From: a virus
Length of the DNA stretch: 49,789 nucleotides
IMG/VR virus record: IMGVR_UViG_3300017987_000024
Coordinates: 1-49,789 of that record
Direction: 5' to 3' (one strand)
The notes under the pieces were generated by a model. That model did no database searches, was not told where the DNA came from, and saw only the letters and a program-made list of their open reading frames with translations. This document shows, in pieces, positions 1-49,789 of this stretch (positions within the stretch are counted from its first letter, which is position 1; each line of letters starts with the position of its first letter). Both the position numbers and the translations under genes were made by a program.

Positions 1-123
1 GCACTTTCACGGGTGCCGGATCAGCGGCTTCCCCCTACGGGTATACCCGCCCATTTAGTATCAGTTGAAAATCTGTATGGCCCCGGCAGGACTCGAACCT
101 GCAACGCTCAGATAGACAGATTA
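1..123. repeat. Terminal direct repeat, left copy (identical to 49667-49789)
   Basis: Base-by-base comparison: the first 123 nt equal the last 123 nt. The repeat starts at base 1 and ends at the last base. Confidence 0.95.
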
Positions 124-217
124 TTTATCCTGGAGGACCTATGGCCACTCGTGCCCTTACTAGCCAGTGTTTTCAAATCCGTCCGTCGGAGGCGTCTGCC
201 GATTCCGCCACGGGGCC
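78..217 (-). tRNA. Interrupted tRNA-like gene (140 nt) with 73 nt where the anticodon loop should be
   Basis: Minus-strand read: acceptor GGCCCCG/CGGGGCC plus discriminator A. D-arm TGGCGGAATCGGCAGACGC is Leu-like. Anticodon stem is TCCGA/TCTGA (4 of 5 pairs), variable loop GCGTT, T-arm GCAGG-TTCGAGT-CCTGC. A 13-bp closing inverted repeat joins 73-85 and 211-223. No canonical 7-nt anticodon loop was found. Confidence 0.5.
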
Positions 218-527
218 ATACAGAGGGTGAGCGGTTGAAAATGTGCGGCGGGCCGGGCGCTACTCCGGCGATGCGTTTTTATTGCATATGGCTCGCCGAT
301 TTCCACGGCCACCCGACAAGGGCTTTGGTCTATGGCCAACCAGTGCAGGCCACTCCTGCTCGCGGTGCGTGTCTGCTTTCCACGCCGCCGACGCACATAA
401 GGGTGATGGTCAAATAGTGAGGCCGGGCGTCCGTGCCCGACCCCTGAAACAGCCTTCGTGCATAACCCCCACAGTTGCGCACGAAAGTGAATTTAGGTTT
501 TGCTTTTCTGAGCCTCGGTTTGTACAC

Positions 528-573
528 TCGGTTTCCTAAACCGAAGGTTGCAGGTTCGAGTCCTGCCGGGCGT
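528..573 (+). other. tRNA-Arg(CCT)-like 3' fragment, candidate attP core
   Basis: TCGGT-TTCCTAA-ACCGA (anticodon CCT), variable loop AGGTT, T-arm GCAGG-TTCGAGT-CCTGC, then CGGGCGT-A. There is no matching 5' acceptor or D-arm upstream. It abuts the stop codon of the integrase gene. Confidence 0.6.
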
Positions 574-574
574 A

Positions 575-1621
575 TTAGAGGCCAATTTTATTGACCTCTT
601 GCCGCGCCGACCGGAAACACTCTTCGAGGTCGACGCCAATGTAATGGCGTCGTGTTGTTTCGGCGGATGCGTGTCTGAGGATGGTCCGAACCTCAACTTC
701 GGGCCGTCCTCTTTTTGCTAACCACGTCCCGAGGGACTTACGCAACTGGTGGTAATCGCCGTGCTCGATAAGCGTCGCGTTCGGATCGTCCAACCACCGC
801 TGACGATTCGTCGCCCGTAGAATCCGGTTGAACTCCCGGCTCCAGTTGTACACCGGGCAGTCCCGGATCTTTTCCGGCAACGGCCATGGTCGGCTCATCA
901 GATCGTCGAGCCGACACTTCATCAGGAACGGATATGGCCAGGGCCGCACTTGCTTGAGGCGGAACATCGTCTGCCATAGGCCGTCCGACATCGGGACCTC
1001 ACCTTCGTGCTTGCCCTTGCTCTGCCATTCCCAATACTCACCGGGCTTATCGTCGCGGTGGCGGACCAGGACACGACCGCCGTCGAGATCGACGTCTCGC
1101 CACCGGAGGTTCAGGACCTCGCCTTTGCGAAGGCCGCACACCGCCGCCAACTGAATGGCCGCATACCACGCCAGCGTCTTCGTCGGGTCGCGCCACGTCA
1201 ACGTGCCCGCCGTCGCCAGGATCTCCTTGGCCTCAGACTCGGTGTAATACCGAATCGCCTTGTCATCGACCTTGGCGGCATCAGCGTCGCAAAACGGATT
1301 GGCCCTCAGCCCGTACTCATTGCTGCCGTCGGCTTCTCGCTGGCGTATCGCCCAGCCAAATACCTGGGCGGCGGCACCGACGGTCGTCTTGATCGTCCAG
1401 GGCCTCAGACCGGGCCGTCTGGTCCGCGGATTGATTGCCCGTGTCGCCAGCCACGTCATCCACTTGTTGATACGCCCTGGCCCTAATTGGGCCACTGGTA
1501 CGTCACCCGCAAATGCGACGAGATGGCGAAAAGCACTGCGAGCCTTGGCCTTCGTGCAGCCCTTGACGCTTTGAAACATCTCATACTCTTGATACAGTTG
1601 TGATAGAGTCACGTCACTCAT
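575..1621 (-). CDS. int: Tyrosine integrase
   Basis: ORF 575..1690 trimmed to the ATG at 1621, which is preceded by AAGGAGG. Motifs: GLRKGEVLNLRWRDV (box I Arg) and LRHASAETTRRHY (H-x-x-R...Y). Confidence 0.9.
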   Translation of the reverse strand: MSDVTLSQLYQEYEMFQSVKGCTKAKARSAFRHLVAFAGDVPVAQLGPGRINKWMTWLATRAINPRTRRPGLRPWTIKTTVGAAAQVFGWAIRQREADGSNEYGLRANPFCDADAAKVDDKAIRYYTESEAKEILATAGTLTWRDPTKTLAWYAAIQLAAVCGLRKGEVLNLRWRDVDLDGGRVLVRHRDDKPGEYWEWQSKGKHEGEVPMSDGLWQTMFRLKQVRPWPYPFLMKCRLDDLMSRPWPLPEKIRDCPVYNWSREFNRILRATNRQRWLDDPNATLIEHGDYHQLRKSLGTWLAKRGRPEVEVRTILRHASAETTRRHYIGVDLEECFRSARQEVNKIGL

Positions 1622-1750
1622 GTCAGTCCTCCTTTCTTTCGACGCAACTGTGGGGTCTGACCCCACAGCGTAGCCGAAATCAGGGTTCACATCAAGTTCG
1701 GTGCTCTATCCTACTTCGCTATGGACTTGTCAAAGTGCGGGCCACCGGCC

Positions 1751-1975
1751 CTATGATGAGGCTGAACTGGATACCAGTGTGCCGTTCACGTAAATCCCTT
1801 CCCACCAGTCTCCGTTTGCGGCAACGACAACGCTCTTCCCGTGCAGCACGCCCCTCTTGTGGCGTCTCTGCCACCACGAGCCATCCTTGCGAACGCCCTC
1901 CCACAGCCCCGGCTTTATCTCCGCGAAGCGGTCGTACTCCTTCAGCACATCCATCAACTCAGGCCAGGTATACAT
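1751..1975 (-). CDS. Hypothetical small protein next to int (excisionase position, no motif support)
   Basis: ORF 1751..1990 trimmed to the ATG at 1975 (MYTWPEL...) with AAGGGAG upstream. The composition looks protein-like. Confidence 0.5.
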   Translation of the reverse strand: MYTWPELMDVLKEYDRFAEIKPGLWEGVRKDGSWWQRRHKRGVLHGKSVVVAANGDWWEGIYVNGTLVSSSASS

Positions 1976-2240
1976 GACGCTCCCTTTCAATGGTGGGCCG
2001 CCGGCTGGTGCGACCTTGGCAGATGCAGAGCAGCCGGGGCCCAGGGCTCTGGGTGATTCGCTCGTTTTGCTCGAATGTCACGTCGCTATCCATGGGGTGC
2101 GTTATAACACATGCGCCGCATCTGTCAACTACGAAATGTCACCTCATAGACACTTTTATTGCACTAATCGCTATAACCAGCGTCACCGAATCACCTTAGC
2201 GGTGCGGGAAAAATGAGAAAAAAGTCACGGGGACGGCACT

Positions 2241-2573
2241 TTGTCCTTGCAGTCACGCCACGAAACTGCTATGTTTGCACGCATGGCAGATGCAGAGAGA
2301 AATTCCGATAAGTCGCCGGAGCGACAGACGATCCCGCTAGATCCCGGGGAAAAGAAACTGATGGTCGCGCACGTCCGCCGTCAAGAGGGGGGCTCCAACA
2401 AGCGGTTCTTATGCGCCGCCCAGCGACTCCTGAACCGCTTGCCGGACGGGACGGTGGACATCGTGTGCGGATTCCGGCCCGGGCAACCGCTCTGGGACGC
2501 CGAACTGGCCAAGATCCTCAAGGCCCTCGGAGGCGGCGGTTCTGGCCGCAAACGGGGCCGCAAGCGGGGTTAG
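2241..2573 (+). CDS. Hypothetical protein with basic GGGGSGRKRGRKRG tail
   Basis: Track ORF with plausible composition. It has no clear RBS. It converges on the next gene and overlaps it by 4 nt. Confidence 0.4.
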   Translation: MSLQSRHETAMFARMADAERNSDKSPERQTIPLDPGEKKLMVAHVRRQEGGSNKRFLCAAQRLLNRLPDGTVDIVCGFRPGQPLWDAELAKILKALGGGGSGRKRGRKRG

Positions 2574-2809
2574 CCGAATCGACGCAGGTGCAGATGGGCG
2601 TCGGGCATGGGGTGCCGGGCAAGCTGTGCGTCCACCCAGTCCTCCAAAAGCCCGCAAAATTTGGCCTCGAAGCCTGGATTGCGGAAATGGGCGTGGATCT
2701 TCCGCTCCAGGGCGAACATGCGCCACGACAAGTCGGCGGCCCCCTCGTGGTGTGCGATGAACCGTGCGGCTTCTTCGTAGAACCTCTGGCGACTGGCTTC
2801 GTTCGACAT
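2570..2809 (-). CDS. Hypothetical 79-aa protein with its own strong promoter
   Basis: ORF 2570..2821 trimmed to the ATG at 2809 (MSNEAS...) with GAGGA 6 nt upstream. It lies downstream of the near-consensus promoter at 2862-2890. Confidence 0.6.
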   Translation of the reverse strand: MSNEASRQRFYEEAARFIAHHEGAADLSWRMFALERKIHAHFRNPGFEAKFCGLLEDWVDAQLARHPMPDAHLHLRRFG

Positions 2810-2861
2810 ATGCGTCCTCAAAGCTGCTCAACACTGCCGCTACTCGCCTCCGCATCACCGG

Positions 2862-2890
2862 AGTATACCGAATGTCACCGGCCCTGTCAA
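2862..2890 (-). promoter_or_regulatory. Near-consensus sigma70-type promoter
   Basis: Minus strand reads TTGACA, then 17 nt, then TATACT (plus-strand tgtcaa 2885-2890, agtata 2862-2867). Confidence 0.65.
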
Positions 2891-2897
2891 ATAAAGC

Positions 2898-2916
2898 TAG
2901 GAATTATCCTATTTTT
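2898..2916. terminator. Small AT-rich hairpin with U-tracts on both strands (possible bidirectional terminator)
   Basis: TAGGA-ATTA-TCCTA is followed by TTTTT on the plus strand and flanked by TTTATTT on the minus strand. It lies just after the last late gene. Confidence 0.35.
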
Positions 2917-2919
2917 CTG

Positions 2920-3189
2920 TCACTGGGTATCCCCGCCCAATTGGTGCTGAAGGAGCTTGTCCAGCTTGCCGTGGATATCCTTGATGTCCTGCCGAAATTC
3001 GGATTGCCGTGCGTCGAGGGCTCGGTGCCGCTCGTTGCAGAGTTCCTTGTTGTAGGCCGAGCCGTTGGCCCGCTTCCTCTGCCCCCAGGCAATCCCCTCT
3101 CGGCCACCCAAAACCAGGATAGCCGCGCCGACTGCCGTTCCAATTGAGTCTGCTGAACTCGCCGCTTGTGCTAGAATATCAATCATCAT
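2920..3189 (-). CDS. Small membrane protein with one TM helix and a coiled coil (holin- or spanin-like by architecture only)
   Basis: Hydrophobic segment IGTAVGAAILVLGG is followed by the charged helical stretch RHRALDARQSEFRQDIKDIHGKLDKL. It is the last gene of the late operon. Confidence 0.6.
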   Translation of the reverse strand: MMIDILAQAASSADSIGTAVGAAILVLGGREGIAWGQRKRANGSAYNKELCNERHRALDARQSEFRQDIKDIHGKLDKLLQHQLGGDTQ

Positions 3190-3209
3190 TTTCCCTCATC
3201 AAGTAGCTT

Positions 3210-4379
3210 TTATGGCGCGATGCTGCCAATCTTTTTGATATTCGCTTGCGAGGCACCAGCGATTTTCTTGATGCTCGCCCAGGCAATGCCGGCCGTCTTT
3301 GCGATATTCCCACCGGCGGCGGCTTGATACTCGAACGGCCCGAGGTCCCACCGAGGCCGCGTATAGTTGGTTACGTCAACGGTGAATACGCCGGAGGAGT
3401 CAGTCCCAGTGTCGTACAATGGGGAGTCCGTATCCTGGACGTTGTAATTGTAGACACTGTGGTCGGTGAAACACGTCGAATCCCAGGTCGCTGAGATGTC
3501 CACGCCGCTGGTACCTTCGCCCGCCCCCTGGTCGGTGGCACAGGTCGTGATCGTGTCCCACGAGTCAAAATCGTCCACGCAATCGATCGCGACGCAGCTA
3601 ATCGCAGTAGTGGTTGCGCCCGAATCCTCAAAGGCATCGTCGAAATTGCATGCTAGGGTCGTGTAGACGTACACGGTCGATCCGCCGACGGCGTGAATGG
3701 CCTCGCCACCGGACAGCCGAGTGTGCCGGTTGATGATGATGCAGTTGAAAATCGTCGTCGTGGACGCGGCATCGATCTCGACAGCGTTGGCCGCTCCCAT
3801 GGTGGAGAGAAATGAGTTGCTCAGCGTGTATGTGCCGGTGCCGTGAAACTCGACGCAGAAACCGGTCGTGGCCGTAATAGAATCATCATGAAACTGGAGG
3901 CCGTCGAACGTGGTAGGGTCGTTGGAGGCCACGCGGACACCATAGCTGTCGTCCTCAGAGGCCACTTCGAGGGTGTAGGCGTCGGTATCGTCCCAAATCC
4001 CATTGCAGCGGGCCACGCCAATCGCCCGTATGATGATCGCATCTGAGGCGAAATCCTCACAAATCCAAGAGGTCGTGTCCGGGTTGACCCACGGACCCTG
4101 GATAATGGCGTACTCAGTGTCACCTGCCTGGGCGACTCCATCGCGGGCGTCTTCCCACGCCCACAGTGACGAGTACGTAGCGGTGTACTGGGCGTCGCGG
4201 GCGGTCTGATTGGCATGCGCCGTTGGGCTGGTCACAGAGGACGTCGCGTCATAGCCCCAGGCGATCGTACCATCCCAATAGTCACTGTCAGAGACGATAG
4301 CGCAGTACACGTCGGCCGCCGACGCCAGAACGGCCGGCAGCAACAAGAGTACCACAGCTATCAATATAATCACTCTCAT
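3210..4379 (-). CDS. Fibre- or receptor-binding-like protein with signal-peptide-like N-terminus
   Basis: ORF 3210..4553 trimmed to the ATG at 4379, because the longer form would overlap the upstream gene. N-terminus is MRVIILIAVVLLLLPAVLASAAD. The body is Thr/Asp/Gly-rich and beta-type. Confidence 0.8.
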   Translation of the reverse strand: MRVIILIAVVLLLLPAVLASAADVYCAIVSDSDYWDGTIAWGYDATSSVTSPTAHANQTARDAQYTATYSSLWAWEDARDGVAQAGDTEYAIIQGPWVNPDTTSWICEDFASDAIIIRAIGVARCNGIWDDTDAYTLEVASEDDSYGVRVASNDPTTFDGLQFHDDSITATTGFCVEFHGTGTYTLSNSFLSTMGAANAVEIDAASTTTIFNCIIINRHTRLSGGEAIHAVGGSTVYVYTTLACNFDDAFEDSGATTTAISCVAIDCVDDFDSWDTITTCATDQGAGEGTSGVDISATWDSTCFTDHSVYNYNVQDTDSPLYDTGTDSSGVFTVDVTNYTRPRWDLGPFEYQAAAGGNIAKTAGIAWASIKKIAGASQANIKKIGSIAP

Positions 4380-4384
4380 TCTGG

Positions 4385-7300
4385 TTACTCCAATTCCACC
4401 TGAACCAGTTGCGGCGCGAACAAGATACGATCTGCGTGCGTGGCTACGCCTAGAATCTGCACCACGTCGTCTGTCCCGGACGGCGCCGTCTGCGAAAGCG
4501 TATTCGTTGTGGTGCCAGTAACGGTCAGATAGATCAGCCCGCCTACAGTCCATGTCCAGTCGGTCTCACAAGCAATGCCGTTCAGCAGGAACACTCCCGT
4601 GGCGTCGGCCGCAATAGTGGCGCCAGCCAAAGCTACACACGATGAGGTCGCTATGGCGTCTGCGTCTCCGATCTGCATTTCACCATCAGTGTTGATGTAG
4701 CAGGCATCTCCAACGACGACGTTCTCGTGGGCCGTGAACACGCCCGTCAGGCCGGTTACTACACCATCGCCTGGGTCCATCTTCGTGGTCACAGCACCGG
4801 ACTCACTGACGGTAAAGACTACGGCGTCATCGCCAGCTAGAATTCTGAACTCCTCCGAGCCATCGTTGTCGTCGTCAAGCCAGATGTATACATCGGTGTC
4901 GGCTCGCAGGTCGATGCGGCCATCCGGGGCCAGCATGGCGAAAATCTCGCCGGTCTGACTTGTAAGCTGAGAGCCTGCCTGGGTTAAGGTTAAAGACGCC
5001 AGAGAACCCGCGTCGCCGGTCTCCAGGAACTCGGTAACGTCTGAGAGTGCCGCATACAGACCGGCCTCGTTGGCTAGTTGACCTTCGTAGGTGGCAGAGA
5101 GATCGGGAATGTCTCCGGCCTCCAAGCCGAACGTCACAGTCGCACCGGACAGATCAATAGTGCCTGTGGGCGACCATGTACCGGTAGTAGCCAGCTTCGT
5201 CCACGGCAACAGCCCCTGGAGGTCAGCAAGTTCCAGCAGGGCCTCCAGTTCAGCCTCTGTGTCAACCGCCTCCAGGGCGGTAACCTGCGCCGCCGTCATT
5301 GCACCCGGAGTGGCGTTCGTGGCGGCAGCCAGAGAAAGCACCTGGGTGCTCAGCGACAGACCGTTGGCCGTACCAATCGTAACAGCGTTATGCCCGCCTG
5401 CGAGTTCAACGGCTGTCTCCAGAGCTTGGAGTGCCGCCTTGATCGATTGATTGTCTGCTATCGTCGTGCCCGTGAAGGTCCCCAGGTGAGTGACGCCCTC
5501 TGCAATTCCAGTAAGTGTGATGATGTCGTCAATCGAGAGCCCACCCTTCATGGCTGCAAAGGTGGCATAGCCAAGGAAAGTCTGGACGTCGGCACTCGGG
5601 TCTATCCCTGCGTAAGTCGACAGGACGGCAGATATGGGCTGAAATGCTGCAACGCCCCAATCGTAGATGGCGTCGGCTGTAGAGAGATGGGTCGTGTCCC
5701 CGTTGGTGACGGCAGCGGTATCTACGTCAAAGTCATGGGCCGTGAGAGTAAGGAAATCTCCGCCCGTGTAGGGCGTCACGTCCCATCCGGAGTAGTCGAG
5801 CCACTCGAAGTTGTTGGTGGAGTCGTTCCAATAGGAGATGCGATTGGCCCCTGGATCGGTTAGGGCGGTTAGCTCTGTGAGAACGGTATTGAGTGCCTGA
5901 AAGGCTGCATCCGCAGCGGAGATCGAATAGAAGTCGGTGCCCGCTTCCAGGTCCATGAGGGCACGGGCAGCCGCGTAGGTTGCCGCCCCCAAGAAACTGA
6001 CAATGTTGGCCGACGGGGCAATGGCCGCGAAGGTAGTCAGGTCCGCATCGTATGCCTGGACGGTCACGCCGATATCGCTGTCCAGGACGACGCCACTGCC
6101 CTCAACGCTCACTTGCCCAGCGCTCGTCCTTTCCATGGTGGTGTCGGTGGCGGCACCAATATTGACCGCTGTGAACTGAGGCGAATCGCCCGTGCCAAGA
6201 CCAAGGTTCGTGGCAGATGTGGTTGCGGACGCCACGTCAGAGAGGTTGTTCGTCGAGACGAGATCGCCGCCACCCGCAATAGTACCCCACTCGTAGCCGT
6301 TTGTGGTCGCATTGACCTTGAGATATTGGCCGGCCGTCCCGATAGCAATCTCGCCGAAGGTCGTTGTCGCACTGAGCCAAGGGATGGCGTATTGGGTCCA
6401 CGACGATTTCTCCGTGCCTCCGGCGGCAACGTCAACGTCGCCGTCGGTATCGGCGTCGTAGGTAGCCTGGAGCATGTCTCCGCTTCCGGCTGGCGTAACG
6501 AACGAGAGCACGGCTGACCCATTTGTCTTTAGGACTTGCCCGTCTGTGCCGTCCGCAGCTGGCAGTGTATAGACGGTCGTGGCAATGTCCGTACCGGGAG
6601 CTTGGAACCGGATGTAGTTCGTGCCGTGGTCCGTGTCCTCCAGGAAGTCCATGTAGCCACCAGACGTCGATCCGTTACTGAGTCCGCCAGAGAACTGAAC
6701 AGGGGTCTCAAAGTCCATAATGCCGTCGATCCCCTGAGTGACTACCCAGCTGTTCGTCGCCGTGCCCAGCGAGTAGTTGGCGGTGGCGGCGTCGTAGATC
6801 GTGTTGCCGGTGATCTGCATGAAGATGCCGCCGTTCGACGTCACGATCCCGTAGTTGACGGCGAAGATTTGGTTGTTGATGACGGAGATGTTCCGCATGT
6901 CGCCTGTGGCATGTTTGGTCAATTGAATGCCGTAGTCGATGCGGTCGGTAACACCATCGCCGTTGGCCGTAATTAGATTGTTGGCAATGACGTGCTCGCG
7001 GTTGCCGGTCAGCGCTGAGCCCGCTACGAAGATGCCGACGCTGTCGGCGGCAGACTCGTCGCTGCCCAGACCCGCCCCGGTAGCATCTGCGCCAGAGAGC
7101 CCTGCAATTGTGTTGCCCTGGATGTCTACGCGGCGATACTTCTGATAGGTAACGATGCCGTACTTGCCCTTGGCATTCTCAATGTGGTTGTCGTGGATTC
7201 TCACCGTCCCTAGAGACGTGTCATTGTTCACGGCGATGATGGGGTTTCTGGTGACCCCAATGATCTTGTTGCCCACTACATCTGCATTGCCGTTGTAGAC

Positions 7301-8347
7301 GCCGATCCCATTGACGATCATATCGGCGTCTGTGACGCGAATGATATTGTGTGAGACAATTGCGTGGAGGCAGTCCATCTTGATGTCGACAACAGCCTCC
7401 GGGCAGTTGCAGTCCACGAAGGTATTGCTGGCAACGATCGCCTGGTCGACGTCCCTGATGTAGACGGCCTCAACGTCTGTCGTTGCCGCTTTTCGTTGAA
7501 TGTCCCTGAAGTGGTTGTTGGCGATGAGGACGTCTGTGGCTTCGTGAGCCAGAATGCCTTGGGTCTCAGTGGCCGCGCCGCCGTCGATGTCAACGAAATG
7601 AGAGTCCGTGACCGTCAAGCGGCCTCGATCGGTGGAGGACGTGGTGTCCAGGCCATAGAATATCCCCAAGACGCCCATGCCGGCCACCTTGTACGATAGG
7701 TTCGAGAACGTGGTGTTGGTGACCGTGGTGTTGGTCATCACCTTACTCGTCAGCCAGAGCCCGACATTGCCGTCGTCGAACACGCAGCCGTCAATCAACA
7801 GATCGGCATATCCGCCGGTCGTCGTCCCGAAGAACATCCCATATTGGAAGTCCTCGAACCGGCAATCCCGCAGTGTGATTCTGTCGATGGTCGTGGCCAG
7901 CGTGGTGCAGGTCAGCACGGTATCAAAGGATTTGATGGTCACGCCCTGAATTTGGAGGTTGTCGCGAACCTCCAGGAAATTCGCACCGCCGTCGATACCG
8001 GGGCCGGTGATCGTGACGAGATCCGCCCCCGCACCCGCAATGGAGATGTTCGCACTGGCAATGGTGATGGCACTCCAGGTCGCCAGCGAGTAATTGCCCT
8101 CGGGGAAATAGATAACGGCGTTACCCAGTGCAATCCCCGCGTCGAAGGCCAGATCGACGGCGGGGCCATCGTCTGCGATTCCATCTCCCCCGGCCCCGTA
8201 TATCGTATCGGTCACGTTGATGACTGTGACCATGTTCTTGTGGGTGCCGTCCGCATTGTGGTCGACCCAGAACGGATAGTAAGGCGTAATCGGCTGGGCC
8301 GCCGCCACGCCACACAGCATCAGGATCAGGATCAGCAGGGTTCTCAT
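4385..8347 (-). CDS. Tail fibre or tailspike (1320 aa) with pectate-lyase-type beta-helix N-domain
   Basis: YGAGGDGIADDGPAVDLAFDAGIALGNAVIYFPEGNYSL matches the pectate_lyase_3 style motif. There are repeated NN-H-I-type beta-helix rungs. The C-terminal part contains repeated (I/V)xPSA(N/D)(I/V)xxFLG(A/Y)ATxAA segments. N-terminus is MRTLLILILMLCGVAAAQP. Confidence 0.9.
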   Translation of the reverse strand: MRTLLILILMLCGVAAAQPITPYYPFWVDHNADGTHKNMVTVINVTDTIYGAGGDGIADDGPAVDLAFDAGIALGNAVIYFPEGNYSLATWSAITIASANISIAGAGADLVTITGPGIDGGANFLEVRDNLQIQGVTIKSFDTVLTCTTLATTIDRITLRDCRFEDFQYGMFFGTTTGGYADLLIDGCVFDDGNVGLWLTSKVMTNTTVTNTTFSNLSYKVAGMGVLGIFYGLDTTSSTDRGRLTVTDSHFVDIDGGAATETQGILAHEATDVLIANNHFRDIQRKAATTDVEAVYIRDVDQAIVASNTFVDCNCPEAVVDIKMDCLHAIVSHNIIRVTDADMIVNGIGVYNGNADVVGNKIIGVTRNPIIAVNNDTSLGTVRIHDNHIENAKGKYGIVTYQKYRRVDIQGNTIAGLSGADATGAGLGSDESAADSVGIFVAGSALTGNREHVIANNLITANGDGVTDRIDYGIQLTKHATGDMRNISVINNQIFAVNYGIVTSNGGIFMQITGNTIYDAATANYSLGTATNSWVVTQGIDGIMDFETPVQFSGGLSNGSTSGGYMDFLEDTDHGTNYIRFQAPGTDIATTVYTLPAADGTDGQVLKTNGSAVLSFVTPAGSGDMLQATYDADTDGDVDVAAGGTEKSSWTQYAIPWLSATTTFGEIAIGTAGQYLKVNATTNGYEWGTIAGGGDLVSTNNLSDVASATTSATNLGLGTGDSPQFTAVNIGAATDTTMERTSAGQVSVEGSGVVLDSDIGVTVQAYDADLTTFAAIAPSANIVSFLGAATYAAARALMDLEAGTDFYSISAADAAFQALNTVLTELTALTDPGANRISYWNDSTNNFEWLDYSGWDVTPYTGGDFLTLTAHDFDVDTAAVTNGDTTHLSTADAIYDWGVAAFQPISAVLSTYAGIDPSADVQTFLGYATFAAMKGGLSIDDIITLTGIAEGVTHLGTFTGTTIADNQSIKAALQALETAVELAGGHNAVTIGTANGLSLSTQVLSLAAATNATPGAMTAAQVTALEAVDTEAELEALLELADLQGLLPWTKLATTGTWSPTGTIDLSGATVTFGLEAGDIPDLSATYEGQLANEAGLYAALSDVTEFLETGDAGSLASLTLTQAGSQLTSQTGEIFAMLAPDGRIDLRADTDVYIWLDDDNDGSEEFRILAGDDAVVFTVSESGAVTTKMDPGDGVVTGLTGVFTAHENVVVGDACYINTDGEMQIGDADAIATSSCVALAGATIAADATGVFLLNGIACETDWTWTVGGLIYLTVTGTTTNTLSQTAPSGTDDVVQILGVATHADRILFAPQLVQVELE

Positions 8348-10479
8348 CGGCTTGCACCTCGTCGTCCGCGCCGTCTAGCCGCGCGGCGTTTCTTGGGTTT
8401 GGCTTCGTAGGTCTGGAGGCCCATCCCGAACACGCTCAGAAGGCCAAGGGCGGTCCCGGCCGGCACGCCTTGATCCTTCATGGCTTCGTAAATATCATCA
8501 AAGGCCAACGGTGTCGGTGCTTCGAGGGCCGCCCGGCCAAGAGTCATGGGCTCGCCGACCACGTTTTGTCCCGAGAGCACGTCCATCGGAATCCCGAACG
8601 TGGGCGACAGCTTCCCGCGCAGGAACCTCGCCACCACCTCTGCGGACGTGTCGCCGCCGTAGGGAACATCCTCGCCCCGGATCGGTCGCACGGTCCCGGT
8701 AGTGCTGCTCTTCGTCTCTCCGGTAATCAGCCTTGCCAACAGCACCGTCACTTGCGAGATTCCTGAGAACACGTCGATCCGGCTATTGCCAAAGCGGACC
8801 TTGCCGGCGTCGGCCGATCGCAGATCGTCTTCAATCTCGCCCCCGGCCGCATAGCCCAACGCCAGGACGGCCCCTACCCCTATCAGGTATCGGGCGTACT
8901 CCTGGGCCACGAGCTTCCGCACGGCATTGCTGCCGCCCCGCTTGCCGCCTTGGGTCGTCTTGGCCCACAACGGATGGCCCAGCAGAAGTTGGAACCGACT
9001 GACGGTGTACTTCGGCGCGAAAAAGACAGTGTTGAGCCCCACTGCCGCCTGTTCGATACCGATGGACCCTCTGCCGGTCGCTTCGTTGACGAACGTCGCG
9101 ATAGCCATGGCCTCGTCGGCCGTCGGTTCCCCGTTCTGGGTCAGTGTTGCCGCCATCGTGTCGAACGAATCGGCCCGCAAGGCGTTCAGGAAGGTCAGAT
9201 ATGCCCGCTCAGAAGCCTCTACGCCCTTGAACACCGTACTGAGTATGGGAATGTTCGATCGGGCACCCCGCTCGATCAGGTGCGACATATACGCCTCTTC
9301 CATCCGCACCAGTCGCTCGCTCCCGTCGATGGGGGCAATGTAGAGCTTGCTCCGGGCATAGAGAGGGGCGTTCGGGCGGTTCAGGATCTCGCTATTGATT
9401 CGCGACGACGCCTCTTCGGAGACCAGGGCCCGCATCATATCAGGCAAGGCCCGGGCGGCACGCACCGGATGGGCCAGGCCAATGAAGCCCCCTTGCCGAA
9501 AGACGGCCGACAGGTCGAAACTGGTCTTCAGGGCCCGAATCGCATTGAAGGGCTCGGCGATGTGATACCAGATCGTTTTCGGCTTCAACTCCATCATGCC
9601 CACGCGAACATCCCGACGCAGTCGGTTCCGCTGATAGATCAGCTTCTCCAGTGCCTTGCTCTGGGGCAGGGGCGTTTTCTTGGCCTTCGGAGCGAAGTCG
9701 CCCGCCTTGATCCGGGCCTCCAGGTCGGCAATACTCTTTTCCAGCCGCTGCTTCCGAGCCGGATCGCTCTGCGATACTTGCCGCCGCAGGTCGTCGCGAA
9801 TCTCGCGCAGGGCGTCCACAGGCCCGAAGCCCTTGGCCTTCTTCCTCTTCGCCGCGGGCAGCGTCCCCGCCTCCAGATGCTGCTGGAGTGCGTTGACTTC
9901 GTCCATGACCCGCTTGACGGCCTTGGCGTCCTTGATATGCTTGCGGGCGATATTGATTTGGTCCTGGAGGCCCTGGAGCGAATCGTGCAGTTTCGCCTCC
10001 TGGATACGGTCCATGACGATCTCGCCCGATTCGATCTGGGCGTCCAGTGCGTCCAGGCGGCCCTGCAACGACTCTCTCATCTTCGGGTCGGCCGTATTGA
10101 GCCAACTTCGAAGTTTTCTACTGGTCTTGCGAAGCTGCTCGACGCTCTCGGGCCCGATCTCGCGGGGCTCCGGCGCGTCCGGGGGCTTGCCTTCCTCCAG
10201 ATACTGCTCCACCTGCTCGATCTTCTCTCGCAGGCGGCTATGGCTGCGGGCTTCACGCTTGATGCGGGCCAGCTTCTGGGCCAGGTCGTCCAACTCCTTC
10301 GCCTCATTGGTGGAGGCGTCCACGATCGCATCGACAATGGCGTTGGCGTCCATGACGGGGAAGCTCTTTTGGATCTCGCCCACCACCTCGTCAATGTTCT
10401 TGACGTCCGGGTCCTCTGCGATATTCAGCGACAACTGGTAGATGGCCAGGGCGAGTTCGGAGCAGTCTTTCTTAGGCAT
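8344..10479 (-). CDS. Internal virion or ejection-like protein (711 aa)
   Basis: Assigned by position between the nozzle and fibre genes. The N-terminal half has four ~45-aa coiled-coil repeats (L..LE.G..). The C-terminal part is Gly/Ala-rich and hydrophobic. It overlaps its neighbours by 4 and 8 nt. Confidence 0.75.
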   Translation of the reverse strand: MPKKDCSELALAIYQLSLNIAEDPDVKNIDEVVGEIQKSFPVMDANAIVDAIVDASTNEAKELDDLAQKLARIKREARSHSRLREKIEQVEQYLEEGKPPDAPEPREIGPESVEQLRKTSRKLRSWLNTADPKMRESLQGRLDALDAQIESGEIVMDRIQEAKLHDSLQGLQDQINIARKHIKDAKAVKRVMDEVNALQQHLEAGTLPAAKRKKAKGFGPVDALREIRDDLRRQVSQSDPARKQRLEKSIADLEARIKAGDFAPKAKKTPLPQSKALEKLIYQRNRLRRDVRVGMMELKPKTIWYHIAEPFNAIRALKTSFDLSAVFRQGGFIGLAHPVRAARALPDMMRALVSEEASSRINSEILNRPNAPLYARSKLYIAPIDGSERLVRMEEAYMSHLIERGARSNIPILSTVFKGVEASERAYLTFLNALRADSFDTMAATLTQNGEPTADEAMAIATFVNEATGRGSIGIEQAAVGLNTVFFAPKYTVSRFQLLLGHPLWAKTTQGGKRGGSNAVRKLVAQEYARYLIGVGAVLALGYAAGGEIEDDLRSADAGKVRFGNSRIDVFSGISQVTVLLARLITGETKSSTTGTVRPIRGEDVPYGGDTSAEVVARFLRGKLSPTFGIPMDVLSGQNVVGEPMTLGRAALEAPTPLAFDDIYEAMKDQGVPAGTALGLLSVFGMGLQTYEAKPKKRRAARRRGRRGASR

Positions 10480-13400
10480 CGTAGCACCCCGCCTTCATCA
10501 GTTCGGCCACGCGATTGACCAGTTGTGCTCGCTTGCTTCGTAACTCGCTTACTGAGGCACGTTTACGGCCGCCCTTCTTGCCCCTGCCCGTCGCTTTCGC
10601 CGCCTTTGCCTTGGCCAGTTCCTTCTGCATTTGCTCGACTTGCTCCGACTTCTCGGCCAGTTCGGTCGTCAGTTTGGCGAACTTCTCCGCTTCTTCTTTG
10701 CTCAGTTCAGCGCCCTTGGCCGCCTTCGCCCTCGTTTTCACGGCCACCAGAGAGAAATTCTGATTGATGGTCAGCTTCAATGCGTTCAGGGCCCGCCCAA
10801 TCTCGCTGTCGCTGTGGTCCAGCGCTCTGCTGATATTGTCAACTTCCGCTTCAATCGTGTTCGCCCTCGCCGACATCTCCTTAACGGCTACGGGGTCCTT
10901 CTCGCTATGCAGGCTCGCCATGACAGATTCGTGTTCGTTCTCCAGCTCGACCATGCGAATGGTCAAGCCGGCCGATTGGTAGTCTGCCAATGGGAAGGGG
11001 TTGAGGTTGATTTCCGTTGCGATGCGCAGGGCGTTTTCGGGCACCTTCTCTTGCCATGCCCGAGCCATCGCCTGCTCCCACGTGCGGCGCGACTTGGAAT
11101 TGATGGCAGCCAGGCCCAGCCTGTCGCGGTTCTTGGCGATGAAGCGTTTTTGCGGGGAGCTTAGTCGCTCACGGGGACTCTGTTCGGCGTCCAGCACTTC
11201 CTGCGTATTCGGAGGCTCGGCGGCCCCTTCGTCGGCGGTTTCCTGTGGCTTTTCTGTGGCTACAGATTGTGAACCGGGCGCGGCCTGCCCGGTGGAGGGG
11301 TTAAAAGAGCGAAGGCCAGCTATTAGTTTGTCTTCTGCTGTTTCCGGTAAGCCGCTACGCATACCGTATTCGTATCGGTCTGCCGCGAGAGCGTCTTTGT
11401 ATTCATCAATAAGCGACTGGAGCACCGAGTCAAGGTCTTCTTCTGCCTCCAACTCAGCGACAATACCTCCAACGTTCAGGTCGCCGTCGTCATACCTTTC
11501 CACAAGACTCTTAATCGGGGTGGCCGGCTCCGCGTGCTGTTCGTCGGGAGTTTGCAACGACATGATTCGTCGGCCCAAGTCCTCGGTAGATATTTCCCCT
11601 CGGGCGTGCTGAGCCTTCAGTTCGGTAACCTGTTCCGCGAAGGCTTTTGTCCCTCCAGGCCGCTCGGGGTTCGGAGGCTGTTGCTCGCGGCCCACCCCTT
11701 TATCTTCCGTCACGCCTGCGATTATACCTTCTTGCCCTAGAGCCTGTCCAGCCGCCAGCGCCGCGTCTGCCCCTAACTCGGCGTTCTCGACCTCTTCAAT
11801 GCCCTCAGCTATTGCTCTTTCGTATGCTTCGGAATGGCTGCCTGGGACATCAAGCTGACGCCCCATCGCCGGAATTTCTGCCACCCGACCGGCGCCTTCT
11901 TCGCGAATTGTTACTGCATCTAACTCGTATCCACCCGCTGTCGTCGGCTCCTTCCGGAACTTGAGCGATTCTTTCACAACAGCCTCGGCGCCAATATCTC
12001 CTTTTAGCCATGCTTGAAATGTTTCTCGGCTTACGGCTGCTTCCATCCAAGATGGTGCTGTCTGCCTCCTCGCGCCTTCTATCGACTGCACAGCGTCCGC
12101 CGTCTCGCCTGTAACCTCCGGCGCAGACTCAGCTTCCGGTTGCATTTCCGGTTGCACAGCCGCCTCCGTCTCAGCTACCCCAGCGGTAGCACCTTCAGCT
12201 CCAGTCTCAGCGGCCTCTTTCCCGCCGGTCTCCGCAGCGGCCTCTTCCTGCGCCCGATCCAGATCATCGGCCAGCGCCTCCATTGCCGCCACCTCGTCGG
12301 AGTAGGTCCGTGCCTTGGCTGAAAGCTCATCTTCCATCTTGCGTTTCGCTGATTCGTATCGCTGCTGGTTTCGCCATTGACCTTCATTCTCGGCCCCAGC
12401 CATGGCTTGGTTCATCATGTGACGGCCCATATTGAACGTCCCGCCCACCGCCGCCCCGCCGCCGGCCGCCAGTAACACCCTCCGCACAGCCTCGTCGGCG
12501 TCTATGTCCTTGTACGTCGACTCCCCTCCCAGTGCCGCACCTTCCTGCAAGCCTTCCTCCAGGGCCTCGCTAATCGAGCCGAACCCGAATTGAGCGCCAC
12601 GCTTGATGCCTTTCGAGACGATCTTCTCCGTGACGGCGCTCAACAGCTTCTCCGCACCCAAAGCACCGGACATTTCGATAGCGGCCGCGGCGATACCCAC
12701 CCCAGCCTTGATCTTCAGGGCCAGTTCTTCCGGGGCGCCACCGGCACGGGCATTCTGGTAGGCACTTTCACCTTCCACCGAATACCCAACCATGAAGGCC
12801 CCCAAGGGCCCCGCCGCAAAGGAGGCGGCGGTAGTGGCCGTGATATAGGGCACAGTCTCGGCCACCATGCCAAACAGCTTGGCCATGGCATCGTCCCGCT
12901 TCATAACGAGGTCGGGGTGTTGGGCGGCTTCGTAGTACAAGCGGGAGTTGGCCTTGTGCTTGGCCACCATGCGTTCAGCGTTCTCACGGGACAACGGGGG
13001 AGCCCACCGGCCGTAGCCTGGCTGTTCGTTCAACTGGCCCAAGGTGCCGGTAAAGCCACTGAGCACGTTGGCCATCCCGGCGTCCAGCCGCTTCTCGAAG
13101 ACATCTTCCCAGTAGGGCCCAACGCGGGCCTGTTCTTCGCGGGCCCGGAATATCTTGTTCCACGCCCACACCTGCCGGGCCATCGAATCCTCGTTCTCCA
13201 GGGCCCAGGCCGTGATCTCGCTGGGCTTGAGCACCTTGCCGAATAGCTGCCTGCTCAGTTCTTCCTCGGCGTTGAAGGTGAAAGACTCTGAGGCCCCGGT
13301 AACGGCCGAGAAAAAGAGCGATGCGGCCAGCTTGTCCTCGAACTCCTGGCGATCCCCTTCCAGAGGCGCCAAGGCTTCGTCGTAAGCGCCCCGCATCGGA

Positions 13401-13606
13401 TGAGGTATAGCCTCGCGCAGAGACCCGCCTTGGGCGGCGACATAGTCCCACGTGTTGGCGGGGACGGGCAACGCCACTCCGAACCGCTGGGCAAACTGGG
13501 GAAAGGGGATATCGCTGTAATTCTTGGCGTGCAGGGCTTGCGCCAACTGGATATCATCCATGTCATTGTAGTCGGGGTTCTGTGTTCTGAATTCGGTGAT
13601 CTGCAT
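10472..13606 (-). CDS. Large internal virion or ejection-like protein (1044 aa)
   Basis: Assigned by size and position. It is mostly helical, with a Gly-rich hydrophobic patch LLAAGGGAAVGGTF and an acidic low-complexity centre. Confidence 0.75.
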   Translation of the reverse strand: MQITEFRTQNPDYNDMDDIQLAQALHAKNYSDIPFPQFAQRFGVALPVPANTWDYVAAQGGSLREAIPHPMRGAYDEALAPLEGDRQEFEDKLAASLFFSAVTGASESFTFNAEEELSRQLFGKVLKPSEITAWALENEDSMARQVWAWNKIFRAREEQARVGPYWEDVFEKRLDAGMANVLSGFTGTLGQLNEQPGYGRWAPPLSRENAERMVAKHKANSRLYYEAAQHPDLVMKRDDAMAKLFGMVAETVPYITATTAASFAAGPLGAFMVGYSVEGESAYQNARAGGAPEELALKIKAGVGIAAAAIEMSGALGAEKLLSAVTEKIVSKGIKRGAQFGFGSISEALEEGLQEGAALGGESTYKDIDADEAVRRVLLAAGGGAAVGGTFNMGRHMMNQAMAGAENEGQWRNQQRYESAKRKMEDELSAKARTYSDEVAAMEALADDLDRAQEEAAAETGGKEAAETGAEGATAGVAETEAAVQPEMQPEAESAPEVTGETADAVQSIEGARRQTAPSWMEAAVSRETFQAWLKGDIGAEAVVKESLKFRKEPTTAGGYELDAVTIREEGAGRVAEIPAMGRQLDVPGSHSEAYERAIAEGIEEVENAELGADAALAAGQALGQEGIIAGVTEDKGVGREQQPPNPERPGGTKAFAEQVTELKAQHARGEISTEDLGRRIMSLQTPDEQHAEPATPIKSLVERYDDGDLNVGGIVAELEAEEDLDSVLQSLIDEYKDALAADRYEYGMRSGLPETAEDKLIAGLRSFNPSTGQAAPGSQSVATEKPQETADEGAAEPPNTQEVLDAEQSPRERLSSPQKRFIAKNRDRLGLAAINSKSRRTWEQAMARAWQEKVPENALRIATEINLNPFPLADYQSAGLTIRMVELENEHESVMASLHSEKDPVAVKEMSARANTIEAEVDNISRALDHSDSEIGRALNALKLTINQNFSLVAVKTRAKAAKGAELSKEEAEKFAKLTTELAEKSEQVEQMQKELAKAKAAKATGRGKKGGRKRASVSELRSKRAQLVNRVAELMKAGCYDA

Positions 13607-15159
13607 CAGCGAATCCCCAGCGGGTCTTTTTTCTTCACACTCGGTTTCTTGGGTGGGTTGTTGGGTGACTGCGAATAGAAGTCATAACCCATCGTCGATT
13701 CCCAAGACGCAGGCTCATTGGAGCCCCAAGGGAATAGCCGGTCTACCAATGGCAACTTGCCCACCACGTCCTTGACCGCCTCCTCAATGCGTGGTTGCAG
13801 AATCCGGTTGACCTCTTTGCGGAACTCGTCCGGCTTCCATTGCTGGTCAGGGGCGGTGAACTCCTCTGCCACCTGCCGGATTTCCTTCATCACATCGCCG
13901 AGGGCGCTATCCAAACCCAGTTCGTCTACGACCTCGTCCTCCGACGTGAATTTCGGCAGCAACACCCGCTCGGCCAGCACGCCCGCGTCGGCAATTGCCT
14001 TGTCCGCCCGCGTTCGATGGGTCTTGCCACCCAATTTCTCGAAGTATTCAGCATCGGCTTCGTCCAAGGTATTGAAATTCTCCACATAGACGGCGTCCCA
14101 TTCGTCATACGACATCTCGCCTGCTATGAACCGATCTGTCGTTCGGCTGACAATACCGAAAGCCCTGGACCGTTCCTCTCGCGTTGGACTATCTTCTACT
14201 GCGCGAGTCAGTGCCTGGCTCATCATCCATCCGGTCTCTTCACTGTTGTCACCGTTGCGCATGGCGGCTTCGATCAGGGCCGGCGTCATCTCTTCGCCCG
14301 GCTTGGCCGCACCCCGCAGAGTCTGAAGCACCGCAGCCCTGAGATTGCGGTCGTTGGTCTTGACCCGCTCGGCGTTGACCTTGTCCGCTTGAATGCGTGC
14401 GGCGCTCAGTTCGAGCTCCACCCCCTTCTTCAGTGCCCTGATATCGTCCGGGCCGAACAAGGGCACGTCGATCTGATCGTCCAGAACACTCCGGGGGGCC
14501 ATGTCGTTGGCATGGTCGAGAATGCCCGGGTCTCCGGCGGCCAGGGCCTGCTGTGCGAGGTAGTCCCCCACCACGCGCCGGGTGAAGTCGCGCTTCGCCT
14601 GCTCGGCCACCGCGCGGGTCGGTACGCTGTCGACCGGCTGGGACCCGCCGTTGAAACCGCTCTCGATATGGGTCAGGCCCGCCGATAGATGCGAGACCAT
14701 GTCGGTGTCGTCGAGGTAGGCGCGCGATTCGTACAGCCCCTTGAGCCCGGACTGGTAGTCGGCGTTGGTATTCGCCGCCGCCTGGACCGCCGCATTGTTG
14801 CCGATCCACCCCTCCCATTCCGCCATCGATTCGTCGAGTTCAAGAGACACCACATTGCGGGCCTGTGGCTGGGTAATACCACTCATCACGCCCTTGCGAA
14901 TGCGCTCCCGACTCTTGGCGAAATGGCCCCGCCACTTCTCCGGCTCGGCCTGGTGCTCTTGCATATAGGTCCGCAGGGCCTGCCGCTCCTTCTCCTTGGC
15001 GATATTGCCGCTGGAGACCTGCTGTCGGTAGAGTGCGTCAATCTCTTCGTTGCTCTCGTGGACCAAGGCCCCAAGAATGGTATCGGCGACCCCGATTCTC
15101 GCTCGGTGCTCTGGTGCTCCGTAGAGAGCGCTGCGCGATGGTGTAAAGGCTCTAGCCAT
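13606..15159 (-). CDS. Internal virion-like protein (517 aa)
   Basis: Long coherent ORF in the tail/ejectosome block. Its stop overlaps the next start by 1 nt. Confidence 0.75.
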   Translation of the reverse strand: MARAFTPSRSALYGAPEHRARIGVADTILGALVHESNEEIDALYRQQVSSGNIAKEKERQALRTYMQEHQAEPEKWRGHFAKSRERIRKGVMSGITQPQARNVVSLELDESMAEWEGWIGNNAAVQAAANTNADYQSGLKGLYESRAYLDDTDMVSHLSAGLTHIESGFNGGSQPVDSVPTRAVAEQAKRDFTRRVVGDYLAQQALAAGDPGILDHANDMAPRSVLDDQIDVPLFGPDDIRALKKGVELELSAARIQADKVNAERVKTNDRNLRAAVLQTLRGAAKPGEEMTPALIEAAMRNGDNSEETGWMMSQALTRAVEDSPTREERSRAFGIVSRTTDRFIAGEMSYDEWDAVYVENFNTLDEADAEYFEKLGGKTHRTRADKAIADAGVLAERVLLPKFTSEDEVVDELGLDSALGDVMKEIRQVAEEFTAPDQQWKPDEFRKEVNRILQPRIEEAVKDVVGKLPLVDRLFPWGSNEPASWESTMGYDFYSQSPNNPPKKPSVKKKDPLGIR

Positions 15160-15161
15160 AA

Positions 15162-15677
15162 TCAGTGCATCCGATAGACAGGTGTCTTCTTCTCGTAGAA
15201 CAGGCCCGTCCCCTTGCGACCCAGGCCCTCGCGTCGCTGTGCGAAGGCCAGTCCGCCGGTCAACAGCGACCCGAACGCCTCCGTTCGTCCCGCCCGACGG
15301 GCCGAACGGCCTGCCCGGCGATATTGGTCCGCCATAAAGTTCCGCTGGCGTATCGTCTCAGTGGCTTCGCCCGCGACCAGGTTCTTTCGTCTCGCGACCT
15401 TGGCGGCAATGGCCTTGGTCAAGGTGACAACCGAGCCGGCGGCCCGCAACCCGGACTTGCCCGCCCCCGCCCGGACTTGCCCCTGTGCCGTACGGCCTTC
15501 GCGGTCGAGTTCCCGCATCTCATCGGTGGCGCGGCGTTCAGTGTATGCGTTCTGGCGGCCCATCTCTGCGGCCTGGGCCTTGTAGGCTTTCTCCGCCTCT
15601 TTGCCGGCCCCGTACTGTTCAACCGCTTTCCAGCCGCTGACGCCCAGCAACCCTACTGATATTGGATCAAGTCCCAT
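15162..15677 (-). CDS. Small internal virion-like protein
   Basis: ORF 15162..15737 trimmed to the ATG at 15677 (MGLDPISVGLLG...) with GAGGG upstream. The protein is Ala/Arg/Gly-rich. Confidence 0.65.
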   Translation of the reverse strand: MGLDPISVGLLGVSGWKAVEQYGAGKEAEKAYKAQAAEMGRQNAYTERRATDEMRELDREGRTAQGQVRAGAGKSGLRAAGSVVTLTKAIAAKVARRKNLVAGEATETIRQRNFMADQYRRAGRSARRAGRTEAFGSLLTGGLAFAQRREGLGRKGTGLFYEKKTPVYRMH

Positions 15678-15685
15678 ATTGCCCT

Positions 15686-16036
15686 CTATCGCACCAAAAT
15701 ATTGCCCTGCTGGATGAAGCCCAGGTGCTTGAACCATGCCGGTTTGTCCACCGTCGCTTCGGCGTAGACCCGGTACAAGTGCTCCTGAGCGATGCTATGG
15801 GCCATCACTTCCCGCGCGGTACGTAGTATCGTCTTGCTATGCCCTTTGCTGTCCGGGCCGAGCATCGCCCACGCCTGGCCGATTCCCTGGACCCGCACCC
15901 CCCCGATCGCCACTACCGTGGAGCCTTCCAGCAGCGCGAAGGCCGGACCCGCCACGGCGTTGAGACATGCAGTGCCGTCCGGCTGGACGCCCGCCAGTTC
16001 GCGAAAGTGATCCACAGTGTAGGGTTCAACATTCAT
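15686..16036 (-). CDS. Small GNAT-like N-acetyltransferase
   Basis: VRVQGIGQAW fits the (R/Q)xxGxG/A acetyl-CoA loop. The RVYAEA...WFKHLGF tail is typical of GNATs. ATGA overlap with the upstream gene. Confidence 0.6.
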   Translation of the reverse strand: MNVEPYTVDHFRELAGVQPDGTACLNAVAGPAFALLEGSTVVAIGGVRVQGIGQAWAMLGPDSKGHSKTILRTAREVMAHSIAQEHLYRVYAEATVDKPAWFKHLGFIQQGNILVR

Positions 16037-18450
16037 TCCGTTGCCACCTCCATGTTGACAGTCACCGAGCGTACGGTCAGCGGCACGGGGTCCGTCTCGT
16101 AGATCGTTACGACCGGCTTGCGGCTATCGCTCCGCAGGAAGGGTGCGTACCCGCGGCGAGGCTTGTAGCCGGTGTAAGGGTCCATTGATGTGGCGAAATC
16201 GTCGTCAGAGAAGATCCAGTCGGCCGCTTTGTCCGTACTGGCGCCGACGTGAGCGCCCATCGTCTCGATGAAGTCCACCGCGATCGACTTGATGCGGCTC
16301 GCGCGACTCTGTGTCTCCTGGTCCACCAGCGGCATCGTCTGGAGCGTGGACGTGTAGGTCAGGCCCACGATCGCGACGTCGTATTCGTCCTCCACGTCCA
16401 CAACGCCGCTGCCGTTGACGGTAAACGAGCCGACGGGTCGGCCGTCGGCGTAGACCCCGCAGGATTCGGCCACGGCCCAGGTCATACCCTCCCACGTATC
16501 GCCGCTCTGCGTCAACCCGCCGCCACCGCCGCTCGTGCCATATCCCCCGCAGTCGACGTACCAGCAATAGTCCGAGTCCGTGCCCCAATCCATCGCCTGG
16601 AACTGCTCGATATAGCGAACCGTGCTGGAGTTCACCGTCCGCTTGACCACAACCCAGACCTCTTCGTCCAGTCGCGTCGTGCCATCGGCGCGGGTCGAGC
16701 CGCCCGGCACCACCGCCACCGACTCGAATTCGTCCCAGGTATCAGAGTCCGTCTGCCCGGTAATGTGCCGCGACCACGCCAGCACTTCATGGCGGCGCTC
16801 GTAGGTCAGGGCCAGTAGCTGACCGTCCGCTCGAACCGCCCACAATAGGGGCTCCGGCCGCTGCTGAAAGGCCAGTTGGACGATTCCGCCGTCGGCGATG
16901 TGCTCGGCCAGGATCGTCAAATCTTCCGCAACGTAGCGATCCTCGGCGTACGTGTAAGTCACTTCCCGCACTCGCTCGGCTCCACGTTCGACGTAGAGCA
17001 GGGTATCGCCGGCCTCGATTGCGTCCATGTAGGCGCAGCCGTAACGACTCTGCTGGCGGTAGATGGGCGTCTCGGTGGGAGTAATGGCGACCTCCGTAGA
17101 CCCCAACCGGCCCACGCCGTCGGTCGTTCCGATCATCAAGTACTCGGCCGACGTCATCCACTGGATCGGACTCATGCCGGGCAAAACGTAGGTCCACGCC
17201 TCGTCGGCGTTCTCTCCGTCGCCGTCTGTGAAATCGTCGTAATCGGCGTCCGTACTACTCACCACCGAACCCCAAACCGTCTGGGGGTAGGATTCAGAGC
17301 CGCCGTAGATACACCGCTGCTCGTGATGCTCCACGCTGCGGGGCCAGCCTCGATAATCGCTCCAGACCCCTTCGCTCCATTTCGTGGTCGCAGCAGTGTC
17401 GGTCAGGTCGGAGAGCACGGTGGCCGTGACGGAGGTCGTACTGGCATAGGTGGCAATCCGAACCACGCCATAGTCCATCGCCTCGCGCCGAACGATTGTG
17501 CCCGTAGGGGCCACGCCGAGGCCGCCATATTCGCTCATTACGAATCGGTACTGAACGTCCTCTTCCTCTTCGTCGGCCGTGTAGGTCCATCGCTGCTGAT
17601 AGGGCGTCGCATGATAGACATTGGCAATACTCCACACCGTCGTCCAGGTGCTCCCTGCGTCAACGGAACGCTTGAGGGACACAATGCCCGTCCATTTCCC
17701 CTCGATCGTACCATCAAACTCGCCGGTCAAGGTGATGGAACTGGTGGGAGTGCCGTCGGTTGCTACCGCTTCCTGAAGCGTGGCGGTGGGAGACAGATGG
17801 CCGATTTCCCACAGGGCCCCAACGTGCTCCGCATTGAACAGGGCTGAACTGGCCGTCAGCGTGACCGTTCCGGTGGTCGCACTGGGCGTGATCGTTATGG
17901 CCCCGTCGTTCTCGTCCAGAAACGGGCCGGTCTCGAAGTCGATCTTGGACAGCGTCCAATCGGTATGGGAGGCTGAATTGCGCGTCAGCTTGTAGGGCGG
18001 GTAGTCGGGGTGGACGAATCGCATGTATTGAGCGTCTTGAGTGTACTGCAACTCAAAGACGTCCGATTTGTCCCACGGCGTCGCCAGTTCATAGGCCGTC
18101 CCGTCCAGGACCTGGGCCCCGGCGCGGTAGAATCGCATGTACTCGTCGCCCAACTCCAGGACGTAGGTGTCGTCCGTGGAATACTGGCACGCAATGACTC
18201 GGGTCGCGTCGTCAGAGTCCTTGACGGTAGCGATATACTTCGTTCCCGGCCGGCGAGTGACGGGCCCCTGGCTGCGAACCAGCATATTCTCCAGCGTGCG
18301 GGCCCCGTTGTAGTAACGGGCAAAGTCGGTACGGCCCTCCATTTGAGGGCTCAATTCGCCCGCGTTGAACTGGGTCAACGTCACGCTGCGGGGCGTCTGT
18401 CCGGCGCCGACCGCCGCGAGCCATAGCACAAGCAGTAGGACCCGCCTCAT
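16033..18450 (-). CDS. Nozzle or tail tubular protein B-like (805 aa)
   Basis: Assigned by size and position after the adaptor. The N-terminal FNAGELSPQMEGRTDFARYYNGARTLENMLVRSQGPVTRRPGTKYI is recalled as typical of podovirus nozzle or stabilisation proteins. Leader-like MRRVLLLVLWLAAVGAG. Confidence 0.7.
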   Translation of the reverse strand: MRRVLLLVLWLAAVGAGQTPRSVTLTQFNAGELSPQMEGRTDFARYYNGARTLENMLVRSQGPVTRRPGTKYIATVKDSDDATRVIACQYSTDDTYVLELGDEYMRFYRAGAQVLDGTAYELATPWDKSDVFELQYTQDAQYMRFVHPDYPPYKLTRNSASHTDWTLSKIDFETGPFLDENDGAITITPSATTGTVTLTASSALFNAEHVGALWEIGHLSPTATLQEAVATDGTPTSSITLTGEFDGTIEGKWTGIVSLKRSVDAGSTWTTVWSIANVYHATPYQQRWTYTADEEEEDVQYRFVMSEYGGLGVAPTGTIVRREAMDYGVVRIATYASTTSVTATVLSDLTDTAATTKWSEGVWSDYRGWPRSVEHHEQRCIYGGSESYPQTVWGSVVSSTDADYDDFTDGDGENADEAWTYVLPGMSPIQWMTSAEYLMIGTTDGVGRLGSTEVAITPTETPIYRQQSRYGCAYMDAIEAGDTLLYVERGAERVREVTYTYAEDRYVAEDLTILAEHIADGGIVQLAFQQRPEPLLWAVRADGQLLALTYERRHEVLAWSRHITGQTDSDTWDEFESVAVVPGGSTRADGTTRLDEEVWVVVKRTVNSSTVRYIEQFQAMDWGTDSDYCWYVDCGGYGTSGGGGGLTQSGDTWEGMTWAVAESCGVYADGRPVGSFTVNGSGVVDVEDEYDVAIVGLTYTSTLQTMPLVDQETQSRASRIKSIAVDFIETMGAHVGASTDKAADWIFSDDDFATSMDPYTGYKPRRGYAPFLRSDSRKPVVTIYETDPVPLTVRSVTVNMEVATE

Positions 18451-19685
18451 CCTGTCAATCTCCGCTCAAAAGCCGTCTTCTGTTTCTCACGCGACCGATG
18501 CCGATTCTCCACCCGGTAGTGCCCCGGCTTGGCCAGCAGTTCGTACTCTTCCAGCAGGCGACGACGCCGTTCGTAGTCGTGGGTATCCAGTGCCATCTCC
18601 GCCGCCAGCCGCGTGGCAAAGGCGTTCTTGAAACTCTCCGGATAGTATTGCGGCTGATCGGAGCGGGCGTTCTGGGTGTAGGCGACGTACTTGATGTAAG
18701 CGCTGTCACCGTCGGCGTTGGTCAGGACGTTGGTCGCGAGCATCATGCCGGTGGAGTCGTATTCGTAGTCCACGTCCTCGGCCCAGGCCGCCCCCAACGT
18801 GCCGTCGGTGTTATACAGCGTCCAGTTGCCGTTGCCGTCGTCGTCCGCCGGTTGGCCGTCGCTCGTATCGTCGGCGCTGGTATGATCGGTAGAGCAATAG
18901 TACGCCTGATCGTCGGAGCCCTTGACCACGTGGGAGTAGCCCCGGAAGTGGCGCGGCTCGCACCGGTAGCCGTGCGCCCGGCCCGGTTCGTCCTCCAAGT
19001 CGCCCTCGTACATCTGCCGGACCAAACACAGATAGTCGTCGGGCAATTCAAAGAGGTAGTCCCATCCGCCGAACGCCTGATTGATCTTGCGCGGTTGGCC
19101 CAGGTCGGCGTGCTCGCATGCGAATTCCGGCTGCAATTCCTCCAGCACCTGCCGCAGGATCGGATCGTACAGCATCACCGCCAGCCGAATATCGGGATAG
19201 TCCGTCTCACTGACAGAGGTCCAATCGGCGAACTGATCGGACGTGATGCTCTCGAAGAACGTACTGGCCTGGGCCGTGCGACCGCCATTGAGGATCGCCA
19301 GGGCCCGGTTGACCAGGTCGGTTTTGGCCGCCGCCGTGGTGGGTGTCGCCGTCGCGACAGTCTCGCCGGAGCCCTCCCGATCCAGGGCCAGCATCCCCAC
19401 CACAATGTCGGAATCGGCGGGCGACGCCCCGGCTCGCAGTCGCACCTGAAGGTCGAAGACCGCCCGGCTCGTGATCGCCGTCGGAAAGTTGGCCACGTAA
19501 TACTGACTGCCCGACCCTTCTTCCGTCAGGCCCGAGACGCGGTAGTCGCTGGCGTCCCGACCGGCCGTGCCCCACTCTTCAAAGTCCGCCCCCGTCGGAT
19601 ACCACACCTCCGACGTGCCCTTCTTGAAGACGTACAGGTCCAGCGTATTACCGCTGGCGAAAGGAAACCGCGCTTCCCTGGCCAT
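18447..19685 (-). CDS. Head-tail adaptor or tail tubular protein A-like (412 aa)
   Basis: Assigned by position upstream of the nozzle gene. The central DLVNRALAILNG...FELPDDYLCLVR pattern resembles gp11-type adaptors. Confidence 0.6.
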   Translation of the reverse strand: MAREARFPFASGNTLDLYVFKKGTSEVWYPTGADFEEWGTAGRDASDYRVSGLTEEGSGSQYYVANFPTAITSRAVFDLQVRLRAGASPADSDIVVGMLALDREGSGETVATATPTTAAAKTDLVNRALAILNGGRTAQASTFFESITSDQFADWTSVSETDYPDIRLAVMLYDPILRQVLEELQPEFACEHADLGQPRKINQAFGGWDYLFELPDDYLCLVRQMYEGDLEDEPGRAHGYRCEPRHFRGYSHVVKGSDDQAYYCSTDHTSADDTSDGQPADDDGNGNWTLYNTDGTLGAAWAEDVDYEYDSTGMMLATNVLTNADGDSAYIKYVAYTQNARSDQPQYYPESFKNAFATRLAAEMALDTHDYERRRRLLEEYELLAKPGHYRVENRHRSREKQKTAFERRLTG

Positions 19686-19687
19686 GG

Positions 19688-20068
19688 TTACACCTCTTCG
19701 AGATACAGCCTCACGTCAACCGTCAACGTCTGATCCGCCCCGCCGGCGTCGGCGCTGGGGTCCACCGAGACCGTCAGGTTATTGCCGAACAATGCAAACG
19801 GATTGAAGTCGGCGTCCGGGGAGCCTTTGTTGCTATCGCCCAGAAGAATGTGATGCGTCCCATCCGCCTTGCCGGAGACCGTGAAATACTGGCCGCCGTC
19901 GTCAGTGTCCGTAATCGTCACAGACACCGTCGGGCCGCCCGTTACCGACGAGACCACGATATCGACCCGCGTACACTTGCCCGTGACATCCGGCAGGGTC
20001 GTGGTCTGGGCGGCGTGCCCTTCGCCCGTGATCCAGTCGAGTTGTGCAAACGCTTTCTTGTCCATCAT
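19688..20068 (-). CDS. Hypothetical beta-rich virion-module protein (126 aa)
   Basis: Track ORF tightly packed in the structural block. Confidence 0.65.
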   Translation of the reverse strand: MMDKKAFAQLDWITGEGHAAQTTTLPDVTGKCTRVDIVVSSVTGGPTVSVTITDTDDGGQYFTVSGKADGTHHILLGDSNKGSPDADFNPFALFGNNLTVSVDPSADAGGADQTLTVDVRLYLEEV

Positions 20069-20137
20069 AGCACCTCAAATCAGCCGGCGAGGCCGCGTGG
20101 AGGACCCGAGTGCGGACCCCGCCGGCGCCATGCACTT

Positions 20138-21748
20138 CTACTGCGCCGTGACCGTGGTCCCGTCAGCAAAAGGAATCCACGTCATGTACCACTTGATCGC
20201 ACCGGTGGTCGCTCCACCGGCGGTCTGCTCGATCATGCCCTCGCCACAGAACCATTGCCGCATCGAGTTGGTGTTGCCAGCCGTGTCTGAAATCGGAGTC
20301 AGCACCGACTCGTCGGCGTCGGAGAACACGTAGCGTGTCCCCACCACGTCGGCGTTGGTCTCAACAGCCGTACTGAAATCAGAGTCGATAAACCCTGCAT
20401 CGGCATCAAGATCGATTTGAATGGTGTTCGTCACCGCACCGATCTCGGTCGTGACAACACCGGTAAAGGACGTAATGAGAATAGCCCCGCCGTCAACGTC
20501 GAACAGATCATCGCTCTGGGACGTGGCCGTCATGGTAGAGGCGTACGTGCGACCGGCAATCGTGGTCGTCCCGTCCACCTTGTCACTGATGGCCACCAGC
20601 GAATCTTCCCGCCGGTCATAGGCCGACGTATCGCCGCCGTCGTCCAGGATGTTGGCGAGCACCGTGTCGTCAGGCACCTCGGCCGTCATATCGACGGCGT
20701 CGGTCGTATCGGCACAGGCGATCTCCATCCAGTGGTCGAGGTCTTGATGAATGACCCACTCCGGCAACCCGTCAACACCGGCGCTGCTCGCCAGCACATT
20801 GCCCGACTCCATCATGGCACCAGGGTCCAGAATGGCCGCCTCTGTGTCACCGTACAGGTTGTTCCCAATCAGCCATCCCGTCGCGTTGGCCGTGAACTCG
20901 ATGGCGTGCTGGCCGGTCGTGAGGTTCTGGATGTCGTTGTAGGCGATGTACTGCTCCAGGTCGATATCGTCGGAGTGAATAGCCCCCTCGGAAAACTCCC
21001 CGATAACCGTATTGCCAACAATCGTCGTACCGTTCTGGACACCCGTATCGAGGTCCACCCAGTTCGTCGCACCCACGGCGTCGGCCGTGTACTGAATGCA
21101 GTTAGCCACCGTCAATCGGTCGGCCCCTGTCGCGACAATAATCGCTCGGACAAACTCGAAAGACGAGGTTGTCGGCTCCGGAAAGACCAAACCGTCGAGC
21201 ACGCAATCGTCGGCCGCCGCTTCTACGGACACCCCGACAACCACCGCCGAGATCCCCGCCAGGAAGCGGCCTCCGACAATGCGGACGTTCGCCGCTCCCA
21301 GGGCCACGGTTGTGTCGGTGTCGGCAAAGGTATACGTGCCCTGATTGGCGGCATTGCCACAGTGCCAGATCGTGATCCCGGCCACGTCGGCGTCCCACAG
21401 ATTCGCGGCACTGCCGCTCTCGGCGTGGCCTGATGCAACGTAAATCCAGTCGCCGTTGTCGGCGGTACAGAGGTTGATGGCCTCGTCCAGGGTATCCTTG
21501 GCGAACTCCCAGCTAGTACCATCGCCTTCCGCCGTGACATTAGAGTCAACGTAGAAGACGCTGCCTGTGCCGGGCGGGGCCACGCGGTCTTCCAGTTCGC
21601 CCATGATCCGGTAGAGAGGATCGTTGTAGGTCCCCGCACCCAGATAGCCCCGATTGTTGACATAATACCGCTGGTCGTACTGGAGCGCCCCAAAGCTCGG
21701 GGCGCTCAGCATCGCCAGCAGACACACACACATGAACAGACGTTTCAT
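20138..21748 (-). CDS. Beta-helix-like protein with signal-peptide-like N-terminus
   Basis: The GGAGA RBS fits the second ATG at 21748 (MKRLFMCVCLLAMLSAPSFGA). The body has repeated V/I-G-N-x rungs. Confidence 0.8.
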   Translation of the reverse strand: MKRLFMCVCLLAMLSAPSFGALQYDQRYYVNNRGYLGAGTYNDPLYRIMGELEDRVAPPGTGSVFYVDSNVTAEGDGTSWEFAKDTLDEAINLCTADNGDWIYVASGHAESGSAANLWDADVAGITIWHCGNAANQGTYTFADTDTTVALGAANVRIVGGRFLAGISAVVVGVSVEAAADDCVLDGLVFPEPTTSSFEFVRAIIVATGADRLTVANCIQYTADAVGATNWVDLDTGVQNGTTIVGNTVIGEFSEGAIHSDDIDLEQYIAYNDIQNLTTGQHAIEFTANATGWLIGNNLYGDTEAAILDPGAMMESGNVLASSAGVDGLPEWVIHQDLDHWMEIACADTTDAVDMTAEVPDDTVLANILDDGGDTSAYDRREDSLVAISDKVDGTTTIAGRTYASTMTATSQSDDLFDVDGGAILITSFTGVVTTEIGAVTNTIQIDLDADAGFIDSDFSTAVETNADVVGTRYVFSDADESVLTPISDTAGNTNSMRQWFCGEGMIEQTAGGATTGAIKWYMTWIPFADGTTVTAQ

Positions 21749-21775
21749 CGTCATGTCTCCTTTTGAAATCTCGGT

Positions 21776-22234
21776 TTACATCGTGTATCCGGTGCGCGCC
21801 TTCTGTCGGCGGCCCACCGGACTGATCGGGCCGAGCCCGAACCATGCGTCCAGCGCGCCGGCCGAAGCCGCTTCGCTGATCGGCTCGAACAACAGGCCCA
21901 GGTACTTGTGCAGGCCGAACACATGCGTGGCGACCGAAAAGACAGCCCCAGCGGCCAGTTGGGCGACGAGTAGCGGTGCGTCTTCGGCCCCGATCGCCAC
22001 CGGAGACCATACACCGGAAGCAAACGTTCCTGAGTCGCTTGTGACCACGGCGATATAACAGCCGCTGTCCAGCCCGGCAAAGGCGGTTCCCACTTTGATA
22101 TTCAGCCACAGGCGGCCGTCGATACACTCGTCCGTGACACCATCTTCTTCCAGGTCAAGCAGGTTGCCGTTGGTGTGCGAAAACTCCTCCGACGTCAACG
22201 CCTGCCCGTCCCAGATTTCCCATTTTGTATCCAT
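21776..22234 (-). CDS. Putative capsid decoration or cement protein
   Basis: A 152-aa ORF immediately after the capsid gene with a GAAAGG RBS. Function is inferred from position only. Confidence 0.45.
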   Translation of the reverse strand: MDTKWEIWDGQALTSEEFSHTNGNLLDLEEDGVTDECIDGRLWLNIKVGTAFAGLDSGCYIAVVTSDSGTFASGVWSPVAIGAEDAPLLVAQLAAGAVFSVATHVFGLHKYLGLLFEPISEAASAGALDAWFGLGPISPVGRRQKARTGYTM

Positions 22235-22289
22235 TACACTAACCTTTCACGTAGTGTTGTCATCGTGCGAACGTCACTTCGCGTCGGCC

Positions 22290-23291
22290 TTACGTCACCA
22301 CCGTCTCGGACGTGCTGATCGCGTCGCAACGGAAGATCGGGGCGCCCATGAACGTCAGGATGGGCACGCCGCCCAGACCCTTGTCCAAACTGAAGTTGAC
22401 GTTGGCTTTGTCCTTCAGCCGAATCTGCATCTGCGCCTTAATCTCTTTCGTACACAGCAGCGTGGTGCCCCGCCTGAAGTTGCCGTAATTCAGCAGTTCG
22501 ATCAGCTTGTTCTCATTGAACGTGTTCGAGCCGCCGACGGTCGGGTTGATATTGGCGTACCGGCCGATACTCAACTCGTCCCGCACCACGAATCCGATCC
22601 ACCACTGAAACTTCGTGCGATAGACCTCCAGGGGGTTGTCAGAGGCGTCGAGCGACCAGCATTTTCCGTTCTTGCTGCCGCCGGGACTCGTGTCGATCTT
22701 CAAGCCGTACGTTCCGCGGTCCGTCACGCCGGACGGGTAGATGAAGTAGCAGGCCAGCGGACTGAAGTCGGCCACGTAGATGCTCGTCCCGCCCGAGTTA
22801 CCGCCGTCGAACACCATCGTCTGGGTCAGCGTCTTGAGGTACTGCTGGAGCCCGTCGAACTCCTCCGGCGCTCCGGTGGTCGTCCCGGAAATCAGGCCCG
22901 TCCACATCTGCTGAGTCAGGCCCTCGACAAAGGCAACGTCCTCCGACCGGCGGAACGCCTTGCGGGCGTCCTTGCCGTCGATGGACTCCACCAGAGCCGC
23001 GTCGATCTCCGACAGAGCCTCCAGGCGAGCCGTCTGGAACGTCACCGCCTGAGTCGTGGACGCCTTGGCCGCTACCCCCTGATAGAACTTGACCCAGCTC
23101 CCGCTCGGGACGCTGGTTCGCCGGCCGATCACGTGGTGGTAGCGGTGGTTGCAGGGGACGGCGGGAATGCGTGACAGTTCCGGGCGAAACTCGTTCATCG
23201 CCTCGAAAATATCGATCATCCCGCCCTTGGGGTCGAGTCGCTTGGCGAGCTCGCCGTACGAGAGTTTGGATGCTACGTTGATCTCCGCCAT
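22290..23291 (-). CDS. Major capsid protein
   Basis: A 333-aa ORF after the scaffold gene with a strong TAAGGAG RBS and a long untranslated leader. Size and position fit an HK97-fold coat protein. Confidence 0.8.
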   Translation of the reverse strand: MAEINVASKLSYGELAKRLDPKGGMIDIFEAMNEFRPELSRIPAVPCNHRYHHVIGRRTSVPSGSWVKFYQGVAAKASTTQAVTFQTARLEALSEIDAALVESIDGKDARKAFRRSEDVAFVEGLTQQMWTGLISGTTTGAPEEFDGLQQYLKTLTQTMVFDGGNSGGTSIYVADFSPLACYFIYPSGVTDRGTYGLKIDTSPGGSKNGKCWSLDASDNPLEVYRTKFQWWIGFVVRDELSIGRYANINPTVGGSNTFNENKLIELLNYGNFRRGTTLLCTKEIKAQMQIRLKDKANVNFSLDKGLGGVPILTFMGAPIFRCDAISTSETVVT

Positions 23292-23455
23292 TGCGGATCT
23301 CCTTACTCGAATGTCTCATTGACAGACAATGGAGCAAGGAATCCGCATCGGCGGGCTTGACTCCTGGCGCTTTCGTGGGTGGCTTATCACCCGCCCGTTC
23401 TTCAACGGGCCGAAGCATCAGGCCCTCATGTGAGGGGAATCTGAAAACTATCTTC

Positions 23456-23800
23456 TCAAAGAACTCTGGACTTAGGTAGAACCAGCTTTGTCGGTGCTTC
23501 TATTTCGCTCTCGGGCTTGGCGGTAAAGGCGAAGACGCCTTGCGCCTTGTCCCGTATCATCTTGATCTCACAGTCGTGCGGGTAGTCGCGAATCACCTCC
23601 TCGGCCACGATCACGACCGGCGCTCCCGTCGCCTGCTGGATCTGGGTCAGGAACATATGGGCCAGGACGCGCATCCGCACGTTCTCATGGCGAATACGCT
23701 TGATGTCCTCGTCGCCGCAGCACAGCTTGTACTTGACTTCGGACCCGCAGGGGCAGGGGTCGTTGCGGCCGGGGTGCTTGTCGTTCGGCGCGATCATCAA
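23456..23800 (-). CDS. SEC-C metal-binding motif protein
   Basis: N-terminal GRNDPCPCGSEVKYKLCCG matches the SEC-C motif. ATGA overlap with the scaffold gene. Confidence 0.7.
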   Translation of the reverse strand: MMIAPNDKHPGRNDPCPCGSEVKYKLCCGDEDIKRIRHENVRMRVLAHMFLTQIQQATGAPVVIVAEEVIRDYPHDCEIKMIRDKAQGVFAFTAKPESEIEAPTKLVLPKSRVL

Positions 23801-24591
23801 TCCATCTCCCCATAGCTCAACGCGCTCTTGGCGTGCTGCTGGGCCCCGAAGTCGGCCGGGGCACCGCCGGTACCCACCTTCATCTGGGCTGCCTCGTGCA
23901 GGGCACGCATCAGCGGCAATTCAATGATCCGGTCGTTGTAGTACAGCCGCTTGGCGAACGCTTCCCAGCCTTCGGTGTCCGCTTGCCCGTCCTCGGTGAA
24001 CTGGGTCTGGAGGTATCGCTTGACCAACTCCAGCCGCTCTTTTGCCACGGCCTCGTCGCCCCCGCAATCGTCTTTCAGGAACGTCTTGTAGTTATCGTTG
24101 GTCATCCCCTCAATGACACTCTCCCGCCGGGCGTTGAGTTTGTCCACCATGCCGAACTGAAGGTTCAGCAGGTCCTGGGCCGTTTGCGGGTCGATACCCC
24201 GCTCCATCGCCAACTGGCGGTACTCGCCCATCGTCTCGTCGTCGAGGGTCACGTTATCGGGGACTTTGAACTCGTACCCCTCGGCCGAGTCCGGCACCCC
24301 GGCCAGCTTGGCATTGAAGGCCCGGATCTCCGCCTTCTGATCGTCGTTGAGCTTACTGCCGTCGTCCGGCAGGTGGTAGGGCTTACCCAAACGCTGCATC
24401 AGGTGATGATGGTCCTGAAACGAATCGTTCAGCGTCTTGAACTTACTGAACGACTTCGTCGCGTCCGGGTTGCTCTGGAAGTATTCATGCTCGCCGTGCC
24501 ACGACGCAGCCTCGCCGCTACTGTCGGCGTTACCTTCGCCGCCGCCGCCACCGTCACCGTCCGCACTGAAAAATACCTGTGACTTGAACAT
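23797..24591 (-). CDS. Scaffolding protein (putative)
   Basis: ORF 23797..24705 trimmed to the ATG at 24591 (MFKSQVFF...). It is acidic and helical and lies between the portal and capsid genes. Confidence 0.65.
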   Translation of the reverse strand: MFKSQVFFSADGDGGGGGEGNADSSGEAASWHGEHEYFQSNPDATKSFSKFKTLNDSFQDHHHLMQRLGKPYHLPDDGSKLNDDQKAEIRAFNAKLAGVPDSAEGYEFKVPDNVTLDDETMGEYRQLAMERGIDPQTAQDLLNLQFGMVDKLNARRESVIEGMTNDNYKTFLKDDCGGDEAVAKERLELVKRYLQTQFTEDGQADTEGWEAFAKRLYYNDRIIELPLMRALHEAAQMKVGTGGAPADFGAQQHAKSALSYGEMD

Positions 24592-24887
24592 TACTGGGGT
24601 CCTCCATAACGAGCAATCAATTCGTTCGCTGTCTGCTGCTGCGTCGGCGTCAAGCCGCCCCTCGGAGTGCCGTCGACCGTGATATAGGGCCGCACCTCCG
24701 GGCACTCGAAGAACAGTTGGGCCAGTGGCGTCTCGGCGTCCATCGCCTCAGGCTCCGGCAGGGCCGCCACGTCAAGGGGCGGTTGCCCGGGGCCTTTGGC
24801 CTCCGCCTCTTTCCGCTCCTGCTCGCGCAGGTCCTCGACCTCCCAAGGCTCCAGCCACTTGCCGCGATACTTCACTTTGATACTCAT
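24591..24887 (-). CDS. Hypothetical head-module protein with TVDG..RGGL C-terminal domain
   Basis: The C-terminus ITVDGTPRGGLTPTQQQTANELIARYG is paralogous to the C-terminus of the upstream gene. Confidence 0.6.
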   Translation of the reverse strand: MSIKVKYRGKWLEPWEVEDLREQERKEAEAKGPGQPPLDVAALPEPEAMDAETPLAQLFFECPEVRPYITVDGTPRGGLTPTQQQTANELIARYGGPQ

Positions 24888-25258
24888 ACGCCGTACTTCG
24901 CCTTGATCTGGCGGGCCTGCTCAACCTGGGAAGGACGCAGTCCGCCACGCACCTGGCCGTCGACGGTCAAGACTTCCCGCATCTTGCCTTCATTGTCGTT
25001 CCACGCCTCGCGAAACGCCGCCTCTGGGTTCACGTCTTTCTTCGCCTCTTCGGCCTTCTTCGCCTCTTCGGCCTTCTTCGCCTCTTCGGCCGCCTTCGCC
25101 TCTTCGGCCTTCTTCGCCTCTTCGGCCGCCTTCGCCTCTTCGGCCGCCTTCGCCTCTTCGGCCGCCTTCGCCTCTTCGGCCTTCTTCGCCTCTTCGGCCG
25201 CCTTCGCCTCTTCGGCCGCCTTCGCCTCTTCGGCCGCCTTCTTACTCTGCTCTGCCAT
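24884..25258 (-). CDS. AEEAK-repeat protein with TVDG..RGGL C-terminal domain
   Basis: Eleven AEEAK(A/K) repeats are followed by LTVDGQVRGGLRPSQVEQARQIKAKYG. Confidence 0.7.
   Translation of the reverse strand: MAEQSKKAAEEAKAAEEAKAAEEAKKAEEAKAAEEAKAAEEAKAAEEAKKAEEAKAAEEAKKAEEAKKAEEAKKDVNPEAAFREAWNDNEGKMREVLTVDGQVRGGLRPSQVEQARQIKAKYGV
25040..25237. repeat. 18-bp tandem repeat, 11 copies, in-frame coding
   Basis: Units cttcgcctcttcggcc(tt/gc) counted directly. They encode AEEAK(K/A) on the minus strand. Confidence 0.9.
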
Positions 25259-25261
25259 CGG

Positions 25262-25513
25262 TCATTCTCCTGCGTTTAATGCCGCGTTAACAATCGCTTT
25301 CGCCACCGTCTTCCACAAGAGCCGCTGGCCCGTAGCCGTCGGTAGCATTCGTTTGATCTTCGTCAGGGCCGCGTTGTGCCTGGCCCGATCGTCGTCCGTT
25401 CTCAAGTCCGCCAGAACCCGCGCCACCTCATCTTCCAGAGCGTCGGGGTACGCCGCGTACATCTCGACCAGACGCGCTCGCGTGACAACCGGCTTTAGCT
25501 TCTCGTCCGTCAT
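25262..25513 (-). CDS. Hypothetical 83-aa protein
   Basis: Track ORF with ATGA overlap with the portal gene. Confidence 0.6.
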   Translation of the reverse strand: MTDEKLKPVVTRARLVEMYAAYPDALEDEVARVLADLRTDDDRARHNAALTKIKRMLPTATGQRLLWKTVAKAIVNAALNAGE

Positions 25514-27294
25514 GCGCTCCCCGTCAATTGGGCCAAAGGACTACCCTTCTCGGTCGCGCCTTGCAGGTTCTTCGCCGCTTGAGAGACCTTCGGTAATGCT
25601 TCGGCCAGCTCCTGCTGCATATGGCGCTGCCGCGCGGCGGCGACAATCTCCTGGTAGTCGTCTTCGCTGACAATGTCGTCCTGGCGAAAGTTCTGGCTCT
25701 CCAGTAAATGCTCCAGGACCTGCGACCATTTGAGTTTGTGCAGCGTCTCCGGCTGCCGCTCGAAGACAAAGTCCGCCGGCTCCATCGAACGATAGAACCG
25801 CTCGATCTGCCGGTTGTTGATCTGCATCATGCTCAGCGGCCCGATGAACTCCACGTCCACGTTGCCGTCCCCGTACTCCAGGAGAATGTCCGGCGGCTGG
25901 GGCAGTCGCCCCCCGGAGTACGCCGGCGCCGCCGCCAGCTCGGCCTCCAGGAAGATGTCGTGGCCGTGACCGAGAACCTGCTGCTCGTACGCCTCCACCT
26001 GCTCGACCAATTGCACCCCATTCTCCATCTGCACGCGAGAGAGCCCGTACGCCGTCTCCGGCTGCTTCTTCATCGTCATAATCTGATTGATCGCCATGAA
26101 GAAGTCGTAGTGGAAGTGGCGACGTGAACTGGCCGTCAATCGATCGGCGAAGTCCGTCGCCAGGTCGTACCGGGTCTTTCGCTCGATGTACGTCGGGGGC
26201 TGACTGTACTCCTGCTCGTTCCGCGCCCAGTTGTCACCACCAGGACCCATATCCAGCATTCCCCGCAGCGTGTCCATGGCCCACGTCGCCGGTCGAACCG
26301 ACAACTCCGCGTCCCCGAACAGCGCCTCCCACATCGCATTGCCGCCCCGAATGTCGTAGATCGCCCACCACGCCATCGTCCGCCCGTAGACCTCGTGCCA
26401 GTTGCGATGATAGTGCCACGAACTGAACGGCCGCGTGAAGTACCCCGGGCCCTTATTCAACGGCCTCAGCAATACCTCTTCGCCCTCGCCCTGGGCCTCC
26501 AGGCAGATGAAGTGCTCCATCCACGGCCGCGTCGCGACCGAGCCGCCGGGCAGATCGGTATAGATCCGGTCGCCCGCCCCGTAGATCGCCTGAATGTACT
26601 TGCCCTTGGCGTAGTGCTGGCCGTTACGCAACTGCTGCTTGATCGCCTCCGGCAGTTGGTCGTAGCCGAAGAACGATTCCGCCTCCAGTGCCGTCCACTC
26701 CCACAGCACGTGCATCGCATTGTCGGTGCCGAAGATGTCCTTGTCCAGCCACACGGCCGCATAGTCAGGGACCTTACACACCATGCGATCGCCCGCGACG
26801 TCCTGCTCGAATAGCATGACCGGAGAGCCCACCGAGCCGCCGTCCAGCAGGAACTGACTCATCACGTCGTAGTAGTTCGACCGCCGATACCGCCCGCTGA
26901 TGTGGTCCGCCACGTCCTGGCACCACTGATTGACTTGATCGTTGCCCTTGAACTTGACCCCCGTCCAGCCGGGCGGGTCCTTCACCTGCTCGCGGAACCA
27001 GTCCACCTTCCGCGAGATCATGTTCACCTGGAACCCACGCTGCCAGATCCGCAGGGCGTGCGGGCCGCTGCCCTCGACGATCTGAGAGCCGGAAAAGTCG
27101 CCCGCTTCCTTCTGACCGACCCGGCCGCTCACCAGGTCCGGACGCAACAGTTCAACGATCACGTCCCGCTGGTCGTCATACAGATCCCGCCGAGACTCGT
27201 AGTCGAAGTGACGCGATTTGATGCGCTGGTACAGCGAGCGCGTCGAATAGCTCTCGTTCGGACCGCTCTGTGTCGCTTCGATCGCCGTCGTCAT
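25510..27294 (-). CDS. Portal protein
   Basis: A 594-aa ORF that follows the large terminase after one small ORF, with typical size and order. Confidence 0.8.
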   Translation of the reverse strand: MTTAIEATQSGPNESYSTRSLYQRIKSRHFDYESRRDLYDDQRDVIVELLRPDLVSGRVGQKEAGDFSGSQIVEGSGPHALRIWQRGFQVNMISRKVDWFREQVKDPPGWTGVKFKGNDQVNQWCQDVADHISGRYRRSNYYDVMSQFLLDGGSVGSPVMLFEQDVAGDRMVCKVPDYAAVWLDKDIFGTDNAMHVLWEWTALEAESFFGYDQLPEAIKQQLRNGQHYAKGKYIQAIYGAGDRIYTDLPGGSVATRPWMEHFICLEAQGEGEEVLLRPLNKGPGYFTRPFSSWHYHRNWHEVYGRTMAWWAIYDIRGGNAMWEALFGDAELSVRPATWAMDTLRGMLDMGPGGDNWARNEQEYSQPPTYIERKTRYDLATDFADRLTASSRRHFHYDFFMAINQIMTMKKQPETAYGLSRVQMENGVQLVEQVEAYEQQVLGHGHDIFLEAELAAAPAYSGGRLPQPPDILLEYGDGNVDVEFIGPLSMMQINNRQIERFYRSMEPADFVFERQPETLHKLKWSQVLEHLLESQNFRQDDIVSEDDYQEIVAAARQRHMQQELAEALPKVSQAAKNLQGATEKGSPLAQLTGSA

Positions 27295-27590
27295 AAGCCG
27301 AGCTTCCCATGAGCGCCCAAGCGCAAGTCCTCGTTCCGGAACACCTGAGCCGCCGGCCGGTATTGCCGCTTCTTACTCTTGATCTCTTTCGCCGCCGATT
27401 CCGTCGAGTCGGCATTACCCATCGAAGGCACGCCGGAGCCCTTCCCTCCAGAGGCCAACTCGTGGGCCGCCACGCCCGCGGCCGTCGCAGCAGCAGCCGT
27501 CAGGGCTAAGGTTGACGCCGGAACCGACGCCGTAGCCGCCACCGTGCCCGCCGTGGCGGCAAACGACCAGCTAATCGGATCGAAACCCAT
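27291..27590 (-). CDS. Hypothetical Ala/Thr-rich 99-aa protein
   Basis: ORF 27291..27782 trimmed to the ATG at 27590 with GAGGAGA upstream. It starts 2 nt after the terL stop. Confidence 0.55.
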   Translation of the reverse strand: MGFDPISWSFAATAGTVAATASVPASTLALTAAAATAAGVAAHELASGGKGSGVPSMGNADSTESAAKEIKSKKRQYRPAAQVFRNEDLRLGAHGKLGL

Positions 27591-27591
27591 G

Positions 27592-29202
27592 CTAATTTCT
27601 CCTCGCAAATCGCGGCCACTTGCCGTACGCCGAGCGGCGCTGGCCTGAACGCTGTGAATGGGCCGCCGCCACGGCCTTGTGTTCGCCCCGATACCACCCG
27701 TCGATCGACATATACCGAAACGCCACCGCCATGTGACGCAAGGCGTCCGCCATGTGACGATGGTACGTCTTCGCCGGCTCATCGTGGAATTCCGGATGCT
27801 CCGCCGTCGAAGTCCCCGAGTTCTTCTTCTTGCAGTAGCCCGCCGCCGCCTTCAAGAACATCGGAGCCCCCGGCTCGTTGATGTCCAACAGCGGCCACAG
27901 TATCCGGGTCGCCTGAATCCCCTCGTTGAACGGGTGCGCCAGAACCGCTCGGAAGTTGTAGCCCAGACCCCGCAGAACGTCCTGCGTCGTCCGACCGGTC
28001 TGGAACGACCGACGGTTCGAGCCCTCCAAGTCCGGGCCCGCGAAGTGCTCCTTGCCCCACACGTACGGCATCGAGTCCATCGCCCGAGCCATCTCCGGGG
28101 CGCCCAGACCCTCGTCGTCCCAATAGTCGCTGATAATCCGCCAGCGACCCCGAATCCACTGCGCGTGAATGCTCGCCGTCCACCGATCGCCGAAGTCAGA
28201 GAAACACGTCACCGGAAACGTCGGGTCCCACGGATAACGGCCCACCCGATTGGCCTTCTTCGCCTCCGCCAGCTCGTGCCCGTAATACGTGCCCTCGCGA
28301 TGCGAAGGGAACGCGCCCTTGACCCGAATCAGCCAGTCGTTACTGCCCTTGGGATACTTCTTCTCGATCCGCTCGACGAAGTTCCGACCCGCCAGGCCCG
28401 GAATCACCTCCCGACCCTCCTTGTAGTTCGGCGTGTCGAATACCGAGATCGGAACGCACCACCAGCCCTGATCCGTCTCTCGGGCCGGCCGATCCTCATC
28501 CATCAGCCAGTCCAAACTCCCGTCTACCCGGCACGCATCCGCAAACTCGCACTCAGGATCGGTCGGATTGCCGATCGCCAGCACCTTCACGTTCTCGTTC
28601 GTCACCAAACCGTCCATCGCCGACCGCCAAATCTGGCCTGCAATGCCCGGACCCTCATCCAGAATCAGCAAAACCCACTTGTTGTGATAGCCCTGCATCT
28701 TCGAAGCGTGATCGGAAACGGTGTCCGGCGAAGTCGAGAACCCGATCGCGAAGTTCTTCTCCCAATACCCACGCTCCTCGACCGGCAAACGGGTCAGAAA
28801 CTCATCCGACGCCGGCATCTCCCACTTCAACGTCGTCAGCTTCGACATCTGGCCGCCCAAAGGAACCCGAGCGCCCCGAATCGCTCCCCGGATCTCCCGC
28901 CACAACTGATGCTCGACCTGATTGCCCGAAGGCGCCGTCGTCACCACCGTCGACGGCTGAAAACACGTCTTGAACCAGACCGCTAACTGACCCGCATTGA
29001 ACGTCTTCGATACCGAATGACCAGCCGGCACAATCACCAACTGATGGTCAACCAACGCCTGGCCAACCTCGCGCATCTTCTCCCAAATGTACTCCCGGCG
29101 AAGACCCACAGCCTCTACCGCAAAGGCCGATGGATCCCGACGCCACGACGTCAGGATCTTCGCCGCAATCGCCTTCTCTGGCTTGGAGACCGCAATCGCC
29201 AT
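27592..29202 (-). CDS. terL: Terminase large subunit
   Basis: Walker-A-like PAGHSVSKT, Walker B LLILDEGPG, and a C-terminal nuclease-size domain. 536 aa. Confidence 0.9.
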   Translation of the reverse strand: MAIAVSKPEKAIAAKILTSWRRDPSAFAVEAVGLRREYIWEKMREVGQALVDHQLVIVPAGHSVSKTFNAGQLAVWFKTCFQPSTVVTTAPSGNQVEHQLWREIRGAIRGARVPLGGQMSKLTTLKWEMPASDEFLTRLPVEERGYWEKNFAIGFSTSPDTVSDHASKMQGYHNKWVLLILDEGPGIAGQIWRSAMDGLVTNENVKVLAIGNPTDPECEFADACRVDGSLDWLMDEDRPARETDQGWWCVPISVFDTPNYKEGREVIPGLAGRNFVERIEKKYPKGSNDWLIRVKGAFPSHREGTYYGHELAEAKKANRVGRYPWDPTFPVTCFSDFGDRWTASIHAQWIRGRWRIISDYWDDEGLGAPEMARAMDSMPYVWGKEHFAGPDLEGSNRRSFQTGRTTQDVLRGLGYNFRAVLAHPFNEGIQATRILWPLLDINEPGAPMFLKAAAGYCKKKNSGTSTAEHPEFHDEPAKTYHRHMADALRHMAVAFRYMSIDGWYRGEHKAVAAAHSQRSGQRRSAYGKWPRFARRN

Positions 29203-29387
29203 CAGGACCCGTCCCCCATCGAAATCCGGCGAATCGCGTCCCGAACCCCACCCAAACGCTCCAATTCGTCCTCGACCAGCTCCTTCTGGTCCGCAGACAG
29301 CGAGCCGAACAAATCAACCACCACCAACCGGTTGATCTCCTTGATGTGCTCAGCAATTCGCTCTAATGCCGCTTCCATAACGCGCAT
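29202..29387 (-). CDS. Hypothetical 61-aa helical protein
   Basis: Track ORF whose stop overlaps the terL start. Confidence 0.5.
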   Translation of the reverse strand: MRVMEAALERIAEHIKEINRLVVVDLFGSLSADQKELVEDELERLGGVRDAIRRISMGDGS

Positions 29388-29477
29388 CCAGTCATCCCAA
29401 CGGTACGCTCAAAGTAAGACCATCCACCCATCCCCTAACCTCAAAACACCAAAACGTCAAGAGATTTCACCGCAGAA

Positions 29478-29520
29478 GTGACGAAAAAGTGCCCAAAACG
29501 TGCCCAAGAGGTGAAAATAT
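29478..29520 (+). promoter_or_regulatory. Array of four GTG(A/C)(A/C) motifs at exact 11-bp phasing (candidate pac or regulatory site)
   Basis: gtg at 29478, 29489, 29500 and 29511, read as gtgacgaaaaa/gtgcccaaaac/gtgcccaagag/gtgaaaatat. It lies in a 375-bp A-rich spacer (29388-29762) between terS and the 61-aa gene upstream of terL. Confidence 0.5.
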
Positions 29521-29762
29521 ATTATTTCCAGGAAAGACAGCGGCCGAGAAAGACGGGGCCCCCTATCCACCAACGGGAGACCCGGCCCGAAACCCGGGCG
29601 GGGGGTGGGCCTCACAACAGGTCGATATGGGGCCCCAAAAGCCCATCCAAACCAGCCCCAAACAGACCCCAAGCACCACAACATGTAGGGGTATCGGCCT
29701 TGGTGAGCCAAAAAGAGGGAAAACAGGTCCATACGCGCCACTGTATCGCGTTAATGTGGCGG

Positions 29763-30209
29763 TTAAGCTGATTCGGCGTCCAGCATGTCCAAGTCGTCGC
29801 CAGCAGCGCCCAGCAGCGCCGCAAGCTCTCCGATGGACGCAACAGCAGTTAGGCGGGCCGATTGCTCAACGCAAGCCCAGCCCGTGCGAGTGAGCATTCT
29901 GTCGGCGAAAGTGGCGCTGCATGACTTGTAGTCCTGGCCGTGCTCCTCGTAATACGCTTGTATTCTGGCCTTTGCGCGCGAGACGACGTCGGAAAAGGCA
30001 GCCACCCCTTGATAGTCCAACAGTGTTTGTCGTCCACAATCCAGATGGACGCATAGGCCCATAACGGACAGCTTCTTCCCTTGCTCGGCTCGCTGGAAGT
30101 ATCCATCGATAGCGGTTGCGAGCGCTTGGGGGGTTTCGAATTTGAGGGGTCTGCCAATGGCTCTGGCGTTGCGTTGGGTCGTCGTCATGTCTACATTGGC
30201 TGCGCTCAT
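29763..30209 (-). CDS. terS: Terminase small subunit
   Basis: ORF 29763..30512 trimmed to the ATG at 30209, because the longer form overlaps the upstream gene. GRPLKFETPQALATAIDGYF...MGLCVHLDCGRQTLLDY...FSDVVSRAKARI matches the gp3-type small terminase pattern. Confidence 0.75.
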   Translation of the reverse strand: MSAANVDMTTTQRNARAIGRPLKFETPQALATAIDGYFQRAEQGKKLSVMGLCVHLDCGRQTLLDYQGVAAFSDVVSRAKARIQAYYEEHGQDYKSCSATFADRMLTRTGWACVEQSARLTAVASIGELAALLGAAGDDLDMLDAESA

Positions 30210-30240
30210 GGCTTTTGGGTATGTTTTTGGGCTGAGTTTG

Positions 30241-31035
30241 TCAAGGGATTTCCCTGGCTTTGGTGAGTGTTTCCTGGAGGATGCTGGCGTTTGGCAGCAG
30301 TTCGGCCTCGATCTGGGCTCGTTTGGCCCGTCGTGCGGTCTGCTCTGGCGTTGGTGTTGGTGGCGTGTTGGTTGCGTGCTGATCACCCGGGAGTTTGAGC
30401 TTGTGCTGTTCGCGGATCCGGCGTCGCTGCTCGGGCGTGGCCTCTTGGATTGTGGGGGCCGATGAAGCCTGCCCTTGGGAAGGCTTTGGCGAATCGGCCC
30501 CTTTACTCTCAAGTTTTAATAAAGTTCTAATAGGTGGTTCCCCAGGACCACCCCCACAAGACTGGGGAACCGGGGTAGACGCGACTGGGGGACCACCCTC
30601 TTTTGGTTTTTCGGGGGTAGACGCGACTGGGGGACCACCTATATCATATCTAATAGGTGGTCCTGGGGAACCACCCTCTTTGTCCGGATCAATGAGGGCC
30701 TTTAGGACGCGGACTGTGTGTGGTTTGCCGCCCGTTTTGACCTGCTCCCAGTATCTATGCAGGTATTGTCTACGCGGGGGCAGACCCGCTTTGACTCGGG
30801 CCTTACTGCCCTGGCACAAGCCGACGATTATCTTGCGGACGTAGTCCGGGGTGAATTTGCAGTAATGGGCGATGGTTGCCGCCGAAGCGTAGCAGACCTT
30901 CGGCCAGAACCGATAAATCTGCTGGAGCACTACGGCCTCGGCGACCGATAGCAACGGGTCCAGCCATATCCAATCGTAGGCCCTGGCGTACTTGGTTTTA
31001 GTGCTGGGTTGTCGTTTGCGACCATCCGTGGCCAT
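30241..31035 (-). CDS. wHTH replication-initiator-like protein with Pro-rich repeat linker
   Basis: N-terminal LSVAEAVVLQQIYRF...ASAATIAHYCKFTPDYVRKIIVGL looks like a winged helix. A duplicated GGPPVASTP lies in the linker. Iteron-like DNA repeats lie inside the gene. Confidence 0.65.
   Translation of the reverse strand: MATDGRKRQPSTKTKYARAYDWIWLDPLLSVAEAVVLQQIYRFWPKVCYASAATIAHYCKFTPDYVRKIIVGLCQGSKARVKAGLPPRRQYLHRYWEQVKTGGKPHTVRVLKALIDPDKEGGSPGPPIRYDIGGPPVASTPEKPKEGGPPVASTPVPQSCGGGPGEPPIRTLLKLESKGADSPKPSQGQASSAPTIQEATPEQRRRIREQHKLKLPGDQHATNTPPTPTPEQTARRAKRAQIEAELLPNASILQETLTKAREIP
30526..30680. repeat. Iteron and inverted-repeat cluster (candidate origin)
   Basis: The 26-nt direct repeat ggggtagacgcgactgggggaccacc occurs at 30572-30597 and 30614-30639. 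A 20-nt inverted pair ggtggttccccaggaccacc (30533-30552) and ggtggtcctggggaaccacc (30656-30675) flanks them, each preceded by taatagg. AT-rich patches lie alongside. Confidence 0.6.
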
Positions 31036-31053
31036 TGTCGCCCTGCTAAAACA

Positions 31054-31120
31054 CCCCGCCCAGACGATGATAGCGCACTGGTACGCCGGCGGCCTTGCGG
31101 CTGGGCCCGTCTGGGCGGGG
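31054..31120 (-). terminator. 13-bp perfect inverted repeat plus U-tract in the leader of the initiator gene
   Basis: ccccgcccagacg (31054-31066) pairs with cgtctgggcgggg (31108-31120). On the minus strand the hairpin is followed by TGTTTTAG, 19 nt before the ATG at 31035. Confidence 0.45.
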
Positions 31121-31255
31121 AGTAAATCGACTTGATCCAGTGGTTGTCATACGCACCATTGTACCACCACCTACGCACCCCCGGCAAGCTGAAATAGTGT
31201 TCTCGGGGTGCCAAAATCTACCGCGTGTGTCTTTCACCAGGTGTCCAAACTCTCA

Positions 31256-31302
31256 TTTTGTGGGGGTTGTCGCCGGTTTTCTTAAATCTTTTTGTGGGGG
31301 TT
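31256..31302 (+). repeat. Direct repeat ttttgtgggggtt, 2 copies
   Basis: Copies at 31256-31268 and 31290-31302 in the divergent intergenic region. Confidence 0.8.
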
Positions 31303-31319
31303 ATAAGCCCTTATGGCTA

Positions 31320-31358
31320 GTGACGTTACGGTGTCGCTGGGGTGTCGCTGGGGTGACA
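31320..31358 (+). promoter_or_regulatory. Second array of four GTG(A/T)C motifs at exact 11-bp phasing
   Basis: gtgacg at 31320, gtgtcg at 31331, gtgtcg at 31342 and gtgaca at 31353. The array ends 17 nt before the -35 of the plus-strand promoter. Confidence 0.55.
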
Positions 31359-31374
31359 AATTAGTATCTTTCAC

Positions 31375-31404
31375 TTGCTTTTCGGCGTCCCAAACTGCTA
31401 TAGT
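31375..31404 (+). promoter_or_regulatory. Candidate sigma70-type promoter of the plus-strand operon
   Basis: TTGCTT, then 18 nt, then TATAGT, with the -10 ending 43 nt upstream of the ATG at 31448. Confidence 0.45.
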
Positions 31405-31447
31405 AGTAGATACGCGGGGGCAACAATCGGATATGGAGGTTAGGACG

Positions 31448-31693
31448 ATGATGGCAATAGAGTTTATTCAGAAACATGGTGTAGCCGTGCTTGACCTGAG
31501 ATCGCTGGTCGATGAATACGGCGACATTAGCGCATCCAACGCGGTCGGCGAATTGGTGCAGCGTCACGACTGGACACGCGACGGTGCCACAGACCTTGTG
31601 GAGTTGGTCGAACAATACGGATGGTTTTTTCTGCGTAGCGCCTGTGCCTTGGCGATGGCGTTTGACCTTGAAGACGGGAGTAAGGGCCACTAA
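31448..31693 (+). CDS. Hypothetical 81-aa protein
   Basis: ORF 31313..31693 trimmed to the ATG at 31448, 8 nt after GGAGG. Confidence 0.6.
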   Translation: MMAIEFIQKHGVAVLDLRSLVDEYGDISASNAVGELVQRHDWTRDGATDLVELVEQYGWFFLRSACALAMAFDLEDGSKGH

Positions 31694-31761
31694 CAAACAC
31701 TGGCCCCGCGACGCTGTAACGTCCGGGGCCCTGGCCGAAACCTATAGGGAGCTTAGGACAA

Positions 31762-32403
31762 ATGAAGCTGTTTGAAAAATATCGACCGTCGAGCCTGCGC
31801 GAAGTGCTCGGGCAAGACAAAGCCGTCAAGCAAATTGAACATTGCATGGGTCATGGCTGGGGCGAACAAGCCTTTTGGATCTCCGGTGCGTCCGGCACTG
31901 GCAAGACGACGTTGGCCAGGATCATTGCGGATATGGGTTGCGACGAAATGTTCGTACGGGAATATGACAGCGCCGATCAATTGACGTCGGCGGAATTTGC
32001 CGAGATCGAGCGAACGATGTACCTCACAAGCTGGGGCAAGGGCGGACGGGCCTTTATCGTCAATGAGGCACACGGGCTACGGCCCGCGTCTGTTCGGCGT
32101 TTGCTGGGGCTTCTGGAGCGCATTCCGCGTCACGTTGTCTTTATCTTCACCACCACGACGGAAGGGCAGTTGCAGTTCTTCGACGGCCAGCTTGACGCGT
32201 CCCCGCTAATGTCGCGCTGCATCTGTATCAGTCTCACAAATCAAGGGCTTGCCAAGACGTTTGCCGCGCACGTGCAGCGAATCGCGACAACGGAAGGGCT
32301 CAACGGTCGCCCGATCAATGCCTATCTGAATCTGGCGAAAGAATGCCGGAATAACTGCCGCGCTATGCTCCAGGCCGTGGAGTCTGGGCGCATGCTGGCT
32401 TAA
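31762..32403 (+). CDS. Clamp-loader-family AAA+ ATPase (RFC/DnaX-like, 213 aa)
   Basis: KYRPSSLREVLGQ, Walker A GASGTGKT, Walker B-like FIVNEAH, sensor-1 FIFTTT and SRC motif MSRCICI. Confidence 0.8.
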   Translation: MKLFEKYRPSSLREVLGQDKAVKQIEHCMGHGWGEQAFWISGASGTGKTTLARIIADMGCDEMFVREYDSADQLTSAEFAEIERTMYLTSWGKGGRAFIVNEAHGLRPASVRRLLGLLERIPRHVVFIFTTTTEGQLQFFDGQLDASPLMSRCICISLTNQGLAKTFAAHVQRIATTEGLNGRPINAYLNLAKECRNNCRAMLQAVESGRMLA

Positions 32404-32487
32404 CCCATCGCATCGACCCGCGCCGTTGGGGGGACGGCGCTGGCCGCTGGGCTGGGCAATGACAACGACTTCGGGAGGTTGGAAAAG

Positions 32488-33000
32488 ATGATGGCTACGA
32501 AAACACAATTTGAGACAGTGCTTGCGGAAGTAGAAACGAACATGATACGAGACACGCGCGTCGACGGGACGACCTACTACAAGTTTGCCGACGACGCGCC
32601 GGAATGGCTCCAGGGTTCGGATGTATCGTTGGCCTGCCACAAGGCCCTGGATGACCGATTCCCGGACGACTGGGTATATGAGCAAATGGCAGCCATTGCG
32701 GAGGACCTTGGCGACAGAGACGTTGCCGATGCGGACGACGCACGCGACGCAATGGGCGAAATCGCCGACAGCCTCGTTGACGTCTACAACGCCGACCGCA
32801 CCAAATGGCTCGCGTCCAATTTGAACAATGCGTTTCTCTGCGACGATGCCGCCGAAGAACTGGGTGACCCCGGTGACACGTTTAAGCGCATCGCCCAGGG
32901 CCAGTATGTTGCTATCGAGCGAATCGGCTACGCCCTTATCGATTGCATTACAGAGGAAGCTGAGCTTCGCGACGACAGCGAAGAAGACGAAACCGCCTAA
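32488..33000 (+). CDS. Highly acidic hypothetical protein
   Basis: The ATG at 32488 lies 9 nt after GGGAGG. The protein is Asp/Glu-rich throughout. Confidence 0.65.
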   Translation: MMATKTQFETVLAEVETNMIRDTRVDGTTYYKFADDAPEWLQGSDVSLACHKALDDRFPDDWVYEQMAAIAEDLGDRDVADADDARDAMGEIADSLVDVYNADRTKWLASNLNNAFLCDDAAEELGDPGDTFKRIAQGQYVAIERIGYALIDCITEEAELRDDSEEDETA

Positions 33001-33061
33001 CCTCCCCGTTCTGGCGCCGTCAATCGGGGCGGCGCTACGGGGGATAGAGAAGGAGGCCGAA

Positions 33062-33454
33062 ATGCTGACCGAACGCCAACGACTTGACTATATCATGGGC
33101 GGCCTCGACTGCTGCCCGCAATGCGGGGGGTGGGCGACGTCGGGCTCCGACTGGGATTGTGACGGCGACGTTGTATGGCAGAATCGCACGTGCATAGACT
33201 GCGAGTGCGCCCATACTGTAATGTGGTCGCTCTCCGATGTCCAGACCCAGCCGGACGGCAACGACGCCCGGGAGCCTAATTCTGCTACCGCGCGTGAGCT
33301 GCGCACCGCCCTGGATAATCTGCTGACAGTGTTCGACGCACTTGCTGCAGAAGGCGAAATGGGCTGGGAGACACGCGAGGAGATCATCAATGCCCGCGCG
33401 ACCTTGGGCAAGGGAAGCGTCCCGCCCTTGACACCGGGCCGGGCAAATCAGTAG
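33062..33454 (+). CDS. Zinc-ribbon protein (130 aa)
   Basis: ORF trimmed to the ATG at 33062 after GAAGGAGG. Cys motifs: CCPQCGG...CDGD...CIDCEC. Confidence 0.65.
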   Translation: MLTERQRLDYIMGGLDCCPQCGGWATSGSDWDCDGDVVWQNRTCIDCECAHTVMWSLSDVQTQPDGNDAREPNSATARELRTALDNLLTVFDALAAEGEMGWETREEIINARATLGKGSVPPLTPGRANQ

Positions 33455-33538
33455 CATGGTAATGGATCGAGAACGTAATCGCCCGCAAGGGCCATCCGAA
33501 ACTAACGTGACACAGTGTATTTTTTGGAGGTACGAGAA

Positions 33539-34177
33539 ATGAGACACCCAAGAATGATCGTAGCAATCGTGCTGTTGCTTGTGGTGACAGCGAACGCCCA
33601 ACTCAACCCGGTCCCGCGCGTCTCGCCCGGCCAATGGTCCGCCTGGGGACTGGTCGATATCGGCGAGATGGATCTGGATTTCGAGGCCCTGGGCGGCACG
33701 GAGATGGACTACACGCGCTGGCTCGCGGGCGTGGAACTCGGAGTCATCGACGGCGTGAGCCTGTTCGGCGGCGGCGGCATTATGGACATGGACATCTCGG
33801 ACTATTCCGACTCGCCCGGGACCTGGATCGTAGGCGTGCGGGGCGCGGTGGCCCTCAATGACGAATGGAGCCTGGGCGGTGTCGGGCAAGTCTCCGGCTG
33901 GAGCGCGACCGATACAGTTGACGTGGACGCCGTGGAAACGACGCTGGCGGCAGCGGTCCAGTGGTCGTCCGGGCCCTGGTCGGTTTACGGTGGTCCGTAC
34001 GTGCATTTGCTCGATGGCGAGTTGAGCTATCTCGGAATCGACCTGGACGTTGAAGGCGACGACGAGTTCGGCGGGTTCCTCGGCGCCGGTTACGAGATAG
34101 CCGACAGCGTCACCGTCAGTGCCGAGTACCGCTCGATCCAGCAAGGCGCGGTCGTCGGCGTAAGCTGGGCCTTTTAG
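33539..34177 (+). CDS. Outer-membrane beta-barrel protein (putative)
   Basis: The ATG at 33539 follows GGAGG. Signal peptide MRHPRMIVAIVLLLVVTANAQ. Alternating hydrophobic beta-strand pattern and a C-terminal VSWAF signature (terminal Phe). Confidence 0.7.
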   Translation: MRHPRMIVAIVLLLVVTANAQLNPVPRVSPGQWSAWGLVDIGEMDLDFEALGGTEMDYTRWLAGVELGVIDGVSLFGGGGIMDMDISDYSDSPGTWIVGVRGAVALNDEWSLGGVGQVSGWSATDTVDVDAVETTLAAAVQWSSGPWSVYGGPYVHLLDGELSYLGIDLDVEGDDEFGGFLGAGYEIADSVTVSAEYRSIQQGAVVGVSWAF

Positions 34178-34186
34178 CAGTTCCCC

Positions 34187-34230
34187 GCTCCCGCCGGATG
34201 GGGCGCCACTTCACCGGCGGGAGCATTTTC
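34187..34230 (+). terminator. Rho-independent terminator after the beta-barrel gene
   Basis: An 11-bp stem gctcccgccgg/ccggcgggagc with a 16-nt loop, followed by ATTTTC. Confidence 0.6.
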
Positions 34231-34241
34231 TGGAGGATGAG

Positions 34242-34406
34242 ATGGACAACCAACGCACACGGGCCGCTAGACGGCTGTTCGACCGCCGACCAAAGAATCC
34301 AGCCATTGCCCGACAGGTACAGGCAGACGATGAGGACGCCGAGGATTACGAAGAAGAATTGATGGACCGGGCGGAACAGTTCCATGAAGAATGCGGAGAT
34401 AGATAA
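34242..34406 (+). CDS. Small ORF (54 aa) not in the ORF track
   Basis: My own translation gives MDNQRTRAARRLFDRRPKNPAIARQVQADDEDAEDYEEELMDRAEQFHEECGDR. GGAGG lies 5 nt upstream. It fills the gap before the next gene. Confidence 0.5.
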   Translation: MDNQRTRAARRLFDRRPKNPAIARQVQADDEDAEDYEEELMDRAEQFHEECGDR

Positions 34407-34416
34407 GGAGGAAGAC

Positions 34417-34779
34417 ATGGATCACGTAGACGTCCGCAAGTGCACGCCGGGGCCGGCAACGATTACTCGCTCTGCGGTCAATTGCTTGGATATTCGCGGC
34501 GAGCTCGATAAACTGATCTGCCAGGTATACCGAGATGCTGATGGACTCGATCAGAAGGATTGGGATGACGCCGCCCTCATTCGCGAAGCCTTCACCGTGG
34601 CATCCGAGACGGGCATGGGGCCGAGGCAGTTGGCAGAGCAGCGGGCGGAACTACTGAAGGCGTGCAAGGCCATGCTGAATATCGACAACCCCCCGGCCCC
34701 CGACCCCGACCACATCGACACGAACCAAGCGGTTGCGATGATGCGTGCCGCCCTCGCCCCGGCCGAGAAGGGAGAATAG
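34417..34779 (+). CDS. Hypothetical 120-aa protein
   Basis: ORF trimmed to the ATG at 34417 after AAGGAGGAAG. Confidence 0.65.
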   Translation: MDHVDVRKCTPGPATITRSAVNCLDIRGELDKLICQVYRDADGLDQKDWDDAALIREAFTVASETGMGPRQLAEQRAELLKACKAMLNIDNPPAPDPDHIDTNQAVAMMRAALAPAEKGE

Positions 34780-34784
34780 AACAG

Positions 34785-35171
34785 ATGAGAATTGAACCAT
34801 GCAAGCCGCCCGTTGGCTATTACCACTACTCCAACCCCGCGTCTCAGGGGGCCTTGATGGCCAAGACGACCAAGTGGCCAAAAGGCCATCTTCCTGACGG
34901 ATGCGGAATCCTGGACGCATACACAGACCGAATGTGGGAATGGGATCAAGACAAGGCCAAGCGAGCCAGCGAAGCGCTGGGGGCACGATCCTTCAAGGAT
35001 GCCAGCGACGAGCAATTGCTGGCCTTCTCACGCGTCTGGTGGCCGGACTATGAGATTGTGGCCGTGCGCGTGGTGCATTATTACAACGTTGCGACGGGCT
35101 ACAGTTGCCCCCGCGTAGACGTCATCTACAAAGACGTCTCTCTCCCCGAGAATGGCGCCGACAATGGCTGA
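34785..35171 (+). CDS. Hypothetical 128-aa protein
   Basis: ORF 34662..35171 trimmed to the ATG at 34785 after GGGAGAA. Confidence 0.6.
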   Translation: MRIEPCKPPVGYYHYSNPASQGALMAKTTKWPKGHLPDGCGILDAYTDRMWEWDQDKAKRASEALGARSFKDASDEQLLAFSRVWWPDYEIVAVRVVHYYNVATGYSCPRVDVIYKDVSLPENGADNG

Positions 35172-35943
35172 CAAAACCGCCCTCAAAACGAACGAATGGC
35201 TACGGCAGCGCGAAGTCGACGAACTGCTGCGATACATCCGCAAGCGAACCAAGAGCGCCAAAGCCTCGCGCCGCAGTCACACGCGCCGACTGATTATCGA
35301 GATCGGGCTGTTCGCGGGCCTCAGAGCGTCCGAGATCCGCGGACTGAACATCAAGCACTTACCGCTAGCCAACGGCACGCTGGCCCTCCAGGTCATCGCC
35401 GGCAAAAGGAACAAGGACCGGCTGGTTCCGGTATCGAGGGAGCTGGCGCAACTGATCTGGCACTACGTGGTGGAGATCCGCCAGCTACTACCGCCTGTCC
35501 CCGAGGAAATCGAGCCCATTATCTGGCCGTATCTGGCCGAGGATGAGGACACCCTGGCCACACTCAGCAACCGGCAGGGGCGTCTGATCGGTGACTATCT
35601 GGCCTGCGTGCGCACCGCCGGGCCCAGCGTCGCAGACGCGCCCCTGCTGGTCTCGGAGATCGGCAACCGGATCGATCGCCATACGATATGGTCGTCCGTC
35701 ATGCTCACGGGCGTGGCGATCGGCTACGAGCGAGCGGTCGGTAAGCGCCCCGAGAACTCCGACCGCAACGCGCTCTATCCCCACCGCCTCCGCCACACGT
35801 GCGCCATGCGAATGGCGATAGCCGGTAAACACATCACCGAGATCCAGGGCTATCTCGGCCACTCCCAGATCGCGATGACCGCTCGCTACACGGCCACGTC
35901 TCAGCGCCACCTGTCGAAGACGGCGCAGGAGATGCACTGTTGA
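35152..35943 (+). CDS. Second tyrosine recombinase (XerC/D-like, 263 aa)
   Basis: FAGLRASEIRGLNIKHL (box I) and HRLRHTCAMRMA...GYLGHSQIAMTARYT (H-x-x-R...H...Y). An alternative start is at 35164. Confidence 0.85.
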   Translation: MAPTMADKTALKTNEWLRQREVDELLRYIRKRTKSAKASRRSHTRRLIIEIGLFAGLRASEIRGLNIKHLPLANGTLALQVIAGKRNKDRLVPVSRELAQLIWHYVVEIRQLLPPVPEEIEPIIWPYLAEDEDTLATLSNRQGRLIGDYLACVRTAGPSVADAPLLVSEIGNRIDRHTIWSSVMLTGVAIGYERAVGKRPENSDRNALYPHRLRHTCAMRMAIAGKHITEIQGYLGHSQIAMTARYTATSQRHLSKTAQEMHC

Positions 35944-35974
35944 GGGGGTTGTCGGGCCAGCCGGGCTCTTGTGG

Positions 35975-36340
35975 TTACCCATCATACAGCGAGATCGGGG
36001 TTGTGTTTGTATTGAACGGCAGGGCCCGTACGAACACCACCTGAACGTCCGACTCAGCGAGAATCCTGTCCACCTCCAGGGCTACCGCAGAGTATCCGAG
36101 TTTCTTCAGCGTTCGGTATTCCTTCTCGGTGAACCATCTACGCAGGTGGGACGGGTTGTTGCAACCCGAGCCCAGTCGTTCTCCAGGGAGAACTGCTTTG
36201 AGAACCCCAGGAAACTCAACAAAGAATGGGGCCAAGAGCATGTGGTCGGGGCGGGGCTGTACCCACACGCGAGAGAACCCAGGTCGCCACGGCCCCCTGC
36301 CCTCAGTGTCTTGGACGCGAAATACAAGGCGACGTCTCAT
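35975..36340 (-). CDS. Hypothetical protein
   Basis: ORF 35975..36439. The ATG at 36340 has GAGGAA 7 nt upstream. An alternative start is at 36367. Confidence 0.55.
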   Translation of the reverse strand: MRRRLVFRVQDTEGRGPWRPGFSRVWVQPRPDHMLLAPFFVEFPGVLKAVLPGERLGSGCNNPSHLRRWFTEKEYRTLKKLGYSAVALEVDRILAESDVQVVFVRALPFNTNTTPISLYDG

Positions 36341-36372
36341 CTTCTCATTCCTCAGCGGTTCGTCCATACAGT

Positions 36373-36403
36373 CCAAAATAAAGGCCGGGCGAATGGCCGC
36401 CCG
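36373..36403 (-). terminator. Rho-independent terminator after the second beta-barrel gene
   Basis: Minus strand: CGGGCG-GCCATT-CGCCCG followed by GCCTTTATTTTGG. Confidence 0.6.
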
Positions 36404-36428
36404 ACCTTCGGTAGGAGGTTGGTGTGCG

Positions 36429-36968
36429 TTAGAATTCAAACGGGGCCAGGCCGAACCGAAGCATCGGCCCCGACGTCAGTAGGTCGCCCGGTACGCCCGG
36501 CGCATCGACCGCGCCTCCTTCGGCCAGTTGATAGACCCATTCGACGTAGACCGGGCCCACGCCGACACCCGGGCCCGCCGCCAGCACTCCCATCATATCG
36601 CCCTCAAACGGGTTAATCACCTTGGCCTCGCCAATGACGTAGGTCCGGCCCGTCAGCGTCTCCGGCAGGTTGAGCAGGTCTCCCGTCGAGCCCAGCCAAT
36701 CGGCGATTGGAACCACCGCGTTCGGATCGACCTGCATCTCCACCTGGACCCCGAGCCCCCAGAGAGCGTCGCTGTCGAGGTCCTCGTTGTCCGCCCAGTC
36801 CACCAGCGGGCCGACGGACCAGCCGCCCTCCTCGCCGACGTCGAACAGGTACGACACGCCCACGCCCGCCGTATCCCAGTCCATCCAGGCTTTCGGTCGG
36901 TCTCCGTAGACGGTCGTACAGAGGACCATGCTCGCGATCGCTACCACAAATGCCATCCATGTCTTCAT
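36429..36968 (-). CDS. Second outer-membrane beta-barrel-like secreted protein
   Basis: Signal peptide MKTWMAFVVAIASMVLCTTVYG, amphipathic beta pattern and C-terminal LAPFEF (terminal Phe). Confidence 0.6.
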   Translation of the reverse strand: MKTWMAFVVAIASMVLCTTVYGDRPKAWMDWDTAGVGVSYLFDVGEEGGWSVGPLVDWADNEDLDSDALWGLGVQVEMQVDPNAVVPIADWLGSTGDLLNLPETLTGRTYVIGEAKVINPFEGDMMGVLAAGPGVGVGPVYVEWVYQLAEGGAVDAPGVPGDLLTSGPMLRFGLAPFEF

Positions 36969-36998
36969 CTTGCATTCCCTTCAAAAGAGTTTTCGACC

Positions 36999-37166
36999 TC
37001 AATACCAGGTCGTTTGTCGGTCTATTTGCGCCATGCGTCGAAGGAAGGCCCGGTGCTTAACGGCCTCAATACAGGCATTGTGGATCAGTCGCCTGCGCCG
37101 TCGCGTTGCCGGTTGGCCCGTCCAGATGGGCCTATGGCACCGAAGGCAGATTCCGCGATGGGTCAT
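36999..37166 (-). CDS. Small Cys/His-containing basic protein (55 aa)
   Basis: MTHRGICLRCHRPIW.... The ATG overlaps the upstream stop as TAATG. The longer track ORF 36999..37244 would overlap the upstream gene. Confidence 0.4.
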   Translation of the reverse strand: MTHRGICLRCHRPIWTGQPATRRRRRLIHNACIEAVKHRAFLRRMAQIDRQTTWY

Positions 37167-37420
37167 TACAGCCACCTCGTTTTTCGGGGCCGCGACGCAA
37201 CGCCTTCTTTCCCTGCTCGGGCACGGCGCAGGCATATCTGACACAGTCCGGCAGCACCTACATTATTCCGGAATATCGAGTACCCCTCCCCGCCGCTGCG
37301 ATTCCATCCCCGTGCGCACATCGGCAACCCAGGGTCGGCGCAAGTGCCCTTATACAAGTGGGCTACGAGGTGCTGGTCGTTTCTGTCAAGTCCGCTTATG
37401 TACCCCTTGGGGATGCTCAT
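37166..37420 (-). CDS. Hypothetical Cys-containing protein (possible His-Me/HNH-type finger, weak)
   Basis: ORF trimmed to the ATG at 37420 (MSIPKGY...). The CADPGLPMCARGW...GLCQICLRRARAG pattern is only suggestive. Confidence 0.45.
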   Translation of the reverse strand: MSIPKGYISGLDRNDQHLVAHLYKGTCADPGLPMCARGWNRSGGEGYSIFRNNVGAAGLCQICLRRARAGKEGVASRPRKTRWL

Positions 37421-37434
37421 CTTGCGACCCTTCA

Positions 37435-37469
37435 AAAAGTGTTGGCTTGGTGCTTCCAGAGTGCCAAGC
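37435..37469 (-). terminator. Possible intrinsic terminator
   Basis: Minus strand: GCTTGG, 13 nt, CCAAGC, then CAACACTTTTT. Confidence 0.35.
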
Positions 37470-37482
37470 TGGTGCGGGGCTG

Positions 37483-37800
37483 TCAAGTCTTCTCGGCCTC
37501 GATCTCGGCGATGAGTTCGTCTATCCGCAGTGCTAACGTTTGCAGTGTCTGGCCCGGATTGCCTTGAGCCTCAAGCTCGATGAGCCCACCCATTGTTTCC
37601 AAACCACTTAGCGCCTTGTCCCTCTGGCGGACGAGGGAGTCGTGGGAGTTGATCGCCTCGGCCGCGTACTGGATCTGCTCGGGCGTGGGGTCTGTAAGCC
37701 TCTCGCCGTCCTCGGTGGCGAGGGCCCAGCCCTGGCGCGACTCGGGCTTGACGAGGCTTGGATAATGCTTGGCCACCAGCTTCGGAAACGGGTTCTTCAT
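37483..37800 (-). CDS. Hypothetical 105-aa protein
   Basis: ORF 37483..38040 trimmed to the ATG at 37800 after GAGGAGG. Confidence 0.65.
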   Translation of the reverse strand: MKNPFPKLVAKHYPSLVKPESRQGWALATEDGERLTDPTPEQIQYAAEAINSHDSLVRQRDKALSGLETMGGLIELEAQGNPGQTLQTLALRIDELIAEIEAEKT

Positions 37801-37979
37801 GGCGATGTCCTCCTCACTTCCCCGCGCACCTTTAGGCAGCGCAGGCATAAATGGCTGTGGTAGACTCGCCCATCGGGCGGCGGCGGAATCAGTTCGTGCC
37901 AGCGATGTCCCCGCAGCACACAGACCCACCCCATCAACCACGTCTGCCGCCGAACCCAGCACATCCACGGCTTTGTCAT
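37797..37979 (-). CDS. Tiny Trp/Cys-rich protein (60 aa)
   Basis: The ATG at 37979 follows GAAGGAGAA. ATGA coupling to the next gene. Confidence 0.55.
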   Translation of the reverse strand: MTKPWMCWVRRQTWLMGWVCVLRGHRWHELIPPPPDGRVYHSHLCLRCLKVRGEVRRTSP

Positions 37980-38152
37980 CGTTTTCTCCTTCGCATCTTC
38001 TCGCGGCCGAGCCGATAGTGCGCCTCGCCGCAATAGCCATTGATCTGCGGCTCCCGCGATTTGTTCAACCCGCACTGGGAACAGCAGTGGAAGATCACCT
38101 TGCAGCTCGGCCACTTGCATTTCTGGGTATATTTGTAGCACCCGGTCCTCAT
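37976..38152 (-). CDS. Tiny Cys-rich zinc-finger-like protein (58 aa)
   Basis: MRTGCYKYTQKCKWPSCKVIFHCCSQCG.... ATGA overlaps at both ends. Confidence 0.55.
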   Translation of the reverse strand: MRTGCYKYTQKCKWPSCKVIFHCCSQCGLNKSREPQINGYCGEAHYRLGREKMRRRKR

Positions 38153-38340
38153 GTCACTTGCTCCACGAGCCCGACAAAATCCGCGAACCCCTGCCGTTCG
38201 TCCTCGCATGGATGCCATGCATATCGCAGGGGACTGTCGGGTTGCTTGAGGGCCACAAGGGCCTCGCTAAATCGTATCTCCGCATCCCGGCAAAAGACCT
38301 CGCCGCAATTGCGGCAATGATATTCAAGCTTCCACGCCAT
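38149..38340 (-). CDS. Tiny CxxC protein (63 aa)
   Basis: MAWKLEYHCRNCGEVFC.... The start lies just after the upstream stop. Confidence 0.55.
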   Translation of the reverse strand: MAWKLEYHCRNCGEVFCRDAEIRFSEALVALKQPDSPLRYAWHPCEDERQGFADFVGLVEQVT

Positions 38341-38342
38341 TG

Positions 38343-38849
38343 TCACGGTCTCCACTTGCCCAGGGCTACGAGGCAGCAGGCAATTTGCTCGTGCGGCTCG
38401 GCTCGGAATGCGAGCCACCGCAAAACGGTCTCGCGATCATAACCACGGCTATCAACTCGATCTTTGCCATGATGGACAAACGCTGCGCGACACAATAACA
38501 AGTCCTCCCCAACCTCCGAAATACAGCGAGCCTTTAAGTCTCTCTCTACCACCTCTGGCGGGTCGGTCAGCTTGGGAGGAAAACAACATCCTTTCTCGTT
38601 TTCATTTAGGTCAAAGACAATCTCCCCAAGCTTTTTCTCCTCCGAGCAGAACTTGAGCCATACCTCAGAGTCGTGGCTGATTGTCTGGCCACACTTGGAA
38701 CAGTGGAACAGATTGGATATCTCCCGGTTTATCTGCCACTCGTGCGCCCACGGCCCCTCCGTCACCACCCTCGACACCTCCAGCCAGAACTTCTCCGGGT
38801 CGGTTTTGAATCGCTCTAGCATCTCGGCGGCACTGGGTTTCTCAATCAT
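38343..38849 (-). CDS. Hypothetical 168-aa protein
   Basis: ORF trimmed to the ATG at 38849 with ATGA overlap with the upstream gene. Contains CSKCG. Confidence 0.6.
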   Translation of the reverse strand: MIEKPSAAEMLERFKTDPEKFWLEVSRVVTEGPWAHEWQINREISNLFHCSKCGQTISHDSEVWLKFCSEEKKLGEIVFDLNENEKGCCFPPKLTDPPEVVERDLKARCISEVGEDLLLCRAAFVHHGKDRVDSRGYDRETVLRWLAFRAEPHEQIACCLVALGKWRP

Positions 38850-39100
38850 CTTGGCTCTCCTGGCACGCACTCCGGGCATATGTCTCTCACAAACCGCACG
38901 GCCATTGCGGCGACTTGGATTGCCTCCTTGTAACAGTGCGCTCGCGTTCCCGTCTTCGACTTGATCTCGTCCCATAGTTCGTCCACTTCTTCCTTGAGCA
39001 CGGCATATCCCTCATGGCTATTATGGAAGTTGCCGAAGGACTTAGAAGCGCCTTGTAGCTCCAGGAGTACATCTTTGACAATGCGATCTTCAATGCTCAT
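38846..39100 (-). CDS. MazG-like all-alpha NTP pyrophosphohydrolase (putative)
   Basis: HEGYAVLKEEVDELWDEI resembles the EExxE core of MazG-type enzymes. Confidence 0.5.
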   Translation of the reverse strand: MSIEDRIVKDVLLELQGASKSFGNFHNSHEGYAVLKEEVDELWDEIKSKTGTRAHCYKEAIQVAAMAVRFVRDICPECVPGEPR

Positions 39101-39112
39101 TATGTCCCGTCC

Positions 39113-39141
39113 TTAAAAAGCCCCGCCCGCGAAAGCGGGGC
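39113..39141 (-). terminator. Rho-independent terminator
   Basis: Minus strand: GCCCCGC-TTTCGCGG-GCGGGGC followed by TTTTTAAGG. Confidence 0.7.
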
Positions 39142-39265
39142 CCTCGAAAAAGCAATGTGGGTCGAAGGTTCCTGAATAGACCTCTCTTGGTTTAAGCTCT
39201 CTCGAACACGCACGTCTGATTCCGTATCTCGCGCGACCCCCTTTCCGGCGAATGATGATTCGCCC

Positions 39266-40129
39266 CTACGTGAATAACCCCTGCTGGCCGCTGCGGTCGT
39301 TGGTCAACAGGACTTCGATCGCCTTGGTGTTGTTCGTGCCCCGCCGTCCTTGATGGGCCAGGGCCTTGGACACGTCGATCTTGTGCTTCGTCCAGCCCGG
39401 ATACAGCTCGGCCAGTTGCTCGTGCTCGTAGTAACTGACGACGACGCGGGCCTGCTTGAATCGGTCTAGGGCGGCCGCGAGACGCACGTGGTCTTCAGGC
39501 TCGAAGTCGTGGACGTATTTGAACCCCTTCTCAAAATAGGGCGGATCACAATAGATGGCGGTCCCGGCCTTATCCTCGATTCGTTCGGCCACCTCAAATA
39601 TGTCTCGGCGAAGAATGGTGACATTGAGCAAGCGATAGTGCCAAGCCGGAATGCTCTCGACCACGGACCGCCATCGCTTGGCGGCGTGGCCCCCGTTGGC
39701 CGTGTAGCGCACGCAAAAGCCGTATTTGGAATTACGAGCACCTGCAACCCCATTGCGACCCAGCCATGAAGCCAAGAGGTAATCGAACGCCCTCTCAACA
39801 TGTGGAATATCACTCTCTGCGGTTCGGTGTTCGAGTAGCCGCTGCCTTGCGTCAGCGAACAGTTCATCTGACATCAGCGTCCGGGCCGCCCTACCGTAGA
39901 GATCAATCGCCATGTCCTCGTCCTGCAAGACAAAGGCCAGATTCGTCATGTCCCCGTGCAGGTCCACGGCGGTCTCCATGACGCACGGCTCCTTGGCCAG
40001 CAGGACCGCCAGCGACCCGGCGCACAGCTCCCAATAGACCCGATGTTTGCCGAGCTGCTCGATGATCTTCCCCGCCAGGTTGCGCTTGGCCCCGGCCCAC
40101 GGTGCGATCGCCTTGATCTTCATTGTCAT
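39266..40129 (-). CDS. dam: DNA adenine methyltransferase (Dam/D12 class)
   Basis: N-terminal APWAGAKRNLAGKI and the catalytic YCDPPYFEKG motif. Confidence 0.9.
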   Translation of the reverse strand: MTMKIKAIAPWAGAKRNLAGKIIEQLGKHRVYWELCAGSLAVLLAKEPCVMETAVDLHGDMTNLAFVLQDEDMAIDLYGRAARTLMSDELFADARQRLLEHRTAESDIPHVERAFDYLLASWLGRNGVAGARNSKYGFCVRYTANGGHAAKRWRSVVESIPAWHYRLLNVTILRRDIFEVAERIEDKAGTAIYCDPPYFEKGFKYVHDFEPEDHVRLAAALDRFKQARVVVSYYEHEQLAELYPGWTKHKIDVSKALAHQGRRGTNNTKAIEVLLTNDRSGQQGLFT

Positions 40130-40323
40130 TCGGCCCCCACGTAGATGCGCCCGGAATGCTCCGTCTCCGGCGAGACCGGGCCTTGCGACTCGCGATAGTC
40201 TTGATGTGCCTTCTGCCGCTGCCTCGGCGTCAAGACCGGCGGTGCGGGCGGCTCGACCACCGGGGGCACGCAGCCGGCCAGCAGCAGCAGGATCAGGAGC
40301 AGCCAGTTTCGTTTACGTTTCAT
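40126..40323 (-). CDS. Small lipoprotein (65 aa)
   Basis: MKRKRNWLLLILLLLAGC lipobox followed by a Pro-rich stretch. ATGA overlaps with both methyltransferase genes. Confidence 0.65.
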   Translation of the reverse strand: MKRKRNWLLLILLLLAGCVPPVVEPPAPPVLTPRQRQKAHQDYRESQGPVSPETEHSGRIYVGAE

Positions 40324-41003
40324 CGGTTATCCTTTCGCTTGAGTACCGTCAGTAATTCCCTGCCGATGTACTCGGTGTAGGCGGGGGGAATTGCCTGGGC
40401 GATTTCAGCTCTTGTCATCCAGGGCACCCCCATGGCAATTCGCCCAGATCGAGCCTGAAAGTTGTGCCCGGCGCAAGTAATGTATGGCGACTTGTCCAAG
40501 GCGTGATACTCGCCCTTGGACTTGCCCATTCGATGGGTATGATTACAAGGCCCTGGTGGTTTGATCTTGAAACCATGGCACTCGAACAGGCGATGGCGAT
40601 AGACCTTTAGCTCTGGGAACATCGTTCCGCACAAAATGATATAGTCCTGTAGCGGCGCACCTGGGACGTTCTCCATGACGAAGGGACGTTTTGTTGCAGC
40701 CAATCGTGCGCGTGTTGCCGCAACATAATCTGGGTGCTCTTTTTTCCAGGGCTGCCCATTGTGAATATTCGTTGCCACGCTATATTTTTGACACGGCGGG
40801 CTGGCGTGGAAGGCGTCGAAGTGCGGCCCCAAAACAGCAAGGGCTTCAAAGGCGTCCTTCTCGTAGAACTCAAACGGGTAGTTCGGTTGAGGCTTGTTGT
40901 CAACGCCGACAACTTCAAACCCGGCGCGATGGTAGCCCATGGCCGCACCGCCAGCACCACAAAACAGATCAAGCAACCTTGGGGGCTTCAACATCGTCCT
41001 CAC
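40320..41003 (-). CDS. Short DNA cytosine-5 methyltransferase (227 aa)
   Basis: Motif I DLFCGAGG, motif IV SPPCQKYS, motif VI FVMENVPG and C-terminal AQAIPPAYTEYIG. The target-recognition region is very short. An alternative start is the ATG at 40994. Confidence 0.85.
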   Translation of the reverse strand: MRTMLKPPRLLDLFCGAGGAAMGYHRAGFEVVGVDNKPQPNYPFEFYEKDAFEALAVLGPHFDAFHASPPCQKYSVATNIHNGQPWKKEHPDYVAATRARLAATKRPFVMENVPGAPLQDYIILCGTMFPELKVYRHRLFECHGFKIKPPGPCNHTHRMGKSKGEYHALDKSPYITCAGHNFQARSGRIAMGVPWMTRAEIAQAIPPAYTEYIGRELLTVLKRKDNR

Positions 41004-41064
41004 TTGTATCCCAATCCCTCTGTTCCAGGTTCTGCCGTTTCGCCCAGGCGGTTTTCGCCTGCTT

Positions 41065-41208
41065 CTAGTCGGCCTTGCGCGGCCCTTGGAGCCCGCAGGT
41101 CATGCAGGCCACGAAATACTCGTCGTTTGCCCCGTCGTACGTCGCGACCACATCATGCCCCGCGCCGTTCGGGCAGGCCGCCGGTTCTGTGTTCTGCTTC
41201 CTCGCCAT
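41065..41208 (-). CDS. Lar-like zinc-ribbon small ORF (47 aa) ending at an in-frame TAG; not in the ORF track
   Basis: My own translation gives MARKQNTEPAACPNGAGHDVVATYDGANDEYFVACMTCGLQGPRKAD*. The same frame continues KQAKTAWAKRQN... to 40969. Confidence 0.4.
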   Translation of the reverse strand: MARKQNTEPAACPNGAGHDVVATYDGANDEYFVACMTCGLQGPRKAD

Positions 41209-41557
41209 CTTCTATCACGCCTCCGGGCCTATCACCTTTGCTGCGAACATGTTCAATCGCCTTTCCGTCTCCCAGGTCGGGCCCCCAGTCGCGGTCGCGG
41301 TTGATCCTCGCTTTGCGGGCCAATGCGTTACATATCTGTCGCGGTGTGTAGCCGCACCGCCATGCCCCATCAAGAGCCAGTATCACCACATCGGCCCATT
41401 CATAGAGGTCCTCTGGATTATCAGCGATCTCCACCAGCTCCTTCTTGATGTGGTCGATGAGCCCTGCGGTTCGCGGGCCTTTGCCAAACGTCTTCGCCGA
41501 CCATTGAATCTGCTCTAAAATGTAAGTCTCAAGGTTGAATCTCATTGTTCCCGCCAC
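41153..41557 (-). CDS. DUF550/MazG-like dNTP pyrophosphohydrolase
   Basis: WSAKTFG...GLIDHIKKELVEI...EWADVVILALDGAWRCGY...KARINRDRDW pattern. The GTG at 41557 lies 9 nt after GGAGG. An alternative ATG is at 41545. Confidence 0.7.
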   Translation of the reverse strand: MAGTMRFNLETYILEQIQWSAKTFGKGPRTAGLIDHIKKELVEIADNPEDLYEWADVVILALDGAWRCGYTPRQICNALARKARINRDRDWGPDLGDGKAIEHVRSKGDRPGGVIEDGEEAEHRTGGLPERRGA

Positions 41558-41578
41558 GGTCTCAGTCCTCCATTCGTC

Positions 41579-41650
41579 TGAAAATGGCCGGGCGCGGCCC
41601 CGTTGAATGAGTTCGGCATGTAGCACTCATTTCGGCCGCGCTCGGCCCGG
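41579..41650 (-). terminator. GC-rich compound hairpin plus U-tract in the operon leader
   Basis: Minus strand: CCGGGCCGAGCGCGGCC pairs with GGCCGCGCCCGGCC (8+5 bp). It encloses ATGAGT/ACTCAT and is followed by ATTTTCAG. Confidence 0.45.
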
Positions 41651-41660
41651 GCGGCAGATT

Positions 41661-41677
41661 TTGTGAGCCAATCACAA
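41661..41677. promoter_or_regulatory. Palindromic operator-like site TTGTGA-N5-TCACAA
   Basis: A perfect 6+6 palindrome directly downstream of the candidate -10. Confidence 0.45.
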
Positions 41678-41678
41678 C

Positions 41679-41706
41679 AATATATCCGCCGTCATCAAAT
41701 TGTCTG
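41679..41706 (-). promoter_or_regulatory. Candidate promoter
   Basis: Minus strand: CAGACA, 16 nt, TATATT, in a ~320-bp non-coding gap. Confidence 0.4.
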
Positions 41707-41879
41707 ACCGCTAGTGCATCGGCGTCTCCTCCAAAACATCGCTTGCCGTCGTCCTTGACAAGGGGCCTAGCGTCCGTTCTAAGCCACGTTCTGTTTATCC
41801 CGCCCGCTTGGCCGCGTCGCCTCTGGCCGTGGCTGTCGCGACAGGGGCGGGCTTGGAATCAGGGTGTACGCGGGCGGTC

Positions 41880-42428
41880 TCATCGCGGATAGCAGGATTC
41901 TCCACCGTCAATCGCCTGAACCGCCTTGCCCAGCCTCATTCGGGCGTCCTCCAAGTGGCGATAGGCTAGCGTTACGTTGGCCCCAATCTCCCCCTTCAGG
42001 ACATGGCCGCCTCGTAGGACTCCGACAAAGTCTTTGAGTTTTTCTATCTCCTTTCTGCCTTCAAAGCAGAGTTCTTTGACTACTTGGTCGCCAGTGGGGG
42101 GCGTTGCTACTTCTGCTGCTGCCGGAGGATCTGTCATGGGTTGTTCTCCTGTGTCTAGGGCTGCCGTGACGGCGTCTGCCCAGTTGTCATCGAGGTCGTG
42201 GTCGGTCCACGACTCACAGTGTCCACTTCGCCGCATCGCGTTACGCACGGTCATTCCTTCCCGGAGGTGAACAGGGTGCGGGATGGGCCGGTTCGATTTC
42301 ATGCCAAAGACAGGCGACACCTCGCCAGTCCAACGCCTCAAGCGGCGGAAGAAGGCCAGCCCTCGCGGACCCAGCCAATCGTGCAGATAGGCGACCAACT
42401 CTGGCGTGAGTGTTTTCTTCATAGCCAT
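41880..42428 (-). CDS. Hypothetical 182-aa protein
   Basis: Track ORF. C-terminal helix ANVTLAYRHLEDARMRLGKAVQ. Confidence 0.65.
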   Translation of the reverse strand: MAMKKTLTPELVAYLHDWLGPRGLAFFRRLRRWTGEVSPVFGMKSNRPIPHPVHLREGMTVRNAMRRSGHCESWTDHDLDDNWADAVTAALDTGEQPMTDPPAAAEVATPPTGDQVVKELCFEGRKEIEKLKDFVGVLRGGHVLKGEIGANVTLAYRHLEDARMRLGKAVQAIDGGESCYPR

Positions 42429-42703
42429 CCCAGCTTCCGGCGGTAGTGGTCCTGGCTATACCACCACCTGCCGAGGATGCAGATGTTCGCGACTTTCCTG
42501 CAACCGCAGGCGCACCGCGGCGACGGTTTCGGCTCAGGTTTGCGGGGCTTCGGGCCCGCCTCGATCTCGTCGAGCAGGGCGAGGCAGACGTCGGCTAAGC
42601 AGGCCGCTTCGGTCAACGTACGAGCGAGCCGAATCTGCTTTATCTTCTCCCGCAACCGGCACATCCCAGAGGGTTTGTTCGTCGAGGCTCTTGTCTTGGC
42701 CAT
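42419..42703 (-). CDS. Hypothetical 94-aa protein
   Basis: ORF trimmed to the ATG at 42703 after a strong AGGAGG. Confidence 0.6.
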   Translation of the reverse strand: MAKTRASTNKPSGMCRLREKIKQIRLARTLTEAACLADVCLALLDEIEAGPKPRKPEPKPSPRCACGCRKVANICILGRWWYSQDHYRRKLGWL

Positions 42704-42784
42704 GGTCGGCCTCCTGTCTCTTGGCAATGATCTGCTCGAATATCCGGTTGACGCGGGCGTGGCCTGCGGCGCGCTCCTCGGGCG

Positions 42785-43237
42785 TCATGGCTCCAGGCTG
42801 AGCATCGCGCTCTGAACGTCGAAGGGCGTGGGCTCGCGGAGGTGGATCTGTATCCCCGGCGTCTTGCCGTACACCCGGTAGACGGGCAGCGGAATCACCT
42901 GGCGGTCGTCCTTCCAGAAGATCCCGTTCAAGGCGTCGCCCACGAACTTTAGGACATTGTCTGCGTCCGGCGTACTGGTATACCAGTAGGGCGCGGTCTC
43001 CTTGAGCAGATGGGCGTTGCGGCCGGTGCGATAATGGCACTTCGGCCGAGCGAATACGCAGGTCAACTGCAAGCAGACCGGCCCCAGGATCGGCTCATCC
43101 GGCCGGTTCGCCATCGCCTTGCCCAGGAAGTCCTTCTTGTCTCCGGCACTGGGGTCGTAATGGATTCCGGTCTTGGTGGAGCGATGGCGCTTGAGGCCCT
43201 TCGGATTGCCGGGAACAAAAAAGCTAATCGGTGTCAT
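42785..43237 (-). CDS. rusA: RusA Holliday-junction resolvase
   Basis: PKGLKRHR...PDADNVLKFVGDALNGIFWKDDRQV is the typical RusA pattern. Confidence 0.85.
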   Translation of the reverse strand: MTPISFFVPGNPKGLKRHRSTKTGIHYDPSAGDKKDFLGKAMANRPDEPILGPVCLQLTCVFARPKCHYRTGRNAHLLKETAPYWYTSTPDADNVLKFVGDALNGIFWKDDRQVIPLPVYRVYGKTPGIQIHLREPTPFDVQSAMLSLEP

Positions 43238-43439
43238 CGTCGTCCTGCTCCTTTCGGGCTCGCTTGCGGGCCCAATACTCGTCGATCAGCAAGGGGTTGC
43301 GGGCCAGCATGGAATCGACGGCGTCGTCGCTCGTCACGCCCAGGGCCTCAGCAAACCGCTCCTCGGGCGTGCCGTCGGCCGTCTTGTAAACAGCCTTGAA
43401 GCCGTTGACCTGGAAGGCGTCCCTACGTGTCATCGCCAT
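43224..43439 (-). CDS. Hypothetical 71-aa protein
   Basis: The ATG at 43439 lies 8 nt after GAGGA. Confidence 0.55.
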   Translation of the reverse strand: MAMTRRDAFQVNGFKAVYKTADGTPEERFAEALGVTSDDAVDSMLARNPLLIDEYWARKRARKEQDDDDTD

Positions 43440-43632
43440 CGTCGTCGTCCTCATCCGTCACGCCCAGGTGATCCATCAGGGCGCCCAGTTTGTCGTCCAG
43501 GATCTTCTGGTTCTGGATGGCGATTGCCAGGTTCACCTCGACGTCGTTCGCCCACAAAACAACGGTCACAACGATCCCCATAACCGCCAAGAGAACCACG
43601 GCCGCTACCACTACTAGCAGCGCCGTCATCAC
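43423..43632 (-). CDS. Small single-pass membrane protein with acidic tail
   Basis: MMTALLVVVAAVVLLAVMGIVVTVVLW followed by ...DEDDDDGDDT. Confidence 0.6.
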   Translation of the reverse strand: MMTALLVVVAAVVLLAVMGIVVTVVLWANDVEVNLAIAIQNQKILDDKLGALMDHLGVTDEDDDDGDDT

Positions 43633-43829
43633 GCCCGCCCCAGACTCTTGAGGTAGCGTTTCGTTTTGCGCAGCCCCAGCCGACTGGCCTTCTTCTTGAC
43701 CGCGTCAAGCGGACGGCACAGTGCTTTGGCCACATCCTTCGTGCTGTGGCTGCCAAAATTCTTCCGCAACAGTTTGACCTCGCCCTTGCTCCATGCTCCT
43801 CGTTTGAGTTCTTTCTTCCGTGATACCAT
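43629..43829 (-). CDS. Myb/SANT-like HTH protein (66 aa)
   Basis: The ATG at 43829 follows AAGGAGAA. GAWSKGEVKLLRKNFGSHSTKDVAKALCRPLDAVKKKASRLG. Confidence 0.6.
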   Translation of the reverse strand: MVSRKKELKRGAWSKGEVKLLRKNFGSHSTKDVAKALCRPLDAVKKKASRLGLRKTKRYLKSLGRA

Positions 43830-43854
43830 CGAGTTCTCCTTGAAAAGTAATATG

Positions 43855-44121
43855 TCAGTGCGTTCGATACGGTTCCAGGTCGCCCCGTTCCCCTGCTTCA
43901 CCGGGCGGGGTCTTGAAATTGAAGTGGATTCGCCACCACTCGGCCCGCCGGTCGTCGCGCTCCGATTTGGTGAAGCCCGCCTTTAGACGGTAGTCCCACC
44001 ATCGCTCGCGATGCGCCATGCGGTTGCGGGCGGCTCTGTCGGGGTCGAAGACCCAGTCGTGGGCGCGTACAGACACCATCCGCAAGGCGTCCCACATGAG
44101 ATTTACCAGCCATACTTTCAT
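43855..44121 (-). CDS. Hypothetical Trp/Arg-rich 88-aa protein
   Basis: Track ORF with an AAAGGAG RBS. Confidence 0.6.
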   Translation of the reverse strand: MKVWLVNLMWDALRMVSVRAHDWVFDPDRAARNRMAHRERWWDYRLKAGFTKSERDDRRAEWWRIHFNFKTPPGEAGERGDLEPYRTH

Positions 44122-44134
44122 CGGTCAGTCTCCT

Positions 44135-44308
44135 TTATCCCTTGCCCATTCGCTTGGCGATCTTGTTCGGCACGCGGACGTAGGTGACGCCCCCATCACG
44201 ACGGGTCGCCGCCCGTTTCGTCGCCTTGCCTTGCGGCCATGCCGTCTTGTGTATGTTCCGGCGCCGGCGGGTCCGGTCGACGATCAGTAGAATCTTGCTG
44301 CGCCTCAT
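44135..44308 (-). CDS. Small basic protein (57 aa)
   Basis: ORF trimmed to the ATG at 44308 after GGGGAG. Confidence 0.5.
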   Translation of the reverse strand: MRRSKILLIVDRTRRRRNIHKTAWPQGKATKRAATRRDGGVTYVRVPNKIAKRMGKG

Positions 44309-44313
44309 CTGCG

Positions 44314-45366
44314 CTAACTCCCCAAAACGTGATTCAGCCACGGCTCGCGGTCGATCCGCTTGCCGCATTCCGGGCACAAGTCGTCGTCGAACCCGACTTC
44401 GCAGGTGCTGCACCACCATTCAAATTCATGGGCAGGCTCGGGCTCCGTCCCGTCCGTGGCGACCTCCTCGTCGCCCGCCTGCCCCGCGTCCGTGCGTACT
44501 GTGACCACGCCGTCCGTGATGGTCCCCTTCTCTTTCAGCCATTTGGTCGCGACCTTCAGGTCCTTCGATCCGCACAGCCCCATGGCCTGCCCGCAGATAT
44601 TCCGCAGGAACGTCTTGGTCGGCGGCTTGGTGGCCCCGATCATCTCCTTCACAACCTCGGCGAAGCGTTCGTATGCCTCGGGATCTTGCGGCAGGTTCCT
44701 GGCGGCGTCCTTGGCGGGCTCGCCCGGCTTATCCCCCCCGTTGCCGTCGTCGCCGTCCAGGTCGATGTCCTTTTCTGACACCAGACCAAGCGCCGCGAAC
44801 AGGGCGATGCGCTTGAGTGTTGTGACCGTTCCGTTGCGGGCCTGGACCGCCGTCTGCCCCCGGTTCGGCTGGTTGGGCGGCGCTCCATACGGCGACTCTT
44901 CTGAGTGGCCCAGGACGTGCGTCAGGACGCAGACCACCTCAACCCAATTGGGCTCGTTCCTGCTGATACGATACGTGGGAGCCAGTTTGCACTGAGCCAG
45001 CAGCGACCCAATTTGCTTATCCGTCGCCGCAAGCTCAGGATAGGTGTACTTGACCGTCCCGAACTTGCCGTCCCGGTTCGCCACTTTCGTGTCGTCGCGG
45101 ACGCCCGTCTCAATGATGACCGGGCACTGTGACCGGAACGTCACCAGGGCATGGGCGTAGGCTTTCTTGGCTTCGCGTGCCTCCTCCTGGGCCCGCGCCG
45201 CCAGCAATCGCTCGATCACCTCGACGTCCGCCTTGCTGTTGACGGCGTCGGACAGGATCGACAGCGTACTCATGCCGCCCGCCGCCTGCTGTACGATCGC
45301 CTGCCCCGGCTGCGGCATCACCGTCGTCTCGACCACTTCCGGTTCTTCGTTTTTCTTCTTGGCCAT
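44314..45366 (-). CDS. erf: Erf-family single-strand annealing protein with C-terminal zinc ribbon
   Basis: ORF trimmed to the ATG at 45366 after AGGAGA. VKYTYPELAA...GTVTTLKRIALFAALGL is an Erf-like core. The C-terminus carries CSTC...CPECG. Confidence 0.75.
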   Translation of the reverse strand: MAKKKNEEPEVVETTVMPQPGQAIVQQAAGGMSTLSILSDAVNSKADVEVIERLLAARAQEEAREAKKAYAHALVTFRSQCPVIIETGVRDDTKVANRDGKFGTVKYTYPELAATDKQIGSLLAQCKLAPTYRISRNEPNWVEVVCVLTHVLGHSEESPYGAPPNQPNRGQTAVQARNGTVTTLKRIALFAALGLVSEKDIDLDGDDGNGGDKPGEPAKDAARNLPQDPEAYERFAEVVKEMIGATKPPTKTFLRNICGQAMGLCGSKDLKVATKWLKEKGTITDGVVTVRTDAGQAGDEEVATDGTEPEPAHEFEWWCSTCEVGFDDDLCPECGKRIDREPWLNHVLGS

Positions 45367-45374
45367 GGTCTCTC

Positions 45375-46340
45375 CTATTCTGGGTTTCCGCACACGCCAA
45401 ACACCTTGTCTACGATCGTACACAGGTAGGGCATGGTCACATTGAAGTCCGGGTCTTCCCCTTGCCGCTTCCTGCAATAGTCGATGATCTCAATGAAATA
45501 GGCGGCATCGACCCCGGTCAACTGCTCCTGGAGAACGTCCACGTCGGCAAGGTTCAGTTCGCTAATCTGGAAACACATCTTCAGGAATTGCCCCGCATTG
45601 ATGTGCCATCCCCGCTTGAGGAACTTCCGCGTCCGAATGACCGAGCATAGCGGATATAGCGACCCGACGTAGAACAGTTCGCGGGCGACGATGCTCTCCA
45701 CTGCGGCTGGACGCAGGACGAGCTTATTGTCCCATGCCGTCCAGTAGTTGGTGCAGTGGACGAAGTCGTAGTTCTTGTGGACTTCTTCCGGCTCGCCATA
45801 GAAGCGAATCACCAGTTGCACCTTGTTGGACAGCGTGATCGCGTTGTCGGACAGGAACACGGGCCGGTATGCGGGCTTGTCGGAATCGTTGTCGTCCTCC
45901 TTGACCGTGACGTCCGATGCCGCCTCTGTCAGCCGCTCGACATAGCTTTGTCCTTCCCCTTCGGGGCGAGTCTCAAAATACTCATAGTTCGCGTCCGTCG
46001 CCTCCGACGTTATCCCGGCGCTCTGAATCCAAATCCGAATCCGGCCATCGTCCACGCCGTCCACGTTGGCCCCATCTACGACCTCTGGCTTGATATCGTG
46101 CTCTGGGTTGAGGCGATTGAATTCGGCCACGTAGTAGTTCGCCACCGCCTTGACGGTGGCCTTGTCGCGAAAGTAGTAGTCAAAGTCCTTGATCGGCTCA
46201 CCACAGAGCAAACTGACGATGGACCCGCCGGTAATCATGGCGTTCTCCTTCACCATCGCTCGCACGGCCGGATCGGTGATCGACGCGCAGAACTCCTTGT
46301 GCTTCTTTTCCAGTATCTTCTTGATAATGCGACGGTTCAT
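45375..46340 (-). CDS. Pol-beta-type nucleotidyltransferase-fold protein (321 aa)
   Basis: ITGGSIVSLLCGEPIKDFDYYF fits G[GS]-x(9-13)-DxD, and a later NYDFVHC offers a third acidic residue. Confidence 0.55.
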   Translation of the reverse strand: MNRRIIKKILEKKHKEFCASITDPAVRAMVKENAMITGGSIVSLLCGEPIKDFDYYFRDKATVKAVANYYVAEFNRLNPEHDIKPEVVDGANVDGVDDGRIRIWIQSAGITSEATDANYEYFETRPEGEGQSYVERLTEAASDVTVKEDDNDSDKPAYRPVFLSDNAITLSNKVQLVIRFYGEPEEVHKNYDFVHCTNYWTAWDNKLVLRPAAVESIVARELFYVGSLYPLCSVIRTRKFLKRGWHINAGQFLKMCFQISELNLADVDVLQEQLTGVDAAYFIEIIDYCRKRQGEDPDFNVTMPYLCTIVDKVFGVCGNPE

Positions 46341-47308
46341 ACGCTTCGCTCCTTCGGTTGCGGGACCTCGTACCGGCTCACCCCGGCGCGGCCCAGTTGG
46401 TAGTCGTCCAGTTCAATTTCTTCGACCTCGTCGCCGTAGGCGGGCCATTGGTTCGTCTTGAGGCACTCGGCCCAGATGTCCAGGGCCTTGCGGTAGAGGT
46501 TCTGCCCGGCGCGATACGTCAGGCCCTCCGGCGACGTGTCCATCTGCCATGGCTTGGAGAAGTAGGGCGCTGATTTCTCGATCGCCAGCCAGGTAAAAAA
46601 GGGCTTCTCGCCGGTCAGGGTCTCGTAGCCGTCGACGTAGAAAGCGGCCTTTAGGTGATACCAAAAGTTCTCAACCGTGCGCCGCCACTTGTCGGCCCGG
46701 ACGAGATCGGCAGACGACTTGATATCGGTAATCGAGTCGGCCCACGGCTGCTTCTGGAGGAAGTCCAAGCGGCCCTTGCACAACAGGCCCGTCCTCTTAT
46801 CGACCCACACCATCGTCACTTCGGCCTGCCCGCCGGTGACGTAGTTGATGCACTGATTGCGGCGGATCGAACCCATCATGCCCTGCAAATCGACCTTCTC
46901 CTTGACCGATATCTCCTCCCGCGGGTCGGCGTTCCACGCGTCCCAGAACGCGATACTGCGCAGAGTTGATTCCGATTTATTCGCCGCATTGCGCTGCTTG
47001 TCTGAGGGCCTATTCGGCGGCTTAGGCGGCAGGCAGCGCACGCCCGTCTCGAACGAGGCGGGTTCGAGGATCGCCAAGTGCAACAGCCGCCCGAACTTCA
47101 GCGGGGCCGTATCAACGTCGAGTTGTGCCTTTGCGTGGCCCGCCGTCTTCTTGAGGACCTCGGCCAGCGTACTCCCATTGATCGCGTCGATCGTGATGTA
47201 CTCGGCGAAGGGGACGTCGTAGTGAATCCCCGGCCCGTAGGTCTTCAGCGGCTTGGGCTTCTCCAGGGCCTGCTCGGTCGCGGCCATCAGGGCGTCGGCG
47301 TGGGTCAT
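46337..47308 (-). CDS. PD-(D/E)XK exonuclease (RecE/DUF3799-like)
   Basis: ORF trimmed to the ATG at 47308 after GGAGG. FGRLLHLAILEP, GRLDF and ITDIKSS motifs. Confidence 0.75.
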   Translation of the reverse strand: MTHADALMAATEQALEKPKPLKTYGPGIHYDVPFAEYITIDAINGSTLAEVLKKTAGHAKAQLDVDTAPLKFGRLLHLAILEPASFETGVRCLPPKPPNRPSDKQRNAANKSESTLRSIAFWDAWNADPREEISVKEKVDLQGMMGSIRRNQCINYVTGGQAEVTMVWVDKRTGLLCKGRLDFLQKQPWADSITDIKSSADLVRADKWRRTVENFWYHLKAAFYVDGYETLTGEKPFFTWLAIEKSAPYFSKPWQMDTSPEGLTYRAGQNLYRKALDIWAECLKTNQWPAYGDEVEEIELDDYQLGRAGVSRYEVPQPKERSV

Positions 47309-47619
47309 GGCGTGGCCTCCAACCGGCTTAGCTGCGTCGCCAGTTGCCGCTTTGCCGTAAGCACGCATTCATGCTTCTTGGCGTCGGACAGCTTCCACCA
47401 ATAATAGTCGTCGCTACTCAGCACGGTGGTCCAGTAGGGTTCGTGCAGCTCTCGGTTCCCAAAGATACAGACTCGCCCGGAAGGCTCCACTGCATGGAAA
47501 AACGAAACATACTTAAAGCCAACCGGCCAGCCTCCCGTGTTGTCTATTTGCTGACAAAACTCCGCACGGGTCGAGCCAAAGCGATGCACCAAAGTGTCGC
47601 GTTGCATGTCCTGGCTCAT
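47305..47619 (-). CDS. Hypothetical 104-aa protein
   Basis: Track ORF with ATGA overlaps at both ends. Confidence 0.6.
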   Translation of the reverse strand: MSQDMQRDTLVHRFGSTRAEFCQQIDNTGGWPVGFKYVSFFHAVEPSGRVCIFGNRELHEPYWTTVLSSDDYYWWKLSDAKKHECVLTAKRQLATQLSRLEATP

Positions 47620-48065
47620 GGCCGGTTCTCCTCGTAGCGGGCCAGGGCGTCACGTATATGCTCAGCGGGGTCATTGAAAGCCCGAGAGCTATGACCTAAC
47701 CAGGCACTTACGATGATCTGGGCATGTGCCACGCTCATCCCCACGACGATCGGCCCCTGCTGCTCGACGATCTCCTTGAGGTTGCCGTAGACGTGCATAT
47801 CGTCATCATCAATGGCCGAGTGAACGGTTGTGGGTTTGCTTGCCATCGACCACCCGTCACCACTCCGTATGCGTACGGACGTTTGGCCTTTGGCGATCCC
47901 AAAGTCCCACGCCTTGGGCTTCTCGGCCTCGGCCTGCGCCAGGGCCTGCTCGCAGTCGGCCTTGAGCTTCTTAATCGCTTCGAGCGTGAACAGGGCGCAG
48001 CCGGTGTAAGCCACTTGATGTGGGTTGTAGCTGGATAGCGGTATCTCGTATCGCTTCTCGCTCAT
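47616..48065 (-). CDS. Hypothetical 149-aa protein
   Basis: ORF 47616..48395 trimmed to the ATG at 48065 after AGGAGA. Confidence 0.6.
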   Translation of the reverse strand: MSEKRYEIPLSSYNPHQVAYTGCALFTLEAIKKLKADCEQALAQAEAEKPKAWDFGIAKGQTSVRIRSGDGWSMASKPTTVHSAIDDDDMHVYGNLKEIVEQQGPIVVGMSVAHAQIIVSAWLGHSSRAFNDPAEHIRDALARYEENRP

Positions 48066-48385
48066 GTCGTCTCCTGTCTCAACGGAGCCCGATAGCGCCG
48101 GGCTCGATCCAGCAATGTGTGCGTCTGTTCGACGGCGCGCAGCATGACCGTGCTCTCCAGTTCTATGGCCAGCGTCATCGCCTTGAGGGCGTCTCCGTCC
48201 TGGTCGCAGTCCTCGCACAGCCAGTGGCCGCCCACGACCACCATCTCGTCGTTGGGCAGGGCCTTCTTGCAATACTCGCACACCGTGACTTCGTCGTCGC
48301 CCGGCGTCTCCGGAGCCGAGACCGGCATGGCTTCGAGCATCGCCTTCATCGCGACGTCCAGGGCTTGCATTGTGTGATCCGTCAT
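48062..48385 (-). CDS. Zinc-ribbon protein (107 aa)
   Basis: CEYCKK...CEDC motifs with a GAGGAG RBS. Confidence 0.6.
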   Translation of the reverse strand: MTDHTMQALDVAMKAMLEAMPVSAPETPGDDEVTVCEYCKKALPNDEMVVVGGHWLCEDCDQDGDALKAMTLAIELESTVMLRAVEQTHTLLDRARRYRAPLRQETT

Positions 48386-48446
48386 CGTCAGTCACTCCTC
48401 TACAGCACCATCGGCACGCTCGCGACGGCGTGGATCATTAGGGTGG

Positions 48447-48728
48447 TCATCCTATCTCCAGCCTGCGCAGGCGAGCCAAGACACCCTCATGCAGGTTGTT
48501 GATCTCGCGAACGCGGTCGCGCAGGGCCAGGGTGATTGAACTCTCGCCGGCCAAATCCGTCCTCGGCGTTTGCGGGGACGCCACCTCCGGCACCACGGGC
48601 GAACTACAGCCATCCAGCCTGCCGTGTAAATCGCTAATCGATGCATTGAGTCGATCGATCGCCGAGTTCAGTTGGCCCATGGCGTTGAGCACCGGGGGTT
48701 CCTGTCCGCAACATGCTTGATCGTTCAT
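48447..48728 (-). CDS. Hypothetical coiled-coil 93-aa protein
   Basis: ORF 48447..49127 trimmed to the ATG at 48728 after AGGAGA. The longer form would run through the tRNA-like gene. Confidence 0.55.
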   Translation of the reverse strand: MNDQACCGQEPPVLNAMGQLNSAIDRLNASISDLHGRLDGCSSPVVPEVASPQTPRTDLAGESSITLALRDRVREINNLHEGVLARLRRLEIG

Positions 48729-48962
48729 TGTGTTTCTCCTGATTTGAGTGGTTATCATAAAAGTCAGGCCCTCCGTGGCCTTTCGCCCCAGCCACCTGGG
48801 CCGGGCATCCTCGGGGCACAACCCCTTGAAAGGAACAGCTATGAGTCTGGATTCTGGGAGTCTGAGGTTAAAAGGTGGGGCTGGGGCCGGGAGTGTAACA
48901 CGCACCTTCCGACCCCGCCCCATAAAGCCGCGCCCCGGCGTACCGTAAGGCGGATAGCGGAG

Positions 48963-49073
48963 GACCCCTATGGGATTTGAACCCGACGGCGAGACTGTCC
49001 TACCAGAACAGCGGCCGTCTACATGACTTCCAGCTTTCCAGGCTGGCGCTCTACCTGACTGAGCTAAGGGGCA
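48963..49073 (-). tRNA. tRNA-like gene, anticodon GGA, class-I body with a 38-nt hairpin insertion in the T-stem
   Basis: Minus strand: TGCCCCT-TA-GCTC-AGTCAGGTA-GAGC-G-CCAGC-CTGGAAA-GCTGG-AAGTC-ATG[38 nt]GG-TTCAAAT-CCCAT-AGGGGTC. The insertion (48984-49021) folds as GACGGC..CTGT-loop-ACAG..GCCGTC. Confidence 0.55.
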
Positions 49074-49208
49074 CTCCTGAACCATTTCTGGGTCCGTCCT
49101 CGGAATGTCGCGAGCGCGGGCGGTCACAGCCTACGTCGCCGTTGCAGCCAGCCAACGCCCACCGTCCCGACCGCCACCAGGATCATGGGCCCCGGCCGGC
49201 ACGACGAT

Positions 49209-49421
49209 TCACAGGCAGGTTAGAGCGACCTGCTCCATCTTCTGAGCCAGTCGTTTTACAGCCATCTCCTTGCCTATTCGCAAGGCATCCTGGAAACATC
49301 TATTCATCCGATTTTCAAAATGCTGCTGTTGATCGGCGGGGGCTTTGAGGGTCGTCACGTCAAGCGTGTCCTGGTTCTTCTTCGCCCACCCGTCCCAAGC
49401 TATGGCTTCTTCACATTTCAT
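49209..49421 (-). CDS. Hypothetical 70-aa protein, first gene of the early leftward block
   Basis: ORF trimmed to the ATG at 49421 after GGAGAA. Confidence 0.55.
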   Translation of the reverse strand: MKCEEAIAWDGWAKKNQDTLDVTTLKAPADQQQHFENRMNRCFQDALRIGKEMAVKRLAQKMEQVALTCL

Positions 49422-49594
49422 TGGAATTCTCCAAAGGAGGCGAGCGCCTCGGTGCCGAGGGGAAGCGATTCCCGCGAGGCGGTCGCAGAGGGTCAAAACA
49501 AGGCCCGGCTATCTGGCGACGTCGGCAGGTGAGCGCAACACGCTCATCGAGCGAATCCAATAGCAAGTGGGTACGTACGCACCGGGCCTGGGTG

Positions 49595-49618
49595 TTTGGT
49601 ATTGGGTATTTGGTATTG
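49595..49618 (+). repeat. Direct repeat tttggtattg, 2 copies, in an AT-rich patch
   Basis: Copies at 49595-49604 and 49609-49618, close to the terminal repeat. Confidence 0.7.
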
Positions 49619-49666
49619 ATGATGGCTGATAAGAAAAATGGCGAGGGCGGGAACCCGCTACCGGTC

Positions 49667-49789
49667 GCACTTTCACGGGTGCCGGATCAGCGGCTTCCCC
49701 CTACGGGTATACCCGCCCATTTAGTATCAGTTGAAAATCTGTATGGCCCCGGCAGGACTCGAACCTGCAACGCTCAGATAGACAGATTA
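49667..49789. repeat. Terminal direct repeat, right copy
   Basis: Identical to 1-123. Confidence 0.95.

What the first reader, a model, noticed from the sequence alone, without database searches (positions are those of the whole stretch)
78..217. Second interrupted tRNA-like gene, with 73 nt where the 7-nt anticodon loop should be
On the minus strand these elements all sit at canonical spacing:
- a perfect 7-bp acceptor stem (GGCCCCG/CGGGGCC plus A73), extended to a 13-bp inverted repeat (73-85 with 211-223)
- a Leu-like D-arm (GGAATCGGCAGAC)
- a 4-of-5 anticodon stem (TCCGA/TCTGA)
- a 5-nt variable loop
- a perfect T-arm

The anticodon stem, however, encloses 73 nt (113-185). I tested every 5-bp stem with a 7-nt loop across that interior by hand and none was canonical.

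Together with the gene at 48963-49073, this phage carries two tRNA bodies that each hold a large insertion. That recurring theme argues against random decay.
Basis: seen in the sequence. Interest (0 to 1): 0.65.

Follow-up and report, generated by a model that had tools for sequence, protein, structure and literature searches.

The report
Non-decoding tRNA-Leu-shaped phage RNA gene
A temperate phage carries an intact gene for a tRNA-shaped RNA that keeps every part a leucine tRNA needs for processing and charging but has a private 73-base folded arm where the anticodon loop should be, and hundreds of uncultured phages carry genes built the same way.

Summary
Window 78-217 (minus strand) has a perfect 7-bp acceptor stem, a bacterial tRNA-Leu D-arm, a 4/5 anticodon-type stem, a 5-nt variable loop, a perfect T-arm and A73. 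The stem encloses 73 nt (113-185). Rfam's tRNA model scores it 34 bits, above its threshold of 29.

It is not an assembly chimera. An independent 49,685-nt contig runs straight through the window's 123-nt end overlap, with the element identical.

It is probably not an intron-containing decoding tRNA. No deletion or internal hairpin gives a loop with both U33 and R37. There is no group I core and no bulge-helix-bulge motif. No RNA ligase or splicing endonuclease was seen among about 40 phage ORFs scanned.

Pattern scans found at least 120 viral and 52 metagenomic loci with the same Leu frame and a 75-105-nt unrelated insert. Across 120 frames the acceptor and T stems covary strongly. U48, A73 and U(-1) are enriched or conserved. 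These are the E. coli LeuRS identity elements plus the RNase P preference.

Best reading (0.5): a stable, RNase P-processed, possibly leucylatable tRNA mimic carrying a phage-specific arm. Its function is unknown.

Closest precedents: the "enigmatic introns" of Lak megaphage tRNAs, T4 species 1/2 RNAs, and tmRNA topology.

The parts
78..217 (-). tRNA-like gene, 140 nt: a class-II (Leu-type) tRNA frame with a 73-nt insertion in place of the anticodon loop
   Evidence: Rfam tRNA 34 bits, E 2.8e-5. ARAGORN -i makes this its sole call. Identical in an independent contig.
211..217 (-). Acceptor stem, 5' strand: GGCCCCG
   Evidence: Pairs 7/7 with 79-85. In the family all 7 acceptor pairs show compensatory changes.
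192..208 (-). D-arm GCGGAATCGGCAGACGC, bacterial tRNA-Leu type: 3-bp stem, with A14, A15, G18G19 and A20a in the loop
   Evidence: Read from the sequence. LeuRS identity elements are listed in PMC9976931.
186..190 (-). 5' strand of the anticodon-type stem: TCCGA
   Evidence: 4/5 pairs with 108-112. The stem continues inward as a long irregular helix.
113..185 (-). Private 73-nt insert. Predicted fold: about 16 further base pairs with 1x1 internal loops, ending in two small hairpins.
   Evidence: Folds. No Rfam family at E<=10. No similarity to any other insert or locus fetched. No complementarity of 12 nt or more elsewhere in the phage.
108..112 (-). 3' strand of the anticodon-type stem: TCTGA
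103..107 (-). 5-nt variable loop GCGTT. Its last base (window 103) is U48, the partner of A15 in the Levitt pair.
   Evidence: Read from the sequence. Position 48 is T in 115 of 117 family members.
86..102 (-). T-arm: GCAGG TTCGAGT CCTGC
   Evidence: The three free T-stem pairs covary in the family.
78..85 (-). Acceptor stem 3' strand CGGGGCC (85-79) plus discriminator A73 (78). No CCA is encoded.
   Evidence: Read from the sequence. A73 is present in 63/74 viral and 27/39 metagenomic family members.
218..224 (-). 5' leader, 7 nt, pairing with A73 plus the 3' trailer (72-78). This extends the acceptor helix to 14 bp. U is at position -1.
   Evidence: Only 3 of 117 family members have an extension of 6 bp or more. 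U(-1) occurs in 79/117 against a 26% T background.
49632..49658 (-). Terminator-like hairpin followed by a T-run, about 86 nt downstream of the element on the circular map
512..582 (+). 3' two-thirds of a tRNA-Arg(CCT): anticodon arm, variable loop, T-arm and acceptor 3' strand. This is the phage attachment site (attP).
   Evidence: Rfam tRNA 27.7 bits. 97.7% match to a tRNA-Arg. Integrase homologues abut complete tRNA-Arg(CCT) genes in L123 and L125.
575..1690 (-). Tyrosine integrase. It lies upstream of attP and the tRNA-like gene on the same strand.
   Evidence: PF00589 6e-18 and phrog_1. Homologues.
48962..49073 (-). Second odd tRNA-like gene: type-I D-arm, anticodon loop CUGGAAA, about 40-nt insertion in the variable region
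   Evidence: Rfam tRNA 37.2 bits. Fold.
1..123 (.). Exact 123-nt terminal overlap (equal to 49667-49789) of a circular assembly. Its boundary falls inside the insert.
   Evidence: D2. An independent contig is colinear across it.

Best explanation
Window 78-217 (minus strand) is an intact gene for a roughly 140-nt tRNA-shaped RNA that cannot read a codon.

What it keeps and what it replaces. It keeps the complete upper body of a bacterial class-II tRNA-Leu:
- a 7-bp acceptor stem and U8;
- a Leu-type D-arm with A14, A15, G18G19 and A20a;
- U48, the T-arm and A73.
The anticodon loop is replaced by a private 73-nt folded extension of the anticodon stem.

Family. It belongs to a large, essentially uncharacterised population of phage genes, plus some bacterial ones. 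These combine a constant, covarying tRNA-Leu frame with a hypervariable 60-120-nt insert.

Proposed mechanism:
1. It is transcribed on the minus strand downstream of int and attP, or from its own promoter, ending at the hairpin and T-run about 90 nt beyond it. (Inferred.)
2. RNase P cuts the 5' end after U(-1). The 3' end is trimmed and CCA is added. The result is a stable L-shaped RNA. (Inferred from family-wide conservation.)
3. Bacterial LeuRS reads only A73, the A15:U48 pair, G18G19/A20a and the D/T-loop contacts, and tolerates loss of the anticodon and variable arms. The RNA is therefore probably leucylatable. (Inferred. All sequence determinants are shown to be present.)
4. It acts as a non-decoding tRNA mimic. 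It could be a decoy or adaptor for a tRNA-binding host factor, such as an acceptor-end- or tRNA-body-directed defence toxin. It could instead be a carrier that stabilises and presents the phage-specific arm. (Speculative.)

Shown here: the anatomy, the assembly's integrity, the existence of the family, selection on its structure, and the lack of a decodable loop.
For: Anatomy and significance.

Not a chimera. An independent JGI contig (49,685 nt) is colinear across the window junction, with 2 mismatches in 6,732 nt, both inside the integrase. The element is identical. A neighbouring 149-aa protein is found unchanged on 10 contigs.

Family size. A narrower pattern that also fixed the T-arm as GCAGGTTCGAGTCCTGCC found 52 metagenomic loci.

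Family structure, in unfiltered unique matches:
- The acceptor stem is 7/7 paired in 68/87 viral and 37/41 metagenomic matches, with 50 and 33 different acceptor sequences.
- On 120 frames, 96.2% of cells are paired, against 72% when shuffled and about 38% when slid. The covariation score is 0.623 against 0.144, reached by 0 of 500 shuffles.
- All 7 acceptor pairs and the 3 free T-stem pairs show compensatory changes.

Conserved tertiary and processing positions:
- Position 48 is T in 115/117.
- A73 is present in 85% of viral and 69% of metagenomic members.
- Position -1 is T in 68%, against a 26% background.
- Positions 74-76 read C-N-A in 66/117.

LeuRS. The retained positions are those listed for E. 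coli LeuRS. tRNA-Leu variants lacking the anticodon and variable arms are still charged (PMC9976931).

Relatives:
- L295 has the same acceptor stem, a D-arm differing by 1 nt and the same T-arm, but an unrelated insert. It lies about 2.3 kb upstream of an exonuclease only 26% identical to the window's. The frame is therefore conserved far beyond the proteins.
- L290, L289 and L276 each carry two tandem insert-bearing frames with the same or near-identical (1-nt different) acceptor stems and different inserts.

No decodable loop.
Against: - There are no expression data of any kind.
- The unconstrained minimum-energy fold of the 140-mer is a rod (-57.4 kcal/mol) rather than the cloverleaf (-51.4 when constrained).
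- The insert alone folds no better than shuffles (z = -1.8). It has no homologue, so its structure is untested.
- This copy lacks the family's C74/A76 signature (its 74-76 is UAC).
- This copy has an unusual 14-bp leader-trailer helix that could impede RNase P.
- The frame relatives L295, L290 and L291 have U73, which should abolish leucylation. Charging therefore cannot be the conserved function of every member.
- No recurrent partner protein was found; the largest neighbour cluster covers 6 of 125 loci.
- The D-arm and T-loop were fixed by the search pattern. Their invariance is not evidence, and the family may be heterogeneous. A few members (L036, L048, L050, L104) do look like real intron-bearing tRNA-Leu genes.
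Confidence: 0.5

Rival explanations
1. Intron-containing tRNA gene. The 66-73-nt insert is excised by an unknown bacterial or phage pathway and the exons are ligated, giving a decoding tRNA. ARAGORN's solution is tRNA-Asp(GUC) with loop CUGUCUA.
For: - The spacing is canonical: 1 nt after the D-stem, a 5-bp stem and a 5-nt variable loop.
- CUGUC matches the first five loop bases of bacterial tRNA-Asp (own knowledge).
- Conserved exons with an unconstrained insert is the pattern expected of an intron.
- Lak megaphage tRNAs carry comparable 'enigmatic introns' (PMC6784885).
- Some family members (L036, L048, L050, L104) do give Leu anticodons plus a Leu-type variable arm.
Against: - The spliced loop would have U37. 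The stem has a C.U mismatch. The body has a class-II Leu D-arm with A73, whereas tRNA-Asp has G73 and a type-I body.
- No group I core or any ribozyme is found at E<=10.
- There is no bulge-helix-bulge motif.
- No RNA ligase, RtcB or splicing endonuclease was seen among about 40 ORFs scanned.
- Family-wide forced anticodons are random: Leu in 12/105, with many unnatural anticodons such as AAA, AAU and ACC.
Confidence: 0.15
2. Cis-acting processing or retroregulatory element for the integrase transcript, a positional analogue of lambda sib/tI. The element lies beyond attP, downstream of int. An endonuclease cut at the tRNA-like fold, or at its 14-bp leader-trailer helix, would expose int mRNA to 3' decay. 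Integration would separate the element from int.
For: - The order int (1690-575), attP (512-582), element (217-78), terminator-like hairpin (49658-49641) is all on one transcriptional strand.
- The same order, int then attP then odd tRNA-like gene(s), is seen in relatives L124 and L421.
- The whole element can also fold as a long imperfect duplex, with z = -4.7.
- The 14-bp leader-trailer helix is unusual in the family, found in 3 of 117.
Against: - Most family members are solitary or sit in tRNA arrays.
- No integrase homologue was found near other family members, although this was a weak tblastn test.
- A plain hairpin would serve this purpose. It does not explain retention of the full Leu identity set, U48 and the D/T elbow.
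- No promoter or terminator mapping exists.
- This reading is not exclusive of the main explanation.
Confidence: 0.12
3. Decaying pseudogene or recombination scar. On this reading it is a former tRNA gene disrupted by an insertion. Alternatively it is a hybrid of a tRNA-Leu 5' half with a tRNA-Arg-like 3' half made by integrase errors. Either way it is now neutral.
For: - 24 nt of the 3' half (82-105) are identical, in inverted orientation, to the attP tRNA-Arg fragment at 547-570 (I5).
- In bacterial genomes many pattern hits are a tRNA-Leu plus a partial duplicate left at att sites.
- L421's element contains a nested T-arm, suggestive of tRNA-tRNA recombination.
Against: - The acceptor stem is perfect, and all tertiary-contact bases are intact.
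- A hybrid of two different tRNAs would not have complementary ends.
- The T-arm GCAGGTTCGAGTCCTGC also occurs in other viral-scan frames whose T-stem was not fixed by the pattern (e.g. L006, L025, L030, L032, L052). The 24-nt match is therefore not diagnostic.
- L295 keeps the same frame while neighbouring proteins have diverged to 26% identity.
- Covariation across 120 frames shows purifying selection.
- There is no internal T-arm or acceptor remnant in this insert.
Confidence: 0.08
4. Assembly artefact. On this reading 78-123 and 124-217 come from different molecules joined at the 123-nt terminal repeat.
For: The repeat boundary (123/124) falls inside the insert.
Against: - The window itself is contiguous over 1-217.
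- An independently linearised contig (Ga0180432_10000841) carries the element in its interior, 100% identical.
Confidence: 0.01

Closest known systems
'Enigmatic introns' in tRNA genes of Lak megaphages (Devoto et al. 2019, PMC6784885; preprint 10.1101/356790)
   Same: [quoted passage not shown] They carry short (tens of nt) insertions that are not group I introns, and no splicing mechanism is known. Some of those inserts contain tRNA-like pieces, as in L421 and several family members here.
   Different: The Lak cases were read as decoding tRNAs (Phe, Gly, Thr, Tyr) in genomes over 500 kb with tRNA arrays, and their inserts are conserved between cohorts. Here the host genome is a 50-kb temperate podovirus. 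The frame is Leu-type, no decodable loop can be restored, and the insert is private.
Group I introns in bacterial tRNA anticodon loops (e.g. cyanobacterial tRNA-Leu(UAA))
   Same: An insertion in the anticodon loop of a Leu-type tRNA gene in a bacterial or phage setting.
   Different: Group I introns are 200 nt or longer, with a conserved catalytic core. The insert here is 73 nt, and Rfam reports no Intron_gpI or other ribozyme hit at E<=10.
Archaeal/eukaryal protein-spliced tRNA introns (bulge-helix-bulge, position 37/38)
   Same: A short insertion that extends the anticodon stem into a longer helix.
   Different: The predicted helix has 1x1 internal loops, with no pair of 3-nt bulges separated by 4 bp. 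The insertion point would be 31/32-32/33, not 37/38. The relatives' hosts are bacterial: a bacterial-type tRNA-Arg with MlaD and RHS neighbours. No EndA-like gene was seen.
tmRNA (SsrA)
   Same: Same topology: a tRNA-like acceptor/T-arm body whose anticodon arm is replaced by a long helix leading to a non-tRNA domain. It is charged by a synthetase that ignores the anticodon.
   Different: tmRNA has G3:U70 (Ala identity), no D-stem, pseudoknots and a tag ORF, and is 230 nt or longer. This element has C3-G70, an intact Leu D-arm, 140 nt and no convincing tag ORF. ARAGORN calls no tmRNA.
Phage T4 species 1 and 2 RNAs (rnaC, rnaD)
   Same: They are small stable phage RNAs of 139 and 119 nt of unknown function, encoded next to tRNA genes. 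rnaC (the one inspected) has a T-arm (CCGGGTTCGAATCCCGG) and a partly paired acceptor-like end.
   Different: rnaC has no Leu-type D-arm, and its acceptor pairing is imperfect (5/7). There is no sequence relationship.
YrlA / bacterial Y RNA-like RNAs
   Same: A non-coding RNA built from a tRNA-mimicking module plus a long helix. It is processed by tRNA enzymes.
   Different: YrlA is circularly permuted relative to this element: its ends lie in the long Ro-binding stem (own knowledge). There is no YrlA hit in window 1-700 at E<=10, and no Rsr/Ro gene was seen.
Lambda sib/tI retroregulator
   Same: The position matches: a structured RNA element beyond attP, downstream of int on the same strand, followed by a terminator. 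Integration would separate it from int.
   Different: sib is a plain RNase III hairpin with no tRNA features. The retroregulatory role here is only a positional inference.

Membership tests
Canonical decoding (elongator) tRNA | 7-bp acceptor stem, D-arm and T-arm at standard spacing | tested here: met
   (Rfam tRNA 34 bits against a gathering score of 29).
Canonical decoding (elongator) tRNA | 5-bp anticodon stem closing a 7-nt loop with U33, a 3-nt anticodon and a purine at 37 | tested here: not met
   The stem encloses 73 nt. No contiguous or spliceable loop has both U33 and R37. Default ARAGORN makes no call.
Canonical decoding (elongator) tRNA | Body type consistent with the anticodon (class II D-arm accompanied by a long variable arm) | tested here: not met
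   A Leu-type D-arm is combined with a 5-nt variable loop. ARAGORN's forced anticodon is Asp GUC, with A73.
Group I intron-containing tRNA gene | Group I catalytic core (P3-P9) within the insert, typically 200 nt or longer | tested here: not met
   The insert is 73 nt. No Intron_gpI or any ribozyme hit at E<=10 on either strand of 1-700.
Archaeal-type BHB intron-containing tRNA | Bulge-helix-bulge motif (3-nt bulge, 4-bp helix, 3-nt bulge) at the exon-intron junctions | tested here: not met
   The predicted helix has single-nucleotide 1x1 internal loops only.
Archaeal-type BHB intron-containing tRNA | A splicing endonuclease and ligase available in the host or phage | tested here: inconclusive
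   No RtcB, RNA ligase or EndA domain among about 40 window ORFs scanned with Pfam or PHROGs. The host genome is not available.
tmRNA | G3:U70 alanine identity pair, tag-peptide ORF, pseudoknots | tested here: not met
   The 3:70 pair is C-G. ARAGORN's tmRNA search is negative. Rfam reports no tmRNA hit.
Substrate set of bacterial (E. coli-type) LeuRS | Discriminator A73 | tested here: met
   Window 78 is A. A73 is present in 63/74 and 27/39 family members. The requirement is from PMC9976931.
Substrate set of bacterial (E. coli-type) LeuRS | A15:U48 Levitt pair, G18G19 and A20a in the D-loop, U8:A14, and T-loop U54, U55, C56 and A58 for the D/T tertiary contacts | tested here: met
   All are present in the sequence: D-loop GAAUCGGCAGA, U48 at window 103, T-loop UUCGAGU. 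U48 is present in 115/117 family members.
Substrate set of bacterial (E. coli-type) LeuRS | Actual aminoacylation with leucine after CCA addition | not testable with these tools
   This needs an in vitro charging assay. CCA is not encoded; positions 74-76 read UAC.
Operational family defined here: phage Leu-frame tRNA-like genes with a hypervariable central insert | Leu-type D-arm and GGTTCGANTCC T-loop separated by 60-125 nt instead of about 40 | tested here: met
   The gap is 92 nt. At least 120 viral and 52 metagenomic loci share this layout.
Operational family defined here: phage Leu-frame tRNA-like genes with a hypervariable central insert | Perfect 7-bp acceptor stem, paired T-stem, U48, U(-1), usually A73 | tested here: met
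   The window has 7/7 acceptor pairs, 5/5 T-stem pairs, U48, U(-1) and A73.
Operational family defined here: phage Leu-frame tRNA-like genes with a hypervariable central insert | Insert unrelated between members, with no consistent anticodon | tested here: met
   No similarity of the window insert to 3.4 Mb of fetched loci. Forced anticodons are random.
Operational family defined here: phage Leu-frame tRNA-like genes with a hypervariable central insert | C74-N75-A76 partial CCA after the discriminator (66/117 members) | tested here: not met
   The window has UAC at 74-76 and instead a 7-bp leader-trailer extension.

The most novel reading that the evidence does not exclude
Phages, and some bacteria, widely encode a class of non-decoding RNAs built on a tRNA-Leu frame. 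The frame preserves exactly what RNase P, the CCA-adding enzyme and LeuRS need. The anticodon and variable arms, which LeuRS ignores, have become a fast-evolving, phage-specific cargo domain.

Such RNAs would be leucine-chargeable tRNA mimics. They might be used as decoys for tRNA-directed defence toxins or as adaptors. This would be a natural counterpart of the engineered 'tRNA scaffold' and a Leu-specific analogue of the tmRNA design.

The window's element, placed at the att-proximal start of the early, anti-defence gene block, would be one of them.
Probability: 0.35. Interest if true: 0.8.

Novelty: new variant of a known kind. Interest (0 to 1): 0.62.

Why it matters
Oversized phage "tRNAs" are normally missed by tRNA finders, annotated as pseudo-tRNAs or called enigmatic introns.

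This analysis shows that a large set of them share a covarying tRNA-Leu frame. The frame retains precisely the determinants for 5' processing and leucylation while discarding the decoding parts.

That turns a curiosity into a testable hypothesis: a widespread family of chargeable, non-decoding tRNA mimics in phages. It also gives a simple sequence rule for finding them.

If the hypothesis is confirmed, three things would follow:
- a new class would be added to phage non-coding RNAs;
- tRNA-targeting defence and counter-defence would be informed;
- natural, evolution-tested tRNA scaffolds for RNA display would become available.

For this phage, the analysis also settles three points. The locus is not an assembly artefact. 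attP lies in a tRNA-Arg(CCU) fragment. The two odd tRNA-like genes sit between attP and the early recombination and anti-defence genes.

Tried and rejected
- An exact 30-nt search of the insert in IMG/VR gave 0 hits. A frame-specific pattern (ATCGGCAGAC D-arm plus this T-arm) in IMG/VR also gave 0 hits.
- Close relatives sought through the integrase and the exonuclease in IMG/VR gave none.
- BLAST of the window's first 1.2 kb and of a family member against 50,697 deposited phage genomes matched only ordinary tRNA T-arms. No isolate phage carried both halves of a frame.
- K-mer enrichment in 74 non-redundant inserts showed only weak, AT-driven motifs (TTGAAA 15/74, AGTAAG 9/74). No shared insert motif emerged in the Leu-type set.
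- Complementarity of the insert to the rest of the phage gave nothing of 12 nt or more.
- Similarity of the insert to all fetched loci gave nothing.
- The 9-nt direct repeat GTTGAAAAT flanking the element (64-72, 234-242) was tested as a target-site duplication. It is not adjacent on the right side and not beyond chance.
- A conserved neighbouring protein was sought. The largest cluster covers 6 of 125 loci. No integrase homologue was found near other members.
- A sigma-70 promoter upstream of the element was not found on the relevant side.
- A tmRNA-like tag reading (GCA CGA GUG GCC AUA GGU CCU CCA GGA UAA) was considered and dropped. It has no LAA-type end and no pseudoknots, and ARAGORN is negative.
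- The archaeal-virus idea, prompted by a hit to 'Virus Rctr197k', was dropped. The relatives' hosts are bacterial.
- Literature searches for a described mechanism or family found only the Lak megaphage report.
Full report
**1. What the window is.**
The 49,789-nt window has an exact 123-nt direct repeat at its ends (1-123 equals 49667-49789). It is therefore a circular assembly of 49,666 nt.

It encodes:
- a T7-type portal (PF12236), a tail-tube B protein (phrog_376) and a major head protein;
- a P22-gp3-like small terminase, RusA, two DNA methyltransferases, and an exonuclease VIII/DUF3799 plus ERF recombination pair;
- a tyrosine integrase at 575-1690 on the minus strand.

Abutting the integrase stop, on the plus strand, lie the 3' two-thirds of a tRNA-Arg(CCU) at 512-582 (Rfam 27.7 bits; 97.7% match to a tRNA-Arg). 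Integrase homologues of 52-69% identity sit directly against complete tRNA-Arg(CCU) genes in a bacterial genome contig (L123) and a metagenome contig (L125). The fragment is therefore attP, and the phage is a temperate podovirus of a Gram-negative host.

**2. The observation.**
On the minus strand, 217-78 reads:

GGCCCCG UG GCGGAAUCGGCAGACGC C UCCGA [73 nt] UCUGA GCGUU GCAGG UUCGAGU CCUGC CGGGGCC A

- The flanking inverted repeat is 14 bp (72-85 with 211-224), one more than stated.
- Default ARAGORN calls no tRNA. With introns allowed it makes a single call in the whole window, and it is this element.
- Rfam's tRNA model gives 34.0 bits (gathering score 29, E = 2.8e-5) with a 77-nt local insertion.
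- The D-arm is that of bacterial tRNA-Leu. Ordinary tRNA-Leu genes recovered carry GUGGCGGAAUUGGYAGACGC.
No internal hairpin and no simple deletion yields a 7-nt loop with both U33 and a purine at 37.

**3. Not an assembly chimera.**

- An independently linearised JGI contig (Ga0180432_10000841, 49,685 nt) covers the junction without a break. 6,732 nt align to the circularised window with two mismatches, both inside the integrase. The 140-nt element is identical and lies in the interior of that contig.
- A neighbouring 149-aa protein is found unchanged on ten contigs.

**4. Not a spliced decoding tRNA, on present evidence.**
- ARAGORN's solution is tRNA-Asp(GUC) with a 66-nt intron between positions 31/32 or 32/33. 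It requires loop CUGUCUA (U37), a C.U mismatch in the stem, A73, and a class-II Leu D-arm joined to a 5-nt variable loop. That combination is not that of any canonical tRNA.
- No group I intron, ribozyme or riboswitch family matches either strand of 1-700 at E<=10.
- The predicted helix continuing from the anticodon stem has 1x1 internal loops, not a bulge-helix-bulge.
- No RNA ligase, RtcB or splicing endonuclease was seen among about 40 ORFs scanned.

**5. The element belongs to a large family.**
I scanned IMG/VR for a Leu-type D-arm and a T-loop separated by 75-105 nt; the normal tRNA-Leu gap is about 40 nt. The scan stopped at its 120-locus limit. A narrower metagenome scan, with the T-arm fixed to this element's, gave 52 loci.

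- In unfiltered unique matches the seven bases before the D-arm pair perfectly with the seven after the T-arm in 68/87 viral and 37/41 metagenomic cases. These use 50 and 33 different acceptor sequences.
- On 120 unfiltered frames, 96.2% of cells are paired, against 72% shuffled and about 38% slid. The covariation score is 0.623 against 0.144, reached by 0 of 500 shuffles. All seven acceptor pairs and the three free T-stem pairs show compensatory changes.
- The inserts share no sequence. They are predicted to fold as one long arm or two hairpins.
- When forced into an intron model, they give anticodons scattered over all isotypes. Leu is called in 12 of 105, about the chance rate.
- Most copies are solitary: 76 of 105 have no other tRNA within 1.5 kb. 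They have no recurrent neighbouring protein.

It found about 45 frames with good acceptor pairing, many in tRNA arrays and many sharing an internal 'hairpin + ACAGCAAU' motif. Insert-bearing tRNA-like genes are therefore a general phage phenomenon with several sub-types.

In bacterial genomes the same Leu pattern is common. However, many hits there are a tRNA-Leu plus a partial duplicate at an att site. Genuine insert-type genes occur in cyanobacterial arrays, Bacteroidota and CPR bacteria.

**6. What is conserved is what tRNA enzymes need.**
The search pattern did not constrain the following positions:
- Position 48 is U in 115/117 members.
- The discriminator is A in 85% of viral and 69% of metagenomic members.
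- Position -1 is U in 68%, against a 26% T background.
- Positions 74-76 read C-N-A in 66/117.

U(-1) is the base preferred by bacterial RNase P (own knowledge).

The review PMC9976931 states that E. coli LeuRS depends on A73, the A15:U48 pair, G18G19, A20a and the D/T-loop tertiary pairs. [quoted passage not shown]

The window's element carries every one of these determinants. It has lost only the dispensable parts.

**7. Close relatives of this copy.**
- L295 has the identical acceptor stem (GGCCCCG/CGGGGCC), a D-arm differing at one base and the same T-arm, but a wholly unrelated 81-nt insert. It lies about 2.3 kb upstream of a homologue of the window's exonuclease that is only 26% identical. 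In the window the exonuclease likewise starts about 2.4 kb downstream of the element. The frame is thus conserved far beyond the surrounding proteins.
- L290, L289 and L276 each carry two tandem insert-bearing frames with the same or near-identical (1-nt different) acceptor stems and different inserts, and no canonical tRNA.
- The syntenic relatives L421 and L124 also have odd tRNA-like genes between int/attP and the early genes.
- The window's own second odd tRNA (48962-49073) fits this pattern.

**8. Position.**
The order on the minus strand is:

int, attP, element, terminator-like hairpin (49658-49641), second odd tRNA, small ORFs, exonuclease, a Gad2-annotated ORF (PF26128, precomputed hit), ERF.

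- In the circular form the element lies in the 3' region of int, the position of lambda sib.
- After integration it would lie at the att-proximal start of the early block.

**9. Interpretation.**
The best-supported reading is a functional, non-decoding tRNA-Leu mimic.
- Shown: the anatomy, the assembly's integrity, the existence of the family, selection on its structure, and the absence of a decodable loop.
- Inferred: transcription, RNase P and CCA maturation, and leucylation.
- Speculative: the biological role. It could be a decoy or adaptor for a tRNA-binding factor, or a carrier for the private arm.

Caveats:
- There are no expression data.
- The unconstrained fold prefers a rod.
- The insert's structure is unsupported by covariation.
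- This copy lacks the C74/A76 signature and has an unusual 14-bp leader-trailer helix.
- Frame relatives with U73 cannot all be leucylated.

Rivals, in order: a spliced intron-bearing tRNA, a sib-like cis element for int, a neutral relic, and an assembly artefact (excluded).

**10. Comparison with what is known.**
- The nearest published description is the 'enigmatic introns' of Lak megaphage tRNAs (PMC6784885). Its authors noted no earlier report, and my literature searches found no later explanation.
- T4 species 1 and 2 RNAs are old examples of tRNA-like stable phage RNAs of similar size and unknown function.
- tmRNA shares the topology and the use of an anticodon-blind synthetase, but none of its defining features is present.

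I file the element as a new variant of a known but unexplained kind. The family-level result appears not to have been described: a Leu frame, the retained LeuRS/RNase P determinant set, and a hypervariable insert.

Noticed in passing
window 48962-49073 (-): Second odd tRNA-like gene. Rfam tRNA scores it 37.2 bits. It has a type-I D-arm, anticodon loop CUGGAAA (GGA) and about 40 nt inserted in the variable region, forming a long extra arm.
   Followed up: partly
window 512-582 (+) and 575-1690 (-): attP is the 3' two-thirds of a tRNA-Arg(CCU), overlapping the integrase stop. Homologous integrases abut complete tRNA-Arg(CCU) genes (L123, L125). A 24-nt stretch (547-570) is an exact inverted copy of the tRNA-like gene's T-arm region (82-105).
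   Followed up: yes
window 45375-46340 (-): This ORF carries a precomputed Pfam PF26128 (Gad2, anti-Gabija) hit in the JGI copy of the phage. My own Pfam scan did not report it, but phrog_4400 matched. It lies between the exonuclease VIII/DUF3799 and ERF genes, about 3.4 kb downstream of the tRNA-like genes.
   Followed up: no
window 24981-25268: Eleven tandem copies of an 18-nt unit (65-88% identical to the reference copy), lying largely within ORF 24884-25258 on the minus strand (D1). This implies a hexapeptide-repeat protein between the portal and head genes.
   Followed up: no
window 30526-30676: A 26-nt exact direct repeat (30572-30597, 30614-30639) is bracketed by a 20-nt perfect inverted repeat (30533-30552, 30656-30675). 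It sits next to the gp3-like small-terminase ORF. It looks like an operator or packaging control region (D11, D12, I16).
   Followed up: no
window 35152-35943 (+) and 33515-34177 (+): A second tyrosine recombinase (PF00589, 4e-24) and an outer-membrane beta-barrel ORF lie on the opposite strand, in the middle of the genome.
   Followed up: no
window 892 and 912: These are the only two differences from the independent JGI contig over 6.7 kb, and both lie in the integrase. In that contig the integrase is called as two genes (243 + 101 aa), so one assembly carries an interrupted integrase.
   Followed up: partly
L139, L143, L171, L172, L185, L203, L204 and others (IMG/VR); L401 (genome contig): Insert-bearing tRNA-like genes, mostly with type-I D-arms (L401 has a Leu-type D-arm), share a conserved internal motif: a short hairpin followed by (U/A)ACAGCAAU. 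Those examined with Rfam (L139, L143, L171, L172, L185, L204) lie in tRNA arrays, several of them with more than one copy. Rfam recognises only the tRNA part.
   Followed up: partly
L321 (Prochloron), L342 (Nostoc), L361 (Trichormus), L405: Cyanobacterial chromosomes carry conserved Leu-frame genes with inserts of about 45-60 nt containing GGGUUAUC-like motifs. L321 carries four elongated tRNA-like genes of 120-136 nt within about 1.3 kb, and L342 two adjacent ones.
   Followed up: no
L317 1880-2005: A Leu-frame tRNA-like sequence with an insertion lies inside the 23S rRNA gene of a Saccharibacteria MAG.
   Followed up: no
L299, L304, L318 and about 15 other Flavobacteriia loci: A truncated 5' half of tRNA-Leu(CAA), ending just past the anticodon loop, is followed 25-30 nt later by a complete tRNA-Leu(CAA). 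This is a conserved partial 5' duplication.
   Followed up: no
L421 2063-2134 and 2369-2491: A syntenic relative (int, attP, early genes) has two odd tRNA-like genes. One has an abnormal anticodon loop. The other has a 5-bp stem (CUCCG/CGGAG) enclosing about 55 nt that contain a nested T-arm-like hairpin.
   Followed up: partly

Follow-up and report, generated by a model that had tools for sequence, protein, structure and literature searches.

Tailed phages are described in textbooks as viruses whose parts are all made and joined in the cytoplasm, and in T7-like phages the tail seals the portal. Phage proteins that leave the cytoplasm are known from other settings. The coat proteins pIII and pVIII of filamentous phages (Ff) carry cleavable signal peptides, and assembly takes place at or beyond the inner membrane. 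Signal-peptide and SAR endolysins, T5 Llp, and lambda Bor and Lom use the host Sec system for export, in infection or in lysogeny, the SAR domains being weakly hydrophobic and rich in Gly and Ala. In the Acidianus two-tailed virus, part of virion morphogenesis, namely tail development, is extracellular. Our literature search found no report of signal peptides on the nozzle or tail proteins of tailed phages, and we know of no precedent among them.

The window analysed here, meaning the whole 49,789-nucleotide stretch of IMG/VR record IMGVR_UViG_3300017987_000024, comes from a temperate phage with a T7-like tail (Table 1). An earlier note on this DNA had drawn attention to export-signal-like N-termini on four virion-module proteins as something unusual for tailed phages, a premise that our comparisons uphold. 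Filamentous phages are described as hijacking the host secretion machinery (PMC4823517). The Ff coat proteins are alike in being virion proteins made with signal peptides. However, Ff phages lack an icosahedral head and do not package DNA in the cytoplasm, and every one of their virion proteins is inserted in the membrane, whereas the window phage has leaders on outer tail parts only and a conventional head module. The exported endolysins and envelope proteins differ in not being virion components; the OMP beta-barrel and lipobox proteins of the window, two of three further ORFs with signal-like N-termini outside the block, are akin to such phage-encoded envelope proteins. The Acidianus virus is a functional analogy only, being archaeal and of unrelated architecture, with no signal-peptide-based partitioning of parts.

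Table 1. Features of the window discussed in the text, with positions in nucleotides of the window (aa, amino acids).
Feature	Positions	Strand	Remarks
389-aa beta-helix protein (pectate-lyase/tailspike-like)	3210-4379	minus	leader aa 1-21; N-terminus MRVIILIAVVLLLLPAVLASA, then A
389-aa protein leader	4317-4379	minus	MRVIILIAVVLLLLPAVLASA
1320-aa tail fibre/spike	4385-8347	minus	T7 gp17 position; leader aa 1-17; N-terminus MRTLLILILMLCGVAAA, then Q
1320-aa protein leader	8297-8347	minus	MRTLLILILMLCGVAAA; passes heuristic; A-A-A at -3 to -1
Three internal/ejection proteins, 517, 1044 and 711 aa	8344-15159	minus	T7 gp15/gp16 synteny; no leaders
gp14-like internal virion protein, 171 aa	15162-15677	minus	PF24072 T7_gp14, phrog_418; no leader
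gp13-like internal virion protein, 116 aa	15686-16036	minus	phrog_308 (E=2.8e-5); no leader
805-aa nozzle / tail tubular protein B	16033-18450	minus	N-terminus MRRVLLLVLWLAAVGAG, then Q
Nozzle leader, aa 1-17	18400-18450	minus	MRRVLLLVLWLAAVGAG
412-aa leaderless fusion	18447-19685	minus	aa 2-114 domain plus aa 121-407 adaptor (gp11-like)
536-aa tail-module protein	20138-21748	minus	leader aa 1-20; N-terminus MKRLFMCVCLLAMLSAPSFG, then A
536-aa protein leader	21689-21748	minus	MKRLFMCVCLLAMLSAPSFG; passes heuristic
Major capsid protein (333 aa) and 152-aa protein	21776-23291	minus	PF20911 GP7 (E=6.9e-51), phrog_212, phrog_427; no leaders
OMP beta-barrel protein	33515-34177	plus	signal-like N-terminus
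ORF	36429-36968	minus	signal-like N-terminus
Lipobox protein	40126-40323	minus	signal-like N-terminus

Judged by their sequences, the four leaders are built in three parts like Sec-type signal peptides. All four ORFs pass a home-made, rule-based heuristic that asks for a net positive n-region, an uncharged core window of at least 10 residues whose Kyte-Doolittle hydropathy averages at least 2.0, and small c-region residues at -3/-1. The n-region charge is +1 to +2 in every case, the h-regions measure 13, 19, 14 and 20 residues, with uncharged stretches of 19-20 residues in the 536- and 389-aa leaders, and the -3/-1 sites read V-x-A or G-x-G (805 aa), S-F-G (536 aa), A-A-A (1320 aa) and A-S-A (389 aa), which puts the predicted cleavage at residues 15-17, 20, 17 and 21, respectively. 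Among genes that encode 100 aa or more and lie between the capsid and 389-aa genes, none but these four passes. Finding at least four leaders among 13 proteins has a chance probability of P=0.003 at the background rate of 5.1% taken from related loci, and a chance explanation is irrelevant because the leaders are conserved in relatives.

By the same rules the leaders fit the Sec type (signal peptidase I), for which a charged n-region, a short h-region (~7-15 residues) and small -3/-1 residues are typical, and other signal classes do not fit. A Tat signal (S/T-R-R-x-F-L-K with a mildly hydrophobic h-region) is rejected, with RR in only 15 of 106 nozzle leaders (mostly KK, KR or RK instead) and strongly hydrophobic h-regions. 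The lipobox (L-x-x-C) of a lipoprotein (signal peptidase II) signal occurs in 1/106 nozzle leaders and in none of the four window proteins, and the type IV prepilin motif G↓F-T-L-I-E in 0/106. The leaders are rich in Leu, Ile and Val, with mean Kyte-Doolittle hydropathies of ~2.5-3.9, unlike the weakly hydrophobic, Gly/Ala/Ser-rich SAR domains. A lipobox is present in some small proteins nearby, among them the one at 40126-40323.

The 805-aa protein, earlier called nozzle-like, is a T7 gp12-type nozzle by PHROG match, fold and synteny. It matches phrog_376 at aa 22-802 (E=4.5e-164), and the family comprises 16,879 clusters at E<=1e-3 and 7,481 members at E<=1e-30. Its AF2 model (pLDDT 78.8) retrieved the nozzles of Carin-1 (8ck1_A, TM 0.74) and LME-1 and T7 gp12 (6r21_a, E 3e-22) in Foldseek, and its gene lies between those of the adaptor and the gp13/gp14-like internal proteins. 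The fold is common to the T7 gp12-type nozzles of T7 (6R21/7BOY), Carin-1 (8CK1) and LME-1 (9EFK), with Foldseek E values of 5e-55 to 3e-22; this group, which also takes in Pelagibacter phage HTVC010P and Ralstonia phage RpY1, has the same phrog_376 family and the same gene order from gp11 to gp17. The difference lies at the N-terminus. The solved nozzles retrieved by sequence search and all 212 of 212 GenBank phage matches are leaderless, starting 3-16 residues before F-x-x-G-E-x-S-P, whereas the window nozzle and its clade have an additional signal-like segment of ~17-25 residues, which AF2 renders in the window protein as a helix (aa 2-16) of low confidence (pLDDT 55-67).

The leader is, in the homologues compared, a lineage-wide trait. 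The window DNA has no nucleotide-level match among GenBank phages. Of the 120 nozzle homologues closest to the window protein (35-51% identity), about 105 keep the leader, as do 60/150 nozzle representatives at 50% identity. JGI samples 3300017989 and 3300014656 are rich in the clade. The distance from the initial Met to the conserved motif is bimodal, at 23-35 aa in leader-bearing and 7-14 aa in leaderless nozzles, and the leader state clusters on the nozzle tree (16 versus 43 Fitch changes on a coarse NJ tree of 110 columns). Among 102 nozzle leaders, for which small -3/-1 residues were part of the heuristic that selected them, the n-region has a median of 4 residues and a charge of ~+2, and the hydrophobic core is 14 residues long at the median (IQR 11-16; >=18 in 10/102). 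Their sequence is not conserved; only the physico-chemical pattern is. A few homologues (P0005, P0158) are apparently truncated.

Leaders in the relatives sit on unrelated proteins, namely the nozzle, beta-helix spikes and small proteins of 110-390 aa, with 3-8 leader-bearing outer-tail proteins per related genome. Each of eight leader-clade loci (the window and seven relatives) has 3-5 leader-bearing ORFs of at least 200 aa. In total, 31/77 ORFs of this size carry leaders in the leader-clade loci, compared with 8/156 where the nozzle is leaderless (p=7e-11), and none was found on capsid, adaptor, gp13/gp14-like or internal proteins across the loci examined.

The gene of the 536-aa protein is the first large one to follow the capsid and 152-aa genes. 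The protein, a putative beta-helix protein in the earlier note, matches no Pfam or PHROG family. Alignments with its homologues L002 (614 aa), L017 (1422 aa), L001 (241 aa) and L016 (1318 aa) start at aa 1-3, and each of the four has a leader. A conserved Y-[DG]-x-x-x-Y follows within ~4 residues of the leader end in the relatives (e.g., LTYDQANY, LTYGPDHY). The 1320-aa protein matches the tail spike family phrog_7458 at aa 29-108 (E=1.2e-4) and has central repeats similar to cyanophage fibre proteins; its N-terminal 500 aa are orphan, with one weak match (P0275, carrying PF12708). The 389-aa protein, earlier labelled fibre-like, is instead a pectate-lyase-like beta-helix in its AF2 model, with weak Foldseek matches to Pel9A, pectin methylesterases and tailspikes, and the leader segment has a pLDDT of ~49.

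The leader is also modular, as leaderless homologues begin right after the predicted cleavage site. All 12 of the 12 closest homologues of the 389-aa protein are leaderless, and against 11 homologues, most beginning M-A-[DNT]-V-Y, the leader is a clean 20-residue insertion after Met1 that ends in ASA. In the 412-aa fusion, the adaptor part matches phrog_394 (aa 168-408), and the aa 2-114 domain is a separate leader-bearing protein in relatives; BLAST of the fusion retrieved both the adaptors of L001, L016 and L024 and the leader-bearing proteins just upstream of those adaptors. Its start, M-AREARF, coincides with position +1 of the relatives' predicted cleavage sites (AYG↓ANEVR, IEA↓ASEIR and VNG↓ADEIR). 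These comparisons establish that the leaders exist and are under selection, modular and confined to outer tail parts. The clade-wide occurrence, the restriction to outer tail parts and the modularity are additions to the earlier note, which lacked them.

We consider, at slightly less than even confidence, that the leaders are genuine Sec signal peptides that export outer tail parts, the tail being completed outside the cytoplasm on adaptor-capped heads. In such a scheme, a sizeable lineage of T7-like-tailed podoviruses would have placed leaders on the nozzle, spike or fibre and small accessory proteins. The Sec translocon would receive the outer tail proteins and take their mature domains through the cytoplasmic membrane, and cutting at the A/G-x-A/G site would leave an N-terminus equivalent to that of the leaderless homologues. 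Heads would be assembled and filled while still in the cytoplasm, with the leaderless adaptor as their cap, and the nozzle and spikes would be added only once the compartments meet, for example after the holin has opened the inner membrane, or after lysis. Against this scheme, the tail seals the portal in T7-like phages, and a head awaiting an exported nozzle would need another means of DNA retention. The aa 2-114 domain also counts against it: fused here without a leader to a cytoplasmic adaptor, this domain at least can fold and function from the cytoplasm. Of the three explanations offered earlier, the envelope-associated assembly route is the one that the comparative data favour, with export, cleavage and the place of assembly standing as predictions. 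Disulfide folding in the periplasm is not clearly indicated by cysteine content: it is 0.90% in leader-bearing proteins against 0.61% (p=0.016), a difference driven by the Cys-free ejection proteins (0-1 Cys each in the 517-, 1044- and 711-aa proteins), and the capsid and adaptor proteins match the leader-bearing ones in cysteine.

It is extremely improbable that the leaders are annotation artefacts, with true starts downstream and hydrophobic segments that are untranslated or chance ORF extensions. Nothing specific points that way beyond the general fallibility of metagenomic start calls and the truncated appearance of the few homologues mentioned above. Each of the four ATGs is preceded by a correctly spaced GGAG-type Shine-Dalgarno motif 8-9 nt upstream (GGAG at 9 nt for the 805-aa, AGGAG at 8 nt for the 536-aa with its MKRLF start, GAGG at 9 nt for the 1320-aa and GGAG at 8 nt for the 389-aa ORF), and the 805- and 1320-aa starts overlap the preceding stop codon as ATGA. 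The next ATG of the nozzle, codon 37, lies inside a conserved motif, with the profile match beginning at aa 22, and over 100 divergent sequences keep the in-frame hydrophobic pattern. The 536-, 805- and 1320-aa starts recur in gene calls made independently on the source contig, and coding GC3 is 0.72 in the 389-aa frame. It is very unlikely that the segments are N-terminal helices that escape Sec and are kept in the virion for oligomerisation, as a plug or for membrane insertion during infection. Such helices would raise no topology problem, as the nozzle ends up on a cytoplasmically filled head, and the helix modelled in the nozzle would suit them. However, similar leaders occur on unrelated proteins, close homologues in three families do without them, what is conserved is a physico-chemical pattern and not a sequence, and the modelled leader segments have a low pLDDT.

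Uncleaved signal-anchors are an unlikely reading, in which the leaders would hold outer tail proteins at the inner membrane until lysis releases them, providing a platform for assembly or a means of timing. Membrane-associated assembly steps are known in other phages, such as those of T4 proheads and baseplates, and the strong hydrophobicity of the leaders (mean Kyte-Doolittle ~3), together with the long uncharged stretches of the 536- and 389-aa leaders, suits SRP or membrane targeting. The typical nozzle core is nevertheless too short for a stable transmembrane helix, and the small -3/-1 residues fall exactly at the junction with the ancestral N-terminus, where leaderless homologues begin; the membrane anchors that the earlier note had listed are disfavoured on both counts. 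Additionally, because the n-region is positive, the bulk of an anchored protein would still lie outside the cytoplasm, which poses the same topology problem as Sec export with cleavage. The secreted depolymerases also listed there are excluded for the nozzle, do not suit the 536-aa family with its conserved tail-module position, and are possible for the 1320- and 389-aa proteins. A mixed case, in which the nozzle and 536-aa leaders serve export for tail completion and the other two proteins are free secreted polysaccharide depolymerases, is quite unlikely. In its favour, the 1320-aa leader runs almost directly into a pectate-lyase-like region with no recognisable virion-anchor domain, and the 389-aa protein is a short beta-helix. 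Yet both genes lie where T7 has gp17, immediately following the internal protein genes, and leaderless 389-aa homologues lie within the tail modules of three unrelated phages, which fits an exchangeable virion spike module.

Sec export with tail completion outside the cytoplasm can be cast more broadly as a two-compartment morphogenesis, which we hold only tentatively and regard as doubtful in its full form. The head, portal, adaptor and ejection proteins would be cytoplasmic, the nozzle, spikes and accessories would be exported by Sec and matured in the periplasm, and the two sets would be joined when the inner membrane is breached, a clade-wide arrangement possibly tied to Planctomycetota/PVC hosts with an enlarged periplasm. 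The host is diderm, with a periplasm, given the OMP beta-barrel and lipobox proteins among the phage's products. It may belong to Planctomycetota, although the evidence is only suggestive: PVC bins account for 5/8 leader-bearing and 5/17 leaderless nozzles (Fisher p=0.19), most of these contigs are phage-sized and mis-binning is possible. A single-protein scan of GTDB genomes gave no matches, whereas an alignment-based scan did. No signal peptidase or Sec component was found among the window ORFs scanned. A gene with a SEC-C domain (the SecA C-terminal zinc motif) was considered as a clade partner of the leaders and rejected, as it occurs only in the window's phage in a comparison that took in relatives whose sequences cover the head module.

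An essential and structurally well-understood part, the nozzle, and other outer tail parts carry conserved export-signal-like leaders in many environmental phages, in contrast to the head and injected proteins. If these signals are functional, completion of the tail beyond the inner membrane would be a new assembly route for Caudoviricetes, with bearing on tail-protein folding, on DNA retention before tail addition and on the timing of lysis and assembly. It would also affect the annotation of structural genes in metagenomes, where leader-bearing proteins taken as secreted may be virion parts.

The four N-termini quoted in the earlier note are found as written in the window ORFs of 536, 805, 1320 and 389 aa, and all four have the signal-peptide-like anatomy claimed for them under a rule-based leader test (n-region net positive; a charge-free stretch of ≥10 residues whose mean hydropathy is ≥2.0; small residues at -3/-1). 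The claim that the pattern is absent elsewhere in the block is also borne out: none of the remaining genes of ≥100 aa passes, and the chance of 4 leader-positive genes in 13 at the 5.1% background rate is P=0.003. The window, which is the same contig as JGI 3300017989 Ga0180432_10000841 (49,685 bp), is essentially a complete temperate podovirus-like genome, and its minus-strand tail order is the T7 gene order from gp11 to gp17. The remaining genes encode two tyrosine integrases, ERF, a PDDEXK nuclease, RusA, a Dam methylase and an outer membrane protein (OMP) beta-barrel that carries a signal peptide as well. The window yielded neither tRNA genes nor an attachment site, and no GenBank phage matched it at the DNA level.

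Features of the window, structural genes in transcription order, and of two compared loci
Feature	Position	Strand	Remarks
Probable divergent regulatory region	~29200-31700		GC falls to 0.56 and GC skew flips sign (composition profile); minus-strand structural genes meet plus-strand block
Terminase	27592-29202	-	first in transcription order
Portal	25510-27294	-	PF12236; after terminase
Head-module protein, 124 aa	24884-25258	-	mostly AEEAKAAEEAK repeats
Scaffold-like protein		-	after portal
SEC-C-motif protein, 113 aa	23456-23797	-	PF02810, E=8e-10; motif at N-terminus; GRNDPCPCGSEVKYKLCCG; between scaffold and capsid genes
Major capsid protein, GP7-type	22290-23291	-	after SEC-C-motif protein
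152-aa protein		-	between capsid and 536-aa genes
536-aa protein	20138-21748	-	leader
126-aa protein		-	between 536-aa and 412-aa genes
412-aa adaptor-like protein	18447-19685	-	phrog_394; directly before 805-aa gene
805-aa protein	16033-18450	-	leader; phrog_376, E=4.5e-164; after 412-aa gene
gp13-like internal protein		-	phrog_308; after 805-aa gene
gp14-like protein		-	PF24072, phrog_418; after gp13-like gene
Three large internal proteins		-	before 1320-aa gene
Same three proteins, Cys-poor	8344-15159	-	
1320-aa protein	4385-8347	-	leader
389-aa protein	3210-4379	-	leader; end of minus-strand order
Tyrosine integrase	575-1621	-	PF00589, E=5e-18
OMP beta-barrel, 220-aa ORF	33515-34177	+	PF13505, E=2e-6, just under curated cut-off; signal peptide; Met start few codons in, MRHPRMIVAIVLLLVVTANAQ
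Tyrosine integrase	35152-35943	+	PF00589, E=4e-24
Signal-like protein, 179 aa	36429-36968	-	no family match
Lipobox protein, 65 aa	40126-40323	-	MKRKRNWLLLILLLLAGC; end overlaps ~4 nt with start of downstream Dam methylase gene
L049 tail-module regions	2319-3566, 13627-19411		Phage_stabilise PF11134; 67.7-kb contig, GC 0.41
L017 regions with PF02675, DUF3326, PF18760	12298-13663, 18179-22301		

The 805-aa protein, earlier called only nozzle-like, is a real nozzle, as its predicted fold matches solved tail nozzles. In Foldseek searches of the PDB, the AF2 model (pLDDT 78.8; 27-sequence alignment) matched the Carin-1 tail nozzle (8ck1_A, TM 0.74, E 5e-55), LME-1 orf18 and T7 gp12 (6r21_a, E 3e-22), with the leader modeled as a low-confidence helix at residues 2-16 (pLDDT 55-67). 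In the two solved nozzles retrieved by sequence search, the conserved motif lies at most ~20 residues from the first chain residue. All 212 GenBank phage matches align only from query residue 18-28 onward, and no leader was found among these cultured relatives.

Whether homologues keep the leader had been raised as a check, and ~105 of the 120 closest nozzle homologues (35-51% identity, drawn from a 5.8-billion-protein collection) have a signal-like N-terminus, the others being mostly truncated sequences or narrow threshold misses. The pattern of these leaders is conserved but the sequence is not, with an n-region of ~4 residues (charge ~+2) and an F-N-A-G-E motif ~29 residues from Met. Tat, lipoprotein and prepilin signals were rejected as alternatives (RR in 15/106 nozzle leaders, a lipobox in 1/106 and the prepilin motif in 0/106). 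The wider family comprises 16,879 clusters at E≤1e-3 (7,481 at E≤1e-30), and a leader is present in 60 of its 150 top representatives. The N-termini are bimodal: the Met-to-motif distance is 23-35 aa in leader-bearing sequences and 7-14 aa in leaderless ones. A coarse NJ tree shows strong clustering of leader state (16 Fitch changes versus ~43 when shuffled), and on it leader-bearing nozzles form one large clade including the window protein and several smaller groups.

Leaders also recur across the tail modules of eight loci in which the nozzle bears one (the window, L001, L002, L016, L017, L021, L024 and L027). Each has 3-5 leader-bearing tail-module ORFs of at least 200 aa, and more when smaller proteins are counted; overall, 31/77 ORFs are leader-positive, versus 8/156 in 16 loci whose nozzles lack a leader (Fisher p=7e-11). 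Carriers include the nozzle and the protein that follows it, the pre-adaptor protein, beta-helix proteins and the big protein encoded immediately downstream of the capsid genes, and never the capsid protein, the ~150-aa protein, the adaptor, or gp13/gp14-like or internal proteins. The 536-aa protein has homologues in L002, L017, L001 and L016; their alignments begin at residues 1-3, and each of them carries a leader. In L049, a podovirus of a different type, five tail-module proteins including an 805-aa beta-helix have signal-like leaders, so leader-bearing tail proteins extend beyond the window's clade. The gp14-like and large internal (ejection) proteins of the window, L016, L021, L024 and L027 are nearly Cys-free (0-2 Cys per 150-1960 residues); capsid, adaptor and tail proteins contain 1-2.5% Cys. 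In L017, a relative, the nozzle gene is immediately followed by an AdoMet decarboxylase-like gene (PF02675) and a DUF3326 gene, and an ART-PolyVal domain (PF18760) lies within the giant internal protein.

At the level of sequence, three independent families show that the leader is a separable unit whose end coincides with the predicted cleavage site. Retention did not hold for the 389-aa family, whose 12 closest homologues (32-45% identity) are all leaderless and mostly begin M-A-[DNT]-V-Y-[CS]-A-I; the window protein equals the homologue sequence plus a 20-residue insertion, RVIILIAVVLLLLPAVLASA, directly after Met1. For three of these homologues the source contig was located, and in each case the gene sits within the tail module of an unrelated phage; the leader was therefore added as a mobile spike module entered the window's lineage. 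The 412-aa protein is a fusion: its residues 121-407 correspond to the leaderless adaptor of relatives, and its residues 2-114 to the N-domain, in mature form, of a leader-bearing protein that L016, L024 and L001 encode separately, directly before the adaptor. Its start, M-AREARF, coincides with the relatives' predicted cleavage sites (AYG|ANEVR, IEA|ASEIR, VNG|ADEIR). This fusion is a Rosetta-stone link between the adaptor and a protein that is leader-bearing in relatives, the leader being lost here. In the nozzle family, the leader occurs in the window's clade and not elsewhere.

Leader-bearing nozzles occur in genome bins named Phycisphaerae, Pirellulales (two), Planctomycetota, Omnitrophota, Desulfobacterales, Neomarinimicrobiota and Bipolaricaulis. 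The association between leaders and PVC bins was not significant (p=0.19; contigs mostly phage-sized), and in two PVC-bin loci whose nozzles lack a leader (L030, L034), signal-like proteins are nonetheless encoded directly upstream of the nozzle. A Planctomycetota host is a lead rather than a result. That the phage encodes an OMP and a lipobox protein indicates a diderm host. The OMP gene, near an integrase and on the strand opposite to the structural genes, looks like a lysogenic-conversion 'moron', and the lipobox and 179-aa proteins could be spanin or exclusion candidates. SEC-C is the zinc-binding C-terminal motif of SecA; a link between the SEC-C gene and the leaders is tempting, but as a clade-wide partner of the leaders the gene was rejected, since it occurs only in the window phage and is absent from those relatives whose loci cover the head module.

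It is firmly established that the leaders are translated, selected, modular, signal-peptide-like and restricted to external tail components. A start-codon artefact is very improbable. GGAG-type Shine-Dalgarno sequences lie 8-9 nt 5' of each of the four ATGs, with ideal spacing for the MKRLF start (21748) of the 536-aa gene; the 805 and 1320 starts form ATGA overlaps with the preceding stop codon, and coding GC3 is 0.72 in the 389-aa frame. The nozzle start cannot be 3' of the hydrophobic segment, because the next ATG is codon 37, within the conserved motif, and the family profile match starts at residue 22. The most economical reading takes the leaders at face value, as Sec signal peptides of the SPase-I type. 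Their positively charged n-region, together with the strong hydrophobicity, predicts an N-in/C-out topology with the mature domains outside the cytoplasm. Uncleaved membrane tethers are an unlikely alternative, and hydrophobic helices retained for a virion function are distinctly less likely. Median core length is 14 residues (IQR 11-16), and the core reaches at least 18 in 10 of 102 nozzle leaders, a set selected by a test that itself includes the small -3/-1 pair; small -3/-1 residues immediately precede the ancestral N-terminus in the 389-aa, 412-aa and nozzle families. That the 1320- and 389-aa proteins are free secreted depolymerases is unlikely too, but would be compatible with Sec export.

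Several observations count against export. T7-type tails normally seal the portal, and the window's 412-aa fusion shows that one leader-type domain can function from the cytoplasm. Periplasmic folding is not clearly reflected in Cys content, and the window ORFs scanned include no gene for a Sec component or peptidase. Because the nozzle must end on a cytoplasmically packaged head, Sec export of the outer tail parts would imply that head and outer tail join beyond or after the inner membrane, possibly with the leaderless adaptor as their interface. A full-text literature search returned no description of signal peptides on tailed-phage nozzle or tail proteins. What is established is a T7-type tail module with signal-peptide-like leaders on its external parts; two-compartment assembly would, if confirmed, be categorically new.

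Follow-up and report, generated by a model that had tools for sequence, protein, structure and literature searches.

A 38-nt hairpin inserted in the T-stem of a class I tRNA gene in a temperate podophage of Planctomycetota

A viral DNA of 49,789 nt (the whole stretch analysed here, referred to as the window) contains close to its end a tRNA-like gene, designated gene C, in which 38 nt that fold as a hairpin divide the 5' strand of the T-stem. The locus raises the question of whether this is a tRNA gene at all and, if it is, where the additional 38 nt came from and whether they stay in the RNA. To our knowledge, the only established interruptions of bacterial or phage tRNA genes are group I introns in the anticodon loop. 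An earlier note on this DNA had stated that no bacterial or phage precedent was known to its author for an insertion at this position, and literature and database searches gave no case of a short structured insert inside a T-stem. Coordinates of the features discussed are given in Table 1.

Table 1. Features of gene C and of other parts of the phage genome discussed in the text (coordinates in the window)
Feature	Coordinates	Strand	Evidence
Gene C, class I tRNA with interrupted T-stem	48962..49073	minus	Rfam RF00005; ARAGORN after removal of the insert; tertiary nucleotides
38-nt insert in the T-stem 5' strand, between positions 51 and 52	48984..49021	minus	hairpin fold; rejoined flanks form a natural tRNA 24-mer
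T-stem 5' strand, first part, AUG (positions 49-51)	49022..49024	minus	direct reading; contiguous with GG in natural tRNAs
T-stem 5' strand, second part, GG, with T-loop UUCAAAU and 3' strand CCCAU	48970..48983	minus	direct reading; Rfam alignment
Encoded G at position -1, able to pair with C73 (as in bacterial tRNA-His)	49074	minus	direct reading; ARAGORN drawing; rules in PMC9976931
Strong GC-rich hairpin followed by CUUUU, terminator-like, about 40 nt downstream of gene C	48870..48922	minus	RNA fold
70-aa gene upstream of gene C, function unassigned	49209..49421	minus	called genes; no homologs beyond this phage
93-aa gene downstream of gene C, function unassigned	48447..48728	minus	gene calls
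Gene A, second oversized tRNA-like gene (140 nt)	78..217	minus	Rfam tRNA, 34.0 bits; ARAGORN intron mode
attP core, 3' part of tRNA-Arg(CCU), directly after the integrase stop	512..574	plus	Rfam, 27.7 bits
Tyrosine integrase	575..1690	minus	homologs carry PF00589; gene calls

Gene C matches the Rfam tRNA model RF00005 end to end (model positions 1-71) with a score of 37.2 bits, the gathering score being 29, and with E = 2.7e-4 when the whole window was compared with all 4227 families. Reading of the minus strand confirmed each of the tRNA elements that had been listed previously. The acceptor stem, UGCCCCU/AGGGGUC, forms six of its seven pairs, with a U1.C72 mismatch and a G2.U71 wobble. The D-arm, GCUC-AGUCAGGUA-GAGC, has an ordinary 4-bp stem and a 9-nt loop with G18G19, and the anticodon arm, CCAGC-CUGGAAA-GCUGG, has a perfect stem and a canonical loop, with the anticodon GGA at 49039..49037. 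The variable loop is AAGUC (5 nt), and the divided strand AUG|GG of the T-stem pairs with CCCAU to close the loop UUCAAAU. U8, A14 and G26 are all present, U33 and C56 are also among the conserved nucleotides that are kept, and the nucleotides of the tertiary pairs are complete (U8-A14, G15-C48, G18-U55, G19-C56, U54-A58 and G53-C61). No CCA is encoded. The discriminator is C73, at 48962, and was left out of the gene as first described, which ended at 48963.

As encoded, gene C does not form a contiguous 7/4/5/5 cloverleaf, since the 38 nt interrupt the 5' strand of the T-stem, and ARAGORN at its default settings called no tRNA in it with the insert present. After deletion of the insert, the same program gave a clean 7/4/5/5 cloverleaf. 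The silence of the default run would suit a chance resemblance in a sequence that is not a tRNA gene. However, the Rfam score lies above the gathering threshold, every invariant tRNA nucleotide is present, and the flanks of the insert rebuild a natural tRNA 24-mer (see below). A chance resemblance is thus scarcely credible, and is in effect already refuted. Identical gene C sequence occurs in independent JGI and Logan assemblies, and it is therefore not an assembly artefact. The assemblies compared were identical, and so gave no alleles differing in presence or absence of the insertion.

The position of the insert is defined by its flanks. Without the 38 nt, these read ...AAGUCAUG|GGUUCAAAU..., and the contiguous junction is GGAAGTCATGGGTTCAAATCCCATAGGGGTCC. 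The rejoined variable loop and T-arm form a 24-mer, GGAAGTCATG|GGTTCAAATCCCAT, which is found uninterrupted in 29 genomes and 3 viral contigs, and is contiguous nowhere within the window. ARAGORN calls a tRNA across the match at 27 of these 32 loci, all 27 being ordinary class I tRNAs (His, Val, Pro, Thr, Met) in which the 24-mer is the variable loop plus T-arm. A Kiritimatiellia tRNA-Pro(UGG) has in common with gene C the 24-mer, G26 and the entire anticodon stem. Because the rejoined junction is natural contiguous tRNA sequence, the 38 nt are considered to be a derived insertion, and the T-stem of the gene is read as canonical class I (AUGGG/CCCAU) with a break between positions 51 and 52. 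This is the anatomy proposed in the earlier note, and it describes the gene better than the Rfam alignment, which puts the extra bases in the variable region and bulges the T-stem. A long variable arm, as implied by that alignment, was rejected on the grounds that the rejoined flanks are a natural class I variable loop and T-arm. ARAGORN accepts almost any deletion of 34-41 nt in gene C, and so cannot itself fix the boundary of the insert. There is a 1-nt repeat at the boundary, which can be shifted by one G with no change in the product.

The insert alone folds at -20 kcal/mol (z = -2.5). It is an imperfect palindrome with the pattern GTAGACGGCCGC...GCCGTC, and there is no target-site duplication around it. 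The outer stem has 6 bp (GACGGC/GCCGUC), as had been described; the inner stem, previously given as 4 bp, has 8 bp (GCUGUUCU/AGGACAGU), including two G.U pairs. Owing to these two pairs, the tRNA-sense strand gives the more stable hairpin, by 5 kcal/mol over the antisense strand.

With its terminal overlap of 123 nt, the window represents a complete, circular phage genome of 49,666 bp, and the phage is a temperate podophage of Planctomycetota. Its products include a T7-type head-tail connector, an HK97-fold capsid protein, a small terminase, Erf, exonuclease VIII, RusA, two DNA methylases and a Gad2-like protein. Podophages resembling epsilon15 and BcepC6B are only distant relatives, and no counterpart was found among GenBank phages or in IMG/VR searches. 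Homologs of the integrase (52-69% identity) adjoin complete tRNA-Arg(CCU) genes in integrated copies, one of which is in a Sedimentisphaerales genome. The tRNA-Arg(CCU) sequence at attP occurs almost only in Planctomycetota, which indicates that the host is a bacterium. A 23-mer that gene C has in common with a Bathyarchaeia tRNA-Ser(GGA) had prompted the idea of an archaeal virus with an archaeal-type intron. This was rejected, because attP matches the tRNA-Arg(CCU) of Planctomycetota, the relatives are bacterial phages, and no bulge-helix-bulge (BHB) motif fits.

Gene C is about 1.2 kb from attP, in a gap of 480 nt between two small genes. That the locus belongs to the region close to the integrase and attP had not been seen before. 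The 93-aa downstream gene has a homolog, 61% identical, in a relative without any tRNA at that place. The terminator-like hairpin in Table 1 was not listed by a simple terminator scan. Gene C itself was found in no relative among GenBank phages, in IMG/VR or in JGI metagenome patterns, nor was it found near homologs of the neighbouring proteins or in nine integrase relatives. A gapped search for other inserts at the same T-arm site returned six matches, all due to chance. On the basis of these comparisons, the insertion event appears to be specific to this lineage. The relaxed modes of ARAGORN gave mostly false positives, and for this reason their calls were not used as evidence.

Exact removal of the insert leaves a perfect cloverleaf, which together with the 1-nt repeat at the boundary could be expected of a new short tRNA intron, or of a processed spacer, removed by host enzymes of some kind. 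One such route would be cleavage of the arm by a double-strand-specific RNase and joining of the ends by an RtcB-type ligase, to give a normal 74-nt tRNA. It may be added that ARAGORN calls a second gene in the window, gene A, as intron-containing also. In being short, located off the anticodon and exactly removable to restore the cloverleaf, the insert resembles archaeal BHB introns at non-canonical positions. It differs from them in that the host is bacterial, the boundaries have neither a BHB nor a relaxed BHB (hBH), and no splicing endonuclease was found in the phage. A scan of the precursor under very lenient criteria gave 26 BHB-like motifs, attributed to chance, and in none of them do the cleavage sites coincide with the ends of the insert. 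No Rfam family other than tRNA was matched even at E <= 10, and thus there is no sign of a self-cleaving ribozyme or a group I intron; group I introns have about 200 nt or more, compared to 38 nt here. Comparison of the phage with Pfam and PHROGs revealed no RNA ligase, RtcB, splicing endonuclease or homing endonuclease, and in the literature searched there was no mention of short introns in tRNAs of phages or of Planctomycetota. Even after splicing, the anticodon would lack a matching class I identity, and no single excision rescues the members of the family to which gene A belongs. With a bacterial host, no BHB at the boundaries, no ribozyme or group I signal and no phage ligase or splicing enzyme, splicing is unsupported, and the earlier suggestion of a spliced or processed tRNA is not borne out. 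We regard removal of the insert as improbable.

If the insert is retained, the structure of the RNA is expected to change. In the nearest-neighbour model, the retained RNA with its split T-stem has an energy of -38.2 kcal/mol, compared to -45.0 kcal/mol for the alternative, and the pairs of the split T-stem have a probability of about 0.001. The model prefers a 3-bp GGG/CCC T-stem beside a 14-bp arm. EF-Tu contacts the T-stem around positions 49-53 and 63-65, and a large arm here should therefore hinder its binding. The nearest natural precedent for the insertion site is the bulge at 51a in 8/4 tRNAs: natural 8/4 tRNA-Sec and tRNA-Cys tolerate a single bulged base there (PMC5389517, PMC7609411). 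The bulge is at the same T-stem position as the insert, and such irregular tRNAs occur in phages.

The earlier note was correct in finding GGA odd on a class I body. Gene C has the features of a phage class I tRNA gene, namely the canonical elements, an intergenic place in the early region and the lack of CCA, and its body is closest to natural His, Thr, Pro and Val tRNAs with the same variable loop and T-arm. It differs from phage class I tRNAs in the splitting of the T-stem by a 38-nt hairpin, the anticodon GGA of a class II family, and the 1-72 mismatch. On the other hand, the combination of a serine anticodon with a long extra arm is a likeness to class II tRNA-Ser and to allo-tRNAs. It could be that the hairpin acts as a surrogate for the long variable arm, so that SerRS charges the class I-derived body and produces a makeshift tRNA-Ser. 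Serine identity resides mainly in the large variable arm and not in the anticodon (PMC9976931), the Rfam model can seat the insert as part of the variable region, and genuine archaeal tRNA-Ser(GGA) genes have an anticodon arm identical to that of gene C. Besides the anticodon, gene C has the tRNA-Ser traits C72, C11-G24 and G30-C40. Bacterial tRNA-Ser is, however, expected to have G73, G2-C71 and R4-Y69 (PMC9976931), in place of which gene C has C73, G2.U71 and C4-G69. The arm enters after position 51, inside the T-stem, and not between positions 44 and 48, where the variable loop has only 5 nt and the long arm of tRNA-Ser is missing; it would leave a 3-bp T-stem, and with 14 bp and 38 nt it far exceeds natural variable arms. 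UCC and UCU are minor serine codons in the phage, together making up 26% of its Ser codons, and codon usage provides no rationale for a tRNA-Ser(GGA). This route to a serine tRNA therefore seems distinctly improbable.

Allo-tRNAs have a 12-bp acceptor branch, arranged as 8/4 or 9/3, and a long D-stem with a tetraloop (PMC5389517, PMC7609411). Neither geometry fits gene C, whose acceptor pairs only 6/8 or 6/9, and an allo-tRNA was rejected. The D-arm is ordinary, the discriminator is C rather than G or U, and the additional arm has 38 nt, not 1 nt, and lies outside the variable region. For bacterial tRNA-His, the rule is an encoded G-1 paired with C73 (PMC9976931). Gene C does have this pair, but its anticodon is GGA and not GUG. 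Overall, no coherent aminoacylation identity can be seen in the sequence.

The form of the insert provides some indication of its origin. With the boundary placed at 49022..48985, it reads as GTAG + ACGGCC...GGCCGT + C, or in full GTAG-ACGGCCGCUGUUCUGGUAGGACAGUCUCGCCGU-C. This REP-like form, a GTAG head followed by a palindrome, had not been seen in the earlier note. REP elements of the GTAG type are 20-40 bp long and have GTAG at one end; their stems measure 6-13 bp, their loops are complex and paired internally, and G.T pairs are frequent. They are thought to be mobilised by RAYT transposases, and are reported in Planctomycetes and the PVC superphylum, sometimes inside genes (PMC3733652). 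The insert is likewise a GTAG-tagged imperfect palindrome within this size range (38 bp, tagged at one end), with a 6-bp outer stem, an internally paired loop, G.T pairs and no target duplication. This form alone is not distinctive, because chance alone produces many cases of GTAG with a stem of 6 bp or more in the window (27 observed, compared to 16.5 +/- 3.9 expected). REPs are defined by high copy number, and PMC3733652 has none in a tRNA gene or a phage. In contrast, the insert is known from one copy only: no other was found in the window, in 0.9 Mb of compared sequence including about 50 Planctomycetota loci, or in IMG/VR, and the repetitiveness that defines REPs is consequently unsupported. 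We consider a REP origin to be a reasonable candidate. If it is correct, this would be a rare record of a REP landing in a phage structural RNA gene, and would mark residence of the prophage in a REP-bearing Planctomycetota host.

A different origin would be a tandem partial duplication of the segment from D-stem to T-stem, through slippage at the microhomology AGUCA(G/U)GUAGA, followed by divergence to a hairpin. The junction AGUCAUGUAGACGGCC resembles the D-arm AGUCAGGUAGAGCGCC, and GGACAGUC resembles GGAAGUC. The alignment has p ~0.013 if the seven preceding bases are included, whereas the insert alone compared with the upstream exon gives p = 0.34, and the window for the test was picked post hoc. 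Over the rest, identity is only about 50%, so that the copy would have had to diverge for long while the tRNA remained perfect. The case for duplication is thus weak and post hoc, and we think such an origin hardly likely.

The explanation that we favour, tentatively and at somewhat less than an even chance, is that a palindrome of REP-like form was inserted at the DNA level in a phage class I tRNA gene, and that the RNA keeps the arm and is probably not a normal decoder. The tRNA body, the exact insertion point, the hairpin, the bacterial host and the lack of splicing signals are established by the sequence comparisons, whereas the source of the insert, its persistence in the RNA and the failure to decode are inferred. 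Gene C would have begun as an ordinary class I tRNA gene in a temperate Planctomycetota podophage, as part of the variable cargo that separates attP from the early genes. An imperfect palindrome of 38 bp would then have split positions 51 and 52 in the T-stem's 5' strand, leaving no target duplication; its source may have been a GTAG-tagged element, REP-type in form, or alternatively a hairpin produced by a replication error. Nothing would remove the insert, and the gene would be transcribed with the neighbouring early genes and end at the downstream hairpin. The RNA would retain a 14-bp extra arm, protruding where EF-Tu is expected to contact the T-stem, which itself is predicted to shrink to 3 bp. 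Given the short T-stem and the arm at the EF-Tu contact site, the tRNA would be crippled and would decode barely or not at all. The product is most likely such a crippled tRNA, in other words a young pseudogene or a tRNA-like RNA. The suggestion of a decayed gene, made in the earlier note, is plausible and close to this. The U1.C72 mismatch, the G2.U71 wobble, the anticodon GGA (which is used by no class I tRNA) and the minor share of UCC and UCU among the phage's Ser codons can be taken as signs of relaxed constraint. Long neutral decay is argued against by the universally conserved tRNA nucleotides, which are all intact and would fit a function. Two further observations count against our preferred explanation: the greater stability of the hairpin on the sense strand is as expected if the structure of the RNA matters, and the recurrence of gene A and its relatives, described below, suggests that such RNAs can be maintained.

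Gene A lies about 0.7 kb from gene C, and was not seen in the earlier note. In its intron mode, ARAGORN describes it as a tRNA-Asp(GUC) having an intron of 66 nt. In place of an anticodon loop, however, the anticodon stem runs into a long helix topped by a 48-nt domain. Relatives of gene A are found in the IMG/VR contigs L127 (47.9 bits) and L132 (two copies). These have the same acceptor stem, Leu-type D-arm and T-arm as gene A, while their middles are different and oversized, and they adjoin an integrase or a fragment of an IS110-type transposase. For none of the members is there a single excision that gives a canonical anticodon arm. Gene A belongs to a family that recurs among phages, in which the top half is conserved and the expanded anticodon arm varies. 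Another phage, L029 (integrase 61% identical), has a tRNA-like gene of 91 nt, in which the anticodon is CGC and the variable arm is long; the related phages L135 and L083 have no oversized tRNA-like genes. The tRNA-like cargo beside the integrase and attP therefore varies between related phages, and oversized genes of this kind are a sporadic and variable part of it. Since they recur in this region, such chimeras are likelier to be maintained for a purpose. The insert of gene C has no sequence in common with the expansions of gene A and L029, and its insertion site also differs. A hairpin element common to the inserts of genes A, B and C and of L029 was not significant.

The insert might be retained and be functional, gene C then being a natural tRNA-scaffolded hairpin RNA. 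The tRNA body would give stability, and processing by RNase P and RNase Z, and would display the hairpin. The latter could serve as a decoy (as had been suggested in the earlier note), a sponge or a regulator, directed for instance at defence nucleases that attack tRNAs or at some RNA-binding protein. Expression of recombinant RNA in a tRNA scaffold is known from engineered systems. Gene C is like these in that its body bears a foreign structured hairpin, and gene A and its relatives are like them in having a variable structured domain in place of the anticodon loop. The engineered scaffolds are artificial, and differ from gene C in that its hairpin is in the T-stem and not in the anticodon or variable arm. 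Engineered tRNAs tolerate hairpin aptamers inserted in them (PMC7590224). A functional scaffold would be consistent with the intact tRNA core, with the sense-strand stability of the hairpin, and with the proximity of the gene A family, whose acceptor, D and T top half is conserved and whose structured expansions are variable and could not be spliced to a tRNA. Gene C is among early genes, with the Gad2-like anti-defence gene in the same module. Against this, gene C has no homolog and hence shows no sign of selection on the hairpin, the insert has no sequence in common with the expansion of gene A, and its site differs from that of the gene A family. We therefore think a functional scaffold unlikely, while giving it more weight than removal of the insert.

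A stable gene C RNA would show to what extent the tRNA core tolerates extra structure at 51/52, and would be a natural counterpart of the engineered aptamer-tagged tRNAs. Splicing of the insert would reveal a new route of tRNA processing in bacteria. A bolder claim, which we regard as doubtful, is that Planctomycetota phages keep tRNA bodies as scaffolds, as in gene C and the gene A family, or else that the 38 nt are the first short bacterial tRNA intron to be spliced by proteins or processed by RNases. If the scaffold reading were true, the chimeras would be stable, processed and functional RNAs such as decoys or regulators. The gene A-type family beside integrases may be the more general lead.

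Gene C, the class I tRNA gene with anticodon GGA and a hairpin inserted in its T-stem, contains a 23-mer that is an exact match to genuine class II tRNA-Ser(GGA) genes. The 23-mer matched 23 genome contigs, almost all of them (21) from Bathyarchaeia/Bathyarchaeota archaea, and no bacterial tRNA carrying it was found among the matches examined. The identity is probably the result of convergence on a palindromic stem. Positions are collected in the table.

The window is a complete circular phage genome of 49,666 bp, given that the same 123-nt sequence is found in direct orientation at both ends. Full tRNA-Arg(CCU) genes matching attP were found only in Planctomycetota (Sedimentisphaerales, Phycisphaerae, Pirellulales), which therefore form the host clade. 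The integrase ORF is intact in the window copy, whereas in the JGI copy it is split into two ORFs. A second, short ORF of the tyrosine recombinase family is distant from attP, and lies on the strand opposite to most genes.

Gene A, the second oversized tRNA-like gene, is linked to attP by a perfect inverted repeat, of which one arm lies in the gene A T-arm and 3′ acceptor and the other in the tRNA-Arg core of attP, with 441 nt between them. In place of an anticodon loop, gene A has a long helix and a 48-nt apical domain, and no single excision produced a canonical tRNA from it. Leader–trailer pairing lengthens the acceptor stem to 14 bp, and the gene is bordered by near-identical 12-nt direct repeats, CA(C/G)ATTTTCAAC. 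Relatives on two IMG/VR contigs, L127 and L132, share the acceptor, Leu-type D-arm and T-arm of gene A, but their middles are oversized and different. In L132 (5678-6632), a 261-aa ORF with only the C-terminal domain of an IS110/IS116/IS902 transposase is followed, 75 nt downstream, by one such gene-A-like gene.

The tRNA-like gene of L029, a related phage, has anticodon CGC, a variable arm of 19 nt and an unusual T-loop, UCCGAGU. Its D and anticodon stems are three bases apart, and A3-U70 replaces G3.U70.

In element B, AAUGG/CCAUU pairing encloses two hairpins and a U-run comes next; the element is possibly a terminator. Its likeness to a tRNA (GGGCGGG...CCCGCCCUCGCCA) is superficial, and it is not one. 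Between element B and a 70-aa gene, the non-coding DNA contains a tandem repeat.

Among the other phage proteins, the match to PF26128, which is the Gabija anti-defence family Gad2, is flanked by exonuclease VIII and Erf. The MazZ-like domain adjoins two DNA methylases, and no PurZ was seen.

Positions of the features discussed (window coordinates except where a locus is named; L024 is the same phage sequence in its own frame)
Feature	Position	Strand	Remark
Gene C 23-mer	49030-49052	minus	D-stem 3′ strand and anticodon arm
Gene A, tRNA-like, 140 nt	78-217	minus	Rfam 34.0 bits
tRNA-like gene, 91 nt	L029 8718-8808		integrase 61% identical
Terminal direct repeat, 123 nt	1-123, 49667-49789		
Inverted repeat, 24 nt	82-105 (minus), 547-570		L024 8958-8981, 8493-8516
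attP core	512-574	plus	3′ part of tRNA-Arg(CCU); directly after integrase
Integrase	575-1690	minus	adjoins attP core
Tyrosine-recombinase-family ORF, 263 aa	35152-35943	plus	
Element B	49637-49719	minus	right after gene A
Tandem 14-nt repeat (×2)	49591-49618	minus	CAATACCAAA(T/C)ACC
321-aa protein	45375-46340	minus	PF26128 (Pfam annotation), phrog_4400
MazZ-like dATP/dGTP pyrophosphohydrolase domain	41153-41626	minus	PF04447 (Pfam annotation)
C5 DNA methylase	40320-41003	minus	Pfam annotation
Dam-type DNA methylase	39266-40129	minus	Pfam annotation
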